Positions 1 through 64,000 of a stretch of DNA of 64,000 nucleotides are shown here, one piece after another. Both the position numbers and the translations under genes were made by a program. This DNA is from Candidatus Omnitrophota bacterium. GTDB lineage: Bacteria > Omnitrophota > Omnitrophia > Omnitrophales > Aquincolibacteriaceae. The stretch spans positions 83,471 through 147,470 of the forward strand of contig JAUYMS010000003.1 in NCBI GenBank assembly GCA_030698625.1, written 5' to 3'. Position 1 is the first letter of the stretch. The number at the start of each line of letters is the position of its first letter. The notes below the pieces were generated by a model. That model saw nothing but the letters and a program-made list of their open reading frames with translations. It was not told where the DNA came from and made no database searches.

Positions 1-210
1 TATCCTCAGCTATTAGGCATAGCCGCCTTCGTTGTCGGCTATGCTATGAATGTTTATTTGCCCCTGTTTATGGATGAGTCCGGCAGTGAGGCAGAGGGCC
101 TTATCCCCCTGAGTCTTGCCTTGGCGAAGTTACTCATGATCGGCGGGTTTGCCATGATTATTGCGAGCGGAATTAAGCGGATGCGGAATAAGAAAAAGAA
201 GCAAGGTTGA
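1..210 (+). CDS. 3' end of an upstream gene (partial). It encodes a hydrophobic C-terminus (…GYAMNVYLPLF…LIPLSLALAKLLMIGGFAMIIASGIKRMRNKKKKQG*) of a probable membrane protein.
   Basis: Open frame from the window edge to TGA at 208-210. Hydrophobic helices followed by a basic tail. No homolog recognised. Confidence 0.3.
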   Translation, partial: YPQLLGIAAFVVGYAMNVYLPLFMDESGSEAEGLIPLSLALAKLLMIGGFAMIIASGIKRMRNKKKKQG

Positions 211-217
211 CCGGTTC

Positions 218-703
218 ATGTATGGCAAAATAGGAGCGGTTTCCGCCCGTTTTCTTATAATTGCGCTGATGCTGGGAGCTCCTTTTGTCGCTGCCGAGGA
301 AGGGCCTCAGACAGCATTGGATAAAGCGCTTCAGGCGGCTTGGGATGATCCCGAGCATCAGCTCGAGTACTACAACGTCTTCCTCAATTCCCAGATTCTC
401 ATACCTACCGTAGACAGGCCGGAAACCACAGGGGTTCGTTTAGCCGGCGACGATGAGACCATTTCTCCCGTTATTATCGAGTCCGAAGGGGTTCAGTACC
501 TCATGCTTTTCGACACAGAAGAGAGACTTGCCGATTGGGCACGCCGGCCGATGGGTTTTGCCGGTGTCCCCGGTCATGCCATTGTGAGAACCATGAAGCC
601 GGACTTTTACTGGCTCTTAAATGTAGGAACCGACTACACTAAACGCTTCGTGCCGGAGGAGATTAGCTGGCTAAAAAGTGAGATTGTAGCGCTAGACGAG
701 TAG
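218..703 (+). CDS. SseB-family-like small secreted protein with an N-terminal signal peptide (MYGKIGAVSARFLIIALMLGAPFVAAEEG). The ORF track extends to TTG at 161; ATG at 218 is preferred.
   Basis: Hydrophobic signal-like N-terminus. The core motifs (YYNVFLNSQILIP…VIIESEGVQYLMLFDTEERLADWA) resemble SseB N-terminal domain proteins. Co-oriented with and 200 bp upstream of the giant gene. Confidence 0.45.
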   Translation: MYGKIGAVSARFLIIALMLGAPFVAAEEGPQTALDKALQAAWDDPEHQLEYYNVFLNSQILIPTVDRPETTGVRLAGDDETISPVIIESEGVQYLMLFDTEERLADWARRPMGFAGVPGHAIVRTMKPDFYWLLNVGTDYTKRFVPEEISWLKSEIVALDE

Positions 704-822
704 CGTTTTTCCCCCATTGGCCATCCGGCCGCCGCCTGTCGCAGTTGTCAAAATGACACATATAGCGTGTTATAGCATTTCGCCTCATAGCGTCGCACCA
801 TAAGGTGAAAATCTCCCCAAAT

Positions 823-851
823 TTGTGACCTGAAAAAACTGCGGGTAATCT
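823..851 (+). promoter_or_regulatory. Candidate sigma-70-type promoter for the giant gene: TTGTGA (823-828), 17 nt spacer, TAATCT (846-851).
   Basis: Read directly: hexamers with 17-nt spacing about 55 bp upstream of ATG 906. No other strong candidate in the 200-bp leader. Confidence 0.3.
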
Positions 852-855
852 TTAC

Positions 856-880
856 TAACTTATTATCTCTTAATAAGTTA
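856..880 (+). promoter_or_regulatory. Perfect 10-bp inverted repeat TAACTTATTA-tctct-TAATAAGTTA. Operator-like palindrome overlapping the predicted transcription start of the giant gene.
   Basis: Read directly: 856-865 is the exact reverse complement of 871-880, with a 5-nt spacer. AT-rich, located 26 bp upstream of the start codon and just downstream of the candidate -10. Confidence 0.45.
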
Positions 881-905
881 ACCCAAATACGACAGGATCA
901 AATTG

Positions 906-1025
906 ATGCGGAAAAAGAATTTCAAAAGGGGATTTTGCATCTGGCAAAAACTAACGGCCGCCTTTGTATCGGTCTGCATGATCCTCTTGAGTGTTGTCGA
1001 ATACGTGCCGGCCGCTTATGCCTCG
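906..1025 (+). other. Sec-type signal peptide or signal anchor of the giant protein (MRKKNFKRGFCIWQKLTAAFVSVCMILLSVVEYVPAAYA|ST).
   Basis: Basic n-region, about 20-residue hydrophobic core, A-Y-A motif before a polar stretch. Confidence 0.55.
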
Positions 1026-4000
1026 ACCGCCGCCATCTCCGCAGCCCAACCGAACTTATTTTCACTCCAACTGCCCTCAGCCCTCGGAAACGTAGAAGAG
1101 TCGTTTCGCGGACTCAGTACAAAGACAGTCATTCTCATCCAGGACGCACATGATTCTCTCGAAGCCCAAGAACATATTGCGGAACTCGTCGACCACCTGG
1201 TGGCAGAAAAGGGAATAAAAACCGTTTACGAAGAAGGTTATGAGGGAGAGGTCCCAAGCGATGAGCTTTTTGGTTTTATCGAGGACAAGGATCACCGGGA
1301 AAAGGTGTCCTACTTTTTTATGGATCGCCTAAGAATCGGCGGCGCCGAATATGCCCACATCAACCGTAAAAAAGATTTTCGTCTCATCGGTGCCGACAAT
1401 ATTGACCTGCACATCGAAAACGTATCACGGTATCAGGATCTGTCCAAGACAAAGCGGGAGACGGTTGAAGACCTTCGGGCCCTAATCGGGCAGGTGACAT
1501 CTCTGGCGCACAGGTATTTCCCCCAGCCCCTTAAGGAGTGGATGAAACTCAAGGAGCGCTTTGAAGCGGGGAAGTTGGGCCTTACCGACTATCTCAAGCG
1601 GATGATGGCGCTCAGCGACGGAGTCGAGGAATCCGAAAGCATTACGGTCGGGCCTATTATCACGCTTCTTGTGGCCGCCGAAGCCTCGGGCGACGACAAG
1701 CTCCTGGAGCAGATCCGTGATCTCGATCCCAAAGCGGTATACCGTGAAATCGCCGACCTCGAAGACCGGCTGGCCGGCATCTACGTGGAGACGGACCGCG
1801 ATCGTCATATTTTCCGCTTCTACCGGGACCTGACCCTGCTCGGACGCTTGAGCGACATCGCGGTGACTCAGACCGAGTATGGTGCTGTTCAGAAGGCCCT
1901 GGCACGATTTGATACCCAAGGGTTGGCGGAATTTATCACCAAGAATACCGGGAAGTCGGTCGTGCTTTCGCGGCAGTGGGAGCGTAATATCCGCAATGCG
2001 GTGCGCTTCTACGATGTGGCCCATGCCCGGCACAAGGCCCTGCGCCGCCGCCTTGAAGAATTTAAGTCCGATCCCGAAGAGGAGACTGCCGCGCTCGTCT
2101 TCGGAGGTTTCCACACCGAAGATATTCGTGAGATCCTCAAAGAACTGGATATATCCTTCCACGTTGTTTCACCGCGGATCACCGAGATGAGCGAGCGGCA
2201 TCAGAAATATTACAAGCGCTTGATGTCGGCCGGCTATCATGACTTTGAATTAAACGACAAGGTTCGTAGGGCGTCGCGCGCCGTGACTTACTTTGAGCTC
2301 GATGGCAGCGCCGCAATCATCGCGCGTGCTCATGATTATGTGCGGAGTGAATTGCGGGATTTGCCGCGCGAAATTTTGAATACCAATATTGAAAAGCATT
2401 TGGGCGGCGAGGCGGTCTTACAAGCGGGCGTGAAGCCGGAAGCACAGACGGACGCGGATTTGCTTGGTCCGGCGCCGGGCATCGAGAGCGTTGTCGGTTC
2501 TGAGCGCTCCGAACTTAGGCGTCTGGAGTATGGGGGGACAACGCTGTTATTCACCGCAGCGGCCGGAAGTGCGGCCGCAGGTGCGGTCCTCGCATTCCTC
2601 CTGCCGTGGATGGGGCTGAAGGCTTTGGCCGCTGCAATCGGCCTCGGGGCGGCAATCGCCTTTGCGGGCAGCGCCCGCAGCCGTATCGCCCTTGCGTCCA
2701 AAGTTCGGGCAGCCCTCGGGGAAGTCACCGTCATCGGCAAGGGTTCCTACACCAATGTCATGGGACACGAGTCCCTCACCAACAGCCTTAGGCCTGAAAG
2801 CACAAAACTCTCACGCGGTTGGGTAATCCTGCAGAAACGCGGCGCAAAAGCGCTCAAAGACCTTGAGGAATCCGTCAAAGGACCGCAGAACCGCGATGCC
2901 GAGGAAAAGGCTGTCTATCAAGCGCTGTATAAACGGGGATTGGTTCCGAAGACCGTCTATCTTGGGCTCATGCCGATACGCGACATCAAGATCAAACCCA
3001 CCGACAGAAACATGCGCGGCATTTACGACGATGCCGAAGGTCAGTTCCGTAAGGACCGGAAGGACAAGGACAGCCGGCTGCCGGATCACCGCAGCGCCGA
3101 TATTGTTCGCATTGCCATTCAGGAAGAGGGCCTGCCCCTGCATGAATATTTCAAGCTTGTCACCGCGAAAAAAGGCACGGCCATCACAGCGCTCGTAGAG
3201 TTTACCCAAAAGCTTTGGGGTGAGGGGTTCATCGACCTTGACCTGCGCATTGATAACTACATGGTGAAGCTGAAAAATGGAAAGCCCGTCACGGATGCCG
3301 ATGGCAGCCCGGTCATTCTCCTGCATGACTTCGGGGCCGTTTTTAAACTTCCGCGCTCGAGAGAAGGCATCGAGTCCTTTCTGAAAAGCACGATCAATAA
3401 GTCCGACATCTCAGCCGGATTTTTTCTCCTTAGAAATCTGATCCACGTCAACCGCAGCTTTGAGCAAGCCGGCAAAAAAACTATCAAGGTGTACAGCCCC
3501 ATCGCAGACTCCCATGAGAATGCCATTGCGAAGAAGCTTTTCCCCGGCATGAGCCTCAAGGGCATTGCCGAGATGTATGTGCTGGGCCGCAACGAGGCGA
3601 ATCACGTTTCGACGGGCTTAAAGACCTATCTGTTGGAATTCTTTCAGCGCGACGGGCGAGGAGAAGTGATCGAAGGTCATATCGAGGAACTGGCGCGTCG
3701 TATTTTCTTGGCGCTTACAGAAGCAAGCGGCGATCGTGACGACCGCACCCGCTCGGAATTAAGGGCGGCGGATGCGGGGTGGATGGCAGAGCTTGACGAC
3801 GCGTCGGCGCATCAGCTGGCCGTCGACGTGATGCGCCGCCTGGAGCACGTGAGTCCGGAGACGCCTTACGAAGCCAAGTTAGGGGCGGGCAGTGTCTTTA
3901 AAATGGGCGAACAGAATATTGCGGTCGAATACGGCACAGCCAAAACAGGCGGTTGGTTTAGTAAGGACACCGCGGTGATGCGCATTGGCGCGCTGGTTTT

Positions 4001-7000
4001 TGTTCAGCTGCAGCGCGGATCAGCGCGCTCTCTTACGGCACAGCTAAAAAAGCACATGATAAATCTGGGGGATCTCTATCAACAGAACCGAGGCAACATC
4101 ATTTTCATGCCGCCCGCCGACTACTCACGGCCTTCAGCCCAAGACCCCGTGCACATGATTACGCAGATTGCGGTTGCCGCCATGCTGGCAAGCCGTGAGT
4201 CTTTTCCGGGTGCCGTTGTCACGGATCTGGGCGCCGGAGACGGGTTGCTTTCGCAGATTGCCCTGCGGTTGGGGGCCAAGCGGGTCGTCTTAGTCGACAG
4301 GAAGTACGGACAGCTGAGGAAGGCCGAAAAACTCCTTCGAGGCCAGGGCTATGACCAATTTGAATTACTCGAAGCCGATCTGACCGATACCCGCTTTATC
4401 AAACGCATCCTGGAAGAAAATCTCGACCGGGAATCTACGATTGCGCTCGTGAATATCGGACCGCATAAGCGCCTCTACGGCGACGCGAACCGGATCGTTA
4501 TGGAGCGAATCATGCGGTGGACCGGCTTGGGGTTGATTATCAATGCGGGATACTATGGCTCCGGGTGGATCTTCCCGGAAGCCCACGACGAGGAAATTAA
4601 GTATCTCGAAGAATTGCTTCCGCACCATGGCTTTGAAACGACGGTCTATGAAGACGGTATGGGTTGGCGCCGGGCCCTGACCGCGAAGCGCGGCGCGCAA
4701 CGCTCTGAGTTAAGAGCGGAAGAAGGCAAGGCTGAATTTATCGCGCGTATGGAACAGATCTTTGCCGGCGTGAAGCAGTCGGGAAAAAAGCTCGGCACGG
4801 AAGAGTTCGCAGAGCGCATGGGTTATCCGGGGCGCTGGGTCACGGCAAGAAATCGCGCCAAGCGTCTGGGTTATCCGCCCGCGACCTTGCAGCAATACGT
4901 TGAAACCGGGGCCGGAAAGGGCAGGGCCAGGGAAACCAAACAGGAATTCGCGGCGCGCCTGGAAAAGATTTTTGAATCCGTCAGGAAGTCGGAGAAAAGA
5001 GAAAAGATCTCGCGCAAGCTTTTCATGCGCTTAACGGGTTATACGAATAAGTGGGATGCCTTACTGCAGCGCGCGCGCAAGGCCGGCTACGCGTGGGAAG
5101 CCATCAGTCCCTATGTGGAGGCAGACGAGGCCCCGTCAAAGATTGAATTCTTGAAGCGGCTCCGGGCGATTGCCGACGCGGTGAAGCGCCATAAGAGACG
5201 CGACAAGATTTCGCGTGATTTCTTCATGCGCCTCATGGGCTATCCTGAAAATTGGACTGCGCTTATTCAGCGTGCACGCACAAGCGGCGTTACCCTGGCT
5301 GACATTAGTGAATTTGTTGAGAGTGCCGAAGAAACGGGGGTCGATGACAGAGGCCGCATACGCGAAGAGCAGCTTCGCGATGCCGTCACGACGGCCAAAG
5401 AAGAATTCGGTATAACGGGTCAAAGCATGCAAACCCTGAACCGCGCAAGGCGCGCCGAGTATCTGAACCGCGTTGCCGCACTTGTCGGTTACACGAACCG
5501 AAATAACTTCCTTCACCTTACCGAAAAAATGGGCGTGAATCTCGCGGCATTCGACATTCACCGCCTGGAGCGCCTCGTTCCGTATACGCTGACCGAAAGC
5601 CGCCAGTGGTTGATTGACAATCTGCCGAAGCCGGAGGATACGGAGGGCCGAAGGAAGTGGATCAGCACGATCATGCATCTTACCGGTATGGGGATGCTCG
5701 GCAGGACGGCCGCTTATACCTTGCTGCGCGCTGTAAGCTCGGGAGAATCCGGATTCAGTGAACTCGACAAGCCGGTGGCTGAAGAACTCGAACTGGATCT
5801 CTCGACCGTCTCCTCGTCGCTGCTTGGTAAAGAGCCCGTATCCATGGACCGTTCCCCGAATCTCCTAGACTTTTTTGTCACGGCGGCCAATCGCAAACTC
5901 GAGATCGAGCGGCTCAACCCATCGGCCCGCAGCCGTCAGATTACGATGACCCCGCTGCTCGATAATCATCTCTTTCCGTATCACTTGGAGCAGATGCTCA
6001 CAACACAAAGAACGAGCACAAGGGCAGGGGTGCTGGTCGAAGAAGTGATCGGGGAGTTGGGGAGTGAACTGAATGCGGAGGAGCGTACGTTGCTGCGGGC
6101 CGTTGTGCGGGCCCGTGCCGCGGGCACGCGCTTGCGTTATCAGACACATCGAACCGTTACCGCCGCCAATGAAATCTTGTTTGGGACCCGGGAGACTCTT
6201 GGGAGTACCGGCGTGTATCACAAAGTCAAAGCTGCCGTTGAGAACAGCGAAAAGCTCCGCGCAGCATTTGAGGCTTTGCGGGGTGATCTGGATCTTTCCA
6301 CGGACCGTTTTGACCGCGGCTTTTTCGAGTGGCTTCATACCGGGGGGTATCTCCATGACGCCGAGATTCATGGCATTACGCGGCTTATGGTTTACGACAT
6401 CGAAAACGTACCGTCGCCGCATCTCTTGCCGAAACTATCGCCTGAAAACAAACAAGCCTTTGCCGTCGCCTACTTTAGAAACCATCACTTTCAGCAGATT
6501 GCCGAGAATAGCGCCGCAGTCCTCGATGACCCGGGCCTTCCGGTGCATACGCTCTCAGCCGGGTCTCTGCGGGGATGGATTCAGGGGCGCCGGCCCCGAA
6601 AGATTGTGGGCGGCATTCGCAGGCTCGAAGCCGCTCTGAAACCGGGGAGTCCGGTTCAAGAGGTGCGTGAAAGTTCTACGGAACACGAACGTGAAACAGG
6701 ACAAATACTCGCGGGCGGGGGGCACAATAAGGATCTGTTGAGTTTTATTAACGGCCTGCATATGCGAAGGGCGAAGGTTGTCGCATTCTTTAATTTGGCG
6801 ACAAGGATTTCAGAGTCGGTAACGGGTCCGAAGGCCCTTGAGCTGAAGCATGCCTATCAAACTTTGCTTCTTGGGGTACTCAAGAACCCTGAATTGGAAG
6901 TCGACTCAACGCCTGTCCATCTCATGCTCATGAGCACGATTGTTAACCACCGTCACGACGAGGCGTTTTTAAGAAAATTCTTCGAGACCTTACTCGTGGC

Positions 7001-10000
7001 GGCCCATGGCATGAGCGCGCGAGTTTCGAACAGAGAAGCGGCGAACATGTTGGCCCGGACAATTCAGGGTTCGGCTGTCTATCTTGCGGCCGGCCCCAAG
7101 GGACCGATTACGCGCGAGGGTCTGGTTCACGCCTATCAGCGATCGGCGGCGGAGAAAAAACGTTACCTCAAAGTGCAGACGGTGCGGGACGACGCGGAAT
7201 TTCGTCTCATGGGCAGCTTGGCGGTCCCGGTTGGCTTGCGCCCCGATAATGTTTACTTCTCGAAGCTCTACAATGCGGTCATTGCAAAGGTCTATGCCCC
7301 GGTCCGCGTTATCTCTGACGAAGATGCCGCCGGTCACAAGGTCCGGAACAGATCACCCAAGACGTTGCGGCATGTCCGTGAAAGCCAAAAATTTGATCTC
7401 GCAAAAATTCGCAGTGAAGCCGACGAACACCGCCGGCGCCTGCGGCAGGCAGAGCGGCTCGCCTATGACTTTTGGGGCACCCAAGGCGAGCCGGGGTATT
7501 GGCCGGAAGAGAAGGTGAAGGGCTACATATGGACCCACTACCGAAGGTGGGTTCGCGAGGTCGTGTGGGAAAACGGACGCCGCGACATGGGCAGTCACGA
7601 CGGGGTCGATATGGAGGACCTCATGGATCTCGCGCGGGATTCAGTCGCCTATGTGGGTTACACCTACAATGCGCCGGAAGAATTCACGCTCAATCTCGAC
7701 GACCCGGGCTCCCCCGAGGAGCGTCACGCAATGATCACCGGAGTTGAAGCATTGGTGCAGGAAAAGGATGCGACCCTTAAGGAATTCGAACTCATGGTTA
7801 AGGACAAAGACAAAGATGCGACGGAGCTAAAAAGAGCGGGGTTCGGTTTGAAAAAGGCGGAGCGCGCAAAGGCTTATGTGGAATCAGTGCTGACGCTGCA
7901 TCGGCATTATCTGGAAGGGGATGCCGAAAAGGCAGCTAATGTGTATTTCGACCTCGCCGAGCAGCGTGAGACGATCGAGCGGAATATTATGCGAAGTCTG
8001 TTCACGAGTTATCTCAGGCCGAGTATTTTGCATTACAAGTCACGCCGGGCGGTCAAACAGGCGTTTTTTGAATTGAAGGCCATATCTCTGGATCAGCCGC
8101 TTCCCGACGGTGACGGTGAGCTTATGGACATCGCGATCCCCGTTTTGAGATCGCGGGATGAAGAGGCGGTTATCGTTGATGACCCGAGGCTTGCCTCCTT
8201 CCGCAGCATTGCCATTAAACAGCACTTTGCACAAGTGAGGACATCAGCCTTAAGTGATACGGATCGGGATCAATACATCATGCGGCTTTATTACGGACTC
8301 GAGCCGGCGTATGCGGGTGTTGACCTGACGCAGACAGACATCGCGACTATCGTCGCCTTTCATGGCGGGGCCCTCATTACCGATGAGCGAATCCGGCAGA
8401 TTATCGCCAGGCACGACAAGGATATTTTCCGGAGAGTGGTGCACCTGGCCCAGGCGGATAACCTGAAGTCCTGGGACACCTTTATGCTTCAACTCGGAGT
8501 TAAGGAGCCTGATGACGCTCCGCCGCCGGTTGTGATTCCGATCGAAGAGAACGAGTCTAAGATCTGGCTGGGCTCACACATTTGGATTGCCACATTGGGG
8601 GATCATGCGGGCAAATATCTCTCCTTCAAGATCATCGCCTATGACCGTTACAATCCGCGCTCCGCCGATGCAGGCTACAACAACGTCGAACTGCAAAAGA
8701 GAATCTACCCTTATATGCTCGAGATTGTCGTCAGGGATCCGACAAAGCCGGAAAAGGGCAATGAAAATCTGGTCGCCGTTTTTCACGTGCATGTGATTCA
8801 TCGGCCCACCGGATCCGTACAGCAACTACCCATCATCGCGGTTCGCGGAAAGCCGCATTACTTCCTACGCGTTGATAGCGGTGCGCATGACAGTACACTT
8901 GAGCCGGCGGCCGAGAAGGTCGACCGGGATCAGGGCGAGAGGCCGGAGCCTACGGAAGTTCCCGAAGAGCCCGTTCGGGAGGCCGCGATAGAAGAGCCTG
9001 TCGACCGCTTTAAAGATTGGCACGAGTCGGCGATCCCGCATTTGCAAAGACAGCTGAAGAGCGCGCAGGCGACGTCACTGGGGCACCCCGATTTTGAGGA
9101 ACTGGCACCGGTCGGGGAACACGGAAGAATCTGGGTAGCGTATCAGAAAGGGAACGTCGAACGTAAGGCCTTCTTCCATACCGGTATTGCAGGCGAAGGT
9201 CAGGCATGGGTGGGGCGGCGGTATGATCTGAGTAAGTCTCTTTATGTCTATCGAATCGTGCGCGTCAGCGACACCGGCGAGGCCGAATCCACTCGCTACT
9301 ACAGGCTGGATCTTGACGACCATGGCCAGCCCACCGCGATGGGCTTCCGTGAATTTAAGTACGACGGCAGTGTCTGGGAAAAAGTTTCCATTCCCGGCCC
9401 GTTTTGGCTGAAACAGCGGAGTGAATTGAGATCGGCGTCAAACACCGATGATTTTGATCCCCGATTGATCGATACCTACAGCCGCCTATTTGTCGAAGGC
9501 CTCCTCAATACAGTTGAGTCGGAGGGGTATCCGGAACCTTATCAGGGTGCGGTCAAGGAAGCTCGCTCCCGTCTTAATGCCGTCGATATGCCGAGCCTTG
9601 CGGATGTTCTTCAGCCGGTTGAAGCGGCATTGAAAATTCCGGTCACGCTCGACGGTTTAAGCGGTGCGGCAGACGAAACTAAGGTTTACGAACTAGCGAG
9701 ACTCCAATATAAAGTCCGCGCCCTAAACAAGTTTCGCGTACCTATTCGGGAATTTATCAAGAATCTAATGGAGCGGGCGGAATTTGCGGCAAGGATTCAA
9801 TCGTCGACCGAGGGCCCGGTCCGGATGGGACTCATTCATTTTGAAGAGGAAGGACACAAATCGGGTCAATACAGCAACGGATTGGCAGACATTGTGATTG
9901 ACTGGATGAGCACGTGGGACGCCTCGGTCAACGCGATTGTGTTCAGAAACATACGTTTCGATTACTTCTTCAACATCGTCGGGTTGGCAAACGCACTGCA

Positions 10001-13000
10001 ATCCAAGTTTTTCCCGGATGCCCCTGATCCCGACGCCTTAGTTGTTCTCTTGCGGGAATCCTTGAGAAATGCCGTTGTGTGGGGCAACAAGAGCCGGCCG
10101 GACAATTTAGCGGCAATACGCTGGCGGTTCGAGGGAGAAGAGCTTGTCATCGATGTCATTGACCGGAACCGGGAAGAGATTGATTTCACTAAAAAACCGG
10201 AACCCCCGCGGGGCGTCAAGCCGATCTACTATAGCCCGCGTACGGATCCTGCCTCGGGCGGGTATCCGGGGGACATCAAACCCTTTATCGATCCCGCTTT
10301 CCTGACGGGTGATCGCTACGATTTTCCGATTCTCGATAAATCCGGCCGGCGTCTAGGCCAGGTCCTGCACCTGCGTTACCCCTATCCTCAACGATCCGAG
10401 TTACGGGACGAAGACGATGAAGAAGTACTGGGTTATGTGGCCGATCATGCCGACTTCGATACGACGGGATTTATCACGAGCCGGTTTTCCGGAGGTTCTA
10501 ACGTCGTCGGTTTGGGGGATCTCCACACGAATCTGGCGGTCAAGGCGCAGACGATCGATCTGATACGGTCGGGGGAAATTACGCATCTGGTTATGGAGCT
10601 GAACGGTGAGGATCTGAACAAGGCGCTCAAGAATCGGGAATCATTGCGCGAAGCGATTCGGCGTCATTTTGAAATCCTTGTCATTAATGACGAAGACATC
10701 GAGAGTTTCGTCGACGTGATCCTTGCGGCCCAGACAGCCGGCGTTGAGTTGGTCTTCCCTGATCCTCGCAAGACGAGCCGGCCGGACGATCCGGGCCAGG
10801 AGACGGTCGACATGGAAGCGGCCCTGGCAATCGGGTCTATTGTCAGATCTGATCAGGATGCGAAAGTGCTGGTTCTATTCGGAGCCGAGCATACGCGCCG
10901 CGGTCTGCGCTGGCCGCGCAAGGAAGGCCGGAGCCGCCTTACCCTGGGAGAAAATCTCAAAACCGAAGAGGGTGTGCGCTACTATTCGGTCTATCTTGAA
11001 TCGCCGGACCGCAGGGATACCTCGGATTACACCCTGGTGAGAGGCGATAAATACCGCCAGCAGGGATTCGCCCTTACAAATATGGCGTCCTTCCCGCGGC
11101 AGATGCTGGACAGGGCAGCCGATACCGACTTCTTTCGACCTGAGGAAATCGATGCCTACGTTCAACTGCCTCTCCTTAGTTACGAAGACTACCGGACACT
11201 CGTCGCTGCGGGAGAGGATCTACCCAAATTTGTTTTGCCGGAGTTTACCGAAGACTTGGCGGTCAAAAGCAGTGTCGGCGAAAATGAACCGGAGCGCCGC
11301 CGTGCCATCCGTGAAAAAGCGGCTAGGCTGGTGGCCTTGTTGAGAACACAACCGGACGCCGATTGGCCGATCGAAGAAATGGTTGAGGAGTTTAACGGGT
11401 TCCGTCTTGATGTGAGCGAGTACGCGCCGGAGATCGGAGTCATTTATCTCTGGCTCAGCCCGACCGACTCGTTCACGATATCCGTCCCTACTTATTTCGC
11501 CGTCCCCTCACAAGGGATCGTCGTTCACGCCCCGGAATTCAGCGATGACCGCTATGAGGATGAAATCATTCAACTGCCCATCGAGATCGCGAAACTCCTG
11601 AACGGTAATGAGATTGAGAAAGACTCCAGCGGAATCTTTAGCCCGGCGGGGTCTGATATCTACTGGAAGGAATGGAGACAGCGGCATGCCTATCAATACT
11701 ACCGGACCCTCGTGGGCCCCATTGGGGCGGGTGCGGTGCAGGCGATTCTAGCGCGCGAGAGCGGCAGGAAGTGGAGAGTTGTCGACTTCTTCGCCGGAGA
11801 CGGGAGCTTCTTGCGGTATTTAAGTAAACACTTAGCAACGGTGCAGCCGGACACGGATGTTGATTACGCGATGGTGGAGAAGTTCAGCGAACTCATCGAT
11901 CAAGCGCCGCGTACTTTAGCAGGCACGGCGGTCGAAATTCATCAAGCGGATATTCGACACCTGCAGGACGTTAAAGCGATTATCGGTAAGAAGCCGGTCA
12001 TCGTGACAGCCTTCGGCGGGTTGAATTCCGGAGTCGTCAAGCAGGACGACGCCGAGGCCATTGCGAAAAGAATCTACGCAGCCTTGCCGGCCGGCAGTTA
12101 TCTCGTGCTCGGCGGCTACAGCGCGATGATGGTCAATGCGAAGGAGCTCGCTGCAATGGGCTTCGAGGTGCTCAATACGGGACTGCCGCATTACATGGTG
12201 ACCGAAGACAGAGAAGCTCCCAACCAACTTTATATCCTGCGCAAGCCCTATCCGTGGTATCGCGGCGGATTGTGGCGCTCGGAGTTAAGGAGCGCTTTTG
12301 ACTACGATGCCTACAGGAAGCGTCAAGAAGCCGGTCTTGAGGTAATCCTTGAAGAGATCGATGCCCTGCGCACCGACGGCCGCTGGGAAAAGATGCCGCT
12401 TAGTGCGCGGCTCCAACTGATCGGTGAGCGGGCCGACGTGGTTCCCCTCGACTGGGGCGCTTGGCTTGAGCTCCTCGAAAAAACCGGCATGTGGTTCGGG
12501 CCTGAGCGTGAAAAGATGGAGGACCCCACCGATCAGGTCGAGGCTACGATGACGGGTGACTACCAAATACTTCAGGCGCCCAGCATGCGCCAGCCGCAGC
12601 AAGGCGAAACCTACTCGCGCTATCTGACCTCCTATGGCGCTTGTGACTGTCTTGTGTTGACCCTTTATCATCCGGGTACCAAGGTCGGCATGATTGATCA
12701 TCTGTATCTGGAGCGAAAGAAGAATCCCGCCGAGCGCATCGCCGGTGCGCTAAAGACGATGCATGAGGAGTACGGCATCGATCCGCGCGAAGTCAGGGCC
12801 GAGATTTCCGGCGGTCAGATGGACCTATCGAACTTCAAGGCCATTCAGATTCTCGAAGCGCTCGAAACGCATGAAGTGCCGATCTACTTCTTCCAGGCCC
12901 TGGACTTCCCGCTCGTTATGCTGGACGGCTATTATCCGTATGCCGAGGGTGACGGCCATGTCGCCCTGGATTTAGAAACGGGCCGCCATTACCGGCTGCA

Positions 13001-16000
13001 CGATATTATCCCGCCCGCACAAAAACGACGGCATCGGTCTGAGCTCAGAAAGGGGAAGCCGATTGAGGATTATCTGAAGGAGCTCGAAAACGAGAAGGCC
13101 GTATTCGGACCGGACAACGCAGGGGAATTTTCAGAGAGCCACCGTTATGTGGACGGTATTCTTAAAAAACTGATCCTTACAGCGGGTTTTGATCCCGCAG
13201 AGTACTCTCTATACCTGGTCGATGACCCGGAACCCAAAGCCTGGATTCAGGGGCGCTATCCCGCCGTATTTATCTCGCTCGGCCTGCTGCGCTTTTTCGG
13301 GCGCCATCGGCTTTCACAAGACGCCCTGGCCCACCTCCTGGCGCATGAAGTGCTGCATCTCCGCCAGCATAAAGAGGACGAGCACTATAGCGGGCCGTCA
13401 AGCTGGTCTGAATACTACGCGGAGTACTATGCGAATGAGTACGACGCCGATGTCCGGGCACTCAGGCTTATGGCTGAGGCAGGATTTTCCATTCAGGACG
13501 CCGAATCGACTTTCGAAAAATTACGCGAGGGAATGGGCAAGAATGATTACTCGCCTCTCGGCTCCTACCCGCAGATGCGCACGCGCAGCGACCGCATCAA
13601 ACAGATCCGTGATTACGGGCGCTGGCCCGACAGCGCGCGCGCCGCGCCGCAGGCCATGCCTCAGGAGGTTCTTCGCGAGGCCATGCGTTTCTCGCTCAGG
13701 CGGCAGAAATGGCATCGCGCCAACCGCATTAATCAGGTGAAGGAGCTTTCCGAATTGATCGAGACGGCTGATGCGCTCAATGACCTTACGTTTATCCTAT
13801 GGTCGGGTCTCGGACGGCTCAAGAAGCGCCGGGTCCTGAAGTCGGCAAAGGTGCCGCATGCCGTCGAGTCCGCGCTCGTGACCCGGCTTGCTGCATTACC
13901 GATCTGGCCCGAATATCTCTCGGCCGACACGCGTGACCTCGCCGCGAAACTACTCGGTAAATTCCTGGCGGCGACTGTCTACGGAAAGTTTATGGAAAGA
14001 ACGGTGCTGATCGACCATGAATTGTTGAATGAAAAGGCATTGCTTGACGAGCTTTCGGAGATTTTTCACTCGGCAAAGAACGCGAAAGATGTGCTCGACC
14101 TGATCTCGGCGGCGATCTTTGTGACGATGCCGCAGCGCATCGCGCTCGGGCGTGAGACGGCCGGCGACGCTCAAAAATCCTATGCCGCATACCAAAACCG
14201 GTGGCATGCCGAACCGCGGCGGGGCGGTGACACGGTGGGATGGGTCTATACGTGGGAGCAGTTTCTGGGACGGGCGCTGCTCGAAGAAGTACCGTACGTG
14301 CCGATAGCCGGCCGGCAGGTCCGGTGGGGCCCTTTTATCCGCGTCGTCGGCTGGATTCAAGGGGCCGTCCGGTTCGTTCTCGGCCGGTTCGTAAGTATCG
14401 ATTGGATTCAGGTGCGTGACCCGCTTGCCGGGTGGACGGCGGCAGACCTCGGGCGCGTGTACGAAGCGGGCGCGGGGCGTACCTGGGGCGGGTATCATAT
14501 CGGTCCGATGCGTCATTCCAATGTGGTCGGCATCGACCACTGGTTGTTTCAGGCGGCGATCAATCATCCCGAACTCGTAAAGGCCATGGACACCGATACC
14601 TTCCGCCGTTTTGTCAAAGACGCCACGAAAATCGCGGTGGCCAAGGGGCCCGGCCACAGTGATGATCCCGAGACACAGGAAGCCAAGATGCGCAACATGA
14701 TTTATGAAGCGGCGTCTTTGGATGCCGCCAAGCGTGAGGTGATCCAAAATCTTCTGGGTAATGATTATGATGTCTTCGGCTTCTTCAGAACGGGGATCGA
14801 ATCGTTTCCCGATACCTGGATCTTCGGTGAAAACGCACCGGGTACCGGATATGCATACGCAGAAAAGAGAATGGATGATCTCATCCGGCAGCTGCACGCG
14901 CGGCGCGGGTCGATCAGCGGTATGGTGCTCCACCACTCGGAAGTGCTTCATGCAAGCGATCGTCTTGCGGAGAGCGCGAAACTGACGCAGACCGAACACC
15001 TGCGCCTCATGGCCCACCTTGCGAAGACCGAATGGTATTCGGCTGACATGATGTGGCACAGCCTGCTCGGCTGGGAATCGGGTCGCGTTCAGTGGATACC
15101 CTCTTTTCTCGGACAGGCCGACGACGAGCTGAACGCCTTCATCGACCTCGATTTGAGGGCGCGGCTCGGTGACGGCGTCTGGGAAAGCCTGCCGGTGACG
15201 GGACGGTTCATTTTTTATGCTTACCTGAACGATATCTACCAGTTGCCCGCCGACTGGGAAGCTTGGGACCGGGAAGTACAGTCGTGGAGCACGGAACAGA
15301 TCCGGTTGCTGCACAGGGTGGTTGCACAGAGTACGAACCGGCCCGTCTTCGACACGGATGCGAGGCTTGACCGCGAGGCGATCGACCGCCGGCCGCCGCT
15401 TCCTTACCGCCGTTCGCGCGAAGAGCTCTTGTTGCGCTTGAGTGTGCTGGGCCTTTTGAAGGAACAGGGCGTTTCTCTAAAGAAGTATTTGCCGCCGGTG
15501 GAACTCGGAAGGTCGGCGCCGAGCGGGGCCTTTGGTTTTGCGGATCAGCTGGCTGATTTGCCGCGCGGAAGGAAGGAGGACAATCCGCGCGTCAGGCGGG
15601 CGATGGATCACCTCTTTCACATGTTCCGGCTTGAAAAGGGCCGCTCGCCGTGGATTAACCGAACCGATATCGAAAAGAACGGTGAGCAGGGGATGACCGC
15701 CATCCTGGGTTATGTGTTCGCGGAAACCGGCGAGACTCCCGCAGACATGGCCGATCGTATCGCCCACTGGCTGCCGGCCACGGCTTATCGTAACTGGGTG
15801 CTCTATCTGATTTTCATGCACCACTACCTTGGCCGAACACTCGGCGTTAAGATAGACCGGAAACGGCTGGGGGATACGAGCTATATGGCGGAGGTGTGGG
15901 CAAGCGTGAGTGATAACCAGCGTGAATCCGCACGTCATTTTATTCGGGAAAAGATCGCACCACTCATGGTGCAGGATGCGCGATTGGAAGGCTTGAATCT

Positions 16001-19000
16001 CGCCAGGGTTTTTGACCATTTTATTCATGAGAAACTCCATGAGGTTGACGAAGCCGCTTACGAAAAGGCATTGCCGGGTTTTCAGGATGTAAGGTATTTC
16101 GTTCCGGGCACCGTGTTGACTCAGCTCGACCTCATGATGGGGGGCGTATTCTCCCCGGGAATTTCAGAGCAAATCGCCGATGCGGCAAGCGATCCTCAAG
16201 ATATTCTCGAACAGATCAGTACGGCCTATCCGCGTGCCTCGGCTGAGCGCGACCGTTTGTTGGTCGAACTTGCCGACCACGCGCGTGCCGATAGCGGCGT
16301 CCTCAAAGACATCATGCCGCTGCTTGACGGCCCGTGGTATAAGCAGGAAATCGGAGTGCGGGCACTTAGAAGCATTCGTGCTTCGCAATCCACAACGTCT
16401 GTTGACGATTCCCTGAAGCTCATCGAAAACTGGCTGCCGAGCGCGACGCCGATACGTGACGGGCTCCTTCACGAGGTCATTCAGGAAGAGGTCGGCACGC
16501 TTCCGGAACTGAATGCGGTGGAAGAAAAGCTCTTCGCACTGCAGCCGAACGAACAGAGGCGCCTGCGCGGAAACCAGGCCGTGGCGCTTATGGGCCTCGA
16601 GTTTTTTCAGGCCATATTCGGGTACGGCACTCCGATGGCCTCCAAGCTGGACCTCTTGGATTGGTTTTTCTTTGAGGGCGGCAAGCCGGACATCCTGCGG
16701 CGCTATGAATTTCATTTCCGTATTTCCTTTGAGGGTTTTATCGAGGAATCCGGCGATCTCGCCAAAAACGAACCTGAGGTTGCGCGCGAGGTCAGAAAAC
16801 GGCTTCTCGCGTTTGTGTTGGACGGCGACCAGGGTATTCTTTCAGACGACGATGCGACTGACGAACTTTTTAATCGGCTGCTGGCCCGCTGGCTTCCGGA
16901 AAACACCGAATTCGACATCGTCATCCGCACGGTTCTCGAGAGTTTGATCGGGCTCTCCGACCGTTTGCGAAAACGTGAAATCCTCATGCACCTGTTGGCA
17001 GGCCCCGACGATCTCAGTGCACTCGGAAACGACCCGGAACTCCGGCAAGCCAAAGTGGCGAAGCTCATTCTCGAAGCCAACGGCTTAGTCGGTATCAAAG
17101 TCGGACAGGTGCTCGCGAACTCGGCACTTGTGACCGATATGCCGGTGCCGATGAGGACGGAATTGGCGAACCTGCAGGACCGCGCCGACCCGATGGACCG
17201 CGCCGTGAGCTTGCGGATTCTCGACCAGATCCACAACGGCAAACTGCACGACCATTATCCGCGAATCGGCCGCGTGCTCGGGAGTGCATCCACCAGCGTC
17301 GTTTATGACGCATGGCACCGCAGCGGGCGGCACGTGGCGCTTAAGCTGCTGCGGCCGACCGCGCGAAATCGTACTGTCGGTGATCTCGCGATGCTGAAAC
17401 TCATACCGGCCGATGTCATCGAGCGGCTGAATGCGAAGAATATCGCAATTCCGGAGTGGCTTGAAAACTACCTCGGTCTGCTTGTCGGGCGCGTCGAACG
17501 TCTCGTGATGCCCGAACTCTTTTATACGGTGGAGGCACAAAGCATGGACCGGTTCAGGGTGCGTCAGCTGGCGCGGGGTTCGGCGCTCCGTATTCCCGAA
17601 GTCGTGGAAAATCCGGGTGACGATCTGATTGCGATGGAACTCATCGAAGATGCCGTGCCGGTTTCAGATGAAGCGGGCATCAATACCCGAGGGCGGCAGA
17701 TGGGTGATGTGCGGCGCGACATTGCGCAGGAGATGATCGTCGAAGTTCACGAAGGGGAATATCACGGTGATCCGCATCCCCGAAATTTCCTGGTCGACAA
17801 GGACGGCCGACTCTGGATGATTGATCTCGGTGCTGTCTACGAGGTGAGTCCGAAGAGTGCCGCATTTCTCATCAGCCTCGTCGCCGCCTTGCACATGGGC
17901 GCAGATATACGGCCCATTCTCGCGGACCTGCTTACGGCGAATGCGGATCCGGCCGCTCTTGAGTCGGCGATTTCAGAAGCGGCGCGAGTCGAAACAATTC
18001 CGGAAAAGATTGCCCAGATTTTCCTCACGCTTGACCAGCAGGCGCTATTGCCCGAAGACCTGGCGCTGACACAGCGGCTTTTCCTGCAGGGCGGTCACAT
18101 CTTCGAAGGCCTGAGTCTCTGGGACCTCATGCAGATCGGCGAACAGCTCAAAGACGGGCCTCAACGCTCCGAGCTCGGATCCGAAACCCCCGTCGTGCGG
18201 GAAGGTCTGCGGCCGGATTTGACACCGTTCATCGGTATCGGCGTACACCGTAAGGACCATCTGTCTTATGGGAACTCGGCCGCAATTGAAGGCGCGGAAA
18301 AGTTGACGGACTTTCTTCGGGACCGCGATTTGCTGCATGAGATACAGCTGACCGTCGAGACTGAGGCCCAGTCTCAGATCGGCCGCGAGATTGCGTCCAA
18401 ACTAGACCGGGTTCCCGACGCAACAATGCGTTTGATTGTGGACGGAGCGTTCATGCAAAAGTGCTGCTCCGAGGCCGTGCTGGGTATCTTTGACCACTTG
18501 GAGGCTAAACCCGGGCGTTTCGCGGAGCTCCATCTGCCCCTGGATCTTATCCTTTACTGGGACGACCGCCAGATGCGGGACTCTCCGCCCGAAGAAAAGG
18601 AGGAATATATTGCGATGCAGGTTCTCCCGAACCTTGAGCGCCGTGGTTTTGGATATAAGGCTTACGGTGTCAATCACCAGATCCTGGCCGAGCGCGACCC
18701 GCCCAAGGGAGGCGAAACCCGGCTGGTCGTCAAACTCTGGCATTCCGCCAAGGAAATGGAGAACTGGGCCGACAGCCTCGCGGCAAAACCCCTGAGGTCG
18801 GAGCTGAGGGCGCTCGAGCCGGTGATGCCGGTGAAGAAGGTGCTTGTCATGACGGGCGAATATTCTTATATGCCGTTTGACAAAGAGCGTGAATGGGAAC
18901 GGTACGTGGTCGATTACCTGCGCAAGGCCGGTGTCGAAGCAGAGTTTGTGTACGCCAACGGGGCGGGTGGAACCTTGCGGCGATTCGAAGAGGAGTTCGA

Positions 19001-22000
19001 TGAAATCGGTCTCGTGATCGCAACCGATGACGTCCTGCGCGGCGTCCGCGAACGGGAACGTCTGATCGGGCGGAATCCGGTGCCTTATATCTTAATGAAG
19101 ACGACCTATCTGCGAATGGACGAACCGGAGCTCGAAGAGCTCGGCAATGCGGTTTATGTGCATAGTGGGCTTGGGACATTGGACGAACTCAAGGAAATCA
19201 TTCCCGAGATTGTCGGCAACGCCGAAGGGGCGGTCTATGAGCCGTTTTGGACAGGAGAAGGCATTGAGGCGAAACCGGCGCGGGAAGGGGTCGAACATCC
19301 GGCCGTCGAGTTGCTTGAGGAATTACGGCAAGACCTCACAAATCCCACATTCCTGAAAAAGATTTACCGCGACACGACCGACTACGATGCCGAACCCCTG
19401 ACAGCGCGCTTCACGTTGATTCCCGGATACAGTCTACCGGCTTTTCCGATGACGCCCGCGAGTTTTCGTGACGACGTCCACCGCCGCATTATCAAGGAGG
19501 TTTATTCCATCCTGCCGCATGTCATCGAATTTCCCGTGGAGGCTACGGGCCGCGCGCCCGTGGTCATCGGAGCGGACTCCGATGAAGGCATCGCCCGGTG
19601 GGCGAAGACAATGAGGGTCGGCAGCCGTTTCGATCAGTGGATCAGCGATAAAATGCCTCTGGTCCATATCGAGCAAAGCCTCAACCGGATCATGACCGAA
19701 ATCGACGGAAAAGAACGTGCGAACAAGGCATTGAGGCGTAGTGTTTACAGGAAACTCGGATGGCGTGTCCACGATCTTGAAATCAAGAGCGAAGCGGCAG
19801 GCGATGAGGCGGGGCAGACGATATTTAATGTTATGGGAACGTGGCTCCTTGCGAACCCGGAGGCCGTCACTCGCGCCTGGGTGGCCGAAGACGAAGACGG
19901 CGCAGCGGCCGGTATGCTGGTACTCAAAAGAACGATTGCGAACGAAACCTTCGGTGAGCACCGGGAGATGGTGAATTCAGCGATCGCAATCGCATCGGAT
20001 GCGGCAACTCGCGGCAAGGGAATTGCGCCGCGTATGATTCGCGAGAGTTTCGAAGCCATGCGACAGAGGGGCATACGCTATTACTTCGCGGATATTGATT
20101 ACCGCAATAAACCGTCTTTCCGCACTTTTATAAAAACAGCGGCCGCGGCCGGGGCTACGGTGACTCACTTCCCCGAAATGACGACTAGCCGGGAAGAGGA
20201 ACGGCCGTTTCTGATCGACCTTTTTTCCGACCAACCCGCGCCGCGCGATCTTCCGGAAGCGCTGCCCTCCGATCCCGATGAGGCCTGGGCTTATGTTCTG
20301 GCGCAGGGATTGATGCAGGAGCCGAGCGATGAGTACTCGTGGACGCCACCGGCCGCTGACGGGGACCGGGCGGTCCGCGAGTATCGAGTCAAAGATGTGA
20401 CCGAAGAGATTGAGGCTGACGAAGATGCGGGGACCTGGATTGATTTTCAGGAACTTTATGACGACAAAGTGCATGCAAAACTTAGGGATATCACGGAATA
20501 CCCGGACCCGGCCGGCCATGAAGCAATGATGAGAGGATTTGAAGTCCAACCCGACGGCAGTTTTGATACCGTCAAACTTGAGGATGGGGCCTACTCTGCG
20601 ATTGTCCGCATTGCGGACCGCGCCGCCGTTCAGGATACCCAACAAGCCTTCCGCAAGTTTGTTGATGCGATTGCTAAGGTGTTTCCGGCGGATGTGCGTG
20701 ATCAAGTGCGCGTGTGGGAAACCGGCGAGGACAACCCCCATATCGGAACGGCGGTCTTTCAGGTGCCCGAAGTACTCTTGGGCGGAAAACAGCCCCGCTT
20801 GCAACCGCGGCATATCGAACCTCTGCAGGAACTTGTCCGTGAAATGACTCAGGACGAAGAAACAATTCCGCTCACTTTCTTGGGCTACGGCATCGGAGCC
20901 GACGGCGGCTTTGTGCGGCTCTACAGCGACCCGGCCGGCCGGTTCATGAAACTGCGCAACGCCCTTCTCCTCAAAGGCCACAAGGTGAGCCAGATGTACG
21001 CTTCGGGGCGGGGAACGAACATTATTGCTATGACCGGAGGCCGCATTTTGCATCTGCCCTATTCCGCCGATGCCGCGATTGCGGCCCGGCAGAAGGACCG
21101 CGTTCTGGAAATTGTGCGCGACAGGGCGCAGGCCTTTCAATCGCAGTGGGAACAGAACCTCGCAGAGCCTCAAATTCTTGATGTCGACGGCCTTACCTGG
21201 GTCTTGGAAGACAAGTGGCTGACCGAACGCAACGAACAAGGCGTCGAAGACGTCTTCTTTCCTTTTGGCGGCCGTTCGGAGCTGCGGAGTTTGAGCGAGG
21301 ATCTGTTAGCTGAGTTGGCTGCGGAGTACGCGGTATCACGGTTGACGAGCGGCAGGAATTCGGCCGAAGAGCAGGAGCTGATGCTGAAAACCATGCGGTC
21401 CGATGTCCACAAGGCAATCCTCTGGCGGTACAAGGGCCTTGAGTTTGAACTTCGCGAGCGTATCGAAGAGGTTGTCTTCGAAGCCGTTCAGGCTGCGGTG
21501 AGAACCTATGACGGAGTACGGCTGAGCTATCTCGATTATTTTTACGCGACGGCACAGGAAGCTATTTTGCATTTTTTCGCAAAATCCGTGCCGGCGGCAA
21601 AGCGGCCCTATCTGCTTTCGGAGCCGCTTGAGGCATATCTGAGGTTTCTGAGTCTCGAGAACCGCCGGCCGGAGCTCGACGAGTTTCTCGGTCTGACCGT
21701 AAATGATATGAAGAACGAAGATTACCTCGTCCTGCAGAGAGAAACGGATGCCGCTAACTACGAAGATTCGATTTCGGTGCCGGTTCGTGCGGCGGCGCCG
21801 GAGAATCAACTGCCGAAGCCCGTTCAGATCGCGAACGCGGGAATGGTGCGGCTTGCGAAAGCATTCGGAATTCAGGCGGCCGACATCACGGCAGCCATGA
21901 TCCACAGCGTGCCTAACACCGAATGGGCCGTGCTCTCCTTATTTTTCGGCATCGATGGCGAACTCATACAGGATCCCGAACAGATCGCCCGAAGGCTCAC

Positions 22001-25000
22001 CGAACTGGGTTACCGCGATGCGAATAATGAAGCGTTACGGGGCGAGAAAGTTTCCGACTACGTTGTCCGGGGTTTGAACCGCTTGCAAAATCGCGAAACC
22101 GGGCGCACGCGCCTTGCCGATGCGTTGGGCAAAAAGCCGACCGAAATTACGCCCGATCTCCTGCAGGCCTTGACCTCGCGTGAAGAGGCGCTCATCCGGT
22201 ATAAGTTTGGTATCGGTAAATCGCGTCTCATGACTCATCTTGAGATCGCCGAGAAGTTGACGAAGGAGGGCTTCAGCTTCAACGACGGTGTTCACGTGAC
22301 AAAAACACTCTACCGCATTTTACAAAAGCTGAAGACAGCTCAGACAGGGTGGCAACTGCTCGCCGCCGATCTCGGGAAGCCGGAAGAAGAAGCGAGACGT
22401 GATTTCGAGAAAAATGCGGCAAAAATGACCCAATTGGAAACATTGGCCGTCACCCATTATTACGGTCTCGGGGTCAACCGGATCAAAGACAAAACACGCC
22501 TGGCCAAGCATCTGAGTGATCTGACTCATGAGACCATCCGAAGGAATCGCCTTTACCGTCTGCTTGCGCGAGGCCTTGCCGTGCTGCGCGGCGAAAAGAA
22601 ACGCGTCCGCGTCAAATCCGCCTACCAACCGCCGATCATTTCGGAGATCCCGGAAGAAGTGGGCGTGACTGGCGACGAACTCCTTCAAGTCATGCGCGCC
22701 GCCGCAGGCGATCAATCTCTGGCGGAGGCATTGGTGCCCGTCCGGGATGCATGGTATGCGTTGCATCCGCTCGGGCGGGAAATCCTGATCATCAACTTCG
22801 GCCTCGGAGTTACGGCCGCAAAATCGCTTCCTGAGATCTCCAAACGCCTGAAAGAAAGTCCTTACTGGGTTGAGAAAAGTGATCCGGCAAAGACAACACT
22901 CACACGCCATCGCCGGTTAGCGCTTGCAGATCTAAAACAACGCGTGAGCGGCCTTAACCGCCTTGCCGAAGACACGGGTGTTTCCGAAGAGTATCTTCCG
23001 GGAATCATTTCGCAGGGACTCGCGCTTGAGCAGAAACGTGTTCTCAAGATGACTTTCGGACTCGATACCGAACGAATCGTGCCGGATAAATTAATCGTTG
23101 ATATCTTTCGTGATGCATGGAGCGAGGAAATCAATGCCATGCGGGTGCGGACAGTGCGCAGGGACGCACTGCAGAGGATCCGCGAATTTGCCGTCAACGC
23201 GGGTTATGCCGACGAGTCGGTTCTGACGAAACGGAAAAAAGACATGTCGAAACGGACGCCGCGGCCGCCCAAATGGACGCGCGAACGAGTCGACCAACTC
23301 ATCGCCGAGTCTGCGGACGAAAAGTTGCGCGCTACGATCCTGCATCGCCAAGGCCTGGGCGGGCTTGTCAATGCGGCGTCGGGTTTCTACGGGTCGTGGC
23401 AAAAGGCTCTGGAGGCGCATCACCGCGATATTACGAAAATCAACATACGAAAAACACCGCAGCGTTCGGAACTGCGGGCAGACAGTCCGGAGTTATCGGA
23501 TTCCCGAGATGCGGAATACAAAAAGAGACTGACGGACATTCTCGAACAGCGCGCTTTGATCATGGAGTTAAGAGAGCTTGAGCCCGCGAGCGATGAAATG
23601 GTAGCGGTCATCCTGGAGCGGTTGGGAGAATACGCGGCTTCCGCGAAAGCGAGCCTGGTTGATGTCGAGGATTTTAAGTTCGTCCTGCGCCTTGTGACGA
23701 ATCCCGCTTGGAGGACGGGTAAATTTAGTGAAAAGATGAAGGCGCTTACTCACCTTTGGGGATATGTGGTGTTCACAGCTGTACGGGAACATCGCATGAA
23801 TCCGCAACTCCGAAGCTCGGTAGACCACCTGATCACAGACATGCTTGGTGCGGAGTTTGAGAATAGGGCCCCTCTCCGCAGGATTCTAATTAACACCGAG
23901 GTTGGAAGCCCGTATCACGAAAAACCCCTGCACGGTGAGGAGCAAATGCTGGGCTCCGACTTTGTGTATTTGATCAAGAGTTTGGCTAAGAATCTGAATT
24001 TATCCGGCCGTCTGGCTGAGAGGAACGACCGCCTTGTCGGGCCCATCCTGCGGGCTTTCGAGGGCCGGTATGATTTTACGCTGACCGAGGCGGAGCGGGG
24101 CAAAATTCTGCAGTTGATGGAAGGCAATGACCTCCTGGCCATTTTTGTCTCGGCGATGGACAACGGGCTCACCCGGCCGCCTTCCAGAGAAATGACGCTT
24201 GAAGACATCCGCAAGATCCGCGGGAAATTCCGCGAGGTTGTGGCGGATTCGATAGGGTCGTATCCGGTCTCCGCGAGGGACCGGATCCTCGTTCGCATCC
24301 TGCAGAAGCAGCCCGAGCTTGGCCGTGAGTTGATGGCTGAGGCTCAGGCGGCTGTGAGTTACAGCCGTAAGCCCATCGACTTTGAGGCAGCCGGGGCAAG
24401 TACTGTGAAGAGGCGAAAAGGTGTGAATGTTGCCGATACCGAAGGTTTTGGTGACTTTGCAGTAAAGCACCCCGACCTTCATGCGGTTTTGACGTCCCGT
24501 GAGAGTCTGCTCACGCTCATGCAGACGGCTGCGCTTGTCCGCGACTTCTTTCCGTATACACTCACGGCCCCCGACAAACTGCAGACCCCGGTTCAGTTTG
24601 CCATTGAATACGGAATGTATCTGCCGTTGGGGCATGGCTATTATCTGACACCGATTTCCGGCTCGTTCAAACGTCACCTGCTCTTTACGATGGATGACAA
24701 GAACCGGCCGGTCATGACGGTGCCGATCAAGATTCCCGGAAAGATCCCGGGCCGCCGGCCCGCTCTAAACGGTGATCTCGACCGCTACCGCGATGCCCGT
24801 GAAGTCTTTGGCGACGATATGGAGATTGCCGGAGCGATGGGAACCGTGGAGCCGGCGGGACTCGAGTCCGTTATGCTCTATGGCGAAGAGCGCGAAGTCA
24901 CAGAGAAGGATCATCTGCGTGTTCTGGTCTTGGAAGGGCCCGAAGCCGGGTGGCGCGTCGAATATCTGCGCCATAAAGACCTGCAGCGGATCTCAGACCA

Positions 25001-28000
25001 TTATCCCAAATACCATGGTGATGCCAGCCTCGTTGCCGACGATATTGCCAGAAGTATTCTTCGCGGCGTGGCCCAGTGGCATGCTCTGAACTATTTAGGA
25101 AAAGGCCCGGGAGAGGGATCCGGCACGGACCTTCACACCGGCAATTGGGAACTCCTCACGCCGCCGTTAAACGGAGACCCCGAGCAGGGTATCTCAGTCC
25201 GCAATATCATCGATCTTGCTTCCCTGCATCAATATGTAGAGGACCGGGCGGCGTTTGATGGGCAGCGCATGTGGGATCTCAAAACGGTCATTGATGCCAG
25301 AGATGTCCTGACGGGCCCCGGAGTCACCTTCAGTCTTTTGGCGCTGCACCTCAAGGAGAACGAACACGATTTTCTCGAAGACCCTCACGACCTCTTCGAA
25401 AAGTACACCGCGATCTATTCGGAGGAGTATGAAGCGGTCAAGCAGATAGCCAAGCGGCCGCCGCCGATGAGTTACAGGGAAATCTATACGACAATCCTCG
25501 GAGAGACGCATGAAGCACCCCTGATCATTACGGGGCTTACGGGCGCGGGAAAAACGATCTTGGCAGAAAACTATGAGAAGTATCTGCGGGAAGGGGAGGT
25601 GGAGGTGCCGGCCCACCTCGTGCATAGTGATGGTTTCTTACGGTACTCGGTAATGGCCCTGCTCATTCGCTTGCTGATCACGCTCGGCTGGATCAAAGTT
25701 GATGCGCTTACGAAGGAAGGCTTCATTCAGCGGCATTACTTCGATTTGGAGAAACGCGACCGATTCGTCGATGAAGTCAAAGCCGGAAAGTACGAAGGCA
25801 AGCAGCTCGTAATCGAAGGCATCTTCTCAGACATCCTTTTTGCGCAGGCCTTAAATGCAAAGACGCTTCTTATAGAAGCGAACAGCGCATCGGTCTATGA
25901 GGAGCGGTACGTCGACCGGTCCATGAAAGACAAAAAACGCCTCAAGCTGCCGGCCCAATTCCTGGCGCGTACGCTGATTTCAAATCGCTTAAATCAACAG
26001 CTCCTTGATTCAAGGGAGAATCATGACCTTGTCTTGAACCTTGATGACATCTTTAAGCCGAAGCTGACCGTCAACCGGCCTCCTAAAAAAGCAGAATTAC
26101 GCCGCTCGGGACTTCTTAAAGTCATAGTCGACGCTCTGACTGCCCCGGCGGGAATTCGCGAGCGTCTTACCGCCGACGGGGTGAAGTTCGGCAGCGTGCC
26201 GGAACCCTACGTATCGACATTCGACCTTGAAGGCCTGCCCTGGGTTTTTACGCAATACCGGAATGAGGACAAGGATTCTCCGTTGCTATCGCTTGATGAA
26301 CTCAAGGAACAGGCTTTGACATTGACCGGCACGCTGGAGGTGAAGTTCGACGGCGGTGCGAGAAACGCCGGGGTCTTTCTCGGCTATGTCCAAGAAGTCC
26401 CGCATCCAGTTGTTATCAAATACTTCCAGGCAGGCGTCAGCGATATGGATGCTTATGATCGGGCACTTGAACTTTATATGGCGCAAATAGTCGCGTTCAG
26501 CGGGGTCGGGCCTGAATTTTACGGGGTGCTCGTCGAGGACGGGGAGATTGTCGGGTACGCCATGCAGGCGGCCCCGGGTGCGTTCGCGACCCAGACAAGC
26601 GACCTGCTTTACCTCATGCGCTATCTGTATCAATCGGGTGACGCCGACAACAAGGCCGTGCAGCAGAACGTGATGCGAATCGAAGAGACGATGGCCCGCT
26701 ACGCCATGGTTCCCGTAGACGGGCATTTGAATGTTCTCCTTTCCCGGACCGGGCACATATCTTTGATTGATGCGGGCAATGTCCGGCCGGCTTCCGAACT
26801 TGCGGAATTTCGCATGCCCTCGTGGATGAGTTCCGAAGAAAAAGTCAAGCAGCTGTTCCAACTTATGCAGGCCTACCTGCAAAAACGACGGCCGCTAATA
26901 ACCCGTCGCGGCGCTATTCATACGTTGCTTGATCATACCCAAGCGGAGCACGCAGCACCTCTTGTATCGGTAACAACACGGGAGATGATGAAAGATGGTT
27001 TGCACGAAAGCCTGGTTAAGTACGTAAGGCAGGGAGGGCATCTGGTATTGACGACTCCAGCCTTCAAAGAAGAGGCCTTCCTGAGCGCGATCGACGGCAT
27101 CCACCGAAATTTTGCGGAGACCGGCGAAATCGAATTGCTGGGCCGCATCCACTTCATCGCAAGCGACAATAATCTTAAAGACATTTTTGTCTACGAATCC
27201 GATGCGGGCGGGTACCGGTTGTTGCCGGACGATCCGATGGAACCGGATCCCCTGCTCAAACTCGTTCGCTATCTGAACACGGCAGGCCGCAAGGTGCTGC
27301 CCTTGATGTCCTATGACTATGAGTCTGCCAGCGTACCCCGTCGTGCCTATTTCGATACTGCCCATCGCGTGTTTTCGCAAACCCCACATGCCGGCAAATA
27401 CGTTGCGATATGGGATATCGAAGAAATCACCGAGCGGCTTGCCGAACGCGCCCCCGAAGAACTCGAAAAGGGCAGGAAGGAACTACCGGCTCAGCAGGAC
27501 TTTATGGAATGGACATTCGAAAGCACCCCGTTCGAGGTGCCTGCCGGAAATCAGGTGAAGGTGATCGTCGGGGAAAAAGGACGGGGCGCACCGGGTTTCG
27601 TTTGGGCCGGTGTCAACGATTGGGAAAAGACCTATCTGATTCCGTTGGTTCAAAACCCGGCGACCGGCAGACACGAAGCCGTGCTCCCGGCCGGCACGAC
27701 CGCATTCACGTTCTATTGGCGCGATTCCCCGAAGGCCGCCGGCGAGCGATGGGAAGGCCGCGATTTTCATGTGCGCTCTGCTGAGCGCTCGGAACTACGG
27801 GCAGCCGCGGTCAATATCACGGAAACCGTATTGCCGAATGCGGGGCTCAAAGGAATGGCGTCACAGGATGCAAAGGTGCTGATCGCCGAACTGGACGGCG
27901 ATTTCCTACTGGAAAGTAAGACCTGGCCCGAAAGGAATGCGCGCACGTTTACCGCCGCCGAACGGAAGATCTTCGAAACGGGTGAGGGGCTGACGCCGTT

Positions 28001-31000
28001 TTCGGAATTCGACCTCACGCACGACGACGTTGCTTCGGTTACGCACAGCATCTATGACCGCACGAGCGGTATTATCGGCATACGGGCGGCCGTCGAGGAC
28101 AAAGCGGGAACGGTCCGCTATATCCGGTTTTCGGGCGCAGGCACGAACGAAATGGAGAAATTGAAAACTCTCATGCCACCCATTTCTGAGATGACCGCAG
28201 AGGGGACGGTCCTGCGCGTTTCGGCCGGTAATCAGGGTGACCTGGCCGGGAATTTTACCGTGCACTCACGCAAAGAACGGGGCTGGGAGTTTTTCGGGGC
28301 CAATGACGAGCCTTGGCGGGGAGCGAGATATAAGGCTTTTGTCCAATTGGAAAATGGGAAAAGGATGTTGGGCGAGGTCGAGCTTGTCGGCGAAGCTAAG
28401 GACAACCGCATTAAACAGGTCTTTATCACGCCTGTCGGCGGACGTGAACGAGTCGAGCTCGATGCGATGCAAACGCGGTCGGTCATTGTTGCCTATACGC
28501 TGGGTTGGGGCGAAACGCCGGCGGACGAGTTACTGAGGAAAAATTACGCCATGAGTTCCGATATCCGGCACCTGCTGGCCTTTCCCTTCTTCCGAGGCGG
28601 TCCGCAATTTTACAATCAGACGGTTTTGACCCGCGAGCGCTATAAAGCCGCGATGAACTTCCGGCCGTTGGATTTTGATATTGTCGACATGACCGGTAAC
28701 GCCATTCCCGTCGCAGAGCTTCTCGGCCAACTTGATAAATACGGTTATGTTGCTAAGGATACCGCTGACGAAGTCGTGAAACCGGGCGATTATTTTATTG
28801 CGGACGAAAACAACATTCGTCTTATTTTTCATCCTGCGGTTTATCCCGTCAACATTCTTGTGACGAGTCAGGACGGCGAAAAGGCGGCTTTCGTCAGCAT
28901 CCAGGGTGTTTCCGGAAATCTTGGCGCGAACTATTGGAATGTCTTTGAGTGGATTCAGGAACAGCTGCCCTGGGCCTTTGCCGCCTTTGCCCTCGACAAC
29001 GGCAAGGACCCGTCATGGCAAAGCTACAATGAGGACGGAACCGAAGCGGAGCTGCTTGTTACAGGCCGCGACCTCGTCAATGCGACCGTGCTTGTCACAA
29101 AACGTGACGGTTTTCAACGGTCAGAGTTAAGGCTCCCGGCACGGACCGCTGAGGAAATGATGACGCGCCGGGAATTTATCCCGCGGGCGGCGTTGGCGGT
29201 TGCTGCCGGTCTCGTTGTTCTTTATGAATCGCCCAATATTGTTCTTGCCGCCGACGAAGAGAAGGGAGAAGTGACACTCTTTCTCCTGAGTCACGGCACG
29301 GTTGAGGACTTCGAGACAGTAAAACCGCATGTGGAAGCGGTCATCAAGCGGCTGCTCGATGCGGGTAAGACCGTGCATTATTTTGTTGAAGCCGCCGATC
29401 TCGAAGCGGAATTATCACTGACATCCCTCATTTACGCGGCGCTTGCGCCCGATCAGTCCGCCGACTTGCGCGAGGTCTTTGGCAACCTCTATACGGAGCC
29501 GCTCCCCGAGGCCTTTCTCGAAACCTCTTTTGAGCAAGATCAGCTATTTGTGCCGCTCCTTCAGGGGGTCGAGCGAGGACTTCAATATATGAAGGATCAC
29601 AACGAGATTCCTGCCGACCGTATTGCCGATTACGAGCTGGTCCTCAAGCTTCTGCCTGTCTTGCGGAAGATCAAGGAGAAGTTCCGGGGAATCGTGCGCG
29701 GCACGGCATCGCCGGACTCCGACGACGTCACTCGCGAAGTCGCGATCGAGAGGCTTACGAAACTGTTTGATGAATTTTATGATGCGACCGACCATTCTTA
29801 TGAGCCGGATGGGTTAGCGAAGGCTCCGTTCGCGCATCGATTGCACTATGCCCTTAACCGGGATAAAGACGGAAAGCCCTGGGGATTCTGGGGCGCGCAG
29901 GAGATGTACCTTAGAGAAGGCACGTTTGCCCCGGAACTGGGAACACGACTGCTTGTTCACAGGGAACGCCTGCTTACGCCCGGCCAGCTTGATGCGTATA
30001 CGACAGCGTCGGTGCAATACTCGAAACTATTTGAAGCGCTCGGATTTCCGGGAAATCCCAAATCAGTTATCGAGATCGAAGGAAAATTTCCGGAAGCGGT
30101 TTTCTATGCGACGCAGGGTACCGCGGAGGAGAGATTGGCCCTCGTGCGCAAAGCCTACTACGAGGCCGGCGCCCGATTTGAGAGTGCCGTCATGGGTGGC
30201 CGCGACAGAGCGCTATCGCAAGAGGCGGTCCGTTTAACACCGGAGGACAAAGACGCATCGGTGATTACCCGCGGTTTGGCTCACGTGGCGGCGGGAAGGC
30301 TTCTGGCGGATAATGCCGCGACGGATGTCAGGGACATGAAGCAGATTCAGGGAAGGGCGCAGCCGGCAGTTGACGCGCCCAATACCGAAGCGGAGCTCAG
30401 AGAAATGCGCGGCGGCAATCCGGGCGACGCCATAAAATTAAAGGTTGGGCAGCATATGGTGGTCGGTTTGATCTCCGATCTCGTTCGCGAAGTCCACAAG
30501 GATCATTTGAAGGCGTATCGAGAGCGCTACGAGAACCTCGCGGCCGGAATCCCCGATACCCTTCAAGGTGAGGACCGGGAAAAGGAAATTGAAAAACAGA
30601 TGAATCAGGCCCCTTACTTCCGCGCCATGGATCCTGCACCGCTTCCGAAACGGCTTGAGAGGTTTTTTGTCGAAGACAGACGCAGTATCTGGAACGCAAT
30701 GGCGGACCACCCGGAACAAGTTGAGGAATTCCTGCTTCAGGCCTTTAGGATTCATGCGGCATACCAGCGGGTCGTTGCTGCAACGCTCCGGAAGAAAAAA
30801 GAGACGGAGCCGGAGGAGGATCCTGTGGAAATGGCGGGGAGAATCTATGCGACTTATCTGGCGATGCTGAAGCTGCGGTCTGCCTCGATCCCCACGCCGC
30901 TTGAAGCCGAAGAGCTGCCGTTCAAGTTGATCACAAAGGCCGTTGCCGACGGAGTGTATGAAGGGGATGTGAAGACTTTCCTCGATACCTTCGAAGCAGA

Positions 31001-34000
31001 AGCCGAAAAAGTCATGGATTTCAAACCTTCGCTCCTGCGCCGCGAACGCTATCGCTCCGAGCTGCGGGATGATGAGCCTGTAAAGGAGATTCCTCTTTAT
31101 ATGGCTTATGCGCGGCATTTAAACGCGGCGGACACCTTTGATTTCGCAAAGCCGTTTTTTGATGAGGCAATTCAGAAAACATCTCGCAAAGACGGCCGCC
31201 CGAACGGCATTATGATTATCGAGCATGTGGATTCCAATCTTGCTGCTATGTTCATGAACGCGATGCACCGAGTCGTTGATCCGGTGCAGTTTCCGGACTC
31301 GGTCGTGGGCGCTTGGTTCAGACAACAACTTACTATTCCCAAACAATGGACACCTTATGAAAAGATGGAATCGTTTCTCGTGCAGTACCGGCAAGATCAG
31401 CCGTTCAGGACTGAAGTGGACAACCAGTATCAGGCCTTTCTCAAACATATTGGCGTCGAGAGAATCTATGGCATCTATGACCTAAAGCAAAGGATCGGGC
31501 CGGCCTCTGTTTTACAGCATGCGGAGCTCGACTATTTTATCGAAAAGGGGATAGGTCAGGCCGCGTTGGAGCCCGCCCGCTTTGAAACGGCCGCGACGGC
31601 GTATCTTTTCGGGGAATTGGATAAGGAGATAAGGCAAGCGCTTACGCAAAGGAGATATGACGATGCGGCCAACTTGCATTTAAAGTCGATTGATTTGCTT
31701 GAGGACTCGGGCAAAGTCCGCGACAGGATAATGAATCAATTCGTAGGTGAGCTCATCCGGGAAGATCCTGAGCGTGCCATCTATCACTTTCGCGGTTTTA
31801 ATCATGAGAGAAATCACGATCTCCTTACGGGTGACGGGCAAAAGGCCGCAGGTGTCTTGGTCGGCAGCAGGCTGGGCCAGAGGCCTGTCTTTTCGACAAC
31901 CACCTTTCAAGCCATGGACGGCGCAGAAAAAAACCTTCTCCTCATACATTTTATGAATGAGGTCCTGGATCATTTACTTCATGAAGAGAAACTCAGCTCG
32001 CATCGCAGCATCCAGGAATTCCTGGCTTTTCACCTGAGTCTGACACAGGGGCTTGAGCGGGAATTTAAAAGCCTGGAACAACCTGAAGACTACGATGCTT
32101 GGTTTAGGGAAATCTTTGATGCCGCAAACGAAACAGTACAAAGGAAGAGCCTGTCCCTGGGTCTCGCGCTGCTTGAAGTTTTGGAAGAAAGAAATATCCT
32201 GTCTCGTTCCGAGCTCAGGACCGAAGGCGGCGATAAAGAAAAGCCTCGCGGGCAAATTACGCGAAGGACGTTTTTGGATTGGATGGTGAAAGCCGCCAAT
32301 GCGGCCGCGGCGGCATCGGGGGTTTCGCCCGGGGCATTGCTCGAGGCCGCCGTCTCCATCCCCGCCGAGAAACCAGACTTGTCGCTGGCGGCGTTGGCCC
32401 GGCGATTTGCCCATAATCCCGATTCCCTGAAGGAACTCGAACAGGGTGTTGCTTGGCTTCAGGCATTCACTATCCTATACGGAACTGACAAGAAAGAGGA
32501 AGACTATGAGCTGGGCTTGATAAACCTGAAGCTCGCCGTACTGGACGGCGTGCGCACACGCAAAGAAAGTGAAGGCGTGACCGCGCTTTCCGAAGAGGAA
32601 GCCGCTTCACGGCTTGAGACGGCCCTGAATTCGCTGGAATCCATTGCCCAGTCCGAGGGCCTGAAAAAGGCCCCGCATCTCTTGGAGCGTCTGCGGAGCC
32701 TGATGGCCGAACCGTTCAGCTTCAAAGCTGCGCTGTCTGCACGAACGGCTCTGATACGGCACGCCTGGGGCACCGTACTTGGACCCCGCAGCGAGCTGTC
32801 GAGGGTCGCCAAAGACGTTGCCGAATGGTATGGCCGCGATCTCCGGGCCGCGCAAGCCGTAATGGCGGAGATCGCCGAACAGCTCACGCCGGAAGGATTC
32901 CGAAAAATACGGCAGCGGGAATTGATCTTCGAAAGGAATATGGACAACTACTTTGATCGTTCACTCCTCCCTGAGATTGCGCGCGGCGAGGCCGAGATCG
33001 ATTGGAGCAACCTTTTGGAAGACGACTACCGCGCTCGCATGTCGCGGTTTAAGGATCTGGCCGGTCAGTTGCCGGCAGCGGTGCGCAAGCAGGTGTTTGC
33101 CAATCCTAAAGTGCGGGAGGCTGAACGCAGTTACCGGCAATGGCAGCGCGAAAGCTGGAAACGAAAGGAGGAGCGGGAAACCTCCGCCGATCCCGAATCG
33201 CTCAAGATGATCATCGTCGGCGGCAGGTTCGACGACGAAGGCGGCAGGCCGTCATCATTAGTCAATCAGATTCATGCCGCACTGCCCGCGGGCACGAAGC
33301 GCGTCAACGGCGGCCGCTTTGACGCAATTCCGGGCCTCGCAAAGACCCTCGCCGATTATGACGTGATCATCTGGTTTCCCGATATTCCCAATGACAAGGC
33401 GAAATACCGGAATCTGAAAGCGCGGTATCCCGACAAATTGCTGGTGACCTCGAAGCGCAACCACGAAGGCAGTTATAGCGACCTCGAAGTCGTCGATCAC
33501 GCGCTCAAACTCAAAAGCAATCTCGTCATCGAATTTTCGGATACGATTCCGTTTAATATGAGGCTGCTGGATCCCTTGGGAAATGTCTACGAAGATACTC
33601 AGGACGCGTCATCGCTCGCCAAGTCGATGACAAGGCGCCTCAAGGTGATCGCGAAGGTGCGTCGGCAGGGGACAAAACGCGTCGCGGTCGCCTCACCGGT
33701 CAAGGTACCGGATGAGCCCGAGTTTTTCGATATTATCCGCGATCAAGCCGCGCGATTTCACGAGATCATGAGTGAACGTCGGCCGGAGACGGAAGAAAAC
33801 GAGGAGTTTTGCTTCCGTTGCGAAAGGGGATTCCCGAGTATGCGCGAGGGCGATTTCGCGTTCGTCTCGAAGCGGGGTGCCGCAAACACGGAGCGGCATT
33901 TTACGCGCAAAGATATGGTTCCCGTGGATTTGGCGAGTTTCCGCGAGACGGGCGAAATTAATTTCTACGGCCCCAACAAACCGGCGGTGGATACGCCGGT

Positions 34001-37000
34001 CCAGGTAAGACTCTATAATCAATATCCGGAAGTAAAATATATCATGCATTCGCATGAGTACGTGGAAGGCGCGCCGTTTACCGATGAAGTGTATGCCAGT
34101 GAGGCGCTTCAGGAATTTGACGAGATCGTGAAGGTGGTCGGAAAGGAGCCGGGCGTTAAGAATGTTGCCGTCAATCTGAAAGGGCATGGCAGTGTCGTGC
34201 TTGCCGCCGATCCGGAATATTTGCGCAATACCAAATATGTCTCCCGGACTTTTATCAGCGAGAGGACGGAAATGAACGCTATCCTCGTAGGCGGCCGATT
34301 TGACGGCGAGGGCGGGACGCCGTCGGCACTCATCCAAGAACTTCACGGGGCGTTCCCGCCGGGCGTGACGCTGCACAATGGCGGATCTATCGAAGAGTTG
34401 ACTGCGCTATTCAGCGGGTTGAGCGAGTATGAGGTCATTATGTGGTTCCCCGAGATTCCGCGGGGAGAAGATACCCTTACGTCGAAGATTAAGCTGGTCT
34501 ATCCCTTCAAGAAGCTCATCACGGCGGCCCACAACCGAAGCGGCGACCGCCCGTTCCAGGTGATAATGGACAAGGCGCTCGGCGTGCGGAGCAATTTGGT
34601 TGTCGAATTTTACGACGGCGAGAAGCCGGGCATGCGGCTCTTGGACCCATTATCCAACCAATACGGTGATACTACAGACCCGGCGCTATTTGCCGCTGCC
34701 ATCAGGGAGCGGCTTGAGATCATGAGGAAGTTTACGCGCCAAAGAACGGTTTTGGCGGGTGAAGCCAAAGTGCCGCCGAGGAATGCAGAATTTGAAGAAT
34801 ACCTCGGAATCATCCAGGCGTACGGCGAGAAAGTGCATGAGTTGATTCATCCGGCCGAAGGTGTCAAACGGTTCCTCGGCAATACCTCATTCCGCGCTTC
34901 CTATATGTATCCCGACGCTGGCTACGACGACCTGGTCTACATCTCAAGACGGAACGTCGATAAGCGCAATCTCGATGAAACCGGCTTTATCGCAATCGAG
35001 AAAGACTCGTTTAAAAATAGGCAGATCGGCTACTATGCGGACCGGGATCCCATCACGGGCGAAGAGCAGAAACCGAGCGTAGATACCCCGACCCAGGTGC
35101 GGTTCTTTTCGAAACTGCCGAACGTGAATTTTATCCTGCATTCCCATGTGTATATCGACGGCGCACCGTTTACTGAAGCCCTGTGCCCGTGCGGTTCGCT
35201 CGAAGAAGTCGAAGATGTTCTAAAACTCATCGGTCATGACTACAGCAGGACGAATTTCGCGATCAACCTGCGCGGGCACGGCAGCCTTCTCTTCGCACAA
35301 AGTCTTGATTATCTAAAGGAAGATCACCCGTACACGGCCCGCCCGCTTCCCGAGCTTCTCAATACCGACGGATCCAAGGCGAGAGCCGCTGACTACTTGA
35401 AGAGCCCGTATATTCGCGAAGCCCGTATCGTCGGTGACGGAGAAACCGTTACGGCCGAAATCTTGCCGAACTTCGAAACCCTCGAAGCCTTTGCCCGGGA
35501 GGAAGGGCTCTACACACTGCGTGAAGTCGATCTTCGGAACGATCCCGCAGTTTATCAACTCTTTATGGATATCGCCGGCGGTGTCAACCGGCTGCTCGAT
35601 GAGTCCGAGCATATCCGTAACATTGTCCTTTTAAGTTCTCCGCCGGGCGCGGACAGGCAGCAAATGATCGATACCGCGATAGCCGAAACCGCTCTGGAGG
35701 AGACAACGTCGGCGTACTTCGAGAGCGAAGAATTCGCCCGGGAGATTCTCGCCGTGCCGGGCCGCGAATTGCCGGAAGCCTATGTCAACGTACTGCGCCG
35801 CGATTTTCGTGCCGGCCGGTCGGGGCATTATAAGCGGCTTTTAGGTTTTACGGGTTCCGGCGAAGCCATGTTCGAAAGCATGGAAGAGTATTTCAATAGT
35901 GATGCGGCGGTTAAGATCTATAAAGTTCTGTTTAAAGGGCGCGTGGCGGGCAGAATTGTCGTCAACGAGAGGACTAAGACACTCATTGATGCGATCGTTC
36001 TCGAGCCCTACCGCGGAAACTATCTCGGCGATGCCGTGATCGGGCTGCTCGATCAAAAATACGGCGAATACTCGATCGTGATCCCGACCGGTGTTCCTAT
36101 CTATAATTTTCTCATCAAGCGGGGCTTCAAGGTCCTGCACTCGGAGTCGTTCGGCGCCATTGACCTCGATATCATCAGCCGTACTTCGCATAGCGAAGAG
36201 GATTTGGCGCCGGTAAAGGATGTACACCGTACGATATTCGCGCTTTATGCAAATGCCAAGATGGCTGATTTATCGGCTGCGGCGAAAGACCCGAAAGAGA
36301 GCGGCCTTTACAGGAATTTTCCCGAAGTCTACGATCTGCTCTATCAAAGGTTTTCCAGGCGTTTAGGGGATTACCTGGGCCTTGTTAAGGAGAATACTCC
36401 GGATGGCGGTGCCATCATGGACGCCGCTGCGGGAACGGGCGAGGTATCGGTGCCGCTGCTTCAGGCCGGCTACCGGGTCCTTTCAGCAGACCTTAATGCC
36501 GGAATGCTCGAACAGTTGCAGAAAAAGGCAGGCGAGGGCAGCGTTACGGCAAATACGGCCGTCGCAAGCTTCCATGAATTAGGCGATAGGGAGGACCAAT
36601 TTGATACGGTCAGTGTAAGGCAGGCAATCAATTATCTGGTTGGTGAAAAAGAATTGGTCAGCGGCTTAAAGGCGTTACGCAAGCGGATAAGAAACGGCGG
36701 TAAATTCGTGTTCAACGCGCCGAATTACAATCCCGCGACTTTTACGCCGCCCGAGAGAGGGCCGGATCATATCAAACTGGGAACGATGAATGCGATTGTG
36801 TGGGAGAGCAATGCCATCGATGAAAACGGCATACTAACGCACCATCAGCGCGCTCTCGTGTGGGACGACAACGGCCGTGACGATGTCCGTTACTATCATG
36901 ATAAGAATACGTTTCAGATGTATACGAAGGACGAACTCGACTCCGCTTTGAAAGACGCGGGTTTCTCCGAGATCTCGTATTACTCCGAGCACGGCAAGGC

Positions 37001-37655
37001 CTATGACCCCGACGGCCCTGTCCTCTATGGTGTTGCAACGGCAAGCGAGCGCTCCGAGCTGCGGACAGCGACAACGATTGAGGATTTGGCGGCGCGGAGC
37101 AAGGACCTCTCGGCGTATGAAAAGGTAGCGAAGGCGATGCGTAACCTCAAGCAGGCTGCCACGGTGTTTGTGGACTTCAATGATCTCATCAAGTTCTCGG
37201 ATGAGCAGTTGGAAGAGTTCTTTGTGCTCGGCGCGATGAATCAGCGGGCCGTGAAATTCGTGGTTTACAACTATCACAACCGCGATGTGGACGCCAAACT
37301 CGGTGCCTTTCTCGCGCTGCACAATGTCGAAACACCGCGTATCGATGATGCAACTGCCTTTGAACGTTTCGGGCTCAACGAAAAGCGTACGGCAATTCAT
37401 TTCTCCAAATTTGCGCCGGGTAAGGACCCGAAGAGCCGCTGGAGTACATTCGCGGCTTCTAAGCTCAAGCGCTACTACCGCTACACGACCGAAGAACAGG
37501 GTTTGCTCGGCATTGCCCTGCTTTACGCCAATTTCGCGGAGAACCTGCCGGAACTCGTCGAGGACGAGGGCTACATCATCGGCACAGCTGAGACCATCAG
37601 CGACCTGGTCGAACGCTACCTCGCCGAAGACATTGCCGTCTCCATAGCCGCATAA
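906..37655 (+). CDS. Giant multi-domain protein. It is 12,250 aa counting from TTG 903, but ATG 906 with an AGGA ribosome-binding site 9 nt upstream is the likely start. It has a Sec signal peptide and mosaic enzymatic domains separated by recurrent RSELR motifs.
   Basis: Single uninterrupted reading frame of 36.7 kb in the ORF track. N-terminal positively charged segment plus hydrophobic core and an AYA cleavage-like site. Recognisable domain motifs throughout (see sub-features). RSELR occurs 15 times in frame. Confidence 0.85.
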   Translation: MRKKNFKRGFCIWQKLTAAFVSVCMILLSVVEYVPAAYASTAAISAAQPNLFSLQLPSALGNVEESFRGLSTKTVILIQDAHDSLEAQEHIAELVDHLVAEKGIKTVYEEGYEGEVPSDELFGFIEDKDHREKVSYFFMDRLRIGGAEYAHINRKKDFRLIGADNIDLHIENVSRYQDLSKTKRETVEDLRALIGQVTSLAHRYFPQPLKEWMKLKERFEAGKLGLTDYLKRMMALSDGVEESESITVGPIITLLVAAEASGDDKLLEQIRDLDPKAVYREIADLEDRLAGIYVETDRDRHIFRFYRDLTLLGRLSDIAVTQTEYGAVQKALARFDTQGLAEFITKNTGKSVVLSRQWERNIRNAVRFYDVAHARHKALRRRLEEFKSDPEEETAALVFGGFHTEDIREILKELDISFHVVSPRITEMSERHQKYYKRLMSAGYHDFELNDKVRRASRAVTYFELDGSAAIIARAHDYVRSELRDLPREILNTNIEKHLGGEAVLQAGVKPEAQTDADLLGPAPGIESVVGSERSELRRLEYGGTTLLFTAAAGSAAAGAVLAFLLPWMGLKALAAAIGLGAAIAFAGSARSRIALASKVRAALGEVTVIGKGSYTNVMGHESLTNSLRPESTKLSRGWVILQKRGAKALKDLEESVKGPQNRDAEEKAVYQALYKRGLVPKTVYLGLMPIRDIKIKPTDRNMRGIYDDAEGQFRKDRKDKDSRLPDHRSADIVRIAIQEEGLPLHEYFKLVTAKKGTAITALVEFTQKLWGEGFIDLDLRIDNYMVKLKNGKPVTDADGSPVILLHDFGAVFKLPRSREGIESFLKSTINKSDISAGFFLLRNLIHVNRSFEQAGKKTIKVYSPIADSHENAIAKKLFPGMSLKGIAEMYVLGRNEANHVSTGLKTYLLEFFQRDGRGEVIEGHIEELARRIFLALTEASGDRDDRTRSELRAADAGWMAELDDASAHQLAVDVMRRLEHVSPETPYEAKLGAGSVFKMGEQNIAVEYGTAKTGGWFSKDTAVMRIGALVFVQLQRGSARSLTAQLKKHMINLGDLYQQNRGNIIFMPPADYSRPSAQDPVHMITQIAVAAMLASRESFPGAVVTDLGAGDGLLSQIALRLGAKRVVLVDRKYGQLRKAEKLLRGQGYDQFELLEADLTDTRFIKRILEENLDRESTIALVNIGPHKRLYGDANRIVMERIMRWTGLGLIINAGYYGSGWIFPEAHDEEIKYLEELLPHHGFETTVYEDGMGWRRALTAKRGAQRSELRAEEGKAEFIARMEQIFAGVKQSGKKLGTEEFAERMGYPGRWVTARNRAKRLGYPPATLQQYVETGAGKGRARETKQEFAARLEKIFESVRKSEKREKISRKLFMRLTGYTNKWDALLQRARKAGYAWEAISPYVEADEAPSKIEFLKRLRAIADAVKRHKRRDKISRDFFMRLMGYPENWTALIQRARTSGVTLADISEFVESAEETGVDDRGRIREEQLRDAVTTAKEEFGITGQSMQTLNRARRAEYLNRVAALVGYTNRNNFLHLTEKMGVNLAAFDIHRLERLVPYTLTESRQWLIDNLPKPEDTEGRRKWISTIMHLTGMGMLGRTAAYTLLRAVSSGESGFSELDKPVAEELELDLSTVSSSLLGKEPVSMDRSPNLLDFFVTAANRKLEIERLNPSARSRQITMTPLLDNHLFPYHLEQMLTTQRTSTRAGVLVEEVIGELGSELNAEERTLLRAVVRARAAGTRLRYQTHRTVTAANEILFGTRETLGSTGVYHKVKAAVENSEKLRAAFEALRGDLDLSTDRFDRGFFEWLHTGGYLHDAEIHGITRLMVYDIENVPSPHLLPKLSPENKQAFAVAYFRNHHFQQIAENSAAVLDDPGLPVHTLSAGSLRGWIQGRRPRKIVGGIRRLEAALKPGSPVQEVRESSTEHERETGQILAGGGHNKDLLSFINGLHMRRAKVVAFFNLATRISESVTGPKALELKHAYQTLLLGVLKNPELEVDSTPVHLMLMSTIVNHRHDEAFLRKFFETLLVAAHGMSARVSNREAANMLARTIQGSAVYLAAGPKGPITREGLVHAYQRSAAEKKRYLKVQTVRDDAEFRLMGSLAVPVGLRPDNVYFSKLYNAVIAKVYAPVRVISDEDAAGHKVRNRSPKTLRHVRESQKFDLAKIRSEADEHRRRLRQAERLAYDFWGTQGEPGYWPEEKVKGYIWTHYRRWVREVVWENGRRDMGSHDGVDMEDLMDLARDSVAYVGYTYNAPEEFTLNLDDPGSPEERHAMITGVEALVQEKDATLKEFELMVKDKDKDATELKRAGFGLKKAERAKAYVESVLTLHRHYLEGDAEKAANVYFDLAEQRETIERNIMRSLFTSYLRPSILHYKSRRAVKQAFFELKAISLDQPLPDGDGELMDIAIPVLRSRDEEAVIVDDPRLASFRSIAIKQHFAQVRTSALSDTDRDQYIMRLYYGLEPAYAGVDLTQTDIATIVAFHGGALITDERIRQIIARHDKDIFRRVVHLAQADNLKSWDTFMLQLGVKEPDDAPPPVVIPIEENESKIWLGSHIWIATLGDHAGKYLSFKIIAYDRYNPRSADAGYNNVELQKRIYPYMLEIVVRDPTKPEKGNENLVAVFHVHVIHRPTGSVQQLPIIAVRGKPHYFLRVDSGAHDSTLEPAAEKVDRDQGERPEPTEVPEEPVREAAIEEPVDRFKDWHESAIPHLQRQLKSAQATSLGHPDFEELAPVGEHGRIWVAYQKGNVERKAFFHTGIAGEGQAWVGRRYDLSKSLYVYRIVRVSDTGEAESTRYYRLDLDDHGQPTAMGFREFKYDGSVWEKVSIPGPFWLKQRSELRSASNTDDFDPRLIDTYSRLFVEGLLNTVESEGYPEPYQGAVKEARSRLNAVDMPSLADVLQPVEAALKIPVTLDGLSGAADETKVYELARLQYKVRALNKFRVPIREFIKNLMERAEFAARIQSSTEGPVRMGLIHFEEEGHKSGQYSNGLADIVIDWMSTWDASVNAIVFRNIRFDYFFNIVGLANALQSKFFPDAPDPDALVVLLRESLRNAVVWGNKSRPDNLAAIRWRFEGEELVIDVIDRNREEIDFTKKPEPPRGVKPIYYSPRTDPASGGYPGDIKPFIDPAFLTGDRYDFPILDKSGRRLGQVLHLRYPYPQRSELRDEDDEEVLGYVADHADFDTTGFITSRFSGGSNVVGLGDLHTNLAVKAQTIDLIRSGEITHLVMELNGEDLNKALKNRESLREAIRRHFEILVINDEDIESFVDVILAAQTAGVELVFPDPRKTSRPDDPGQETVDMEAALAIGSIVRSDQDAKVLVLFGAEHTRRGLRWPRKEGRSRLTLGENLKTEEGVRYYSVYLESPDRRDTSDYTLVRGDKYRQQGFALTNMASFPRQMLDRAADTDFFRPEEIDAYVQLPLLSYEDYRTLVAAGEDLPKFVLPEFTEDLAVKSSVGENEPERRRAIREKAARLVALLRTQPDADWPIEEMVEEFNGFRLDVSEYAPEIGVIYLWLSPTDSFTISVPTYFAVPSQGIVVHAPEFSDDRYEDEIIQLPIEIAKLLNGNEIEKDSSGIFSPAGSDIYWKEWRQRHAYQYYRTLVGPIGAGAVQAILARESGRKWRVVDFFAGDGSFLRYLSKHLATVQPDTDVDYAMVEKFSELIDQAPRTLAGTAVEIHQADIRHLQDVKAIIGKKPVIVTAFGGLNSGVVKQDDAEAIAKRIYAALPAGSYLVLGGYSAMMVNAKELAAMGFEVLNTGLPHYMVTEDREAPNQLYILRKPYPWYRGGLWRSELRSAFDYDAYRKRQEAGLEVILEEIDALRTDGRWEKMPLSARLQLIGERADVVPLDWGAWLELLEKTGMWFGPEREKMEDPTDQVEATMTGDYQILQAPSMRQPQQGETYSRYLTSYGACDCLVLTLYHPGTKVGMIDHLYLERKKNPAERIAGALKTMHEEYGIDPREVRAEISGGQMDLSNFKAIQILEALETHEVPIYFFQALDFPLVMLDGYYPYAEGDGHVALDLETGRHYRLHDIIPPAQKRRHRSELRKGKPIEDYLKELENEKAVFGPDNAGEFSESHRYVDGILKKLILTAGFDPAEYSLYLVDDPEPKAWIQGRYPAVFISLGLLRFFGRHRLSQDALAHLLAHEVLHLRQHKEDEHYSGPSSWSEYYAEYYANEYDADVRALRLMAEAGFSIQDAESTFEKLREGMGKNDYSPLGSYPQMRTRSDRIKQIRDYGRWPDSARAAPQAMPQEVLREAMRFSLRRQKWHRANRINQVKELSELIETADALNDLTFILWSGLGRLKKRRVLKSAKVPHAVESALVTRLAALPIWPEYLSADTRDLAAKLLGKFLAATVYGKFMERTVLIDHELLNEKALLDELSEIFHSAKNAKDVLDLISAAIFVTMPQRIALGRETAGDAQKSYAAYQNRWHAEPRRGGDTVGWVYTWEQFLGRALLEEVPYVPIAGRQVRWGPFIRVVGWIQGAVRFVLGRFVSIDWIQVRDPLAGWTAADLGRVYEAGAGRTWGGYHIGPMRHSNVVGIDHWLFQAAINHPELVKAMDTDTFRRFVKDATKIAVAKGPGHSDDPETQEAKMRNMIYEAASLDAAKREVIQNLLGNDYDVFGFFRTGIESFPDTWIFGENAPGTGYAYAEKRMDDLIRQLHARRGSISGMVLHHSEVLHASDRLAESAKLTQTEHLRLMAHLAKTEWYSADMMWHSLLGWESGRVQWIPSFLGQADDELNAFIDLDLRARLGDGVWESLPVTGRFIFYAYLNDIYQLPADWEAWDREVQSWSTEQIRLLHRVVAQSTNRPVFDTDARLDREAIDRRPPLPYRRSREELLLRLSVLGLLKEQGVSLKKYLPPVELGRSAPSGAFGFADQLADLPRGRKEDNPRVRRAMDHLFHMFRLEKGRSPWINRTDIEKNGEQGMTAILGYVFAETGETPADMADRIAHWLPATAYRNWVLYLIFMHHYLGRTLGVKIDRKRLGDTSYMAEVWASVSDNQRESARHFIREKIAPLMVQDARLEGLNLARVFDHFIHEKLHEVDEAAYEKALPGFQDVRYFVPGTVLTQLDLMMGGVFSPGISEQIADAASDPQDILEQISTAYPRASAERDRLLVELADHARADSGVLKDIMPLLDGPWYKQEIGVRALRSIRASQSTTSVDDSLKLIENWLPSATPIRDGLLHEVIQEEVGTLPELNAVEEKLFALQPNEQRRLRGNQAVALMGLEFFQAIFGYGTPMASKLDLLDWFFFEGGKPDILRRYEFHFRISFEGFIEESGDLAKNEPEVAREVRKRLLAFVLDGDQGILSDDDATDELFNRLLARWLPENTEFDIVIRTVLESLIGLSDRLRKREILMHLLAGPDDLSALGNDPELRQAKVAKLILEANGLVGIKVGQVLANSALVTDMPVPMRTELANLQDRADPMDRAVSLRILDQIHNGKLHDHYPRIGRVLGSASTSVVYDAWHRSGRHVALKLLRPTARNRTVGDLAMLKLIPADVIERLNAKNIAIPEWLENYLGLLVGRVERLVMPELFYTVEAQSMDRFRVRQLARGSALRIPEVVENPGDDLIAMELIEDAVPVSDEAGINTRGRQMGDVRRDIAQEMIVEVHEGEYHGDPHPRNFLVDKDGRLWMIDLGAVYEVSPKSAAFLISLVAALHMGADIRPILADLLTANADPAALESAISEAARVETIPEKIAQIFLTLDQQALLPEDLALTQRLFLQGGHIFEGLSLWDLMQIGEQLKDGPQRSELGSETPVVREGLRPDLTPFIGIGVHRKDHLSYGNSAAIEGAEKLTDFLRDRDLLHEIQLTVETEAQSQIGREIASKLDRVPDATMRLIVDGAFMQKCCSEAVLGIFDHLEAKPGRFAELHLPLDLILYWDDRQMRDSPPEEKEEYIAMQVLPNLERRGFGYKAYGVNHQILAERDPPKGGETRLVVKLWHSAKEMENWADSLAAKPLRSELRALEPVMPVKKVLVMTGEYSYMPFDKEREWERYVVDYLRKAGVEAEFVYANGAGGTLRRFEEEFDEIGLVIATDDVLRGVRERERLIGRNPVPYILMKTTYLRMDEPELEELGNAVYVHSGLGTLDELKEIIPEIVGNAEGAVYEPFWTGEGIEAKPAREGVEHPAVELLEELRQDLTNPTFLKKIYRDTTDYDAEPLTARFTLIPGYSLPAFPMTPASFRDDVHRRIIKEVYSILPHVIEFPVEATGRAPVVIGADSDEGIARWAKTMRVGSRFDQWISDKMPLVHIEQSLNRIMTEIDGKERANKALRRSVYRKLGWRVHDLEIKSEAAGDEAGQTIFNVMGTWLLANPEAVTRAWVAEDEDGAAAGMLVLKRTIANETFGEHREMVNSAIAIASDAATRGKGIAPRMIRESFEAMRQRGIRYYFADIDYRNKPSFRTFIKTAAAAGATVTHFPEMTTSREEERPFLIDLFSDQPAPRDLPEALPSDPDEAWAYVLAQGLMQEPSDEYSWTPPAADGDRAVREYRVKDVTEEIEADEDAGTWIDFQELYDDKVHAKLRDITEYPDPAGHEAMMRGFEVQPDGSFDTVKLEDGAYSAIVRIADRAAVQDTQQAFRKFVDAIAKVFPADVRDQVRVWETGEDNPHIGTAVFQVPEVLLGGKQPRLQPRHIEPLQELVREMTQDEETIPLTFLGYGIGADGGFVRLYSDPAGRFMKLRNALLLKGHKVSQMYASGRGTNIIAMTGGRILHLPYSADAAIAARQKDRVLEIVRDRAQAFQSQWEQNLAEPQILDVDGLTWVLEDKWLTERNEQGVEDVFFPFGGRSELRSLSEDLLAELAAEYAVSRLTSGRNSAEEQELMLKTMRSDVHKAILWRYKGLEFELRERIEEVVFEAVQAAVRTYDGVRLSYLDYFYATAQEAILHFFAKSVPAAKRPYLLSEPLEAYLRFLSLENRRPELDEFLGLTVNDMKNEDYLVLQRETDAANYEDSISVPVRAAAPENQLPKPVQIANAGMVRLAKAFGIQAADITAAMIHSVPNTEWAVLSLFFGIDGELIQDPEQIARRLTELGYRDANNEALRGEKVSDYVVRGLNRLQNRETGRTRLADALGKKPTEITPDLLQALTSREEALIRYKFGIGKSRLMTHLEIAEKLTKEGFSFNDGVHVTKTLYRILQKLKTAQTGWQLLAADLGKPEEEARRDFEKNAAKMTQLETLAVTHYYGLGVNRIKDKTRLAKHLSDLTHETIRRNRLYRLLARGLAVLRGEKKRVRVKSAYQPPIISEIPEEVGVTGDELLQVMRAAAGDQSLAEALVPVRDAWYALHPLGREILIINFGLGVTAAKSLPEISKRLKESPYWVEKSDPAKTTLTRHRRLALADLKQRVSGLNRLAEDTGVSEEYLPGIISQGLALEQKRVLKMTFGLDTERIVPDKLIVDIFRDAWSEEINAMRVRTVRRDALQRIREFAVNAGYADESVLTKRKKDMSKRTPRPPKWTRERVDQLIAESADEKLRATILHRQGLGGLVNAASGFYGSWQKALEAHHRDITKINIRKTPQRSELRADSPELSDSRDAEYKKRLTDILEQRALIMELRELEPASDEMVAVILERLGEYAASAKASLVDVEDFKFVLRLVTNPAWRTGKFSEKMKALTHLWGYVVFTAVREHRMNPQLRSSVDHLITDMLGAEFENRAPLRRILINTEVGSPYHEKPLHGEEQMLGSDFVYLIKSLAKNLNLSGRLAERNDRLVGPILRAFEGRYDFTLTEAERGKILQLMEGNDLLAIFVSAMDNGLTRPPSREMTLEDIRKIRGKFREVVADSIGSYPVSARDRILVRILQKQPELGRELMAEAQAAVSYSRKPIDFEAAGASTVKRRKGVNVADTEGFGDFAVKHPDLHAVLTSRESLLTLMQTAALVRDFFPYTLTAPDKLQTPVQFAIEYGMYLPLGHGYYLTPISGSFKRHLLFTMDDKNRPVMTVPIKIPGKIPGRRPALNGDLDRYRDAREVFGDDMEIAGAMGTVEPAGLESVMLYGEEREVTEKDHLRVLVLEGPEAGWRVEYLRHKDLQRISDHYPKYHGDASLVADDIARSILRGVAQWHALNYLGKGPGEGSGTDLHTGNWELLTPPLNGDPEQGISVRNIIDLASLHQYVEDRAAFDGQRMWDLKTVIDARDVLTGPGVTFSLLALHLKENEHDFLEDPHDLFEKYTAIYSEEYEAVKQIAKRPPPMSYREIYTTILGETHEAPLIITGLTGAGKTILAENYEKYLREGEVEVPAHLVHSDGFLRYSVMALLIRLLITLGWIKVDALTKEGFIQRHYFDLEKRDRFVDEVKAGKYEGKQLVIEGIFSDILFAQALNAKTLLIEANSASVYEERYVDRSMKDKKRLKLPAQFLARTLISNRLNQQLLDSRENHDLVLNLDDIFKPKLTVNRPPKKAELRRSGLLKVIVDALTAPAGIRERLTADGVKFGSVPEPYVSTFDLEGLPWVFTQYRNEDKDSPLLSLDELKEQALTLTGTLEVKFDGGARNAGVFLGYVQEVPHPVVIKYFQAGVSDMDAYDRALELYMAQIVAFSGVGPEFYGVLVEDGEIVGYAMQAAPGAFATQTSDLLYLMRYLYQSGDADNKAVQQNVMRIEETMARYAMVPVDGHLNVLLSRTGHISLIDAGNVRPASELAEFRMPSWMSSEEKVKQLFQLMQAYLQKRRPLITRRGAIHTLLDHTQAEHAAPLVSVTTREMMKDGLHESLVKYVRQGGHLVLTTPAFKEEAFLSAIDGIHRNFAETGEIELLGRIHFIASDNNLKDIFVYESDAGGYRLLPDDPMEPDPLLKLVRYLNTAGRKVLPLMSYDYESASVPRRAYFDTAHRVFSQTPHAGKYVAIWDIEEITERLAERAPEELEKGRKELPAQQDFMEWTFESTPFEVPAGNQVKVIVGEKGRGAPGFVWAGVNDWEKTYLIPLVQNPATGRHEAVLPAGTTAFTFYWRDSPKAAGERWEGRDFHVRSAERSELRAAAVNITETVLPNAGLKGMASQDAKVLIAELDGDFLLESKTWPERNARTFTAAERKIFETGEGLTPFSEFDLTHDDVASVTHSIYDRTSGIIGIRAAVEDKAGTVRYIRFSGAGTNEMEKLKTLMPPISEMTAEGTVLRVSAGNQGDLAGNFTVHSRKERGWEFFGANDEPWRGARYKAFVQLENGKRMLGEVELVGEAKDNRIKQVFITPVGGRERVELDAMQTRSVIVAYTLGWGETPADELLRKNYAMSSDIRHLLAFPFFRGGPQFYNQTVLTRERYKAAMNFRPLDFDIVDMTGNAIPVAELLGQLDKYGYVAKDTADEVVKPGDYFIADENNIRLIFHPAVYPVNILVTSQDGEKAAFVSIQGVSGNLGANYWNVFEWIQEQLPWAFAAFALDNGKDPSWQSYNEDGTEAELLVTGRDLVNATVLVTKRDGFQRSELRLPARTAEEMMTRREFIPRAALAVAAGLVVLYESPNIVLAADEEKGEVTLFLLSHGTVEDFETVKPHVEAVIKRLLDAGKTVHYFVEAADLEAELSLTSLIYAALAPDQSADLREVFGNLYTEPLPEAFLETSFEQDQLFVPLLQGVERGLQYMKDHNEIPADRIADYELVLKLLPVLRKIKEKFRGIVRGTASPDSDDVTREVAIERLTKLFDEFYDATDHSYEPDGLAKAPFAHRLHYALNRDKDGKPWGFWGAQEMYLREGTFAPELGTRLLVHRERLLTPGQLDAYTTASVQYSKLFEALGFPGNPKSVIEIEGKFPEAVFYATQGTAEERLALVRKAYYEAGARFESAVMGGRDRALSQEAVRLTPEDKDASVITRGLAHVAAGRLLADNAATDVRDMKQIQGRAQPAVDAPNTEAELREMRGGNPGDAIKLKVGQHMVVGLISDLVREVHKDHLKAYRERYENLAAGIPDTLQGEDREKEIEKQMNQAPYFRAMDPAPLPKRLERFFVEDRRSIWNAMADHPEQVEEFLLQAFRIHAAYQRVVAATLRKKKETEPEEDPVEMAGRIYATYLAMLKLRSASIPTPLEAEELPFKLITKAVADGVYEGDVKTFLDTFEAEAEKVMDFKPSLLRRERYRSELRDDEPVKEIPLYMAYARHLNAADTFDFAKPFFDEAIQKTSRKDGRPNGIMIIEHVDSNLAAMFMNAMHRVVDPVQFPDSVVGAWFRQQLTIPKQWTPYEKMESFLVQYRQDQPFRTEVDNQYQAFLKHIGVERIYGIYDLKQRIGPASVLQHAELDYFIEKGIGQAALEPARFETAATAYLFGELDKEIRQALTQRRYDDAANLHLKSIDLLEDSGKVRDRIMNQFVGELIREDPERAIYHFRGFNHERNHDLLTGDGQKAAGVLVGSRLGQRPVFSTTTFQAMDGAEKNLLLIHFMNEVLDHLLHEEKLSSHRSIQEFLAFHLSLTQGLEREFKSLEQPEDYDAWFREIFDAANETVQRKSLSLGLALLEVLEERNILSRSELRTEGGDKEKPRGQITRRTFLDWMVKAANAAAAASGVSPGALLEAAVSIPAEKPDLSLAALARRFAHNPDSLKELEQGVAWLQAFTILYGTDKKEEDYELGLINLKLAVLDGVRTRKESEGVTALSEEEAASRLETALNSLESIAQSEGLKKAPHLLERLRSLMAEPFSFKAALSARTALIRHAWGTVLGPRSELSRVAKDVAEWYGRDLRAAQAVMAEIAEQLTPEGFRKIRQRELIFERNMDNYFDRSLLPEIARGEAEIDWSNLLEDDYRARMSRFKDLAGQLPAAVRKQVFANPKVREAERSYRQWQRESWKRKEERETSADPESLKMIIVGGRFDDEGGRPSSLVNQIHAALPAGTKRVNGGRFDAIPGLAKTLADYDVIIWFPDIPNDKAKYRNLKARYPDKLLVTSKRNHEGSYSDLEVVDHALKLKSNLVIEFSDTIPFNMRLLDPLGNVYEDTQDASSLAKSMTRRLKVIAKVRRQGTKRVAVASPVKVPDEPEFFDIIRDQAARFHEIMSERRPETEENEEFCFRCERGFPSMREGDFAFVSKRGAANTERHFTRKDMVPVDLASFRETGEINFYGPNKPAVDTPVQVRLYNQYPEVKYIMHSHEYVEGAPFTDEVYASEALQEFDEIVKVVGKEPGVKNVAVNLKGHGSVVLAADPEYLRNTKYVSRTFISERTEMNAILVGGRFDGEGGTPSALIQELHGAFPPGVTLHNGGSIEELTALFSGLSEYEVIMWFPEIPRGEDTLTSKIKLVYPFKKLITAAHNRSGDRPFQVIMDKALGVRSNLVVEFYDGEKPGMRLLDPLSNQYGDTTDPALFAAAIRERLEIMRKFTRQRTVLAGEAKVPPRNAEFEEYLGIIQAYGEKVHELIHPAEGVKRFLGNTSFRASYMYPDAGYDDLVYISRRNVDKRNLDETGFIAIEKDSFKNRQIGYYADRDPITGEEQKPSVDTPTQVRFFSKLPNVNFILHSHVYIDGAPFTEALCPCGSLEEVEDVLKLIGHDYSRTNFAINLRGHGSLLFAQSLDYLKEDHPYTARPLPELLNTDGSKARAADYLKSPYIREARIVGDGETVTAEILPNFETLEAFAREEGLYTLREVDLRNDPAVYQLFMDIAGGVNRLLDESEHIRNIVLLSSPPGADRQQMIDTAIAETALEETTSAYFESEEFAREILAVPGRELPEAYVNVLRRDFRAGRSGHYKRLLGFTGSGEAMFESMEEYFNSDAAVKIYKVLFKGRVAGRIVVNERTKTLIDAIVLEPYRGNYLGDAVIGLLDQKYGEYSIVIPTGVPIYNFLIKRGFKVLHSESFGAIDLDIISRTSHSEEDLAPVKDVHRTIFALYANAKMADLSAAAKDPKESGLYRNFPEVYDLLYQRFSRRLGDYLGLVKENTPDGGAIMDAAAGTGEVSVPLLQAGYRVLSADLNAGMLEQLQKKAGEGSVTANTAVASFHELGDREDQFDTVSVRQAINYLVGEKELVSGLKALRKRIRNGGKFVFNAPNYNPATFTPPERGPDHIKLGTMNAIVWESNAIDENGILTHHQRALVWDDNGRDDVRYYHDKNTFQMYTKDELDSALKDAGFSEISYYSEHGKAYDPDGPVLYGVATASERSELRTATTIEDLAARSKDLSAYEKVAKAMRNLKQAATVFVDFNDLIKFSDEQLEEFFVLGAMNQRAVKFVVYNYHNRDVDAKLGAFLALHNVETPRIDDATAFERFGLNEKRTAIHFSKFAPGKDPKSRWSTFAASKLKRYYRYTTEEQGLLGIALLYANFAENLPELVEDEGYIIGTAETISDLVERYLAEDIAVSIAA
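2520..2700 (+). other. Two predicted transmembrane helices (GGTTLLFTAAAGSAAAGAVLAFLLPWMGLKALAAAIGLGAAIAFAGSA) immediately after the first RSELR.
   Basis: About 50-residue Ala/Gly/Leu-rich hydrophobic stretch flanked by charged residues. Begins 5 residues after RSELR at 2505-2519. Confidence 0.5.
3050..3420 (+). other. Protein-kinase-like fold domain 1 (catalytic-loop-like DLDLRIDNYMV and DFG motif ILLHDFGAV).
   Basis: Order and spacing of D-x-x-x-x-N and DFG motifs typical of ePK-like, RIO, Kdo or LPS kinases. Motif-level only. Confidence 0.35.
4140..4560 (+). other. Class I SAM-dependent methyltransferase-like domain 1 (motif I VTDLGAGDGLLS, followed by an acidic motif II VVLVD).
   Basis: Gly-rich DxGxGxG nucleotide-binding motif, then a hydrophobic strand ending in an acidic residue about 20 aa later. 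Rossmann-like periodicity. Confidence 0.55.
4722..5330 (+). repeat. Three tandem ~68-aa protein repeats (consensus …EF..RL..I…VK…KR.KIS…FMRL.GYP..W.AL.QRAR..G…..IS.YVE).
   Basis: Read from the translation: repeats start near 4722, 4941 and 5141. They are conserved at the amino-acid level but diverged at the DNA level. Confidence 0.6.
11640..12240 (+). other. Class I SAM-methyltransferase-like domain 2 (motif I RVVDFFAGDGSFL).
   Basis: DxxxGxG motif with hydrophobic beta-strand context and a downstream LVLGGY strand. Confidence 0.4.
13250..13620 (+). other. Zincin-like metalloprotease motif region (LAHLLAHEVLHLRQH; HEVLH at 13344-13358), M48/SprT-like context.
   Basis: HExxH embedded in a hydrophobic helix. 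A downstream Glu/His-rich segment (KEDEHYSG…EYYAEYYANEYDAD) could supply a third ligand. Confidence 0.45.
17090..17940 (+). other. ABC1/UbiB-family atypical protein kinase domain.
   Basis: N-terminal ABC1 signature GQVLANSALVTDMPVPMRTELANLQDRADPMD (compare GQxLSxRxDLLP…LxxLQDxVPP). Nucleotide-binding segment IGRVLGSASTSVVYDAWHRSGRHVALKLLRP. Catalytic HGDPHPRNFLVDKDGRLWMIDLGAV (compare HADPHPGN…IDFG). Confidence 0.75.
19900..20160 (+). other. GNAT-type N-acetyltransferase-like domain (motif A IAIASDAATRGKGIAPRMIRESFEAMRQRGIRYYFADI).
   Basis: R/Q-x-x-G-x-G/A acetyl-CoA-binding-like motif followed by a helix and a beta-strand with an aromatic residue. Motif-level only. Confidence 0.4.
22170..23190 (+). 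repeat. Array of at least four sigma-70 region-4-like (LuxR/ECF-like) helix-turn-helix repeats.
   Basis: Repeats LTSREEALIRYKFGIGKSRLMTHLEIAEKL…TKTLYRILQKL; LETLAVTHYYGLGVNRIKDKTRLAKHLSDLTHETIRRNRLYRLLARGL; LHPLGREILIINFGLGVTAAKSLPEISKRL…TLTRHRRLALADLKQRV; LEQKRVLKMTFGLDTERIVPDKLIVDIF…AMRVRTVRRDALQRIREF. All fit the pattern L..RE..VL.LRFGL……TLEEIG……VTRERIRQIE.KALRKL. Confidence 0.45.
25480..25900 (+). other. P-loop NTPase, uridine-kinase or PRK-like (Walker A LIITGLTGAGKTIL at about 25534-25557).
   Basis: GxxGxGK[ST] preceded by a hydrophobic strand. A downstream acidic or hydrophobic Walker-B-like strand (QLVIEGIFSD). Confidence 0.5.
26380..26800 (+). other. Protein-kinase-like fold domain 3 (VVIKYF beta3-Lys-like, DGHLNVLL catalytic-like, ISLIDAGN DFG-like).
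   Basis: Motif order and spacing as in APH, choline-kinase or ePK-like folds. Motif-level only. Confidence 0.35.
29157..29255 (+). other. Internal twin-arginine (Tat)-like signal peptide MMTRREFIPRAALAVAAGLVVLYESPNIVLAA|DEE, located 8 residues after an RSELR site.
   Basis: T-R-R-E-F-I matches the S/T-R-R-x-F-L Tat consensus. It is followed by a hydrophobic h-region and an A-x-A (LAA) signal-peptidase-like site. The position is internal (aa ~9419). Confidence 0.5.
33207..34271 (+). repeat. Duplicated module, copy 1 (~355 aa): a Rossmann-like domain (MIIVGGRFDDEGGRPS…) plus a class II aldolase/adducin-like domain (…YIMHSHEYVEGAPFT…NLKGHGSVVLAA).
   Basis: Clear collinear amino-acid similarity to copy 2 over the full length. 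HSH and GHG metal-ligand-like motifs at positions typical for class II aldolase or epimerase folds. Confidence 0.55.
34272..35325 (+). repeat. Duplicated module, copy 2 (MNAILVGGRFDGEGGTPS… / …FILHSHVYIDGAPFT…NLRGHGSLLFAQ).
   Basis: Same architecture and motif order as copy 1. DNA diverged, so this is an ancient tandem duplication. Confidence 0.55.
36380..37030 (+). other. Class I SAM-methyltransferase-like domain 3 (motif I AIMDAAAGTGEVS; motif II RVLSADLN; post-I FDTVSV; motif III GGKFVFNAPN).
   Basis: All four canonical class I methyltransferase motifs in the correct order and spacing. Confidence 0.65.
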
Positions 37656-37738
37656 GCGCCCCCTCGAGGCAAAAGCAAGCCTGCCCAACGCTACCGAAGG
37701 ACGGCCAGGAAACGCTCCTCCTCCGGCATCTGCGCCAC

Positions 37739-37766
37739 GAGGTGAAAACAAGGCTGTCCGAAACGC
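37739..37766 (+). repeat. 28-bp repeat unit, copy A (GAGGTGAAAACAAGGCTGTCCGAAACGC), inverted relative to copies B and C.
   Basis: Read directly. Its reverse complement recurs at 37859-37884 (1 mismatch) and 38057-38084 (1 mismatch). Confidence 0.6.
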
Positions 37767-37858
37767 TTCAGATTTCTTGGCCTATCTTGCCCATCAAAGT
37801 CTCGCAGAAAACCGGTGACTTTGATAATCGCTGATACGGCCAGAGAACTCCTCCGCAT

Positions 37859-37884
37859 GTTTCTGACAGCCTTGTTTTCACCTC
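37859..37884 (-). repeat. Repeat copy B (GTTTCTGACAGCCTTGTTTTCACCTC), inverted relative to copy A.
   Basis: Read directly. Forms an inverted pair with copy A across a 92-bp spacer. Confidence 0.55.
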
Positions 37885-37973
37885 TTGGGTCGTGCGGCGC
37901 TAAGGCAAAAGGAAGGGCGGACGGGGAATACTCCGGAAAAACAATTAGCGCTGTTTGCGGAGTCGAGGTGATA

Positions 37974-38001
37974 AATTTTTGGGGCGACAGTCCCAAAAAT
38001 T
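37974..38001. terminator. Perfect 10-bp stem (AATTTTTGGG / CCCAAAAATT) with an 8-nt loop. Candidate bidirectional terminator or protein-binding palindrome between the convergent giant gene and nuoI.
   Basis: Read directly. Lies in the convergent intergenic region. The stem is A/T-rich at its outer ends on both strands. Confidence 0.35.
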
Positions 38002-38056
38002 AACTCCGAGCGAAGCAGCGCGTTTTGGTGGTGTGTTTCCTGTCCGTCCTTGTCGA

Positions 38057-38084
38057 GCGTTTCGGACAGACTTGTTTTCACCTC
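38057..38084 (-). repeat. Repeat copy C (GCGTTTCGGACAGACTTGTTTTCACCTC), inverted relative to copy A.
   Basis: Read directly. With copy A it brackets about 290 bp, including a perfect 10-bp hairpin at 37974-38001. Confidence 0.6.
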
Positions 38085-38100
38085 AGCGGAAGCGGATCTG

Positions 38101-38655
38101 TTACGGGCGTTTGGGGTCGATCTGGACGGTGTAGTTGGGGTTGGGGTCGAGAAGCTCATTCATGTTGAGCTTCATGCCTTCGCGGCTGTAAGCCGCAAGA
38201 TTCAGGATGTGAGTATCCATCCGAATGGCATCTTCAGGACAGGCCTCCACACAGAATCCGCAAAAGACACATAGCCCAAGATCAATATCAAAACTCTTGG
38301 GGCGCTTCTCGATCGTAGGATCGGGATGCTCTTCTGCCACAATATAAATACACTTTGCCGGACAAACGGTCTCACACATCATACAGGCGACACATCGCGC
38401 CGAACCGTCTTCGCGTTTTGTGAGCCGGTGGCGGGTACGCGAGCGGGGAGCGAGCGGGCGTTTGTGTTCGGGGTACATAATCGTTACGGCGGCCCGAACG
38501 GCTTTGAAAAGCCCGAAGCGGTGCATGGTGTGAAAAAAGAGATTGCGCCAGAAATGGCCCCCGGTAATACACACCCCGCGGATGATTTCCGGGATGTAGA
38601 TCTGCTGCCAGAATGTCATCTTCGGGCGTTTAATGATTTTTGTCGTAATAGCCAT
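38101..38655 (-). CDS. nuoI: NADH-quinone oxidoreductase subunit I (2x[4Fe-4S] ferredoxin-type).
   Basis: Two CxxCxxCxxxCP motifs (CVACMMCETVCPAKCI, CVFCGFCVEACPEDAI). Collinear with NuoI/NQO9. Confidence 0.85.
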   Translation of the reverse strand: MAITTKIIKRPKMTFWQQIYIPEIIRGVCITGGHFWRNLFFHTMHRFGLFKAVRAAVTIMYPEHKRPLAPRSRTRHRLTKREDGSARCVACMMCETVCPAKCIYIVAEEHPDPTIEKRPKSFDIDLGLCVFCGFCVEACPEDAIRMDTHILNLAAYSREGMKLNMNELLDPNPNYTVQIDPKRP

Positions 38656-38670
38656 AATTACCTTTTGTGC

Positions 38671-40098
38671 TCAGAATAGGGCATGAACGGCGGTACGCGT
38701 AAAAGAAAGGACCGGTTCCTGCCAGAATCCGACCAGGATGATCGACGCGGTCAAGATCACCAAGAGAAAGCGCGAGACCGGGGATACGCCGATAGCCTGC
38801 TCACTGGACGACTCCTCAATATACATCATTCTGACAAGGCTCAAATAATAAAAGAGCGATATTGCGACGGCTAAAGCGCCGAGGAGAGCGAGCCAGCCGA
38901 GGCCTCCGCGCACCGCCGCAAGCAACACGAGAAACTTTCCGAAAAATCCGGCCAGCGGGGGAACGCCTGCCAGTGACAGAAGCGCGACAAAAAAAGTTCC
39001 GGCTAGAAACGGTGATCGCTTGGCCAGGCCCCGGTAGGCGTCGATCTTATCGCTGCCCACTCTCCTGCCGACTTCCGTGATCACGATAAATGCCGCAATA
39101 TTAGTGAGGCCGTAAGCCACGAGATAATAAAGCAGGGCCGAAGTTCCCGCTTCACCTCCCACGGCAATGCCGATCAAGAGATAACCCGCATGCCCGATAC
39201 TCGAATACCCGAAAAGCCGTTTGATATTGGTTTGAACCAGCGCTCCGAGATTGCCGTAGAGGATGGTCATGGCCGCGAGCACCGAAAACATCAGGGTACG
39301 CGCTGCTTCGAAAGGGATAAAGACCGTGAACAGCAACTTAAGGAGAATGGCGAATCCGGCCGCCTTCGAAGCGACCGAGAGGTAGGCCACGACGGGTGTC
39401 GGCGCGCCTTCGTAGACGTCAGGGACCCAGAACTGAAAGGGAACTGCCGCGACCTTAAAGCAGACTCCCGAAAGGATAAAGAGAATTCCGAGCAGGATGA
39501 GCGAATGGGTCGTTCGAAGCGCGAAGACCTCGCGGATCACCGGAAAGCTGGTAGAACCGCATGAGACATAGATGAGACTAATCCCGTATATCATGAAGGC
39601 CGAGGCCAGAGACCCCAAAATGAGGTATTTCAAGCCCGCTTCGATCGAGAGGAGCTCATGCTTAAGATAGGCCGCCATGATATAGAGAGAAAGGGTAAAT
39701 ATTTCGAGCGCTATAAATAGAAGCAGGAGGTCATTGGCCGAGACCAGGAAAAAGAGGCCTAAGAGCGAGCTCCACAACACCAGGTAAAATTCCCCCGGGT
39801 TTTTCAGACGCCGGTCAAAAAACTCGTGACACATGGGCACGACACCGATGAGCGTGATCGCAAAGAAAATCTTAAAAAATGTCGCAAGGGAATCCACCAT
39901 GAAGCTTCCCCCGAAAGTCGAGTCGGTCACACCCAAAACGGAGAAGCAGGCGATGAGCGTGACGAAAGAACCGAGAAAAGTGACCTGTGAGGCCAGCTTG
40001 CCCGAGAATTCCCGCGAAAACATCTCGCCGAAAAGCAGAATCATGAGGAACGCGAATACCGTCCATTCCGGAATTAAGAGGGACCACATGATGTTCAT
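38671..40098 (-). CDS. nuoN: NADH-quinone oxidoreductase subunit N.
   Basis: 14-TM antiporter-like subunit. Position after nuoM. Typical NuoN N-terminus. Confidence 0.85.
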   Translation of the reverse strand: MNIMWSLLIPEWTVFAFLMILLFGEMFSREFSGKLASQVTFLGSFVTLIACFSVLGVTDSTFGGSFMVDSLATFFKIFFAITLIGVVPMCHEFFDRRLKNPGEFYLVLWSSLLGLFFLVSANDLLLLFIALEIFTLSLYIMAAYLKHELLSIEAGLKYLILGSLASAFMIYGISLIYVSCGSTSFPVIREVFALRTTHSLILLGILFILSGVCFKVAAVPFQFWVPDVYEGAPTPVVAYLSVASKAAGFAILLKLLFTVFIPFEAARTLMFSVLAAMTILYGNLGALVQTNIKRLFGYSSIGHAGYLLIGIAVGGEAGTSALLYYLVAYGLTNIAAFIVITEVGRRVGSDKIDAYRGLAKRSPFLAGTFFVALLSLAGVPPLAGFFGKFLVLLAAVRGGLGWLALLGALAVAISLFYYLSLVRMMYIEESSSEQAIGVSPVSRFLLVILTASIILVGFWQEPVLSFTRTAVHALF

Positions 40099-41549
40099 GA
40101 CAGGATCGCCTCTACGGTAGGTCCGATAATCCGGAGGAGGCCCTGTGGCCAGAACCCGAACAAGAGCAGCGCGCCGAGCAAGAGCAGAAAAGGGAACTTT
40201 TCAAAAAGGGTTACGGCATCTTTGATCTGGCTCCAGCGGGGGTTCGGGGGGCCGTAGCAAACCTGCTGGACAGTGCGAAGGAGATAAATGGCTGTGATCA
40301 GAATTCCGAATACGGCCAAACACACAATCAGCGGATAGCGCGGCCAAGTCCCGATAAAGACTACGAGTTCGGACGCGAAATTAGAAAATCCGGGCAAACC
40401 GAGCGACGCCATGCAGGCCATCACAAGACACATGCCCACAAAAGGGATCTGTTTGGCGAGGCCGCCAAAATCTGCGATGCCGCGCATATGCGATTGTTCA
40501 TAGATAAAACCGACGAGTGCAAAAGTGCAGGCGGCCATGACGCCGTGCGAAAACATGAGGAAGACGGCGCCCGAGAGCGCGACCGGCGTTAGCGCCGCAA
40601 TTCCCAGCAGGACGTAGCCCATGTGACTGACACTGGAGAAACCGATGATGAATTTGAGATCCTGTTGGCGAATAGCGGCGTAGCCCGCATAAAGAATTCC
40701 AATTGCGGCCAAAACGGCAAGGGGTGTTGCCCAATGCGCAACGCCATCGGGCAGTAAAGTGACCGCCACACGCAGGATCATATACGGGCCCATCTTTTTC
40801 AGGACTCCGGCGTGAAGCATGCTGACCGAGGTCGGGGCAGCGGCATAACCGATGGGCGACCAGCTGTGCAGGGGCCAGAGGGATGCGATCACCCCAAAGC
40901 CGATCAATAAGAACGGTGCAATCCAGTTCTGGATGCTCTGATCCAACGGCGCGGCCTTAAGGGTGTCGGCCATGCGGATAAGGTCAAAACTGTTTGCTCC
41001 CATCCGGTGGTACAAAACGAGCAGGCCAAAAAGCGCGATGACGGCACCGGCCGTGATAAACAACGTCAGCTGCATCGCGCCGTACTCCTTGTTCTTGCTG
41101 CCCCAGATTCCGATCATCGGATAAAGCGGAATCAGGGTCATTTCATAGAAGAGGTAAAGGAAGAAAAGATCCAGCACGGTGAAGACACCGTAAATCGCGC
41201 CTACAAGCAGAAGGAAAAAAATGTGGTATTCCTTGGCTCTTTTGCTTACCGAGCATGACATAAACGCACCGGCGAGCGAGACCAGTGCGTGAAGCAGGCA
41301 CAGGGTCATGTTGATGCCGTCCAAACCGACCTGATAGGAAATGCCCAGAGACGGAACCCAATCGAAACGCTGCACGTATTGATAGCCGGCATTTCCGATT
41401 TCAAAATTTACGAGAAGGGAGACGGTAATCGCAAAACAGACCGAACATGCACCCAGTGTCAAACGGCGAATCAGGCGGTCCTGAGACTCCGGGACAAAGA
41501 GCATGAGAAAGGCGGTTGCGATCGGGATCCATGGAAGATAAAGGATCAT
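40095..41549 (-). CDS. nuoM: NADH-quinone oxidoreductase subunit M.
   Basis: Mrp-antiporter-like membrane subunit. Conserved motifs and gene order. Confidence 0.85.
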   Translation of the reverse strand: MILYLPWIPIATAFLMLFVPESQDRLIRRLTLGACSVCFAITVSLLVNFEIGNAGYQYVQRFDWVPSLGISYQVGLDGINMTLCLLHALVSLAGAFMSCSVSKRAKEYHIFFLLLVGAIYGVFTVLDLFFLYLFYEMTLIPLYPMIGIWGSKNKEYGAMQLTLFITAGAVIALFGLLVLYHRMGANSFDLIRMADTLKAAPLDQSIQNWIAPFLLIGFGVIASLWPLHSWSPIGYAAAPTSVSMLHAGVLKKMGPYMILRVAVTLLPDGVAHWATPLAVLAAIGILYAGYAAIRQQDLKFIIGFSSVSHMGYVLLGIAALTPVALSGAVFLMFSHGVMAACTFALVGFIYEQSHMRGIADFGGLAKQIPFVGMCLVMACMASLGLPGFSNFASELVVFIGTWPRYPLIVCLAVFGILITAIYLLRTVQQVCYGPPNPRWSQIKDAVTLFEKFPFLLLLGALLLFGFWPQGLLRIIGPTVEAILS

Positions 41550-43465
41550 GATGCCCCCGACAAAATGAGCATGTAGATGCAGACCGTGACGCCTAGGGTG
41601 AATATTAAGGCATAGAACTGAATGATTCCCGTCTGTAGACGCCGGAGTAGATCCCCGGTTCCGCGGGTTAGCTGCGCCAGGCCGTTCATGCCGATTTCGA
41701 CTACGACGTAACGCTCGAATAAGTCCGACAATCTCGCAATGTTTTCCTGCACGAACCGGATGATGAGGTCATAGAAGTCGTCGAAGAAATACTTTCTTTC
41801 CAGAATCGAAACCGGGCCATGCCAAGCTGAGTCGAGGCCGAGAAGACTTGAGCCGCGATTCCGGTACAAGTAGAACGCCGACGAAAATCCCGCGGCAGCA
41901 AGTCCGAGCGAAATAGCGGCAAGTGCCGCCGGCCCGTGCCCGGCGCTATGAGCCTCACCAGTTGCAAGAAATGCGTCCAGCGGTAGATATCCGCCCACCA
42001 CCGATAGAACGGCCAGGGTCACAAGCGGAACGAGGATTCGCCAATCGGGTTCGTGTATATGCGGAGCCGGTGCGCCGCCCGTTTCCTGCCCGTGTCCGGT
42101 CAGGAACACAATGGTAAAAAGCCGCCCCATATAAAAGGCAGTCAGAAAAACAGTGACAAGAGCGATCACAAAAAGAGGCGCCGGGCCGTGGCTGGCCTGG
42201 GCCAAAATGGCCTCCTTGCTGAAGAAGCCGCTCAAAGGCGGGATCCCCATCAGGGCCAGCGTACCCAAAAGAAAAGTCCAACTCGTGACGGGCATTTTCC
42301 TCAAGAAGAGGCATCCCTTTCTTCGGCTATCTTCATGGGTGCGTGCCAGTGTGGACATCTCCCAGATATTCTGAGTATGAAGTACGTGGATGAGACTGCC
42401 GGCGCCCAAAAAGAGAAGCGCTTTAAAAAAGGCATGTGTCGTAAGGTGGAACATGCCCGCGCTTACACTTCCGAGCCCCAGGGCCATCACCATGTATCCG
42501 AGCTGACTCAGTGTGGAATAAGCCAGGATCTTCTTGATGTCCGTCTGCACAATGGCGACGGTTGCAGCTAAAAGTGCCGTGATGCCGCCCGTCCATGCAA
42601 TAACGCCGAGTGCGGTCTCGCTCATGTGAAAGAGAAAAAAGACCCTCGCGAGCAGGAACACACCGGCCACAACCATGGTGGCTGCGTGGATAAGGGCGCT
42701 GACCGGTGTCGGGCCTTCCATGGCGTCGGGAAGCCAGACATGGAGAGGGACTTGTGCGGATTTGCCGACGACCCCGAGAAAAATAAGAAGGCTGATGCCG
42801 CACATGAAACCTTCCGAGATGCCGGCCTGGGGCAGCACTTCCTCGAGTTTAGCAAAATTGAAAGTGCCGAGCCCCTTGTCGGTAAGAAAGCCATAGAGTA
42901 AAAGGATGCCGATCATCATGCCCACGTCGCCGACACGTGTCGTGAGAAAAGCCTTTTTTCCCGCGGTGCTTGCTTCCGGCTTCTCGAACCAAAAACCGAT
43001 GAGGAGGTAAGAGCTTAGGCCCACGAGTTCCCAAAATATAAAAATTTGAATGAAATTATTAGAGAGGACAATGCCCAGCATGGAAAAGACGAAAAGGGAG
43101 AGGCTCGCGAAATAGCGCGCAAGCGAGGCATCTTTTTCCATGTAGGCGGTGGAGTAAAGAAAGATGAGGGTTCCGACTCCCGTAACGATCAACAGCATGA
43201 TGAGGCTCAAGCCGTTTAAGGAAATCCCGAACTCGATATGAACCGCTCCCAGGCGAATCCATGTCAGTGCCGACTCGATAACCGCGGGATGAGCGCTCCC
43301 CGCCGCGAAAAATTGCAGGCATACTGAAACGCTTGCCAAAAATGCGAGGAACATGGCGGCCGTGGCAAGCCACGCGGCAATCCGCGGACGGGTCATGAAT
43401 AAGCACACGATGAGCGTTGTCGTAAGAAACGGAACCCAGAGAATCATCCACGCAAGCGAAATCAC
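41546..43465 (-). CDS. nuoL: NADH-quinone oxidoreductase subunit L.
   Basis: 639-aa antiporter-like subunit with a long C-terminal extension (horizontal helix). Confidence 0.85.
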   Translation of the reverse strand: MISLAWMILWVPFLTTTLIVCLFMTRPRIAAWLATAAMFLAFLASVSVCLQFFAAGSAHPAVIESALTWIRLGAVHIEFGISLNGLSLIMLLIVTGVGTLIFLYSTAYMEKDASLARYFASLSLFVFSMLGIVLSNNFIQIFIFWELVGLSSYLLIGFWFEKPEASTAGKKAFLTTRVGDVGMMIGILLLYGFLTDKGLGTFNFAKLEEVLPQAGISEGFMCGISLLIFLGVVGKSAQVPLHVWLPDAMEGPTPVSALIHAATMVVAGVFLLARVFFLFHMSETALGVIAWTGGITALLAATVAIVQTDIKKILAYSTLSQLGYMVMALGLGSVSAGMFHLTTHAFFKALLFLGAGSLIHVLHTQNIWEMSTLARTHEDSRRKGCLFLRKMPVTSWTFLLGTLALMGIPPLSGFFSKEAILAQASHGPAPLFVIALVTVFLTAFYMGRLFTIVFLTGHGQETGGAPAPHIHEPDWRILVPLVTLAVLSVVGGYLPLDAFLATGEAHSAGHGPAALAAISLGLAAAGFSSAFYLYRNRGSSLLGLDSAWHGPVSILERKYFFDDFYDLIIRFVQENIARLSDLFERYVVVEIGMNGLAQLTRGTGDLLRRLQTGIIQFYALIFTLGVTVCIYMLILSGAS

Positions 43466-43468
43466 TGC

Positions 43469-43774
43469 TTATCCTTTTAAGTGGCGAATGTCATTGGTAT
43501 CCACGGAGTCCATTTTTCGGAAAAGCAGTACTGCGATGGCAAGTCCGATCGTTACCTCTGCGGCGGCAATAACCATCACAAAGAAGGCCGTCAACTGGCC
43601 GTTGATTTCCCCGTGTAAGGCCGAGCCCGCAATAAAGTTCAAATTTGCGGCATTCAGCATGAGCTCGATAGACAATAAGATAAGGAGAATATTGCGGCGT
43701 ATCATTAAGCCGAATAGGCCGATCGTAAAAAGGATGCCGCTTACGATGAGATAATGGCTGAGCGGGATTGTCAT
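43469..43774 (-). CDS. nuoK: NADH-quinone oxidoreductase subunit K.
   Basis: 101-aa, 3-TM protein with a conserved NuoK sequence (…LSIELMLNAANLNFIA…). Confidence 0.85.
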   Translation of the reverse strand: MTIPLSHYLIVSGILFTIGLFGLMIRRNILLILLSIELMLNAANLNFIAGSALHGEINGQLTAFFVMVIAAAEVTIGLAIAVLLFRKMDSVDTNDIRHLKG

Positions 43775-44271
43775 GCCTCACCCTTTTCTTTTTTTGCGAG
43801 TGCAACCGCAGCAAAGACACTGACAAGGAGTAAGAAAGACGTCAATTCAAAGGGCAAAATATAATCCGTAAAAAGGAGCTTGCCCACGGCTTCAACGGTT
43901 CCGGAAACCTCGCGGGCGGGAGGGGATATCAGACCCGAGATAATATAGGTCATTCCCGCCAGCAGAACCATCGCCGCAATGGGGGCAAAGAATAAAAAAA
44001 GAGGATGAAACCGTTGAAGCACGCTGCTGTCTTTTGCTCCGATGCCTTGCAGCATGATCACAAAGAGAAATAAAACCAAAACAGCTCCCGCATAGACGAT
44101 CAGGTTGGCCATGGCAACGAAATGGGCGCCGAGAAGCACGTAAAGGACCGAAAGTGAAAACATGGTGAGCACAAGTGACAGAAGGGCGCGCGTAGGCTCG
44201 GGGAGCAGGATGACGAACAGGGCTGTAAGAATGGCGAGACCGGAAAAACTATAAAAGAGGACTACGCCCAT
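43771..44271 (-). CDS. nuoJ: NADH-quinone oxidoreductase subunit J. The ORF track extends to 44367, but the internal Met at 44271 avoids overlap with atpC.
   Basis: 5-TM NuoJ-like protein. An upstream in-frame extension would overlap the atpC coding region. Confidence 0.75.
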   Translation of the reverse strand: MGVVLFYSFSGLAILTALFVILLPEPTRALLSLVLTMFSLSVLYVLLGAHFVAMANLIVYAGAVLVLFLFVIMLQGIGAKDSSVLQRFHPLFLFFAPIAAMVLLAGMTYIISGLISPPAREVSGTVEAVGKLLFTDYILPFELTSFLLLVSVFAAVALAKKEKGEA

Positions 44272-44275
44272 AAAG

Positions 44276-44560
44276 TTATTCGAGGGGTTTGTCGCCGCCC
44301 TGAAAGGACTGCGTAAAAAATATAGCCTGATTATGGGCGACTTCAAAGAAGCCGGGACCCACCTCAAAGGTTTTCGCTTCTCGTTGATCCTTCTCGCTGA
44401 CTTCGAAACGACCGCCGGGAGAAGACGTCACGTAGGGCGCGTGATTCGCCAATACCCCGACAAAACCGCGTTCCCCGGGAATGAGACAATGACTTGCCTC
44501 TCCCGTGTACGAGACTCCCTGAGGAGTGATAACTTTAACTTGATAGAACGCCGGCATCAA
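44276..44560 (-). CDS. atpC: F1 ATP synthase epsilon subunit, short form (94 aa, beta-sandwich domain only).
   Basis: N-terminal beta-sandwich homology (…VITPQGVSYTGEASHCLIPGERGFVGVLANHAP…). The start overlaps the atpD stop. No C-terminal helical hairpin is encoded before the stop. Confidence 0.75.
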   Translation of the reverse strand: MMPAFYQVKVITPQGVSYTGEASHCLIPGERGFVGVLANHAPYVTSSPGGRFEVSEKDQREAKTFEVGPGFFEVAHNQAIFFTQSFQGGDKPLE

Positions 44561-44567
44561 AAACGCC

Positions 44568-46001
<1,434 letters not shown>

Positions 46002-46036
46002 TCACGCGTCTGCATGTTGAGGTGACTGTCCCTGCT

Positions 46037-46918
46037 TTACCTGAGTTTGAGGGCTTGAGAGCCCGACACAACCTCAATGAGTTCTTTTGTAATAGATGCT
46101 TGCCGCGCCTTATTGCGCAACAGCACTAAGGACTCAATCATTTCTTTTGCGTTTTTTGTCGCCTGATGCATCGCGTTCATGCGGGCGATCTGCTCCGAGA
46201 CAAAAGCTTCCAAAAAAATCATGCGCGTTTTCGCTTCGAAGAAAAGGGGGATCAACCTGTCAAAGATTTCGTCCGTTGACGGTTCAAAAATATAGTCCGT
46301 GCCTGCTCCCGGCGCGTCCTCCTGGGCCGCCTCAGGCTCTTCCAAGGGCAGGACTTTTTCTAACACGGCCTTGTAAGCCGTGCGAGTAAGAAAATGACAA
46401 TAAACAACATAGACCGCGTCGACTTCGCGGTCAAGATACAGCTTTTCGAGGGTCGCTTGAAACTCGCGCAAAACAGGTTCGACCTGGCTCGCACGAGTAT
46501 CGGTAAAACCTCTATGAAATCGGTGGCCTTTGCGCTCAAGGGCACTAATGCCGCTCTTGCCGACCCCGACGAGCAGGCAGCGCTCCTTTTTTCCTGCAAG
46601 AAACGCGTTCGCCATGTTGATGAGCTCCGTGTTATAGGTCCCGCAAAGTCCCGCGTCTGAGGTGATGAGTACCAAGGCGATACGATTTTCAGTCTTTTTC
46701 TCGAAGAACGGGTGCAGCTTCCGCTCGGCGTCACCTTGCGCGCCGTTCAGCCGCTTCAAAAGTGTTTCGATTCCCTCGGTGAAGGGTTTTGCATCCTGCA
46801 TCATGGTCTGAAAGCGCCTGAGTTTGGCGGCGGCAACCATCTCCATGGCGCGCGTGATCTTCTTAGTGTTCTCTACGCTGCGAATTCGATTTTTAAGGAC
46901 TCTTAATTGACCGGACAT
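46037..46918 (-). CDS. atpG: F1 ATP synthase gamma subunit.
   Basis: Conserved N- and C-terminal coiled-coil helices. Position between atpA and atpD. Confidence 0.9.
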   Translation of the reverse strand: MSGQLRVLKNRIRSVENTKKITRAMEMVAAAKLRRFQTMMQDAKPFTEGIETLLKRLNGAQGDAERKLHPFFEKKTENRIALVLITSDAGLCGTYNTELINMANAFLAGKKERCLLVGVGKSGISALERKGHRFHRGFTDTRASQVEPVLREFQATLEKLYLDREVDAVYVVYCHFLTRTAYKAVLEKVLPLEEPEAAQEDAPGAGTDYIFEPSTDEIFDRLIPLFFEAKTRMIFLEAFVSEQIARMNAMHQATKNAKEMIESLVLLRNKARQASITKELIEVVSGSQALKLR

Positions 46919-46924
46919 CCTGGT

Positions 46925-48427
46925 TTACTCGAAAGTGGCTTTAAATTTAGTGACCGCGGAGGTTAATTTCTTTTTTAGGTCATCGCTCAAAGCCTTTTTT
47001 TCACGAATCTCATGCAGGATGTCGTGGTACTGTGCGTCGACAAACTCGAGCAGACGCCGCTCAAATTCTGCGCACTTTGCTAAGGCGACATCGTCGAGAT
47101 GGCCTTCGTTACCCGCGAATACGGCAACGACTTGTTTTTCAAATGGGATAGGAACAAGAATGTCCTGTTTGAGGACTTCGACCATGCGCGCACCGCGCGT
47201 CAGCTGATCTTTGGTTGCCTTGTCCAGATCCGTAGAGAGCTGCGCAAAGGCGGCGAGTTCGCGGTACTGCGCAAGGGCTAAACGTAATTGACCGGCCACC
47301 TGTTTCATGGCCTTGGTTTGTGCATTACCACCGACACGAGAAACCGACAAGCCGACGTTAATGGCCGGACGCACGCCGGCATAAAAGAGATCGGTCTCGA
47401 GATAAATTTGCCCGTCGGTAATGGAGATAACGTTGGTCGGCACATACGCCGAGACGTCACCGAGCTGGGTTTCGATAACCGGCAACGCTGTCAGTGAGCC
47501 TGCCCCTAGATCATCGCGAAGTTTTGCGGCGCGCTCCAGCAGGCGGGAGTGAATGTAAAAGACGTCACCCGGATAAGCCTCGCGGCCCGGCGGGCGCTGT
47601 AAAAGAAGCGAGAGTTCGCGGTAGGCAACGGCGTGCTTCGAAAGGTCGTCGTAAACGACCAGCGCATGCTTTCCGGAATGCATAATCTCTTCACCGATCG
47701 CGCAACCGGCATAAGGCGCCAGGTATTGCAGCGGTGCCGGATCTTCCGAAGAGGCGCACACGATCGTGGTGTATTGCATCGCGCCGTGTTTTTCGAGCGT
47801 TTGTGCCAGGGCTACGACACTTGAGAGCTTCTGCCCGATCGCGACATAGATACACTGAACACCACTGTCCTTCTGGTTGATGATGGTGTCGATTAGGATT
47901 GCCGTTTTTCCCGTTTGACGGTCACCGATAACCAGTTCGCGTTGTCCGCGGCCAATCGGAATCATCGCGTCGATGGCCTTGATGCCTGTCTGCAGAGGTT
48001 CCTTCACCGGTTGACGTTCGATCACCGAAGGCGGAACCGTTTCCATGGGACGTTTCTTATCGGCGGCGATGGCACCTTTGCCGTCGAGCGGTTCGCCGAT
48101 CGGGCTGATGACGCGGCCAACGAGGGCTTTGCCGACGGGAACTTCAGCAATGCGGCCTGTGCGCTTGACCTGATGGCCTTCTTTGATACCCGAAACGGGA
48201 CCGAGAACGACGACACCGACATTGTCCGGTTCCAGGTTCAATACGAGGCCGGTGGTTCCGTTGGGAAAGGTGACAAGCTCGCCGGCCATCACCTCATCGA
48301 GACCATAAACGCGGGCAATACCGTCACCCACCTGGAGCACGTAACCGACCGACTCCATCTTCAGCTTGGTTTCGTACTTTTGAATTTCAGTCTGTATTGC
48401 CTGTACGACTTCTTCCGGTTTTAGCAT
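46925..48427 (-). CDS. atpA: F1 ATP synthase alpha subunit.
   Basis: Walker A GDRQTGKT; full-length homology. Confidence 0.95.
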
Positions 48428-48442
48428 GATTACAACCTCTTC

Positions 48443-48991
48443 CTAACGTGGAATGGACGCCTTGAGTTTCTGTTTCACTTCCGCAAGACGGCTCTGATAG
48501 CTAGCATCGATTTCAGTACCATTAAAGCGAACAATAAGGCCCCCGATGATCCGGGGGTCCACTTCTTTAACCAGACGAATCTCGGCTTTAAGCTTCTTTG
48601 CGAGCATCTCGACCAATCTCTTTTCATTGGCGTCGCTCATGGTTTCGACAGTCACGGCGACGACTTCCTGCAAGCCCTGCTGTTTTTCATAGAGCTTGCG
48701 GAAATGCCGTTGAATCGCCACCAGTTCTCGAAAGCGCTTCTTCTTGATCAGGATCTTGATGAAGTGAAGGACGAGCGATGATGTCTTCGGAGGAAGGATC
48801 TTGCTGATAAAGTCTTCCTTTTCCGGCCGCGAGATGGTTGAGTTCGCAACCAAATTGGTGATTTCAGCATGTTTTTCAACCAGCAGGCACACGGCTTCGA
48901 GATCCGCATCCGTCTGCTTTAAGGCAGCAGCCTTTTCGGCCAACCCGAAGAGGGCGCGCGAATAACGGCCTGTGGCGCGGTGGTCGATCAT
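48443..48991 (-). CDS. atpH: ATP synthase delta (OSCP) subunit.
   Basis: 182-aa helical protein in the canonical position; OSCP-like sequence. Confidence 0.8.
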   Translation of the reverse strand: MIDHRATGRYSRALFGLAEKAAALKQTDADLEAVCLLVEKHAEITNLVANSTISRPEKEDFISKILPPKTSSLVLHFIKILIKKKRFRELVAIQRHFRKLYEKQQGLQEVVAVTVETMSDANEKRLVEMLAKKLKAEIRLVKEVDPRIIGGLIVRFNGTEIDASYQSRLAEVKQKLKASIPR

Positions 48992-49491
48992 CGGGCCTTC
49001 TCAAGCTCCTCTATAATTCCGAGCACCTTGGCTTCCTGCTTTTTGGTGTCGGACATTTCTTCTTTGAGAATCCGCGCGGACACGTTGATGGCGAGATCCG
49101 CGATCTCACGCCTCAGCTCCAGACGGGCCTTGGCAAATTCAACTTCCAGATTCTCTTTTGCTTTTTGAAAGGTCTGTTCCGACTCTTTGCGGGCACCGTC
49201 CTGAATTTCGCGGGCGATGCGCCGTCCTTCATCGACGGCCTCCTGCAATTTGGAGCGGGCCTCGTCATCGATTTTCTGAAGATGAACCGCATATTCCGCC
49301 TTTAGAGTCTCGATCTCTTTCTTCGCGGTTTCAATCCGGTCGAATTCTTTCTTGATTTGGTCTCGGCGCTCCTGGAGCGCCGAGAGGATCGGTCCCCAGG
49401 CCATTTTGCGCAAGGCCCAGAAGACGATCAAAAAAGCCAAGAGTTGAACAATGACCTCTCCCGGAATAATGTTTTGCTTAAAAAAATCCAT
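48988..49491 (-). CDS. atpF: ATP synthase Fo subunit b.
   Basis: N-terminal TM helix plus a long charged coiled coil. Confidence 0.8.
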   Translation of the reverse strand: MDFFKQNIIPGEVIVQLLAFLIVFWALRKMAWGPILSALQERRDQIKKEFDRIETAKKEIETLKAEYAVHLQKIDDEARSKLQEAVDEGRRIAREIQDGARKESEQTFQKAKENLEVEFAKARLELRREIADLAINVSARILKEEMSDTKKQEAKVLGIIEELEKAR

Positions 49492-49509
49492 CGGGATCCT
49501 TTCGCAAAA

Positions 49510-49740
49510 TTAGAGTTTGCCTAAAAGGGAAAACCCGAAGACAAGCGCGTACAGAGTAAGCGCTTCGATTAGGGCGCAACCGGCCATCATATTGACAAGA
49601 ATCTTCGTTGCGGCTTCCGGTTGACGCGCCGTGGCATCCATCGCCGCGGCGACGGCTTTGCCCAAAGCAAGGGCCGAAGCGAAGGCCGTCAAAGCTAATC
49701 CTAAAGGTGCTCCCAATGCAATTGCGGTTTGTACATCCAT
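49510..49740 (-). CDS. atpE: ATP synthase Fo subunit c.
   Basis: 76-aa hairpin proteolipid with the conserved carboxylate helix (…MAGCALIEALTLYALV…). Confidence 0.9.
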   Translation of the reverse strand: MDVQTAIALGAPLGLALTAFASALALGKAVAAAMDATARQPEAATKILVNMMAGCALIEALTLYALVFGFSLLGKL

Positions 49741-49761
49741 CCTGAAACTCCTTCCTTGGTG

Positions 49762-50625
49762 TTAATGAGCCGGAGCAGTTTCTGCTTCGTGCTCGTGGTC
49801 TTCGTGAGGTAATACCAGTGAAATGTAAACAGTCGACAGCAGCATGAAGACGAAGGCCTGAACCAGGCTAAAGATGATCGCCAGCATGTTGCCAAACAAC
49901 TGGAAAAAGAATCCGATATAAAAAGGTGAACCGAGCGTGAGTTGAGCAAAATTTAAGAGCAGTCGGTCTTCACTTGAGATATTGGCAAAAAGACGTAATG
50001 ACAGACTGAACGGCACGGCGCCGAGCTCGAGAATGAGATTGATTACGAGCATGAGCGGGATCAAAATAATACCGAATATGTTCTGCGGATTTCCGGCCAG
50101 GTGCTTGAGGTAATGCCAGACACCCTGTTCGCGTATGCCGGTAATCTGGACATAGACCATGGTGACAAGGGCAATGGCCACGGTTGTCGACCAGGCTGAA
50201 GTGGGCGACTTCATGAAAGGGACGAGGCCTAACCAATTCTGCAAAAGGACATAGAAAAAAAGCGTTCCCAAAAAAGGAGCATGTTTTGTGCCGTGGGGGC
50301 CGAGGATGCCGGTGACAAAGGCCTCGATCGCTTCAAAGAGCACTTCCACGAAATTCCGAATACCCATGGGAATAAGCGTGTCTTTCTTCGCGGCGCGAAT
50401 CGCGACAAGACTAATCAGGCAGGCGATGGCTCCCGAGAAGATGACGTTCTCCCACTGGTGCAGAAAATGGGTCCAGCCCGTGTCGAAGTGGTCGTTTAGG
50501 AGCGTGATCCAGTTGGGGAGCTCATGCGCCTCATGATGCTCCGCCGCATGTTGCACAACTTCATGCACGGCCTCGTGAATGGCCCCGGTAGCGTGGGTTG
50601 TCTCGTGATGAATGGGATCTGCCAT
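49762..50625 (-). CDS. atpB: ATP synthase Fo subunit a, with a His-rich N-terminal extension of about 40 aa.
   Basis: Conserved C-terminal helices including the essential Arg region (…LSLRLFANISSE…). The N-terminus is MADPIHHETTHATGAIHEAVHEVVQHAAEHHEAHE. Confidence 0.85.
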   Translation of the reverse strand: MADPIHHETTHATGAIHEAVHEVVQHAAEHHEAHELPNWITLLNDHFDTGWTHFLHQWENVIFSGAIACLISLVAIRAAKKDTLIPMGIRNFVEVLFEAIEAFVTGILGPHGTKHAPFLGTLFFYVLLQNWLGLVPFMKSPTSAWSTTVAIALVTMVYVQITGIREQGVWHYLKHLAGNPQNIFGIILIPLMLVINLILELGAVPFSLSLRLFANISSEDRLLLNFAQLTLGSPFYIGFFFQLFGNMLAIIFSLVQAFVFMLLSTVYISLVLPHEDHEHEAETAPAH

Positions 50626-50634
50626 GAAAGTCGT

Positions 50635-50883
50635 TTATGGTTTGTTGTGGGATTCGTAATTCCGGATTCTCTGAATCAGTTTAACGGTTTGCATCCCGGC
50701 GGCAACAAAGCCCAGCCCAACCGAAACCGGAAGACAAAACTCACCCCAGCCGAACTTGTCGACAAGAACGTACTGGCCGATCAGATACCCAACGACGGGC
50801 CCGCCAAAGAGAATAAGCGGAAGCATCATGACTGCTCCCAGCATCCATAGCTGATGATTGGAATTTCTCTTTGGGTCGGCCAC
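50635..50883 (-). CDS. Small 2-TM membrane protein upstream of atpB (AtpI/AtpZ-like ATP synthase accessory protein).
   Basis: 82 aa with two hydrophobic helices, located immediately 5' of atpB as in many atp operons. Confidence 0.4.
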   Translation of the reverse strand: MADPKRNSNHQLWMLGAVMMLPLILFGGPVVGYLIGQYVLVDKFGWGEFCLPVSVGLGFVAAGMQTVKLIQRIRNYESHNKP

Positions 50884-50953
50884 AAATCCAAATATGACAA
50901 ATAGTTACAGCGATTTTTGTAAGTCCTTATTATCCAAAAACATGCAAGAGATG

Positions 50954-51880
50954 TCAAGCAGATAAGGAAAGGACTGTACGGACGACACCTTCGGTGACCC
51001 GGGTGAGAAAATCGAGGTCGAGGGTATCAATTCGGTCTCCAGGGCCGTGATAATGCGGGTTGCGAAAAAAAGAGGTGTCGGTGACCAAAAGTGCCGGATA
51101 ACCGGCATCCCAAAAGGGAGAATGATCGCTTAAGCGGCATTCGGGGATCAACCGGCCTTTGGCGGGCACCTTCAGGGCCTCGACATGCAGTCCTTCAACC
51201 GTTTTAAATGCGGCCTTGGTCTGTTTTAAGAGCGCAGAAGCACGGTTGTCGCCGACCAGGGCAATAAAGGTCCCCGTGCTGGGGTAGAAGGGTTTTAAGA
51301 AGATCGGCAGTTTCTGACTATTGGGTTCGCGGCTTGTGTATCCGATCATTTCCAGCGATAGCATGCCGCGCAAGCTGGTTTTATTTTCCTGCAATTGACG
51401 GACATAGTGAGAACTTCCGACCATCCCGTACTCTTCAGCATTAAAGGCGATAAAATCGATGCCGGCAACCTCGTCGAATGTCGCAAGGAGTCGAGCGGCT
51501 TCTAACAAACCTGCGACACCGCTGGCATTGTCGTCCGCGCCGGGGGTTGAGGGAACGGCATCGAAATGCGCGCCGATGATAAAACGCGCCGATTTGGGAT
51601 CGGCAGTACGGGTCCGGGCTAGAAGGTTGTGAAACGTTCGGCCTTGAAACTCGAAAGGGATCGGCCGCGTGTCGTACCCACAAGAAATTAACTCTTCGCG
51701 AATGTAGGTTTCGATTGCCGCTAGACCTTCAGGGTTTTCAAACAGATCGCGCGGTTGCGAAATATTTTCCAGGTGTTTCTTCAGAAGGGAGGTATCCGCT
51801 TCAACGATTGGCATGTTGGACATGAGTCCATCATAGAAGGTATACGTGGATTTTTCCAGAAAATTGGGATAGATTAACAT
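50954..51880 (-). CDS. M28-family zinc aminopeptidase.
   Basis: Metal-ligand motifs (…IIGAHFDAV…DDNASGVAGLLEAARL…EE…) typical of peptidase M28. Confidence 0.75.
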   Translation of the reverse strand: MLIYPNFLEKSTYTFYDGLMSNMPIVEADTSLLKKHLENISQPRDLFENPEGLAAIETYIREELISCGYDTRPIPFEFQGRTFHNLLARTRTADPKSARFIIGAHFDAVPSTPGADDNASGVAGLLEAARLLATFDEVAGIDFIAFNAEEYGMVGSSHYVRQLQENKTSLRGMLSLEMIGYTSREPNSQKLPIFLKPFYPSTGTFIALVGDNRASALLKQTKAAFKTVEGLHVEALKVPAKGRLIPECRLSDHSPFWDAGYPALLVTDTSFFRNPHYHGPGDRIDTLDLDFLTRVTEGVVRTVLSLSA

Positions 51881-51882
51881 CC

Positions 51883-52701
51883 ATGAAGTCCCTCCTCCGC
51901 ATCTCCCTGATTTTTGTTCTGGGCGTCGTTATTCTTCTTGGGGGTCTGTATTACTGGCGCAACCAGCTGATCGAAAAGCTGTTCGTAAAATTTGTTGCCG
52001 GCAAGCTTCAATGCGAAGTGACGCTAACCGAAGCGCAACTCGACCTCTTCGCGGCCAAGGCCACTTTTAAGAACATTAAAATTTCCAACCCCGAAATCTT
52101 CAGCCGCGGCACACTGACTGCCATTCGTGAGCTTTACCTGGATTGGGATTTTCCGGCCTTGTTGGAAGGAAGACTGCATTTCTTCGCGGTAAAACTGGAA
52201 GTCGGGACCCTGCGCATTTTGCGCAACAAGCAGGCGCTGATTAATATATTGGAACTGAACGTTTTTAAGGAAGCGGACGGGGCAGAAGGCGAAGAAGCGC
52301 AGCCGAAACGCGATATCAACCTGCAGGTGGACGAGTTTATCCTTATTCTAAATCACGCGACTTATACCGATTTGTCGGGCATCGTACCGCTGCAGAGAAG
52401 CTTCAATTTACACATGAAGGAAATCGCATTTAGTAACCTGACAGACCTCAAGATTCTTGTGAAGATTGTCGGTTGGGAGACGCTCAAGGCAATGGGTATT
52501 GAGGACATGACCAACCTCAACCCCAACCTCCGGGCGCAGCTTGAAAAGATTCGTCCAAGCGCGTCGGAAGGCTTCGTGACTAAGTTTGTGGAGAAGGTGA
52601 AACAGATTGGTGAACCGGGAGCCGTTATCACTGACGAAGCGACTGCTGTTCAAGAGGTGTTGGAGAAGAGTAAGCGGGCAGAGGGAATCGAACCCTCATA
52701 A
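51883..52701 (+). CDS. Hypothetical protein with an N-terminal transmembrane anchor (possibly AsmA-like).
   Basis: MKSLLRISLIFVLGVVILLGGLYYW signal anchor. No catalytic motif recognised. The 3' end overlaps the tRNA-Gly on the opposite strand. Confidence 0.45.
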   Translation: MKSLLRISLIFVLGVVILLGGLYYWRNQLIEKLFVKFVAGKLQCEVTLTEAQLDLFAAKATFKNIKISNPEIFSRGTLTAIRELYLDWDFPALLEGRLHFFAVKLEVGTLRILRNKQALINILELNVFKEADGAEGEEAQPKRDINLQVDEFILILNHATYTDLSGIVPLQRSFNLHMKEIAFSNLTDLKILVKIVGWETLKAMGIEDMTNLNPNLRAQLEKIRPSASEGFVTKFVEKVKQIGEPGAVITDEATAVQEVLEKSKRAEGIEPS

Positions 52702-52743
52702 CGAGCTTGGAAGGCTCGGACTTTACCATTAAGCTATGCCCGC
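52673..52743 (-). tRNA. tRNA-Gly, anticodon UCC.
   Basis: The reverse complement folds as a cloverleaf: acceptor GCGGGCA/TGCCCGC, D-arm GCTT-AATGGTA-AAGT, anticodon arm CGAGC-CTTCCAA-GCTCG (anticodon TCC), T-arm GAGGG-TTCGATT-CCCTC. No encoded CCA. Confidence 0.85.
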
Positions 52744-52758
52744 ATGGCGGTCCGTGTT

Positions 52759-53604
52759 TTACGAGTACGTGTTCGCTATAGCGCGTTCAGTCGGGACTTT
52801 GACAGCTTTCGCTAAGCGAAAAAATTCTAACACCTTGATCATCCAATAAGTCGTATCAATTTCCCACCACTTCAACCCGTGCCGCGCCGAAGTCTGGAAA
52901 GCATGATGATTATTATGCCAGCCTTCCCCGTAGGTCATTAACGCAACCCACCAGAGATTTTTCGACCGCTCTCCGGTCTTGAAGGTTTGATATCCCCAGA
53001 CGTGAGCGGCGGAATTTACAAACCATGTGGAATGGTAAACGAACACCGTTCGCGCAAATATTCCCCATGTCAGAAACGGCAACCCCCCCCACGCGTAGAG
53101 CGCAATAGCTAGCAGAAGGGTGCTCAGCATGTGATAACTGTTGAGGAAACGATGAACCGGATCCTTGGCTAAATCCGGGGCGTATTGCTTGTATTCATTG
53201 TAATCATCAATCGTCTTATTCCGGCTCATGCACCAACCCATGTGGGCCCAGAAGAAGCCGTGAACCGGGCTATGCGGATCGAGCTCTTCGTCGGAGTTCG
53301 CATGGTGTAAGCGGTGGGCTGCAACCCAAGATATAGGCCCGCCCTGGCAAGCTAGAGTTGCAAAAAAGGTAAGGATGTATTCCACGAATTTAGAGGCCTG
53401 AAAACTGCGATGCGTTAGGAGGCGGTGATAGCAGAGGGTAATTCCCAATCCGCCGGTCACCCAGTGAAGTGCGACGCACAGAAACAGTGCTGACCAGGTA
53501 AAGTTAAAGATTGCCCCGATTGCCAGAATGTGGATGGCTGCAATAAAGCAGAGGGGAACCCAATGCGGTTTGGCGGATTTTTTTACCAGAGCCTGCCCTG
53601 ACAT
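52759..53604 (-). CDS. Membrane fatty-acid desaturase (acyl-CoA/acyl-lipid delta-9 type).
   Basis: Three histidine boxes (HRLLTHRS, HRLHHANSD, HNNHHAF) with characteristic spacing, plus TM helices. Confidence 0.85.
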   Translation of the reverse strand: MSGQALVKKSAKPHWVPLCFIAAIHILAIGAIFNFTWSALFLCVALHWVTGGLGITLCYHRLLTHRSFQASKFVEYILTFFATLACQGGPISWVAAHRLHHANSDEELDPHSPVHGFFWAHMGWCMSRNKTIDDYNEYKQYAPDLAKDPVHRFLNSYHMLSTLLLAIALYAWGGLPFLTWGIFARTVFVYHSTWFVNSAAHVWGYQTFKTGERSKNLWWVALMTYGEGWHNNHHAFQTSARHGLKWWEIDTTYWMIKVLEFFRLAKAVKVPTERAIANTYS

Positions 53605-53824
53605 TTCCGTAACTTATTCTCCCATATAGACTTAAGTGTAATCGGCTAGTCTTTAATCCTTACATAATAGAGGATTCTGGCTTCCGTGGCCAGCTATTTT
53701 TAGCCGGTTGTCCACATGGATTAGCATCTTTGCGACTATTTATGATCAATAGGGTAATGCGAGTTAACAATTTCTATCAGCCAGAGGAGCCCCCCCATCG
53801 GCAAATAGGTCAAGGGGGCCTCAA

Positions 53825-53853
53825 TTGACATACGACCTATTCTGCCCTATAAT
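53825..53853 (+). promoter_or_regulatory. Consensus sigma-70 promoter TTGACA (53825-53830), 17 nt spacer, TATAAT (53848-53853), upstream of nusA.
   Basis: Read directly: both hexamers are perfect consensus with optimal spacing, about 95 bp upstream of the nusA start. Confidence 0.6.
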
Positions 53854-53890
53854 GCTGACACTTTTTTACGACGGGTGTGCGCGATGATGA

Positions 53891-53923
53891 AGTGGGCCTA
53901 TTTGTAGCCCACTTTTTTGTTTC
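53891..53923 (+). terminator. Leader hairpin (AGTGGGC-ctatttgta-GCCCACT) followed by a TTTTTTGTTT run. Candidate transcription attenuator in the nusA leader.
   Basis: Read directly: 7-bp GC-rich stem, 9-nt loop, T-run. Lies between the consensus promoter and the nusA start codon (53949). Confidence 0.45.
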
Positions 53924-53948
53924 TTAAGAAGGCTATGCGAAAAATACT

Positions 53949-55073
53949 ATGAACGAAGAACTCCTATCATCACTCGAATATATTGAGAAGGAAAAGGGAA
54001 TCGGGAAGGCTGTTCTCATCGATGCCCTTCGCCAGGCGCTTCAGTCTGCCTGCCGTAAGACCTTTCCTCAGCGCGCGGAGATCGACGTTCGTATCGATCC
54101 CGATACCTGCAGCATTCATCTCTTTGATGGTGAAGAAGAGCTTCACGACGCCGATTTTGGCCGCATTGCGGCGCAAACAGCCAAGCAGGTCATTATTCAG
54201 AAGATCCGCGAGGCAGAACGCGAACATATTTTCGACGATTACGCTAAGAAAATTGGCGACATCGTATCGGGGACAGTTCATCGCGTCGAGCGAAAAGCGC
54301 TGATCGTTGATTTCGGCAAGACGGAAGGTATATTGCCGGCCCGCGAACAGTCTCCGCAGGATTTCTTTCGTCAGGGCGATCTCATCCGATCCTATGTCCT
54401 GGAAGTCAAAAAGACATCAAAGGGCCCCGAGATTATTCTTTCGCGTGCGCATGCCGGTTTGGTGAAGCGACTCTTCGAGCTTGAGGTTCCCGAGATTCAC
54501 GACGGTATCGTTCAGATCAAAGGATCAGCGCGAGAAGCGGGTTCGCGCACCAAGATCGCTGTTATTTCGTCCGATGATAAAATCGATTGCGTCGGGTCTT
54601 GCGTTGGCGTGCGCGGTCAGAGGGTAAAAAATATTGTACGGGAACTGGGCGGTGAGAAGATCGATATTATACGGTACAGCTCGGATCTTGAGACGTACAT
54701 GAAAAATTCCCTGGCCCCGGCCCAGATCGCCGAGATCAAGATGGACGAGAAAACCAGGTCCGCCCAGGTTCTGGTAGAGGATGACCAACTGTCGCTGGCC
54801 ATTGGTAAGAAGGGGCAGAACGTGCGCCTGGCATCCAAGCTCCTTGGCTGGAGGCTTGACGTGCGCAGTGTTCACAAAAAGATTCAGTTGGCAGATCTTG
54901 ATGGTATTGGTGAGAAGACCGAAGCTATCCTGAAAGAGGCCGGCATTAAGACGCTCAAAGACATCATCAAGACGACGGCCGAGGAGTTGAAAAAGATTCC
55001 CGGCATCGGAGATAAAACTGCCGAGAAAATTATTATCTCAGCCCATAAAGCCATATTGGAGAAGTCGGACTAA
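53949..55073 (+). CDS. nusA: Transcription termination/antitermination factor NusA.
   Basis: NTD, S1, KH1 and KH2 homology; C-terminal HhH. Canonical position before infB. Confidence 0.9.
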   Translation: MNEELLSSLEYIEKEKGIGKAVLIDALRQALQSACRKTFPQRAEIDVRIDPDTCSIHLFDGEEELHDADFGRIAAQTAKQVIIQKIREAEREHIFDDYAKKIGDIVSGTVHRVERKALIVDFGKTEGILPAREQSPQDFFRQGDLIRSYVLEVKKTSKGPEIILSRAHAGLVKRLFELEVPEIHDGIVQIKGSAREAGSRTKIAVISSDDKIDCVGSCVGVRGQRVKNIVRELGGEKIDIIRYSSDLETYMKNSLAPAQIAEIKMDEKTRSAQVLVEDDQLSLAIGKKGQNVRLASKLLGWRLDVRSVHKKIQLADLDGIGEKTEAILKEAGIKTLKDIIKTTAEELKKIPGIGDKTAEKIIISAHKAILEKSD

Positions 55074-55078
55074 AGACC

Positions 55079-57124
55079 ATGAGAGTTCACGAATTAGCCA
55101 AGGTGCTGGGAATGACAAGCAAGGATCTGATGGCCCGCATTAAGCAGCTGGGCGGCAGTGTGAAAACGCATATGTCCGTGGTTGACGAGGAACTCTTGAG
55201 CCTGATTCAAGGCAAGATTGAAAGCGGTCAGCAGACAGGCGGGCAGGCCGGAGAGGCTGTAGAGAGTACCGGAGCTAAAGCGGGCGCCGCCGAAGCAGGC
55301 CCGGGCGAAGAGCACAAAAAACAGATTGCGGCCGCAATCAAGGAAGAGGAAGCGACCGTCGAAGGCGGTGCGATCCGGATCAAATTCCCTATCACCGTCG
55401 GGAATTTCAGCAGTGAAATCAAGGTCAGGGTTCCCGAACTGATCAAGGCTTTAATGGGGATAGGTATCTTTGCCAACATCAATCAGCTCTTAAATGAAGC
55501 AATCGGTGCCGCGGTGGCCGAGAAATTAGCCATTAGTATAGAAGGAATTCCGGACGAAGCCGATGCCATCCTCAGCAGAAAAGATAAGGATGAGTTGCAC
55601 GAGAATCTCAAGCCGAGACCGCCGGTCGTGACCATGATGGGTCACGTCGATCATGGTAAGACCTCGCTTCTGGATGCGATTCGCAAGACCAATGTAGCCG
55701 GGGGCGAGAGGGGCGCGATCACGCAGCATATCGGTGCTTATAATGTCGAGATCCCGGGAAAAGGTCAGGTTACGTTTCTTGATACACCGGGCCACGAGGC
55801 CTTTACCGCCATGCGCGCTCGCGGAGCAAATATTACCGACGTTGTGGTTCTTGTGGTGGCCGCCGACGATGGTGTCATGCCTCAAACCATTGAGGCTATC
55901 GATCACGCGCGTGAAGCCCAATGCCCCATCGTTGTTGCCATGAATAAATCCGATCTTCCAACCGCAAATCCGCAAAAGGTGCTTCAGCAATTGCAAAAGC
56001 TAGATTTGGTTGCTGAGGAATGGGGCGGAAAGACTATTATTGTAAAGGTCTCAGCCAAGACGGGCGCAGGCCTGGATAAACTTCTTGATATGTTGCTGCT
56101 CGAAGCCGAAGTTCTGGAACTGAAGGCCAATCCGGACCGGGAGGCCATTGGTACGGTTATCGAAGGGCATCTATCGAAAGGTGCCGGTCCGGTAGCAACC
56201 GTGATTGTGCAGAGGGGAACGCTCAGGCAGGGCGAAATGGTTGTTTGCGGACAGCACATGGGCCGTGTCCGCTACATGAGAAATGACCAGGGGCGAAATC
56301 TAAAAGAGGCCGGGCCGTCCGTTGCCGTCGAGTTGAGCGGTCTTAGCGGAGTTCCGGGCTCGGGCGATATTGTTTACGCCGTTCCGGACGAAAAGACAGC
56401 GCGCAAAATTACTACTAAGAAGGCCCTCGAGATTCGCGAACGTGAGATGAGCGGCGCGGCCAAGCATCTGTCGCTAGCTGAACTCTACGACCGGATCACA
56501 GAAGGTAACTTTAAAGAGTTAAAGCTCGTGATCAAAGCGGATGTGCAAGGGTCGGTAGAGGCCTTGACGCAATCGCTGGAAAAGGTGAGCTCGGAGCGTT
56601 GCCGCGTTCGTGTTATTCACGGCGGCACCGGAGGTATTAATGAATCCGACATTATGTTGGCGGCGGCTTCTGATGCAATCATTATTGGGTTTCATGTAAA
56701 GGCCGATTCGCAGGCCGAGCGCCTCGGCCAAAACGAGGGCGTCGACATTCACTATTATCACATTATCTATGAAGCCGTTGAAAACGTTCGCTTGGCTATG
56801 GAAGGGCTTTTAGACCCGACCCTGAGCGAGGTGACCGAAGGCCGGATTGAAATCCGTCGTATTTTCACATCCTCCAAAGTGGGCACGATTGGTGGCGGCA
56901 TCGTTATTAAAGGAAAGGTGACGCGCACCCATCCCGTACGTGTCCTCCGCGACAATGTGGTTGTGCATGAAGGAAGACTGGGAGCCCTTCGCCGGTTTAA
57001 GGACGATGTGCGCGAAGTTGCCGAAGGTTATGAGTGCGGTGTGTCTTTTCCGAAGTTCGACGATCTCAAAGAAGGTGATGTCGTTGAATCCTATCGAATA
57101 GAAAAAACCGCCACTAAACTTTAA
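55079..57124 (+). CDS. infB: Translation initiation factor IF-2.
   Basis: GTPase motifs [21 protein letters not shown]. Full C-terminal domains. Short N-terminal region. Confidence 0.95.
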
Positions 57125-57149
57125 AAAAGGGTGCAAAAGCCTTTTTGAA

Positions 57150-57199
57150 CGAGACACCACAGGGATTCGAATAGTCTTGTCGGGCAGTCTCGTTTTTTT
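57150..57199 (+). terminator. Candidate intrinsic terminator or attenuator between infB and rbfA (CGAGAC…GTCTCG stem followed by T7).
   Basis: Read directly: outer 6-bp stem 57150-57155 / 57187-57192 with imperfect inner pairing, then TTTTTTT 57193-57199. Confidence 0.3.
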
Positions 57200-57228
57200 A
57201 TCTCCGCAGAGGGGACAGAGGTCAGCGG

Positions 57229-57600
57229 ATGCAAGGAAAAAGATTAGACCGTGTTGGTCATTTGATTCAAATGGAGTTAAGCCAGCTTGTGCTGACGCGC
57301 GTTAAGGATCCGCGCCTTGGATTTGTGACTGTGACGCATGTGGATGTCACACCCGACGTGCGATCGGCCTGTGTCTTTTATAGCGTGATGGGTGACGACA
57401 AGGCCAAAAAGGAAACGCAGGGTGTTTTAGAGCGTGCGGCGGGCTTTCTCCAAAGGGAGATTGGCAGCAACTTGAAGTTGCGTTTCACGCCGAAGCTGAT
57501 CTTCCGCAGGGATGATTCCATTGATATGGGCATAGAAATCGATTCGGTTTTGCGCAGTGCTAAGGGACAGGGAAGTACATCAAGTGAGAAAAAACAGTAA
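57229..57600 (+). CDS. rbfA: Ribosome-binding factor A.
   Basis: KH-like RbfA sequence (…RVGHLIQMELSQLVL…); canonical position. Confidence 0.85.
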   Translation: MQGKRLDRVGHLIQMELSQLVLTRVKDPRLGFVTVTHVDVTPDVRSACVFYSVMGDDKAKKETQGVLERAAGFLQREIGSNLKLRFTPKLIFRRDDSIDMGIEIDSVLRSAKGQGSTSSEKKQ

Positions 57601-58582
57601 TACGAGCCTAAAAACATTCTGTCAGGCATTGAAGCGTTATGACCGCTTCCTGCTTTCCTGTCACGTAACTCCGGAAGGGGATGCGATCGGAAGCATGCTG
57701 GCCATGGATTCGCTGCTGCACCGTCTCGGAAAGCAGACAACGGTTGTTTGCCAAGATGAGTTTCCGAAGCGGCTGCCGTGTTTATCCGACAAGCGCTGGA
57801 AGCAGGTCGAAGAGGTTCGCAAACCGTTGGGCCACTATCAGGCTTTGGTGGTGACTGACTGCCCGACCATCGAACGTATCGGAAAAGTAAGGACGCTGCT
57901 TACCCCCGAGACCGTGATTTTCAACATCGATCACCACATCAGCAATCTCTATTACGGCCATTACAACTACGTTCGCCCCGAGGGTTCGGCAACCGCCGAA
58001 GTCGTTGTCGATATATTCAAGGGTTTGAAGCAAAAGCCTACAAAAGAAGATGCGCTGAACCTTTATGTGGGGATTACGACAGACACCGGTTCGTTCAAGT
58101 ACAGCAACACGACGGTGCGCAGCCATCAGGTCGCAGCGGAGCTCATTAAGACGGGTATCGATATTGCGAAGATTAACGATCAGCTTTACAGCACTTATTC
58201 ACTCAATAAAATTAATCTCTTGAGCCGTCTTTTTTCACGCGTGCGTACGACGGCTAACGGAGCCGTGGCGTGGGTGGAGATGCGGAATCAGGATCTCGTG
58301 CACTCCGGGGCAACCTATGAGGATGCCGAAGGTTTTATCGATTATCTTCGCTATATGAAGGAAGTGCAGATTGCCTTTTTTATGATTGAGATGCCCAAAA
58401 GCAAGACGGTCCGGGTTTCGTTTCGTGCGAAGGGTGACTATGATGTTAACAATATCGCGACCTGTTTTGACGGGGGCGGTCACAAAAAGGCATCGGGATG
58501 CGTTGTGTCGGGATCGCTGAAAGACGTGGAGCGTGAGATCTTGCAGCGCGTCCGCCTCGAACTTAAGACACCGCAGAAATAA
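57557..58582 (+). CDS. nrnA: DHH/DHHA1 phosphoesterase (NrnA-like bifunctional oligoribonuclease/pAp phosphatase). The true start is probably downstream of 57557, possibly GTG near 57584.
   Basis: DHH motif (IDHHISN) and DHHA1 motif (GGGHKKASG). The listed start overlaps the 3' end of rbfA. Confidence 0.7.
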   Translation: MLRDREVHQVRKNSNTSLKTFCQALKRYDRFLLSCHVTPEGDAIGSMLAMDSLLHRLGKQTTVVCQDEFPKRLPCLSDKRWKQVEEVRKPLGHYQALVVTDCPTIERIGKVRTLLTPETVIFNIDHHISNLYYGHYNYVRPEGSATAEVVVDIFKGLKQKPTKEDALNLYVGITTDTGSFKYSNTTVRSHQVAAELIKTGIDIAKINDQLYSTYSLNKINLLSRLFSRVRTTANGAVAWVEMRNQDLVHSGATYEDAEGFIDYLRYMKEVQIAFFMIEMPKSKTVRVSFRAKGDYDVNNIATCFDGGGHKKASGCVVSGSLKDVEREILQRVRLELKTPQK

Positions 58583-58583
58583 C

Positions 58584-59306
58584 ATGAACCAAATAGACGG
58601 CTTTCTTATTGCAGACAAACCCCAAGAATGGACATCGCACGATGTCTGTGCCTTTGTGCGCAAGCACTTCAAGATTAAGAAAGTGGGGCATGCCGGTACG
58701 CTCGACCCGATCGCGACCGGTGTGTTGGTGCTGCTCCTCGGACGCGCGACGAAGCAATCGATTCCTCTGAGCTCCTGCGAAAAGGAATACCAGGGAGTTA
58801 TGGAACTAGGAATAAAGACAGATTCGCATGATCGCTCCGGAAAAGTCATCGGTGAAGCCCCGTGGGAGTCTGTAACTCTGGAGGATGTACGCGAACGAGC
58901 GAAAGATTTCACCGGCGAAATTATCCAGGTCCCGCCGATGGTATCAGCGCTTAAGCACAAGGGTGTGAGACTTTACAAACTGGCGCGGCAGGGAAAAGAA
59001 GTTCACAGGGATGGCCGCAGTGTCACCGTCCGCGAATTCAATATTGTAAAGAAAGAAGGTGCACGGGTCCATTTTTCCGCTACCGTATCGAAGGGAACTT
59101 ATGTGCGGACACTGGTGCATGACCTCGGCGATGCCTTGGGCTGTTTTGCGACGCTTGCCGCTCTTGAGCGCATTCGCAGCGGGACTTTTCACGTGAAGGA
59201 TAGCGTGAAGGTCGACGCCATGAAGAAAATGAGTTTCGATGATCTGTGCGGGCGTATGATCCCGATTCATCTATCCCCCGTGTATTCCTTCTCTCTGGAA
59301 TCTTAA
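58584..59306 (+). CDS. truB: tRNA pseudouridine(55) synthase TruB. ATG at 58584 is preferred over the in-frame upstream extension from 58533.
   Basis: Catalytic motif HAGTLDPIATGVL; canonical position after rbfA/nrnA. Confidence 0.85.
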   Translation: MNQIDGFLIADKPQEWTSHDVCAFVRKHFKIKKVGHAGTLDPIATGVLVLLLGRATKQSIPLSSCEKEYQGVMELGIKTDSHDRSGKVIGEAPWESVTLEDVRERAKDFTGEIIQVPPMVSALKHKGVRLYKLARQGKEVHRDGRSVTVREFNIVKKEGARVHFSATVSKGTYVRTLVHDLGDALGCFATLAALERIRSGTFHVKDSVKVDAMKKMSFDDLCGRMIPIHLSPVYSFSLES

Positions 59307-59312
59307 TCCCTC

Positions 59313-60335
59313 ATGCAAATTCTAAGCAATATTGATTCTTACCAGCGTAGTTCTGATTGCCCGCTTATTCTGGCGATCGGTAATTTCGATGGTGTGCATC
59401 TCGGTCATCAACTCATTCTGAAACGGGTTACCCAGAGGGCACATTACCTGCGGGGAAAGGCGGCTGTCCTGACCTTTGTCGAGCATCCTCAGCGGGTGCT
59501 GCATCCGGGATCGAAGCCCCTGATGCTTAATTCTCTTGAGCAACGGCTCTGGCTTTTGAAAAAGACGGGTTTAGATATATGTTTTCTAATTCATTTTACA
59601 GAATCGTTCTCACAGCAGGAGCCGGCTGACTTTGTGAAAAATGTTTTGGTCGATCAACTCGGCGTGTGCGAGCTCTATTTAGGGTCCAACGCAAGGTTCG
59701 GAAAGAACCGCGTTGGCGACGCGTCATTGATGCAGAAGATCGCTTCAAAACTGGATTTTGCGTTTGAAGAGGTCGGTCCCGTGATGGTTGGCGAAGAGGT
59801 CGTTTCAAGCTCGCGTATTCGTGAGTTGGTGCGTGAGGGGCAGATCGAGAAAGCCTCGGCTTTTTTGGGAAGACTGATGACGATTCTCGGAATGGTGGTT
59901 GCCGGCGACGGCCGGGGCAGAGAACTCGGTTTTCCGACCGCCAATCTGAAAATAAGAAGTGACGTGTTGCCCCCGGAAGGGGTCTACCCCGTGCTGGCGC
60001 GGCCCGTAGAATTGTCCATCGAAGACTCTTGTGCCGAGGCCTCCAAGCTTCATGCAAAGCGCGAGCCCACCTGGCATCAAGGATTGCTCAACTATGGCCG
60101 AAGACCTACCTTTAAGGAGGGAGAATCCGGTGCTATCGCTGAGGTCTTTATCCTGGATTTTGAAGGTGATCTATACGGGCAAACCTTGGAGTTGTGCCTT
60201 TTTGACCGCCTGAGGCCCGAAAAGGCCTTTTCGGGAGCCGAGGACCTCAAGACGCAGATCTCTGCGGACGTCCTGGAATGCCGAAATTTCTTTAAAAACA
60301 GGGAAAATAACAACTTTACAAGCCTCGTGGATTAA
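59313..60335 (+). CDS. ribF: Bifunctional riboflavin kinase/FMN adenylyltransferase.
   Basis: N-terminal nucleotidyltransferase motif (IGNFDGVHLGHQ) and C-terminal riboflavin kinase motifs (…GFPTANL…E…). Confidence 0.9.
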   Translation: MQILSNIDSYQRSSDCPLILAIGNFDGVHLGHQLILKRVTQRAHYLRGKAAVLTFVEHPQRVLHPGSKPLMLNSLEQRLWLLKKTGLDICFLIHFTESFSQQEPADFVKNVLVDQLGVCELYLGSNARFGKNRVGDASLMQKIASKLDFAFEEVGPVMVGEEVVSSSRIRELVREGQIEKASAFLGRLMTILGMVVAGDGRGRELGFPTANLKIRSDVLPPEGVYPVLARPVELSIEDSCAEASKLHAKREPTWHQGLLNYGRRPTFKEGESGAIAEVFILDFEGDLYGQTLELCLFDRLRPEKAFSGAEDLKTQISADVLECRNFFKNRENNNFTSLVD

Positions 60336-60396
60336 CGTATACTAACAAACTAAAAATAGTCTAAATAGAGACGAGACAAGGAGTTAGGTAAGGTTT

Positions 60397-60666
60397 ATGG
60401 CTCTTGCGAAAGAAACGAAGACAAAAGTTATCGCAGATTATAGGCGCTCAAAAACGGACGCGGGTTCACCCGAAGTACAGGTTGCTGTTCTGACGGAACG
60501 AATCAACGGGCTTTCGCCGCACTTTGAGGCCAATAAGAAGGATCACCATTCCCGTTATGGGTTGATCAAAATGGTGAGCCGGCGTAAACGTCTTCTTAAT
60601 TATCTTCGAAAGATTGCCCCGGACCGCTATCAGGATTTGATTAGTCGCCTGAATTTGAGGAAGTAA
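60397..60666 (+). CDS. rpsO: 30S ribosomal protein S15.
   Basis: 89 aa; conserved S15 sequence. Confidence 0.95.
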   Translation: MALAKETKTKVIADYRRSKTDAGSPEVQVAVLTERINGLSPHFEANKKDHHSRYGLIKMVSRRKRLLNYLRKIAPDRYQDLISRLNLRK

Positions 60667-60700
60667 CTCCTTCCAGAACCCCCCAGACAAGGATCCGACC

Positions 60701-62887
60701 ATGGCCATCGAGAAAGTAACCGCTCAAGTAGGAAATTCCGAATTTATTTTTGAAGCAGGACATATAGCTAAGCAGGCTCACGGTTCTGTGACTCTACAAT
60801 GTGGGGGCACTGTCATTTTGGCGACGGCCGTGGCCAAGATGGAGCTCGACATAGGCAAAGACTTTTTCCCTCTTATGGTTGATTACCGTGAGAGAACATA
60901 CGCCGCCGGTAAGATTCCCGGAGGATATTTCAAGCGCGAAGGCCGGCCGACCGAACGTGAGATTTTGACCTGCCGTTTGATTGACCGTCCCATACGTTCT
61001 CTTTCCAATAAAGACTGGAAATACGACACCCAGTTAATCATTACGGTACTCTCTTCGGATGGTGTGAATCCGCCCGATATCCTTGCCATGAACGGAGCCG
61101 CTGCCGCTCTCTTTATTTCTGACATCCCCTTCGAAAATGTGATGGGTGCCGTACGTGTCGGATTAATTGACGGTGAGTTCATTATCAATCCAAGCTTCCG
61201 GGAGGTGGAAGAAGGCGATCTGGATCTAATCCTTGCCGGTACTGACGAAAGAATCGTCATGATTGAAGCGGGCGCTAACGAGCTTAGTGAAGAAAAGATG
61301 ATGGAAGCGCTGAAGTTCGGTCATGAACATATCAAGAGCCTTGTGAAGGCCCAGAAGGCGTTGCAGGCCAAGGTCGGTAAAGCGCGTCGCGAAATTCCGA
61401 AGGTTGAAATTTCGACGGAGATTCAAGAGAAGGTGGCGTCTGCCATCAAGGGAGAGTTCGACAAGATCTTCAAGCTTCCCAGCAAAGAGGAACGGGAAGC
61501 AGCCACAGAGGCGCTTAAGGCAAAGGTCCTGAGCCAGTTCGACGAAACCGCAGATGGTTTTAATTCCGGCCATGTAAAAGCAGTCTTCGGTAAACTTGAA
61601 AAGGAACATGTCCGCGAGATGATTTTAAGCGAGGGCAAGCGCCCCGACGGCCGTGGCTTTGGCGACTTGCGTAAAATTACCTGTGAAGTCGGGGTTCTGC
61701 CTCGGACCCACGGGTCAGCTGTTTTTACCCGCGGTCAGACGCAGGCCCTTGCCGTGACCACGCTCGGAACAGGCGGTGACGAACAGCGCATCGATTCTCT
61801 GGAAGGCGATATAACGAAGCGTTTTATGCTTCACTACAACTTCCCCCCCTTCAGCGTTGGCGAAGTCGGTAGAACGGGCGGTCCCGGACGGCGTGAAATC
61901 GGTCACGGAGCCTTAGCCGAGCGTTCCTTGAAGCCCATCATTCCGCATCAGGATGATTTTCCGTATACCATCCGCCTTGTTTCCGATATTTTGGAATCCA
62001 ACGGTTCCAGCTCTATGGCCTCGGTCTGCGGCGGTACTCTTTCTTTGATGGATGCCGGCGTTCCTATTAAGGCCCCGGTAGCCGGAATTGCGATCGGTTT
62101 GATCACTGGGGGAGACCGCTGGAAGGTTCTCACAGACATCGCAGGCATCGAAGATTATCTCGGCGATATGGATTTTAAAGCTGCCGGAACCGCCAAGGGA
62201 TTGACGGCTCTTCAGATGGATCTCAAGATCGCAGGTGTTACCGATGAGATTCTCTTGGAAGCATTCAAGCAGGCCAAGGATGCGCGGTTCAAATTACTCG
62301 ATTGCATCAAGGAGACCATTGCGGCGCCACGTGAAGACCTATCGCAATATGCGCCTCGAATTACCACGATCCGCGTCAACCCCGAGAAAATCGGCATGAT
62401 CATTGGCCCGGGCGGAAAAGTCATTCGCAAGATTTGCGAAGACACGGGTGCAGAGATCAATATTGAAGACGATGGTCGCGTGCATGTCTCCTCTGTGGAT
62501 GCCGATGCCGTTAGTGAAGCGCTTGCGCAGATCGAGCTCATCACGCAGGATGCCGAAATAGGCAGGATCTATGAAGGAAAAGTGCGTAAGCTGATGGGTT
62601 TTGGAGCCTTTATCGAAATCCTTCCGGGCAAAGACGGCATGTGCCACGTATCTGAAATCGCAGACGGCTTTGTGAAGAGCCCCGGCGACTTTATGCGTGT
62701 CGGCGATATCGTGCCTGTCAAAGTCATTAAGGTCGAGGATAATGGCAAGGTCAGTTTGAGTATTAAAGAAGCCAAGGAAGGCGGTCTGTCCCCAATTCCC
62801 GAAGGTGAAGAGAAGGGGGTTGTCGAGGAATCAGCCGGCCGCGGCGGAGGACGCGATCGTGGCAGCAGGCCGCGCTCGCGCAGGTAG
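60701..62887 (+). CDS. pnp: Polyribonucleotide nucleotidyltransferase (PNPase) with a C-terminal Arg/Gly-rich tail.
   Basis: Two RNase PH domains, KH and S1 domains. C-terminus …GRGGGRDRGSRPRSRR. Confidence 0.95.
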   Translation: MAIEKVTAQVGNSEFIFEAGHIAKQAHGSVTLQCGGTVILATAVAKMELDIGKDFFPLMVDYRERTYAAGKIPGGYFKREGRPTEREILTCRLIDRPIRSLSNKDWKYDTQLIITVLSSDGVNPPDILAMNGAAAALFISDIPFENVMGAVRVGLIDGEFIINPSFREVEEGDLDLILAGTDERIVMIEAGANELSEEKMMEALKFGHEHIKSLVKAQKALQAKVGKARREIPKVEISTEIQEKVASAIKGEFDKIFKLPSKEEREAATEALKAKVLSQFDETADGFNSGHVKAVFGKLEKEHVREMILSEGKRPDGRGFGDLRKITCEVGVLPRTHGSAVFTRGQTQALAVTTLGTGGDEQRIDSLEGDITKRFMLHYNFPPFSVGEVGRTGGPGRREIGHGALAERSLKPIIPHQDDFPYTIRLVSDILESNGSSSMASVCGGTLSLMDAGVPIKAPVAGIAIGLITGGDRWKVLTDIAGIEDYLGDMDFKAAGTAKGLTALQMDLKIAGVTDEILLEAFKQAKDARFKLLDCIKETIAAPREDLSQYAPRITTIRVNPEKIGMIIGPGGKVIRKICEDTGAEINIEDDGRVHVSSVDADAVSEALAQIELITQDAEIGRIYEGKVRKLMGFGAFIEILPGKDGMCHVSEIADGFVKSPGDFMRVGDIVPVKVIKVEDNGKVSLSIKEAKEGGLSPIPEGEEKGVVEESAGRGGGRDRGSRPRSRR

Positions 62888-62917
62888 TCTCGCCGTTCTG
62901 GTGCCCCTCGTTTTTTC

Positions 62918-63373
62918 ATGCCAGAACTCGAAGTTCTAATTAAAGTCCATCCTCATTTTGAAGGCCTGAGTCTGCCTGAATATAAGACACACGGCTCCAG
63001 CGGAATGGATCTATTGGCTGCTTGCACGGAGCCTATTGTTCTCCATCCCGGCGACCGTGCTCTCATACCGACTGGCCTGTCGGTTGCCATCCCCGAAGAT
63101 TATGAAGCGCAGCTCCGGCCGCGTAGCGGACTTGCCCTTAAATTTGGCGTTGGGCTTCCCAATAGCCCGGGAACGATCGACTCCGACTACCGTGGCGAAA
63201 TTAAGATAATCCTTATCAACTACGGGCGTGAGGATTTTACGGTAACCCGGGGTATGCGAATCGCACAAGTAGTGATTGCGCCTGTGGTTAAGGCGAGGTT
63301 ACTTCCGGTCGATAATCTAGACGAAACTCATCGCGCGAGCGGGGGGTTTGGCCACACCGGCTTGCATCACTAA
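62918..63373 (+). CDS. dut: dUTP diphosphatase.
   Basis: Conserved dUTPase motifs (…GSSGMDL…, …RSGLA…, …GTIDSDYRGEI…). Confidence 0.9.
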   Translation: MPELEVLIKVHPHFEGLSLPEYKTHGSSGMDLLAACTEPIVLHPGDRALIPTGLSVAIPEDYEAQLRPRSGLALKFGVGLPNSPGTIDSDYRGEIKIILINYGREDFTVTRGMRIAQVVIAPVVKARLLPVDNLDETHRASGGFGHTGLHH

Positions 63374-63379
63374 GAACTC

Positions 63380-64000
63380 ATGCGCAAAGAACGAATCAAC
63401 GAGATATGGGGTGTGCTTTTTTTGCTGCTAGGGCTGTTCACTCTCGCGAGTCTCGTCTTCTATCATTCCGGCGATCTTAGTTTCTATAGCTCCCATCCCA
63501 ATCGGCCGGTGCTCAATTATACAGGGCTTACAGGTGCGTACCTGGCCTTCGGTCTGTTCCTGACCTTCGGCGCGAGCGCTTTTCTGATTCCGCTTATATT
63601 CCTGCTCTGGTCGAGCTGTTTTTTTATGCAGCGCATTCCGGAACGAAAGTTTTTTAAATTTCTCGGCCTGGGTATCGCGATGTTTTCCGCAGCGACGATT
63701 ATCGCAATTTCCGTAAACCCGGAGTTGCGCCTGGAGCGCGGCGGCGCGATCGGCTATCTGGCTGGGACGCAGCTTCTACGCTATTTCGGGCACTTGGGCA
63801 GTTTTATCCTGGCGGCATCGTGTTTACTCTTATCGATGTTACTGGCGACCGATTTTCTTTTGTACCCGCTCTTTAAGAATGCTATGAAGCGGCTGCAGAA
63901 AATGACGCGCGGGTTTTCGGACTTCAGAGAAAATTTTCAGGAACTCTTCGCTGGGATCCGGATTCCCAAGCAACGCCCCACGATGGAAAATCTGGCTGAG
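63380..64000 (+). CDS. ftsK: 5' end (partial) of an FtsK-like DNA translocase: N-terminal polytopic membrane domain.
   Basis: Begins MRKERINEIWGVLFLLLGLFTLASLVFY… with at least four TM helices, as in FtsK N-termini. The ORF continues past the window end. Confidence 0.5.
   Translation, partial: MRKERINEIWGVLFLLLGLFTLASLVFYHSGDLSFYSSHPNRPVLNYTGLTGAYLAFGLFLTFGASAFLIPLIFLLWSSCFFMQRIPERKFFKFLGLGIAMFSAATIIAISVNPELRLERGGAIGYLAGTQLLRYFGHLGSFILAASCLLLSMLLATDFLLYPLFKNAMKRLQKMTRGFSDFRENFQELFAGIRIPKQRPTMENLAE

Follow-up and report, generated by a model that had tools for sequence, protein, structure and literature searches.

A 12,249-residue Omnitrophota protein of differing enzyme modules parted by RSELR motifs: a possible exported, MARTX-like polyprotein

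The giant gene, its conserved ends and its family

The window, a stretch of 64,000 nucleotides from a Candidatus Omnitrophota bacterium (GCA_030698625.1 JAUYMS010000003.1:83471-147470), carries a single giant gene with the following overall features:

906..37655, + strand: single giant gene, from the list of open reading frames and the translation (12,249 amino acids plus stop)
906..1022, + strand: predicted Sec-type signal peptide or signal anchor, MRKKNFKRGF-hydrophobic-AYA↓S, from sequence and hydropathy
1008..2342, + strand: conserved N-terminal head, aa ~35-479 (~440 aa), with an EreA/ChaN/Tiki/TraB-like hydrolase fold
37140..37652, + strand: conserved C-terminal tail, aa ~12079-12249 (~160 aa), with a HAD-like alpha/beta fold and ending in SIAA

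The open reading frame spans 903..37655, with a likely ATG start at 906, and every feature described in a first-pass annotation of this DNA falls within this one intact frame. That annotation had seen one chain of many different enzyme modules and not a repetitive structural giant, and self-comparison of the protein agrees, internal repeats being almost absent. The order is signal peptide, head, about fifteen differing modules (many of them enzymes) parted by the exact pentapeptide RSELR, and tail. Named domains occupy about one quarter of the chain; the other three quarters are unannotated, and several of the segments between RSELR motifs had no match at all in a Pfam profile search.

An N-terminal Sec-type signal peptide is likely from hydropathy and sequence, and the relatives possess the same type of N-terminus (positive-hydrophobic-AXA). 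The protein also fits export because cysteine, at 0.08% (10 residues in the whole protein), is depleted 14-fold compared with the neighbouring cytoplasmic proteins (1.17%); the value for the family is 0.15%. The earlier proposal of a secreted chain is thereby strengthened.

The head adopts the alpha/beta fold common to the EreA/ChaN/Tiki/TraB superfamily, which is also that of RRSP, a MARTX effector, and includes a helical insertion of ~220 residues. Its invariant residues include H82, E109, E110, E113, E148, H151, R154, G400-G-F-H403 and H432. In the alignment, His, Glu and G-x-x-H may follow the arrangement of the EreA/ChaN/Tiki superfamily; the first head motif is Q-D-A-H, not G-x-x-H. The Pfam models PF04187, PF01963 and PF05139 gave no match in the 12,249-aa protein; PF04187 was matched by one of 23 relatives (E 0.025), and no Pfam model of the superfamily was significant. 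Profile searches of PDB sequences with the head and with the tail returned nothing useful. Compared with the EreA/ChaN/Tiki/TraB(PrgY)/RRSP/HopBA1 superfamily, the head is distinguished by its setting: a signal peptide always precedes it, and a very long chain follows.

The tail was detectable in 98 of the 176 head-bearing proteins retrieved, always within 40 residues of the C-terminus, and in all 98 the last two residues are AA, SA or HA. The HAD nucleophile motif DxDx(T/V) was not found after strand 1, nor is any DxD conserved in the tail, and an active HAD phosphatase was rejected on this ground. An autotransporter, sortase or C-terminal anchor signal was likewise dismissed, as the domain is alpha/beta, without a terminal hydrophobic helix or barrel.

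In searches that included a 1,500-aa query, with trimmed sequences used for alignment, the head was shared at 35-49% identity by 64 proteins from databases and by 152 loci in GTDB. The family comprises 8,443 cluster representatives, with the head N-terminal in every case. All but one of the taxonomically named records belong to Omnitrophota, with several copies per genome, so that by its sequences the family appears essentially confined to this phylum. Complete members among the 176 retrieved proteins measure 805-6,720 aa, and the present protein extends the range to at least 12 kaa. The middle region is different in every member. In relatives it includes housekeeping-type cargo (sigma-70, SecA, EPSP synthase, UDP-glucose dehydrogenase, amylase); glycosyltransferase, glycoside hydrolase and NUDIX domains, which had no match in the 12,249-aa protein, are carried by relatives with the same head.

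The neighbouring genes are nuo, atp and nusA-infB-pnp. Across 79 related loci no neighbour is conserved, none being present in more than 10 of the 79. An upstream SseB-domain reading frame, considered as a dedicated partner, was dropped since no homologue adjoins any of these loci.

The RSELR motif at module borders

Exact RSELR occurs 16 times in the protein, against 0.03 expected:

2343..2357, + strand: RSELR motif 1, immediately following the head
2505..2519, + strand: RSELR motif 2
3750..3764, + strand: RSELR motif 3, the aligned motif being kept in the homologous cassettes of related loci L044 and L020
4701..4715, + strand: RSELR motif 4
9417..9431, + strand: RSELR motif 5
10392..10406, + strand: RSELR motif 6
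12276..12290, + strand: RSELR motif 7
13035..13049, + strand: RSELR motif 8
18795..18809, + strand: RSELR motif 9
21273..21287, + strand: RSELR motif 10
23463..23477, + strand: RSELR motif 11
27786..27800, + strand: RSELR motif 12
29118..29132, + strand: RSELR motif 13
31053..31067, + strand: RSELR motif 14
32205..32219, + strand: RSELR motif 15
37050..37064, + strand: RSELR motif 16, immediately preceding the tail

The family-wide form is R-[S/A]-E-x-R (629 instances against 20 expected), which in the 12,249-aa protein is always RSELR. Because the RSELR codons differ at every one of the 16 sites, it is the peptide, as opposed to the DNA, that is under selection, and a DNA-level repeat or recombination site was rejected for the same reason. 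The motif is 12-fold rarer in the other reading frames of the same loci, which disposes of a general bias of Omnitrophota proteomes; other reading frames with at least three copies look like mostly neighbouring or split family genes, judged by size, strand and position.

The placement of the motif follows the architecture of the family. In 87 of 92 proteins the first copy is found less than 200 aa from the FGGFH of the head, and in 76 of 93 the last copy and the tail are no more than 60 aa apart. Cassettes common to other members recur there at different positions, and most of them end at a motif, or within ~40 residues of one, in both partners. No conservation flanks R-[S/A]-E-x-R in 1,224 instances. 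In some genomes the fourth residue is genome-specific, although the paralogous heads are only ~44% identical. The second residue is Ala instead of Ser in 21% of instances, and Ser as a phospho-acceptor was rejected accordingly. Judged by these sequence patterns, RSELR is probably a recognition site and a candidate cleavage site; alternatively, it could serve in docking, folding or modification.

Enzyme modules between the motifs

The modules are drawn from distinct Pfam families that tile the chain with none dominant by copy number: ABC1, M48, GNAT and two Aldolase_II, together with three methyltransferases, an AAA-like and a HATPase_c_2-like domain. The recognised segments, including two with motif-level support, are as follows:

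2718..3485, + strand: kinase-like module 1 (GKGSYTNV / ILQK / IDLDLRIDN / HDFG), motif-level support
4218..4397, + strand: class I SAM methyltransferase 1 (motif I VVTDLGAGDG, acidic beta-2 VVLVD), near threshold
10002..10211, + strand: weak HATPase_c_2-like segment (E 0.001, 19.5 bits vs 27.4)
11778..12086, + strand: class I SAM methyltransferase 2 (VVDFFAGDGS), weak (Pfam E 0.006-0.08; motifs)
13140..13505, + strand: M48-like zincin, with HEVLH at 13344-13358 and NEYDAD downstream (Peptidase_M48 22-26 bits vs 20.3)
17172..17891, + strand: ABC1/UbiB atypical kinase domain (Pfam 88-90 bits vs a cut-off of 22.9; PDB; motifs)
19860..20123, + strand: GNAT acetyltransferase with motif A RGKGIA (Acetyltransf_1 22.4-22.9 bits vs 20.7)
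25524..25940, + strand: P-loop NTPase/kinase-like domain, sub-threshold (AAA_18 E 2.3e-4, 22 bits vs 29.4)
26343..26825, + strand: kinase-like module 2 (VVIK, LE..AQ, DGHLN, IDAGN), motif-level support
33204..34229, + strand: aldolase-like module copy 1, approximate bounds (Aldolase_II 22.6 bits vs 22.2; duplication)
34275..35321, + strand: aldolase-like module copy 2, approximate bounds (Aldolase_II 38-39 bits; motifs)
36309..36968, + strand: class I SAM methyltransferase 3 (IMDAAAGTG; acidic beta-2 VLSAD), Pfam

The first-pass annotation had listed eleven domains. Six of them (ABC1, methyltransferase 3, both aldolase-like copies, M48 and GNAT) score above Pfam's own gathering score, three (methyltransferases 1 and 2 and the P-loop domain) are sub-threshold but consistent, and two kinase-like folds are supported by motifs and not by profiles. 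The HATPase_c_2-like segment was absent from that list.

The ABC1 domain contains all motifs of its family (KVGQ, GSASTSVVY, VALK, HGDPHPRN, IDLG) and matches ABC1 proteins of the PDB (5yjz, E 6e-11; 7cy2, E 9e-9). While UbiB/ABC1 kinases are typically stand-alone membrane proteins of quinone biosynthesis, the module with these same matches and motifs is embedded here in the middle of a 12-kaa protein that is presumably exported. Methyltransferase 3 matches Methyltransf_25/11 at 43.8/37.9 bits, with its core at nt 36411-36698, and PDB 3d2l at E 2.6e-8. Methyltransferase 1 reaches 25.8 bits against 27 in Pfam (E 1.7e-5) and PRMT chains in the PDB at E~0.01; motif I and the acidic beta-2 residue are present in all three methyltransferases. 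The two aldolase-like copies are duplicates within the chain, with aa ~10767-11108 aligning to 11124-11472 at E 8e-33, and both include the zinc-site motifs HSH and GHG; we read the residue at the acid/base position as Asp, not Glu. The M48 alignment is limited to 78 of the 186 positions of the profile, all at its N-terminal end, and the GNAT module matches PDB 1vhs (E 2.9e-4).

The P-loop domain displays the Walker A motif GLTGAGKT at 25533-25556, one base from the placement at 25534-25557 given before, which was out of frame; its AAA_18 score does not specifically support the name "uridine-kinase-like". The kinase-like segments at 3050-3420 and 26380-26800, which had been counted as two of three kinases, yielded no Pfam match at E<=5 and no significant PDB sequence or profile match (the N-lobe of ErbB2 at E~0.3 for module 2). 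A concatenated query of three unsupported segments, these two included, found nothing among 5.8 billion proteins; giant relatives may have been missed there, because none of the proteins that it returned exceeded 2,554 aa. In hhalign comparisons with PKA, the stretch from catalytic loop to DFG falls into the right register, with E 0.02 for module 1 and 0.17 for module 2. The kinase-type motifs are conserved in the few homologues obtained from related loci and a search of representative proteins: LD....N and HDF of module 1 are invariant in three sequences, with Lys replaced by Arg in one, and in homologues of module 2 the K, E, N and DAG are invariant and the catalytic Asp is not.

In the supported domains the catalytic motifs are intact, and for this reason the idea of systematic pseudo-enzymes fails. 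Calling the set "post-translational-modification enzymes" was an assumption; UbiB/ABC1 kinases and class II aldolases are not known as classical protein modifiers. The intact motifs also bear on whether the gene is an evolutionary accretion of fused fragments lacking a coherent function, either a decaying fusion or an assembly artefact. Such an origin would suit a chain that is mostly unannotated, with a cargo that is heterogeneous and partly housekeeping-like across the family, and only a 3.5-kb fragment of the exact contig appeared in the collections that were searched. It is nevertheless highly improbable, given a 36.7-kb frame without a stop codon in DNA of 55% G+C, motifs maintained with different codons at 16 sites, and a head and tail conserved in thousands of proteins.

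Known giant proteins and the proposed polyprotein

In the MARTX toxins of Vibrio and its relatives, an array of unrelated effector enzymes that varies between strains is flanked by conserved regions at both termini; the effectors are exchanged as cassettes and released by cleavage at short inter-domain sites. These toxins are very large, single-chain, exported and cysteine-poor. The present protein is analogous in its conserved head and tail around variable cassettes, a parallel in organization and not in sequence. By contrast, glycine-rich or RTX repeats were not found at its ends by Pfam, the conserved ends being globular domains; no cysteine protease domain was matched in the 12,249 aa by Pfam; modules are parted by a fixed pentapeptide; and type I secretion genes were not seen nearby. 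Export would proceed through the N-terminal Sec signal.

The reading that we favour, tentatively and as somewhat short of probable, is that of an exported polyprotein comparable to MARTX, built of enzyme cassettes that can be exchanged and belonging to an Omnitrophota family, with candidate cutting at RSELR and an effector role. The chain would be exported by Sec, head first. With RSELR taken as a recognition and probable cleavage site, the chain would then be cut into the head, about fifteen free modules and the tail. The head itself, whose fold is related to that of the proteases Tiki and RRSP, may be the cutting enzyme; a factor common to the whole genome is the alternative. Since ATP, SAM or acetyl-CoA are needed, the kinases, methyltransferases and acetyltransferase would be active only inside another cell, where the modules could constitute a variable effector set in the proposed epibiotic or predatory lifestyle of Omnitrophota. 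The function would thus be analogous to that of MARTX, with conserved arms, exchangeable effector cargo and release by processing. The likeness to toxins or effectors claimed at first therefore stands in part: conserved ends, variable enzyme cargo and a conserved inter-module peptide parallel MARTX, whereas the housekeeping-type cargo of relatives does not, and no toxin, secretion-system or immunity gene is found nearby in the window. An "effector arsenal" is compatible with an exported polyprotein and is unproven.

The side of the membrane on which the modules reside hinges on one further feature:

2541..2672, + strand: hydrophobic stretch of 44 residues (aa 546-589), either a long single helix or a hairpin of two (hydropathy and sequence)

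Only this stretch and the N-terminal segment are clearly hydrophobic. An outward-facing body depends on whether aa 546-589 form one helix or two; a single helix would leave the 11,600-aa body cytoplasmic. The protein might then be a membrane-anchored cytoplasmic multi-enzyme scaffold (a "metabolon"), with the head outside, aa 546-589 crossing once, and RSELR as a linker, hinge or docking peptide. The stretch could form one uninterrupted helix, flanked C-terminally by RSR...K...R, and the kinases, methyltransferases and GNAT, which require cytoplasmic cofactors, would have direct ATP, SAM and acetyl-CoA on one chain. Relatives with housekeeping-like cargo also agree with this arrangement, as do the "multi-enzyme metabolic clusters" and the many giants with transmembrane helices only that are described in one study (Nielsen & Lui 2026, bioRxiv 10.64898/2026.06.07.730766). 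We nonetheless consider it unlikely. About three quarters of the relatives contain no hydrophobic segment after the signal-peptide-led head, and because of this head and cargo must share one side in them; the stretch itself splits naturally into two segments around MGLK. The cysteine depletion would be unusual for cytoplasmic enzymes of this genome, and a passive linker would not require four invariant residues with free flanks.

Multi-enzyme giants of Omnitrophota are already known, as Archaeovorin-type proteins (West-Roberts et al. 2023, bioRxiv 10.1101/2023.11.21.568195) and in the clusters of Nielsen & Lui (2026). In these papers, the giants mostly possess a signal peptide and/or transmembrane helices, methyltransferase, HATPase and GNAT form co-occurrence module 1, and a role in predation or symbiosis is proposed, the effector reading being still speculative. 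The published work suspects cleavage into smaller products and states that whether and where the proteins are cut is not known. Our protein shares with the giants so described the phylum (by homology), a very long reading frame tiled with many different enzyme domains, the combination of methyltransferase, HATPase-like and GNAT domains, and the common signal peptide and membrane association. Its 12,249 aa place it in the class of Omnitrophota proteins of at least 10,000 aa of Nielsen & Lui (2026); its family, from 0.8 to at least 12 kaa, falls mostly below the size cut-offs of both studies. It has at most three hydrophobic segments, against dozens in the published giants, and Pfam matched neither HEAT nor dockerin domains in it. 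The Archaeovorin type of West-Roberts et al. (2023) differs further: its genes are longer than 90 kb (>30,000 aa) and encode many transmembrane regions, compared with 36.7 kb here, and divergent SecA-DEAD/preprotein-binding and N-terminal C39/S8 peptidase domains had no Pfam match in our protein at E<=0.5. Of the glycosyltransferases, methyltransferases, glycoside hydrolases, peptidases and NUDIX domains of the Archaeovorin type, our protein contains methyltransferases and one peptidase, without GT, GH or NUDIX. The head domain, terminal-Ala tail, RSExR punctuation and candidate cleavage sites were not found in the searched sections and terms of those papers.

In published interpretations the giants of Omnitrophota degrade prey walls or process sugars, and also form a coat. 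Another explanation, as proposed for Archaeovorin-type giants, is an extracellular or periplasmic machine that processes nutrients or polymers of the cell surface, or else a surface coat or adhesin, without injection into another cell. A signal peptide and low cysteine would be expected of such a protein, and the aldolase-like modules and M48 protease could act outside the cell. However, Pfam found no glycoside hydrolase, glycosyltransferase, lectin, dockerin, HEAT or TPR match and no adhesin repeats, the chain is essentially non-repetitive, and the recognisable enzymes depend on cytoplasmic cofactors; this explanation is accordingly improbable.

Omnitrophota, which are ultra-small and depend on hosts, make giants that rank with the largest known proteins. 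The family supplies a candidate rule for cutting them, RSExR at module borders, which is statistically overwhelming. The head and the terminal-Ala tail provide two conserved handles for finding and classifying such proteins at any length, and the RSELR borders offer a rational split into modules for structure prediction, expression or toxicity tests. Under the exported-polyprotein reading, modules released as effectors would make the family a very large reservoir of enzymes with which bacteria live as epibionts or predators; should the modules not be effectors, the motif still defines the domain-shuffling unit in these genes. A broader version, which we regard as doubtful, is a phylum-wide polyprotein system of thousands of proteins, in which cuts at R-[S/A]-E-x-R would release dozens of enzymes per gene that are delivered to a host or prey cell or act on it, with the fourth residue tuned per genome. 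If true, this would be the first concrete rule for cutting bacterial giant proteins, and the system would parallel, in bacteria, both viral polyproteins and MARTX toxins.

A peptide motif between modules

A single ORF (903..37655, + strand) contains every feature of the first-pass annotation, and its likely start, the ATG at 906, yields a giant protein of 12,249 residues with a putative signal peptide, a conserved N-terminal head, variable cassettes and a conserved C-terminal tail. Self-comparison finds almost no repeats, the pair of aldolase-like modules being the only large internal duplication. The pentapeptide RSELR is present 16 times where shuffles predict 0.03, and the protein has no other form of R-[S/A]-E-x-R. 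The codons of each motif residue vary from site to site, meaning that the peptide and not the DNA is conserved. The sites coincide with domain borders: twice directly behind the head, behind kinase-like module 1, methyltransferase 1, the HATPase-like segment and methyltransferase 2, immediately ahead of the M48 domain, and at the junction of methyltransferase 3 with the tail. Short tandem repeats (~70 and ~85 residues, 27-51% identity) without a Pfam match lie at window ~4716-5510 (aa ~1271-1533), starting directly after RSELR motif 4, and ~21825-22575 (aa ~6974-7223).

The motif is shared by the family. In 99 complete head-plus-tail proteins (308,297 aa), R-[S/A]-E-x-R occurs 629 times against 20 expected. 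The first motif lies at most 200 residues from the FGGFH of the head in 87 of 92 proteins, and the last at most 60 residues from the tail (median 23) in 76 of 93. The flanks of 1,224 instances are almost without information, and Ala replaces the motif Ser in 21% of them. A given cassette sits at different positions in different family members, and for most shared cassettes the homologous block stops at a motif, or within about 40 residues of one, in both partners. The remaining ORFs of these loci carry the motif 12-fold less often, and most exceptions resemble adjacent or split family genes. At locus L013 (CAZKMJ010000008.1), a 509-aa head-only ORF is followed by two same-strand ORFs at ~11310 and ~13288 (+), each with five R[SA]ExR motifs; the three probably represent a single family gene interrupted by frameshifts or by assembly errors.

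At the fourth motif residue some genomes are almost uniform (L in those of related loci L041, L044 and L065; A in L010, L015 and L039; V in L069, L076 and L077) and others mixed. This near-fixation occurs even though the heads of paralogues in one genome have diverged as far (44% identity) as heads from different genomes (42%), a pattern that hints at a genome-wide recognition factor.

Enzyme modules of the giant protein

Eleven domains had been called from the sequence, and the calls were largely right: after Pfam searches of overlapping 1,000-aa chunks and then of each inter-RSELR segment, together with PDB sequence searches, nine are supported and two stay candidates. Six exceed Pfam's own thresholds and three are consistent yet sub-threshold.

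Supported domains of the giant protein, with intact catalytic motifs
ABC1: above threshold, 88-90 bits; KVGQ, Ala-rich loop, VALK, HGDPHPRN, IDLG
Methyltransferase 3 (C-terminal): above threshold, 43.8 bits; motif I and acidic beta-2 residue
Aldolase_II, two copies: above threshold, 38-39 and 22.6 bits; HSH and GHG in both
Peptidase_M48: above threshold, 22-26 bits; HEVLH and NEYDAD
GNAT: above threshold, 22.4-22.9 bits; RGKGIA
Methyltransferase 1: sub-threshold, 25.8 vs 27 bits; motif I and acidic beta-2 residue
Methyltransferase 2: sub-threshold, E 0.006-0.08; motif I and acidic beta-2 residue
P-loop domain: sub-threshold, AAA_18, E 2.3e-4

The intact motifs argue against systematic pseudo-enzymes, a possibility raised at first pass, and by this measure the enzymes look active. 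Named domains span only about a quarter of the protein.

The other two calls are the further "kinase-like folds". Neither receives support from any Pfam profile or PDB sequence, and the segments find no match among 5.8 billion proteins. Both carry kinase-type motifs, which are conserved in the few homologous cassettes that related loci and a representative-protein search yielded, and hhalign against PKA places both modules in the correct register at the catalytic loop and DFG (E 0.02 and 0.17). Kinase folds are thus plausible but unproven. The relative P0158 carries two tandem copies of the module 2 cassette (aa 1303-1512 and 1610-1859), both lacking the Asp of the D-x-x-x-x-N catalytic loop and retaining the Asn and a DAG motif. 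Just downstream of module 2 in the giant protein lies a sub-threshold GLMA_2nd match (window 26946-27053, aa ~8681-8716; E 4-5e-5, 23-24 bits vs 27.7).

Two preprints already document multi-enzyme giant proteins of Omnitrophota (bioRxiv 10.1101/2023.11.21.568195; bioRxiv 10.64898/2026.06.07.730766). Most such proteins have a signal peptide and/or transmembrane helices, and methyltransferase/HATPase/GNAT is a named co-occurrence module; cleavage is suspected, at points that the authors call unknown. The giant protein lacks the defining features of the "Archaeovorin" type of the first preprint (size, many transmembrane helices, SecA domains, C39/S8 peptidases), but fits the more loosely defined "multi-enzyme" class (at least 10 kaa) of the second. 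Neither the head domain nor the terminal-Ala tail nor the RSExR motif turned up in the literature text searched, although an earlier description elsewhere is possible.

Head, tail and family spread

The N-terminal ~470 residues have 64 database matches at 35-48% identity, and the cargo of the matching proteins differs strongly in Pfam content. Examples from relatives are APH kinase, M23, methyltransferases, UDP-glucose dehydrogenase, sigma-70, TPR plus epimerase, DHDPS, amylase, CAAX protease, WD40, transglutaminase, NUDIX, HAD, ROK plus radical SAM, HATPase, glycosyltransferase, SecA and EPSP synthase. GTDB species representatives contain 152 head-bearing loci, several per genome and none identical to the window, and all taxonomically named records among them but one are Omnitrophota. 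An exhaustive HMMER search returns 8,443 representatives (2,897 at E<=1e-30) in which the head is always N-terminal; among the best 150 of these matches, proteins reach 6,726 aa. The family is huge and, in essence, restricted to Omnitrophota. Its layout is fixed: a signal, the head, variable cassettes bounded by the motif, and the tail.

Structure comparison matches the head to two EreA-like proteins, ChaN (9.2), RRSP (8.5), HopBA1 (8.4) and a TraB protein (8.3), and EreC is independently its top Foldseek match; RRSP is a MARTX effector and HopBA1 a type III effector. Its invariants include H82, E109/E110/E113, E148, H151, R154, G400-G-F-H403 and H432, a pattern resembling the His/Glu/G-x-x-H residues typical of the Tiki/TraB/EreA superfamily. 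This superfamily comprises proteases (Tiki, RRSP), esterases and a haem binder. Since sequence-level support is nearly nil, the predicted EreA/ChaN/Tiki/TraB-like fold is moderately supported.

The tail, a domain of ~158 residues, is detectable in 98 of 176 head-bearing proteins, in every case at most 40 residues from the C-terminus. These 98 proteins end in AA (63), SA (34) or HA (1), and apart from this final Ala no column of the tail alignment is invariant.

Location, proposed mechanism and genomic surroundings

The giant protein begins with MRKKNFKRGF, a hydrophobic core and AYA|S, and its relatives share this type of N-terminus. Behind the head lies a 44-residue hydrophobic stretch made up of two segments on either side of MGLK; no convincing further stretch appears over the following 11,600 residues. 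If aa 546-589 were instead a single helix, the protein could be a cytoplasmic, membrane-tethered enzyme scaffold, the main rival reading, which would account for the cofactor needs of the enzymes. It fits poorly, however, with relatives that have no transmembrane segment: the stretch is absent in about three quarters of them, so head, cargo and tail would normally lie on the same side of the membrane. It fits equally poorly with cysteine depletion, as the giant protein has 10 Cys in 12,249 residues (0.08%, against 1.17% in 18 neighbouring proteins) and the family averages 0.15%. Two Cys (aa 11 and 24) fall within the signal peptide and the others are all paired as CxC, CC or CxxC (3913/3915, 5853/5854, 10969/10972, 11427/11429); two pairs, possibly metal sites, lie within the aldolase-like modules. 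Taken together, the N-terminus, the mostly transmembrane-free relatives and the Cys scarcity favour export.

On the main reading, the giant chain would be exported, RSELR would serve as a recognition and probably cleavage site, cut by the head or a genome-wide factor, and the cofactor-dependent modules would act within another cell. In its workings the protein would then parallel a MARTX-type multi-effector toxin, though it is not one: it has no RTX repeats, cysteine protease domain or type I secretion genes. The multi-effector arsenal proposed at first pass is compatible with this evidence but not demonstrated, and the label of post-translational modification finds no support from substrates; overall, the first-pass interpretation is partly supported. 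What gives the protein its chief value is the testable rule it reveals for the subdivision of such giants.

G+C content is even (~55%). The remainder of the window is ordinary chromosome, with nuoJ/K/L/M/N and a NuoI-like ferredoxin, the atp operon, an M28 peptidase, a desaturase, tRNA-Gly and nusA-infB-nrnA-truB-ribF-pnp-dut; secretion, toxin and immunity genes are absent from the window.

Features around the giant gene
161-703, + strand: ORF with SseB N-terminal domain (PF07179, E 1.2e-16)
38101-44367, - strand: partial complex I cluster (nuoJ, probable nuoK, nuoL, nuoM, nuoN)
43469-43774, in the complex I cluster: 101-aa ORF between nuoJ and nuoL, probably nuoK
50954-51880, - strand: M28 aminopeptidase-like gene
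51883-52701, + strand: ORF with weak DUF748 match (33.8 bits vs 50)
52673-52743, - strand: tRNA-Gly(TCC)

The SseB-domain ORF directly precedes the giant gene, is read in the same direction and has its own signal-peptide-like start. Since none of 79 related loci has a homologue beside it, a role as dedicated partner is improbable. The partial complex I cluster adjoins the atp operon, and the NuoI-like 2x[4Fe-4S] protein comes after nuoN, an unusual placement. The tRNA-Gly(TCC) overlaps the 3' end of the DUF748-matching ORF, which the M28 aminopeptidase-like gene adjoins.

Follow-up and report, generated by a model that had tools for sequence, protein, structure and literature searches.

Proteins of the UbiB/ABC1 family are ancient and universal, and their biochemistry is debated: kinase, ATPase and lipid chaperone have all been proposed. 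Knowledge of them derives almost entirely from stand-alone members with links to quinone or prenyl-lipid metabolism. A stretch of 64,000 nucleotides from a Candidatus Omnitrophota MAG, hereafter the window, carries ABC1 motifs deep inside a single giant open reading frame (Table 1). The initial annotation read these motifs as an ABC1 domain that had been captured by a secreted polyprotein and repurposed. The locus raises three questions: whether the domain is genuine, how it came to lie inside a giant protein, and what it might do there.

All the motifs are present, in canonical order and in the plus-strand frame of the giant ORF. The Pfam ABC1 profile PF03109 matches the domain with E=8e-26 and 91.1 bits (cutoff 22.9), over profile positions 2-232 of 244, a resemblance that chance could not plausibly produce. 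TIGR01982 (UbiB) also matches, with E=9e-35, but its 120 bits fall well below the equivalog cutoff of 487.6, and PRK04750 reaches 73 bits against a cutoff of 667. Judged by these scores the domain is clearly not a UbiB equivalog, and the low TIGR01982 score makes repurposing away from that function plausible. In phmmer searches, the PDB entries Rv3197 and MSMEG_1954 matched collinearly over ~270 residues, and in an alignment with stand-alone UbiBs (A1) the domain was collinear with them. An AF2 model (pLDDT 77) has helices ahead of the N-lobe; its best 12 Foldseek matches in the PDB were all UbiB-family structures (COQ8A, Rv3197, MSMEG_1954; E 2e-11 to 1.5e-8; ~400 aligned columns; target-normalised TM 0.54-0.69), after which the E-value jumps ~1000-fold to ordinary and RIO kinases (next 1.6e-5). 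A profile that included the domain gave E-values of 1e-61 to 1e-63 for COQ8A/B and of 4e-86 for Rv3197. The likeness is thus collinear at the level of the fold and goes beyond short motifs. We conclude that nucleotides 17037-18152 encode a genuine UbiB/ABC1-family domain with a complete catalytic residue set, as is now confirmed. The segment flagged earlier, 17090-17940, covers KxGQ through DxG and stops shortly after the latter; the complete ABC1 fold, with its N-terminal helices and C-lobe, corresponds approximately to the larger interval.

Table 1. Features of the giant gene, in window coordinates.
Feature	Position (nt)	Strand	Basis
Giant ORF, 12,250 codons	903..37655	+	ORF list and translation
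Signal-peptide-like N-terminus	906..1022	+	Kyte-Doolittle and sequence reading
Conserved N-terminal domain (core block 1)	1023..2540	+	Relatives' collinear BLASTP to aa 15-445
Hydrophobic stretch, aa 547-588, one TM or TM hairpin	2541..2666	+	Kyte-Doolittle, Hessa scale
SAM-methyltransferase-like segment (Methyltransf_25), aa 1106-1165	4218..4397	+	Pfam E=1.7e-7, 32.3 bits
M48 zinc-metalloprotease block (core block 2)	12981..13832	+	Pfam PF01435, motifs, collinear BLASTP
All-alpha scaffold (core block 3a), aa 4899-5378	15597..17036	+	BLASTP conservation, AF2 model
UbiB/ABC1 atypical kinase-like domain (core block 3b), aa 5379-5750	17037..18152	+	Pfam, NCBIfam, PDB, A1, AF2, Foldseek
GNAT acetyltransferase-like segment, aa 6320-6407	19860..20123	+	Pfam PF00583 23.8 bits; PDB 1vhs E=3e-4
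Class II aldolase/adducin-like segment, aa 11321-11415	34863..35147	+	Pfam PF00596 E=1.2e-8
SAM-methyltransferase domain (Methyltransf_25/11), aa 11838-11937	36414..36713	+	Pfam E=7.7e-11; PDB 3d2l E=1.3e-8

The KxGQ element reads GIKVGQVL (KVGQ at residues 5399-5402, nt 17097-17108), and LANLQDRADP is also present. The nucleotide loop is GSASTSVVY (residues 5460-5468); VALK supplies the catalytic Lys 5481; of Glu 5538/5544, E5544 is the alphaC Glu; YHGDPHPRNF includes HGDPHPRN at residues 5621-5628 (nt 17763-17786); and IDLGAV holds DLG at residues 5641-5643, with D5641 as the metal-binding Asp. Alignment with stand-alone UbiBs, a check of the kind that had been proposed, showed KxGQ and the catalytic Asp to be invariant (invariant columns of A1: K80/G82/Q83, K162, E225, H302/D304/H306/P307/N309 and D322/G324). 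In the ELD…EAxN element both Glu residues are retained; the window domain has Phe in place of the Asp, which is conserved in 90% or more of A1, and Ser in place of the Asn. The significance of E-L-D ... E-A-x-N, in the N-lobe insert, was reportedly set out by Stefely et al. in 2015. The Gln of GQVH is Val (SVVY), and DFG has become DLG. UbiB-family proteins have an Ala-rich nucleotide loop (AAAS) in place of a Gly-rich one (PMC8956952); here the loop begins G-S-A-S, with Gly and Ser in the places of the first two Ala and with the last Ala and the Ser retained.

Close known counterparts are bacterial UbiB and eukaryotic COQ8A/ADCK3 and COQ8B, which have the same protein-kinase-like fold with an N-terminal KxGQ helical domain and the same order of motifs (KxGQ, nucleotide loop, VAxK, E, HxDxHPxN, DxG). 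They are, however, stand-alone proteins of about 550 residues, whereas the window domain lies at residue ~5400 of a 12,250-residue chain, and it differs from them in its loop (GSAS..VVY), in the changes ELD to ELF and DFG to DLG, and in lacking a C-terminal TM anchor. A hydrophobic segment past the catalytic loop occurs in 85 of 99 stand-alone UbiBs; none was found 110-330 residues past the catalytic loop of the window domain. The closest solved sequences are Rv3197 (MABP-1, a macrolide-binding ATPase by its NCBIfam label) and MSMEG_1954, with E=3e-12 from the single sequence and 4e-86 from the family profile. They have the HGDxHPGNF / IDFGAV type of catalytic segment in common with the window domain and are collinear with it over the whole fold, but are soluble, stand-alone proteins of about 440-450 residues with ~22% identity to it in the structural alignment.

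The giant ORF is listed from a TTG at 903; an ATG at 906 has an AGGA motif 8 nt upstream and is likely the true start. Along the full 12,250 codons, composition is uniform and domain matches are frame-consistent, and self-BLAST revealed no internal repeats. Outside the ABC1 domain, PDB sequence searches returned GNAT and methyltransferase relatives and nothing else, and Pfam gave no match in the giant to SecA_DEAD, glycosyltransferase or NUDIX (at E<=0.01) or to dockerin. The neighbouring genes in the window are nuo and atp operons, including nuoLMN; no secretion-system gene adjoins the giant gene within the window, and tblastn with seven stand-alone UbiBs as queries detected no second ABC1 gene in the 64 kb.

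Two further parts of the protein bear on the origin of the ABC1 domain. Scanned alone, the M48 block scores 28.1 bits against PF01435 (cutoff 20.3), over profile positions 4-78 of 186 only; it contains AHEVLH at residues 4147-4152 (nt 13341-13358) and EYDAD at residues 4179-4183. Among 23 family members, 85% or more keep the AHExxH and ExxAD motifs. The kinase domain is immediately preceded by a family-specific scaffold of 470 residues, present in all relatives with a mean column identity of 39%. Profile searches of the PDB and Pfam with the scaffold yielded nothing significant. Its AF2 model (pLDDT 79, pTM 0.77) has 26 helices and gave weak solenoid matches only in Foldseek (best E=0.012, TM about 0.18).

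A word-indexed protein search with the window domain found stand-alone UbiBs only, at no more than 29% identity, and none of the embedded relatives. These came to light in an exhaustive phmmer search of 1.84 billion representatives: among its 36 best hits, ~30 have lengths of 932-5772 residues and carry ABC1 deep inside; the giant itself was absent from the results of both searches. Named members of this family belong to Omnitrophota and Elusimicrobia/Elusimicrobiota, at least two phyla with 26 GTDB species loci, and in GTDB genomes the longest relatives reach at least 6.9 kaa. BLASTP places the blocks common to relatives, collinearly, at residues 15-445, about 4030-4310 and about 4900-5750 of the giant, and Pfam finds both M48 and ABC1 in three full-length relatives. 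Judged from this comparison, the N-terminal domain, M48 block, alpha-scaffold and ABC1 domain are the conserved collinear core of a family of long proteins. Dozens of proteins, of about 1.4 to at least 6.9 kaa, carry this core, and its order recurs in many independent assemblies.

The embedded domains have a signature of their own (GSASIKVVY, K.KRP, LKD, ID[LVAI]G) and retain the catalytic residues; the GSAS loop is common to the whole clade. The window domain has GSAS..VVY and ID-L-G of this signature and lacks LKD and K.KRP; LQD and HPxN are its remaining stand-alone-like features. In a neighbour-joining tree, all 36 embedded domains and P0068 fall on one side of a single split with moderate support (bootstrap 75/100), the tree being unrooted and its comparators being the 150 best hits. 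The clade is only 25-35% identical overall, yet no member departs from Lys, Glu, HxDxHPxN and DxG, which indicates selection on catalysis. Since the core occurs in dozens of Omnitrophota and Elusimicrobiota proteins and the embedded domains form one clade with its own signature, the fusion appears to be old.

What is special in the window gene is the roughly 10,000 residues accreted around the core: ~3,600 inserted before the protease block and ~6,500 appended after the kinase block. These extra parts carry the methyltransferase, GNAT and aldolase-like segments. In a tblastn comparison of the whole giant with the loci of 28 relatives, nothing matched beyond the three core blocks, and an origin of the extra parts from fused neighbour genes of the relatives is therefore unsupported. 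Scanning viral contigs with the embedded-clade ABC1 alignment (A3) produced 66 pattern hits, none of which was confirmed, leaving a phage origin without support. One relative sits in a mobile-element context.

We think it reasonably probable that the ABC1 domain belongs to an ancient conserved core, in which it acts as a UbiB-style membrane-proximal ATPase, and that the giant is a hyper-expanded member of the family. The domain would be the C-terminal element of a core made up of a signal or anchor with a ~500-residue domain, the M48 block, the 470-residue scaffold and ABC1. The fusion would be ancient, with a UbiB-style hydrophobic anchor kept just after the domain, 140-330 residues past the catalytic loop, in about a third of embedded relatives (11 of 34). 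Like characterised UbiB proteins, the domain would bind or mobilise hydrophobic, (prenyl-)lipid-like ligands or membrane-embedded substrates, a role unlike that of an ordinary protein kinase that is secreted. Proteins of the UbiB family bind prenyl-lipid intermediates and have ATPase activity that lipids and phenols stimulate; the Gln of KxGQ holds the water molecule proposed to attack ATP, and TM segments are present at the C-terminus of E. coli UbiB (bioRxiv 10.1101/149823). COQ8 extracts and chaperones lipid intermediates through ATP hydrolysis (bioRxiv 10.64898/2026.02.03.703536). This reading has to reckon with the departures of the window domain from the stand-alone consensus, listed above, and with the lack of a hydrophobic anchor behind it.

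Which side of the membrane the domain would occupy depends on the N-terminal part of the chain. The protein begins MRKKNFKRGF, followed by a hydrophobic core of 16-20 residues and AYA|ST; six of the first 16 residues are K/R, and the Kyte-Doolittle profile peaks at 2.14 at residues 17-35. The N-terminal domain that follows is probably extracytoplasmic; Pfam gave it no match at E<=1, and we do not claim a resemblance to ChaN/Tiki-type folds for it. Residues 547-588 have two Kyte-Doolittle peaks with PWMGLK in the middle, and the next 20 residues are K/R-rich. On the Hessa scale, residues 547-565 sum to +0.6 kcal/mol and the second half to +1.3 to +2.9 kcal/mol, so that only residues 547-565 are predicted to be a convincing TM. 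A single TM there slightly favours a type-I-like protein with ~11,660 residues in the cytoplasm. A hairpin at residues 547-588 would instead put the whole bulk, ABC1 included, outside the cytoplasm, where ATP is absent, and the dependence of domains along the chain on ATP, SAM and acetyl-CoA argues for a compartment that holds them. The N-terminus is signal-like, but the description of the protein as secreted is unproven.

Were the segment nevertheless a hairpin, or the signal peptide alone decisive, the bulk could be exported, either for display at the surface of a host or prey cell or for delivery into it. That cell would supply ATP, SAM and acetyl-CoA to the ABC1, methyltransferase and GNAT domains, whose targets as effectors might include host membrane lipids. 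Omnitrophota include predatory or epibiotic cells, and prey envelopes have been suggested as the target of their giants; most domains detected in those giants are predicted to be extracellular, although the authors distrust some of the calls (bioRxiv 10.1101/2023.11.21.568195). Of the long proteins catalogued, 94% have TM helices or a signal peptide, and an outward orientation is predicted for some multi-enzyme giants (bioRxiv 10.64898/2026.06.07.730766). Several relatives of the window protein have the N-terminal hydrophobic segment alone. Against these observations stand the marginal second half of the hydrophobic stretch and its positively charged downstream flank, and the UbiB-like anchor of a third of the relatives, a feature that in UbiB accompanies a kinase domain on the cytoplasmic side. 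Moreover, nuo and atp operons rather than secretion-system genes flank the gene, and no mechanism is known that would deliver a 1.3-MDa chain. We regard export of the bulk as unlikely.

Less likely still, and in our view improbable, is that the domain acts as a genuine protein kinase on the giant itself or on its partners and so regulates the neighbouring enzymatic modules or M48. An Ala-to-Gly change in the nucleotide loop of COQ8A unlocks (auto)phosphorylation (PMC8956952; 10.1101/149823), the corresponding loop of the embedded clade starts with Gly (GSAS), and weak trans-phosphorylation has been described for plant ABC1K proteins (PMC8956952). The counterpart of the activating position A339, however, is still Ala in the window domain. 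In COQ8A the cleft for protein substrates is blocked by the KxGQ domain; the window domain retains this element, with K, G and Q invariant, and an activation loop is not evident.

The idea put forward at the outset, a one-off capture of a stand-alone ubiB by this secreted polyprotein followed by repurposing, is favoured by the embedding of the domain, its score far below the UbiB equivalog cutoff, the resemblance of the N-terminus to a Sec signal peptide, and the stand-alone-like LQD and HPxN. It is largely refuted by the best relatives, which are themselves embedded, with scaffold and M48 block in the same order, and by the single clade that the embedded domains form; the spread of the family over at least two phyla and the lack of established bulk secretion weigh in the same direction. 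Capture by this particular protein is thus very improbable, and ABC1, scaffold and M48 belong instead to an old conserved core. Scarcely credible is a degenerate pseudo-enzyme serving as structural filler, or a giant ORF produced by assembly or annotation error: the private substitutions (ELD to ELF, GQVH to SVVY), the ~10,000 residues without counterpart at relatives' loci and the absence of the giant from both protein searches are outweighed by the invariant catalytic residues, the uninterrupted, uniform and frame-consistent ORF, and the repetition of the core order across assemblies.

The reading as an ancient core with a UbiB-style ATPase can be set beside two known systems. The 'Archaeovorins' (West-Roberts et al. 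2023) and a catalogue of long proteins (Nielsen & Lui 2026) come from the same phylum as the giant. Like the window protein, Omnitrophota giants are mosaics of methyltransferase, GNAT and peptidase domains between helical or unannotated sequence, with an N-terminal signal or TM element. Archaeovorins have at least 30 kaa, numerous TM regions, and SecA DEAD, glycosyltransferase, NUDIX and HEAT domains (bioRxiv 10.1101/2023.11.21.568195), whereas the window giant has 12,250 residues and at most four hydrophobic segments and agrees with them only in phylum and in methyltransferase and peptidase content. The main texts of the two reports (bioRxiv 10.1101/2023.11.21.568195 and 10.64898/2026.06.07.730766) make no mention of ABC1/UbiB or M48. 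The second system is the plastoglobule or cyanoglobule proteome, in which ABC1K proteins and an M48 protease (PGM48/sll1280) are separate proteins on the lipid droplets of phototrophs; the window giant has the same two families fused in one chain. ABC1K proteins and the M48 protease share prenyl-lipid droplets in plastids and cyanobacteria (PMC12223511, PMC8956952). The M48-ABC1 tie in plastoglobules is one of co-localisation only.

The ABC1 domain family, Omnitrophota giant mosaic proteins and automatic labels of the 'AarF/UbiB family protein' kind, which PGAP already gives to relatives, were known before; we found no publication that describes the long-protein architecture of M48, scaffold and ABC1. 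We tentatively suggest, as a possibility that we hold to be rather doubtful, that the core is a previously undescribed membrane-anchored machine of Omnitrophota and Elusimicrobiota that uses a UbiB-type ATPase outside quinone biosynthesis. The ATPase might, for example, pull prenyl lipids or membrane-embedded substrates out of the membrane and pass them on to the protease of the same chain; in expanded members the recipients would also include the methyltransferase and acetyltransferase modules. A host or prey cell is a conceivable source of these substrates.

The core is a recognisable, alignable part of the largely unannotated Omnitrophota giants; it can be used for their classification and to trace the growth of a ~3 kaa protein to 12 kaa. 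The fusion of M48 and ABC1 recalls the plastoglobules, where ABC1K kinases and an M48 protease occur together for reasons not yet explained, and a lineage in which ABC1 is welded to M48 and a dedicated scaffold offers guilt-by-association clues to the role of the fold. If the core does work as such a membrane-anchored machine, the fusion partners would be a natural 'Rosetta stone' for the debated biochemical role of the UbiB family.

The stretch initially annotated as an ABC1/UbiB atypical kinase domain (window 17090-17940) lies in frame within a single plus-strand ORF of 12,250 codons (903..37655), whose ATG is codon 2, with an AGGA motif 8 nt upstream; we refer to its product as the giant. 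In the giant's translation, all the motifs claimed are present in the order described: GIKVGQVL, LANLQDRADP, HVALKLLRP, YHGDPHPRNF and MIDLGAV. Pfam PF03109 (ABC1) matched the giant over model positions 2-232 of 244 (E=8e-26; 91 bits against a cutoff of 22.9). The NCBIfam UbiB model TIGR01982 also matched (E=9e-35), but its 120 bits fall far short of the equivalog cutoff of 487.55; hence, the domain belongs to the UbiB family but is not an ortholog of UbiB proper. Among PDB sequences, phmmer matched M. tuberculosis Rv3197 and M. smegmatis MSMEG_1954, collinear across ~270 residues.

In an alignment of the domain and 13 stand-alone UbiB-family proteins, the columns that never vary (K-x-G-Q, the nucleotide-loop Ser, the VAxK Lys, a Glu, H-x-D-x-H-P-x-N and D-x-G) coincide exactly with UbiB-family functional residues. 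The domain departs from the stand-alone consensus at the Ala triad (G-S-A), GQVH (SVVY), ELD (ELF) and DFG (DLG). An AlphaFold2 model made from this alignment (pLDDT 77, pTM 0.76) was compared with the PDB using Foldseek. The best 12 matches were all UbiB-family structures, namely COQ8A/ADCK3 (7udq, 5i35, 4ped), Rv3197 and MSMEG_1954, with ~350-410 aligned columns and target-normalised TM of 0.54-0.69; E-values then jump ~1000-fold to PknB, RIO and other kinases. A profile that includes the domain covered the whole fold of Rv3197 (4e-86) and COQ8A/B (~1e-61 to 1e-63). Since both profile and structural matches span the fold, resemblance confined to short motifs is excluded, and the claimed kinship with the UbiB family is borne out.

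A word-indexed protein search with the domain returned stand-alone UbiBs alone, at ≤29% identity. When phmmer was run exhaustively against 1.84 billion cluster representatives, long proteins (932-5772 aa) with ABC1 deep inside made up ~30 of the 36 top-ranking matches, and these scored above stand-alone UbiBs of ~550 aa. Neither search returned the giant itself. BLASTP aligned the giant with these relatives in three collinear blocks. Across 35 embedded domains, all catalytic residues are kept and the motifs are systematically unlike those of stand-alone UbiBs: the nucleotide loop reads LGSASIKVVY (stand-alone, AAASI(A/G)QVH), the Lys strand V.K.KRP (VAVKVQRP), the LQD motif LKD (LQD), the catalytic loop YHADPHxGN (FH(A/G)DPHPGN) and the DFG motif ID(L/V/A/I)G (DFG). 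In an unrooted NJ tree of 163 domains and 351 columns, with stand-alone comparators drawn from the best 150 hits only, all 36 embedded domains, including that of the window, fall in one split (bootstrap 75/100), which also takes in P0068, an 869-aa relative whose ABC1 is likewise internal. The window's domain is among the more divergent members, its nearest neighbour being the relative P0017 (35% identical). By these sequence comparisons, the ABC1 domain belongs to a conserved core and is no private capture; the domain capture initially proposed is not borne out as an event peculiar to this protein, since its best relatives carry embedded ABC1 domains of a single clade within collinear blocks.

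Features of the giant and its surroundings
Feature	Window position (nt)	Strand	Giant residues	Remarks
Core block 1			~15-445	N-terminal signal/anchor and domain; BLASTP
N-terminal domain	1023-2540		41-546	Between signal-like segment and TM stretch; conserved among relatives
Core block 2			~4030-4310	BLASTP
M48-type zinc-metalloprotease block	12981-13832		4027-4310	AHEVLH and EYDAD intact
Core block 3			~4900-5750	~470 aa, then ABC1; BLASTP
All-alpha scaffold, 470 aa	15597-17036		4899-5378	Always directly upstream of ABC1; family-specific
Full ABC1 fold	~17037-18152	+		Somewhat wider than the range first annotated
nuoN/M/L, atp operon, nusA-infB, pnp	38671-48427	-		Housekeeping context, with next row
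	53949-62887	+		

The core comprises an N-terminal domain, which had no Pfam match at E≤1, an M48 protease, an alpha-helical scaffold and ABC1, in that order. Scanned alone against Pfam, the giant's middle block scored as M48 (28.1 bits against a threshold of 20.3). AHExxH and the downstream ExxAD are each conserved in ≥85% of 23 family members, Pfam scored both Peptidase_M48 and ABC1 in three full-length relatives, and the position of the M48 block upstream of ABC1 is constant across all full-length relatives. Possible targets of this protease block are the giant chain itself and membrane substrates. The scaffold (39% mean column identity) carries a twice-repeated (Y/F)P..S..RD..L motif, FLLWL.G..DEKP and FLYGEKG. 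Profile searches of Pfam and PDB with the scaffold gave no match; it is predicted to be all-alpha (pLDDT 79), and Foldseek found weak solenoid-type matches alone (best E=0.012, TM ~0.18).

Named family members are mostly Candidatus Omnitrophota, with others from Elusimicrobia/Elusimicrobiota; several already bear a PGAP label, which is 'AarF/UbiB family protein' (3.1-4.3 kaa), 'M48 family metalloprotease' (3.1 kaa) or, for a 5.6-kaa relative, 'LPS core heptose(II) kinase RfaY'. Scanning GTDB species genomes with the embedded-clade alignment identified 26 loci, most in Omnitrophota and Elusimicrobiota and a few labelled Planctomycetia, FCPU426, Magasanikbacteria, Uhrbacteria or Gammaproteobacteria; a scan of viral contigs with this alignment confirmed none. 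The match-bearing ORFs span lengths of 1,370 aa up to at least 6,913 aa, with the same core blocks; at two loci the gene is an ordinary stand-alone one of ~570 aa. Two genomes each have two paralogues (L008/L013 and L021/L022). The latter pair, from Elusimicrobia RIFCSPLOWO2_02_FULL_39_32, are 3,730 and at least 6,913 aa long, both with hydrophobic segments shortly downstream of ABC1. In Omnitrophota GCA_015231405.1, the 3,104-aa relative P0023 (L002, JADGBR010000019.1, 17610-25315) is directly followed by another very long gene, whose product has AAA_11/AAA_12 (Upf1-like helicase) domains and a length of at least 2,695 aa, and a second member, L013 (3,558 aa), lies on another contig. The 3,436-aa relative P0021 (L003, ENA ERZ4903072 k141_3839159, 1-26311), which shares its 90% cluster with a protein from an Elusimicrobia MAG, has mobile-element-like surroundings: two large unknown proteins, Amidase_2, HNH, Vsr with a DNA methylase, SMODS with ThiF (CBASS-like), SRAP and a phage-type integrase.

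At 12,250 aa, the giant is the longest family member seen. It has ~3,600 extra residues between the N-terminal domain and M48 and ~6,500 after ABC1; for these ~10,000 residues, tblastn against 28 relatives' loci gave no counterpart, and Pfam and PDB sequence searches annotated methyltransferase, GNAT and class-II-aldolase segments only. Cysteine is almost lacking from the giant (0.1%), and we found no internal repeats in it and no tandem repeats in the window. Its neighbours are nuoL/M/N, atpA/G/D, nusA, infB and pnp, and the atp-nusA neighbourhood is reproduced in a Logan contig. The AtpD, PNPase and IF-2 sequences are identical to those encoded by a Candidatus Omnitrophota bacterium MAG, on a 151,531-bp contig. 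A tRNA-Gly(TCC) at 52673-52743 (-) is the window's sole RNA gene by ARAGORN and Rfam.

Giant mosaic proteins of Omnitrophota are already known, as are the ABC1 domain family and the automatic UbiB labels of relatives. 'Archaeovorins' contain methyltransferases, glycosyltransferases, peptidases, NUDIX, SecA-DEAD and many TM helices (West-Roberts et al. 2023, 10.1101/2023.11.21.568195), and a catalogue of 916 long proteins features methyltransferase, GNAT, HATPase and HAD modules (Nielsen & Lui 2026, 10.64898/2026.06.07.730766). ABC1, UbiB and M48 are absent from the main texts of both, and full-text searches pairing UbiB or ABC1 with either name of the phylum (Omnitrophota, Omnitrophica) returned nothing. 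The four-part core, the clade-specific UbiB signature and the 12-kaa expansion appear to be undescribed in the searchable literature.

The giant was initially described as an exported polyprotein. Its N-terminus is indeed Sec-signal-like (MRKKNFKRGF, a hydrophobic core, AYA|ST), and strong hydrophobicity recurs at aa 547-588 only. By the Hessa biological scale, aa 547-565 alone form a convincing TM segment (+0.6 kcal/mol; second half, +1.3 to +2.9), and the 20 residues beyond the stretch contain 4 K/R against 1 D/E. For these reasons, a type-I-like topology is slightly favoured, with ~510 residues outside, one TM segment and ~11,660 residues in the cytoplasm; the N-terminal domain is probably the only clearly extracytoplasmic part, and a cytoplasmic bulk would suit ATP-, SAM- and acetyl-CoA-dependent modules. 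The observation of a UbiB/ABC1 domain is confirmed and the signal-like N-terminus stands, but neither export of the bulk nor private capture is supported. A prey-directed effector with its bulk outside, possible if aa 547-588 form a TM hairpin, is unlikely given the hydrophobicity and charge of this region. Type II secretion neighbourhoods are reported for many Omnitrophota giants, whereas this one lies among ordinary housekeeping genes, with no secretion-system genes adjacent in the window.

E. coli UbiB has C-terminal TM domains (10.1101/149823), and a hydrophobic anchor 140-330 aa past the catalytic loop is found in 85 of 99 stand-alone UbiBs and 11 of 34 embedded relatives. The anchor is lost in the window's giant; its presence in relatives independently supports a membrane-proximal kinase domain on the cytoplasmic face.

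The UbiB proteins that have been characterised show weak ATPase activity, which lipids and phenols stimulate; prenylated quinone precursors are among their ligands, and the Gln of KxGQ places the likely attacking water (10.1101/149823). ATP hydrolysis by COQ8 drives extraction and chaperoning of membrane lipid intermediates (10.64898/2026.02.03.703536). Members of the embedded clade are only 25-35% identical overall yet retain K, G, Q and all catalytic residues, which speaks for a functional site of nucleotide hydrolysis. A role as a genuine protein kinase seems improbable: replacing Ala by Gly in the nucleotide loop unlocks autophosphorylation, but the KxGQ domain blocks the cleft to protein substrates (PMC8956952). 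A pseudo-enzyme, despite the divergent motifs, or an artefactual ORF is very hard to credit with these residues intact and the core conserved.

In plastids and cyanobacteria, ABC1K proteins and an M48 protease (PGM48/sll1280) reside as separate proteins on prenyl-lipid droplets (PMC12223511, PMC8956952). There the two co-localise, whereas in the giant they are fused, a suggestive parallel. We propose that the ABC1 domain is most likely a membrane-proximal UbiB-style ATPase, whose targets would be hydrophobic ligands or substrates embedded in the membrane and which would work together with the fused M48 protease.

Follow-up and report, generated by a model that had tools for sequence, protein, structure and literature searches.

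Few DNA- and protein-binding domains of bacterial transcription have been studied as thoroughly as region 4 of sigma factors, and canonical region 4 (PF04545; residues ~540-600 of E. coli RpoD; T. aquaticus sigma-A, PDB 1KU7) is the closest known system to the locus described here. A literature search returned no account in which region 4 forms a conserved tandem array of five or six copies, either with or without a sigma factor. Tandem copies of canonical Sigma70_r4 are found in uncharacterised proteins such as P0006, with 10 repeats, and P0012, which has region 2 plus repeats. Proteins of this type have a low-G+C-like amino-acid composition and resemble the present locus in that region 4 is tandemly duplicated, in their case often after sigma region 2. 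Unlike the present locus, however, their repeats are 50-60 aa long, reach the Pfam threshold (P0006 at 1e-75), have neither the N-terminal helix nor the turn insertion discussed below, and do not lie in giant multi-enzyme proteins.

Giant proteins of the Omnitrophota have been described by West-Roberts et al. 2023 (10.1101/2023.11.21.568195) and by Nielsen & Lui 2026 (10.64898/2026.06.07.730766). Like the protein considered here, these are encoded by very long ORFs and combine a signal peptide or transmembrane segments with numerous enzyme domains, and the methyltransferase, GNAT, and kinase-type content of the present protein fits the 'Module 1' regulatory architecture of the published giants. 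Neither sigma domains nor an RSELR motif is mentioned in either report. The 2023 giant-gene study stated that its analysis was blocked by missing cleavage-point information (10.1101/2023.11.21.568195).

The array and its units

The window, meaning the whole 64,000-nucleotide stretch of Candidatus Omnitrophota DNA that was analysed, contains a giant ORF with the following features in and around the array.

903..37655, + strand: giant ORF, 12,250 aa, encoding the sigma-4-like array in a single frame
21273..21287, + strand: RSELR pentapeptide, upstream boundary of the array segment (aa 6791-6795)
21288..21842, + strand: N-terminal part of the segment (aa 6796-6980, 185 aa), no family assigned
21843..22103, + strand: unit 0 (aa 6981-7067), the unit modelled with AlphaFold
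22104..22349, + strand: unit 1 (aa 7068-7149), holding LTSREEALIRYKFGIG and giving the best NCBIfam sigma match among the units
22350..22601, + strand: unit 2 (aa 7150-7233), assigned on an HMM basis
22602..22691, + strand: conserved linker (aa 7234-7263), with YQPPI..IPEE.GVT common to relatives
22692..22952, + strand: unit 3 (aa 7264-7350), assigned on an HMM basis
22953..23198, + strand: unit 4 (aa 7351-7432), whose last helix, RVRTVRRDALQRIRE, is a weak Pfam Sigma70_r4 match
23199..23462, + strand: conserved C-terminal tail of the module (aa 7433-7520), RKKDMS..WT....GL..LNAA...YGSW..AL
23463..23477, + strand: RSELR pentapeptide, downstream boundary (aa 7521-7525)

The original prediction placed four tandem sigma-region-4 units of 55-75 aa in this region. 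The tandem arrangement is real, but there are five units rather than four (nt 21843-23198, aa 6981-7432); the start that had been proposed falls inside the second unit, and unit 0 was missed. All of the motifs on which that prediction drew (LTSREEALIRYKFGIG, LHPLGREILIINFGLG, TLTRHRRLALADLKQ, and RVRTVRRDALQRIRE) are present and in frame with the giant ORF. The units are longer than was thought, 82-87 aa each, because every unit has an extra acidic N-terminal helix, with the consensus xxLAxDxGV, beside its region-4-like part. In addition, each has an insertion of ~11 residues (5-16) in the turn of the helix-turn-helix (HTH), where a small hairpin is predicted.

Within the window array, the units are only 17-29% identical to one another. 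The array region has no tandem repeat at the DNA level, and consequently the copies are old. Unit 3 is the most diverged unit within the window, yet its orthologues keep WYALHPL.R...NFGLG...KTTLTR.RR. When an HMM was built from four units and used to find the fifth, that unit was the best non-training match in the 12,250 aa in 5/5 cases, with scores for units 0-4 of 20.9, 19.6, 7.3, -3.6, and 9.8 bits, the match to unit 3 being weak. When the HMM was trained without window sequences, on 29 units taken from nine other proteins, it matched exactly five sites in the giant protein, again units 0-4 (43.1, 51.4, 26.6, 29.6, and 43.1 bits), and no other part of it. Overlapping ORFs, whether in other frames or on the opposite strand, lack any Pfam match, and Rfam gives no match in the array region. 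There is likewise no Pfam family match to the tail (aa 7433-7520), and a likeness to the 'homing-endonuclease-associated repeat' is therefore not claimed.

Homology to sigma region 4

Like region 4, the units contain L..RE..VL..R(F/Y)G(I/L), then the EIA helix, and then a basic last helix ending in AL..LR, and they have, in the predicted model, a four-helix fold with an HTH. They differ from region 4 in their five tandem copies, in the N-terminal helix and ~11-residue turn insertion, in scoring below the Pfam threshold, and in not keeping the canonical -35 contact residues throughout. Alignments with RpoD/SigA reveal that the canonical short turn between the HTH helices is absent.

When a profile of the window units alone was compared with PDB chains, the top 33 matches were all sigma factors at region 4 (best E 3.8e-5), namely RpoD/SigA and one SigF. 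A 34-unit family profile matched SigA region 4 at E 7.7e-9, and its top 41 PDB matches were all sigma region 4. Furthermore, hhalign aligned the unit profile with true region 4 at a probability of 97.8% and E 7.3e-13, placing an insertion of 11 residues in the turn, and in NCBIfam, 6/6 matches to the segment were sigma-factor models at region 4 (best TIGR02997, E 5.5e-8). Among sigma factors, the closest matches to the units are of group 1. The Pfam Sigma70_r4 (PF04545) gathering score was not reached: with a cut-off of 24.1 bits, the highest score is 12.7 bits (E 0.093), for unit 4, and no match to that family is seen in units 0-3. A LuxR/GerE (PF00196) or HTH_23 (PF13384) reading was also considered, as the C-terminal HTH of LuxR/GerE and HTH_23 have a small helical HTH fold related to that of the units; it was rejected because the array has no such match in NCBIfam or in Pfam, where E-values up to 10 were allowed for single units and up to 0.1 for the region, and every significant match is to sigma factors.

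An AlphaFold2 model of unit 0, made from an alignment of the window's five units only, has a pLDDT of 89.3 and a pTM of 0.79. The predicted fold has four helices, the last two of which form the HTH, and thus the HTH geometry that the original prediction proposed to look for is present in the model. In Foldseek against the PDB, nearly all of the best matches are sigma-4 (1rio_H, 3vep, 3vfz, 1ku7), with target TM-scores of 0.63-0.79, rmsd of 1.2-1.9 Å, and probabilities of 0.97-0.99; the E-values are only ~0.4-1, as is usual for a domain of ~70 aa. A model of the whole segment (730 aa, single sequence) has a pLDDT of 37 and gives no inter-unit arrangement.

The PDB profile search, hhalign, NCBIfam, and AlphaFold/Foldseek all agree with the earlier assignment of a sigma-70 region-4-like HTH. 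Taken together, these profile matches and the predicted structure show that the five units are anciently diverged homologues of sigma-70 region 4, the -35/beta-flap domain.

Relatives carrying the module

HMMER, run exhaustively against 1.84 billion representatives, gave 132 matches, most with several matched stretches, and a full ~82-aa unit is present in 14 of them. These relatives had been missed by a word-index homologue search, which returned nothing with either the region or the 10-protein alignment; a genome-contig search with the array also found no relative. Colinear arrays occur in 14 protein clusters, the modules lying in large or giant proteins, and a unit-for-unit colinear alignment could be made across ten proteins, in which the relatives are 22-31% identical. 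In blastp of the segment, P0033 is 31% identical over 455 aa (E 3e-51) and P0007 29% over 634 aa (E 1.5e-50). Those relatives that have a name are Candidatus Omnitrophota. The features that define the module, at least four ~82-aa units with the LAxDxGV helix and turn insertion, colinearity, linker, and tail, are all found in the window, and the array, the linker, and the ~88-aa tail together make up one module.

In several uncharacterised Omnitrophota relatives (P0001, P0002, P0003, P0005, P0007), the array accompanies a sigma factor. These proteins share with the window the colinear array, the unit types, and the linker, at 22-30% identity, and P0005 and P0007 share the tail as well. Unlike the window protein, they have complete Sigma70_r2/r3/r4 ~250 aa upstream of the array, and in several relatives the sigma factor immediately precedes the module. 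In P0002, the matches to r2, r3, and r4 have E-values of 4.6e-12, 3.1e-11, and 8.8e-9, respectively; P0007 has SecA domains in the same protein as Sigma70_r2/r3/r4; and P0005 (MBP9865254.1) is annotated as a 'sigma-70 family RNA polymerase sigma factor'. Omnitrophota giant proteins can thus hold transcription machinery in the form of a sigma factor, together with SecA in one relative. This raises the question of what extra region-4 domains do on a sigma factor, whether extended-promoter reading, tethering, or inhibition.

Neither Pfam nor a profile of the relatives' sigma modules detects Sigma70_r2 anywhere in the 12,250-aa window protein, and consequently the window copy cannot itself be a sigma factor. 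A region 2-like stretch at aa ~6820-6895 was considered and rejected; it had blastp E-values of only 0.34 and 6.9 and was unsupported by Pfam, a PDB sequence search, or the relatives' sigma profile. The array of P0033 also lacks sigma region 2, and so the sigma-less array is a recurrent form; P0033 has a CPBP domain as well.

Binding surface, topology, and a model for the array

The mean net charge is +3.4 per unit, with units 0 and 4 being net negative. The equivalents of the base-contacting residues R584, E585, R588, and Q589 of sigma-70 are not conserved across all units. Conserved arginines that are specific to single units lie on the DNA-facing surface of the last helix: at the R584 equivalent in unit 2 (9/10 orthologues), at the Q589 and E591 equivalents in unit 3 (7/10 and 9/10, respectively), and at the E591 equivalent in unit 4 (10/10). 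Together with the basic average charge, these arginines make nucleic-acid binding by the units plausible. The turn insertion lies near the DNA-backbone approach of sigma-4 and could prevent canonical DNA binding, and the acidic N-terminal helix might pair with a neighbour's basic helix, in which case the basic face would serve for contact within the array.

At its N-terminus, the giant ORF resembles a signal peptide (aa 11-29); a hydrophobic hairpin (aa 548-588) follows, with positively charged sequence just after it. The domains of the ORF include a methyltransferase, M48 peptidase (aa ~4080-4155), ABC1 kinase, GNAT, class II aldolase, and a further methyltransferase. Since no clear membrane segment is seen from aa 589 to the array, and enzyme domains using SAM, ATP, and acetyl-CoA lie between the hairpin and the array, the array is probably on the cytoplasmic side of the membrane.

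The array reads as a sigma-derived multi-domain DNA-binding or regulatory module, probably cytoplasmic. In this model, the module would have arisen by duplication of region 4 from the relatives' sigma factor, and its five units would read or hold an extended stretch of DNA, each through the basic face of its last helix. In the sigma-bearing relatives, the array might extend promoter recognition or tether the sigma factor, while the window array would act without sigma activity. The module may also be freed from the giant precursor by a cut at the flanking RSELR motifs. This whole reading, a sigma-derived tandem module on the cytoplasmic side that is multivalent, most probably DNA-binding, and perhaps RSELR-released, is the one we favour, with somewhat better than even confidence.

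Alternative explanations

A rather less likely idea is that the units do not bind DNA but are intracellular protein-interaction modules or sigma-4 decoys, for the beta-flap tip, anti-sigma factors, or activators. They might then serve as docking sites or, in the relatives, regulate the sigma factor next to them from within the same protein. Solved sigma-4 complexes among the Foldseek matches do have such partners (RsdA, lambda cI, phage G1 ORF67, WhiB1, WhiB7, and the beta-flap tip), the turn insertion and poorly conserved base-contact positions fit a loss of DNA reading, and the array follows a complete sigma factor in the relatives. C-terminal extensions are known as regulators of ECF sigma factors, and the SnoaL_2 domain of sigma-J is reportedly an example. 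However, the extra N-terminal helix may already fill the groove for helical partners, the conserved exposed residues are mainly arginines rather than hydrophobic, and the arrays of the window and P0033 have no sigma factor to regulate. It seems still less probable that the array is a functionless, decaying relic of a sigma-factor fusion. Although the window segment has lost sigma regions 2-4, its units fall below Pfam thresholds, and two of these are net negative, the five units, linker, and tail are intact, in frame, and colinear with relatives at 22-31% identity. Furthermore, core hydrophobic positions and the unit-specific arginines are retained, the unit model is confident, and the sigma-less form recurs in P0033.

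The original prediction had also taken the giant protein to be exported and suggested that the array could act outside the producer as a sigma mimic or nucleic-acid binder, for example against the RNA polymerase of a target cell. The one indication of export is the signal-peptide-like N-terminus, and an action on prey cells has been proposed for giant proteins of the Omnitrophota (10.1101/2023.11.21.568195). Nevertheless, the hydrophobic hairpin is followed by positive charge, domains that require SAM, ATP, or acetyl-CoA lie between that hairpin and the array, relatives join the module to a full sigma factor and SecA, which are cytoplasmic machines, and neither Pfam nor NCBIfam finds a secretion-system or toxin domain beside the array. 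Nothing in the analysis points to the RNA polymerase of a target cell, and we consider this proposal very improbable. Finally, the absence of a Pfam match at threshold and the Foldseek E-values near 1 might suggest that a generic helical repeat resembles sigma region 4 by chance. This is scarcely credible, as four independent tests converge on sigma region 4 with top match lists made up almost entirely of sigma factors, and a true sigma factor adjoins the array in relatives.

RSELR motifs and processing

There are 16 exact copies of RSELR in the 12,250-aa protein, compared with 0.08 expected. Among the aligned relatives that bear RSE.R, the module of P0005, P0007, and P0033 ends at RSE[LVM]R, with a short intervening linker in the case of P0007; RSE[LV]R motifs flank the module on both sides in P0005 and P0007. 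In the literature, a search for RSELR yielded nothing but the names of unrelated software, varSelRF for example. The RSELR motifs may be processing sites.

A bolder reading, to which we give little credence, is that the giant ORF encodes a polyprotein that would be cut at the 16 RSELR to yield ~17 products, one of which would be a sigma-less protein with five sigma-4-like domains. In the relatives, such cleavage would free a membrane-tethered pro-sigma factor with five or six extra promoter-recognition-type domains. In a wilder variant, the cleavage products would enter prey cells and redirect the prey RNA polymerase. If the polyprotein reading were true, it would define a new class of sigma factor, one with multivalent DNA reading that is proteolytically activated from a giant precursor. 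Apart from this reading, the RSELR sites are candidate domain boundaries or processing sites for giant proteins. The codons used for RSELR differ between the copies.

An array of sigma-4-derived domains

A single uninterrupted ORF (903..37655, +; 12,250 aa) encodes the giant protein, and the segment of it that lies between the RSELR motifs at aa 6791 and aa 7521 contains an array of repeated domains. It had been proposed that four tandem units of about 55-75 aa, resembling sigma region 4, are located at 22170-23190. The motifs on which this rested are present in the translation of 21570-23790, and tandem sigma-4-like units are indeed found there, but they start earlier than proposed and consist of five units of 82-87 aa, with a pairwise identity of 17-29% in the repeat alignment.

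Features of the array and its borders
21273-21287, +: RSELR motif (aa 6791)
21843-22103, +: unit 0 (aa 6981-7067)
22104-22349, +: unit 1 (aa 7068-7149)
22350-22601, +: unit 2 (aa 7150-7233)
between units 2 and 3, +: linker of 30 aa
22692-22952, +: unit 3 (aa 7264-7350)
22953-23198, +: unit 4 (aa 7351-7432)
23199-23462, +: tail of the module, about 88 aa (aa 7433-7520), conserved after the array
23463-23477, +: RSELR motif (aa 7521)

When an HMM was built from four units, the omitted unit was every time the top non-training match in the 12,250 aa (20.9, 19.6, 7.3, -3.6, and 9.8 bits), unit 3 being weak by that test. An HMM trained on 29 units taken from nine other proteins, without any sequence from the window, matches exactly the five units (43.1, 51.4, 26.6, 29.6, and 43.1 bits) and no other part of the giant protein. 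The array has no tandem repeat at the nucleotide level, overlapping ORFs in the other frames and on the opposite strand have no family match, and Rfam gave no match.

The kinship of the units to sigma region 4 is borne out by PDB-chain profiles, hhalign, and NCBIfam. Pfam finds no Sigma70_r4 match in the array region at E ≤ 0.1, and when the units are run singly, unit 4 alone matches, weakly (12.7 bits; cut-off 24.1). Among all PDB chain sequences, the 33 top matches to a profile built on the five units of the window are all sigma factors at region 4 (RpoD/SigA and one SigF; best E 3.8e-5). A family profile of 34 units finds SigA region 4 at E 7.7e-9, its first 41 matches all being sigma factors (group 1, then RpoS, SigB, and SigF), and hhalign aligns it with a true region-4 alignment over 56 columns (97.8% probability, E 7.3e-13). 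All six NCBIfam matches to the segment are to sigma-factor models at region 4 (among them TIGR02997, E 5.5e-8); no LuxR/GerE or HTH_23 match to the array was seen. The original prediction had also called for structure prediction. An AlphaFold2 model of unit 0, for which the alignment was the window's five units alone, is a confident one (pLDDT 89.3, pTM 0.79). The PDB structures that Foldseek matches best to it are nearly all sigma-4 domains (1rio_H, 3vep, 3vfz, 1ku7, 6ido), with target TM-scores of 0.63-0.79, rmsd of 1.2-1.9 Å, and probabilities of 0.97-0.99; the E-values reach only about 0.4-1, which is normal for a domain this small.

The units nevertheless differ from canonical region 4. 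Each opens with an extra, mostly acidic helix (consensus xxLAxDxG[VI]), and alignments with RpoD/SigA reveal an 11-residue insertion in the turn of the HTH, where the model of unit 0 has a small hairpin. The analysis shows the segment to be an array of tandem domains derived from sigma-4, conserved between proteins and, in this one, without sigma region 2.

Relatives of the array and the adjacent sigma factor

With the unit profile, an exhaustive HMMER search of 1.84 billion representatives (E ≤ 1e-3) matched 132 proteins, most of them in several places, 11 at the most. The full unit of about 82 aa, including the N-terminal helix, is present in 14 of these, multidomain proteins of large or giant size; where a source is named, it is Candidatus Omnitrophota (NQT07349.1, MDD5671035.1, MDD5216593.1, MBP9865254.1, MDE2027725.1). 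The segment is 31% identical to the related protein P0033 over 455 aa (E 3e-51) and 29% identical to another, P0007, over 634 aa (E 1.5e-50). Alignment with the relatives is colinear, unit for unit, across the whole array, and extends to a shared linker motif (YQPPI..PEE.GVT) and to the tail, whose pattern, RKKDMS..(K)WT....GL..LNAA...YGSW..AL..(G)RD, is common to P0004, P0005, P0007, P0027, and P0033. Consequently, the five-unit arrangement is old and its units are individually orthologous. The tail may resemble the homing-endonuclease-associated repeat, but it has no Pfam match. Near the N-terminus of the giant protein is a domain (aa ~60-120, nt ~1080-1260; TVILIQDAHDSLEAQEHIAELVDHL...YEEGYEG) that P0007, P0033, and P0001 also have at their N-termini; giant proteins of this class seem to have it as a conserved head domain.

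In five relatives (P0001, P0002, P0003, P0005, P0007), the array is preceded, at a distance of about 250 aa, by a complete sigma-70 factor, as in P0002 (Sigma70_r2 4.6e-12, r3 3.1e-11, r4 8.8e-9). P0007 (4033 aa; L001, 10001-22102, contig ERZ27233592 k141_65493) joins in one ORF a sigma-70 factor (Sigma70_r2/r3/r4), the array, and, further on, a SecA module (SecA_DEAD, SecA_PP_bind, P-loop_SecA), with RSELR motifs between them; thus, giant ORFs of this type concatenate cytoplasmic housekeeping-type proteins. The array units and region 4 of the relatives' sigma modules have the RYGIG signature in common, which fits the view that the array arose when that region 4 was duplicated. Searches with Pfam, PDB sequences, and the relatives' sigma profile found no sigma region 2 anywhere in the giant protein, and P0033 is another array protein without a sigma factor. 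A stretch resembling sigma regions 2.1-2.3, VVFEAVQAAVRTYDGVRLSYLDYFYATAQEAIL (..AV..FD.....FSTYA...I..AI; nt 21360-21590, aa ~6820-6895), was rejected: blastp against a small database gave only E 0.34 and 6.9, and Pfam, the PDB, and the relatives' sigma profile lent it no support.

The sigma region 4 domain itself is already known. The conserved five-unit array of modified sigma-4 domains in giant Omnitrophota-type proteins, with or without a sigma factor, was found neither in Pfam nor in the searchable literature.

Probable location and possible function of the array

The giant protein begins with a signal-peptide-like sequence (MRKKNFKRG..., AYAS; aa 1-42, nt 903-1030), and an Ala/Gly-rich hydrophobic hairpin (aa 548-588, nt 2544-2666), flanked on both sides by RSELR motifs, is followed by a positively charged stretch. 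Between this hairpin and the array, no clear membrane segment was seen; the domains found there are a methyltransferase, an M48 peptidase, an ABC1 kinase, and a GNAT domain, and past the array come a class II aldolase and another methyltransferase. Such enzymes depend on cofactors of the cytoplasm, and in relatives the module is joined to a sigma factor and to SecA; from this we infer that the array is on the cytoplasmic side. It was originally suggested that the array, in an exported protein, could be a mimic directed against the RNA polymerase of a target cell, an unlikely idea for which the analysis yielded no supporting finding.

The array would be a multivalent binding module, with DNA as its most probable ligand. 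This reading draws on the basic character of the units (mean charge +3.4), on their strongly conserved polar positions, which are only basic ones on the last helix, and on conserved arginines that differ between units. Arginine occupies the equivalent of sigma-70 R584 in unit 2 (9/10 orthologues), of Q589 (7/10) and E591 (9/10) in unit 3, and of E591 in unit 4 (10/10); by helical periodicity, these residues would be on or beside the surface with which sigma-4 faces -35 DNA. Three points argue against this reading: the insertion falls in the turn of the HTH, some units have lost the residues conserved at base-contact positions, and the acidic N-terminal helices could pair with basic helices within the array. 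The main rival explanation is that the array serves inside the cell for protein docking or as a sigma-4 decoy.

A recurrent inter-domain motif

Exact RSELR occurs 16 times in the giant protein (aa 481, 535, 950, 1267, 2839, 3164, 3792, 4045, 5965, 6791, 7521, 8962, 9406, 10051, 10435, 12050), compared with 0.08 expected, and is by far its commonest 5-mer. Since the codons vary from copy to copy, selection is on the peptide rather than the DNA. The sites lie between recognizable domains, the array module fitting exactly between the copies at aa 6791 and aa 7521. Among the relatives, P0007 has 8 copies of RSELR, P0005 has 6 of RSEVR, P0033 has 5 of RSE[MV]R, and P0135 has 13 of RSE[TMV]R; three of these (P0005, P0007, P0033) also have such a motif at the end of the sigma/array module, immediately or past a short linker. 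In some relatives, motifs of this type play the same role, as lineage-specific variants. P0133 (NQT07349.1, 4358 aa) has no RSE.R motif but carries DLPEA(E) four times; the motif that recurs between domains may differ from lineage to lineage.

RSELR is a candidate polyprotein processing site or linker. A weak Peptidase_M48 match (E 6e-4; nt ~13140-13370, aa ~4080-4155) begins about 35 aa past the RSELR at aa 4045, and P0033 contains an Rce1-like/CPBP intramembrane protease at aa 947-1033 (E 9e-8); these membrane proteases of the CAAX-protease type could be processing enzymes. Two papers on Omnitrophota giant genes (10.1101/2023.11.21.568195; 10.64898/2026.06.07.730766) make no mention of RSELR or sigma domains, and by its own statement the 2023 study was blocked in its analysis because cleavage-point information was lacking (10.1101/2023.11.21.568195).

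Genomic setting and canonical repeats

The giant gene is set among chromosomal housekeeping genes. AtpD matches best that of an unclassified MAG (83% identity) and is about 70% identical to AtpD of many phyla, Omnitrophota among them.

Genes around the giant gene
161-703, +: SseB-like gene, upstream
38101-50625, -: nuoI, nuoN, nuoM, nuoL, nuoJ, and the F-type ATP synthase operon, downstream in the opposite orientation
53949-62887, +: nusA, infB, DHH phosphoesterase, ribF, and pnp, beyond the nuo/ATP synthase genes

The remaining ~117 matches of the HMMER search are of a second kind, with canonical Sigma70_r4 repeats of 50-60 aa, up to about ten per protein; their composition is mostly low-G+C-like, and some have sigma region 2 ahead of the repeats. 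Five to 11 Sigma70_r4 repeats in tandem are found in P0006, P0008, P0011-P0017, P0019, P0020, and others, an architecture that is apparently undescribed; P0006 has 10 of them (Pfam E 1e-75).
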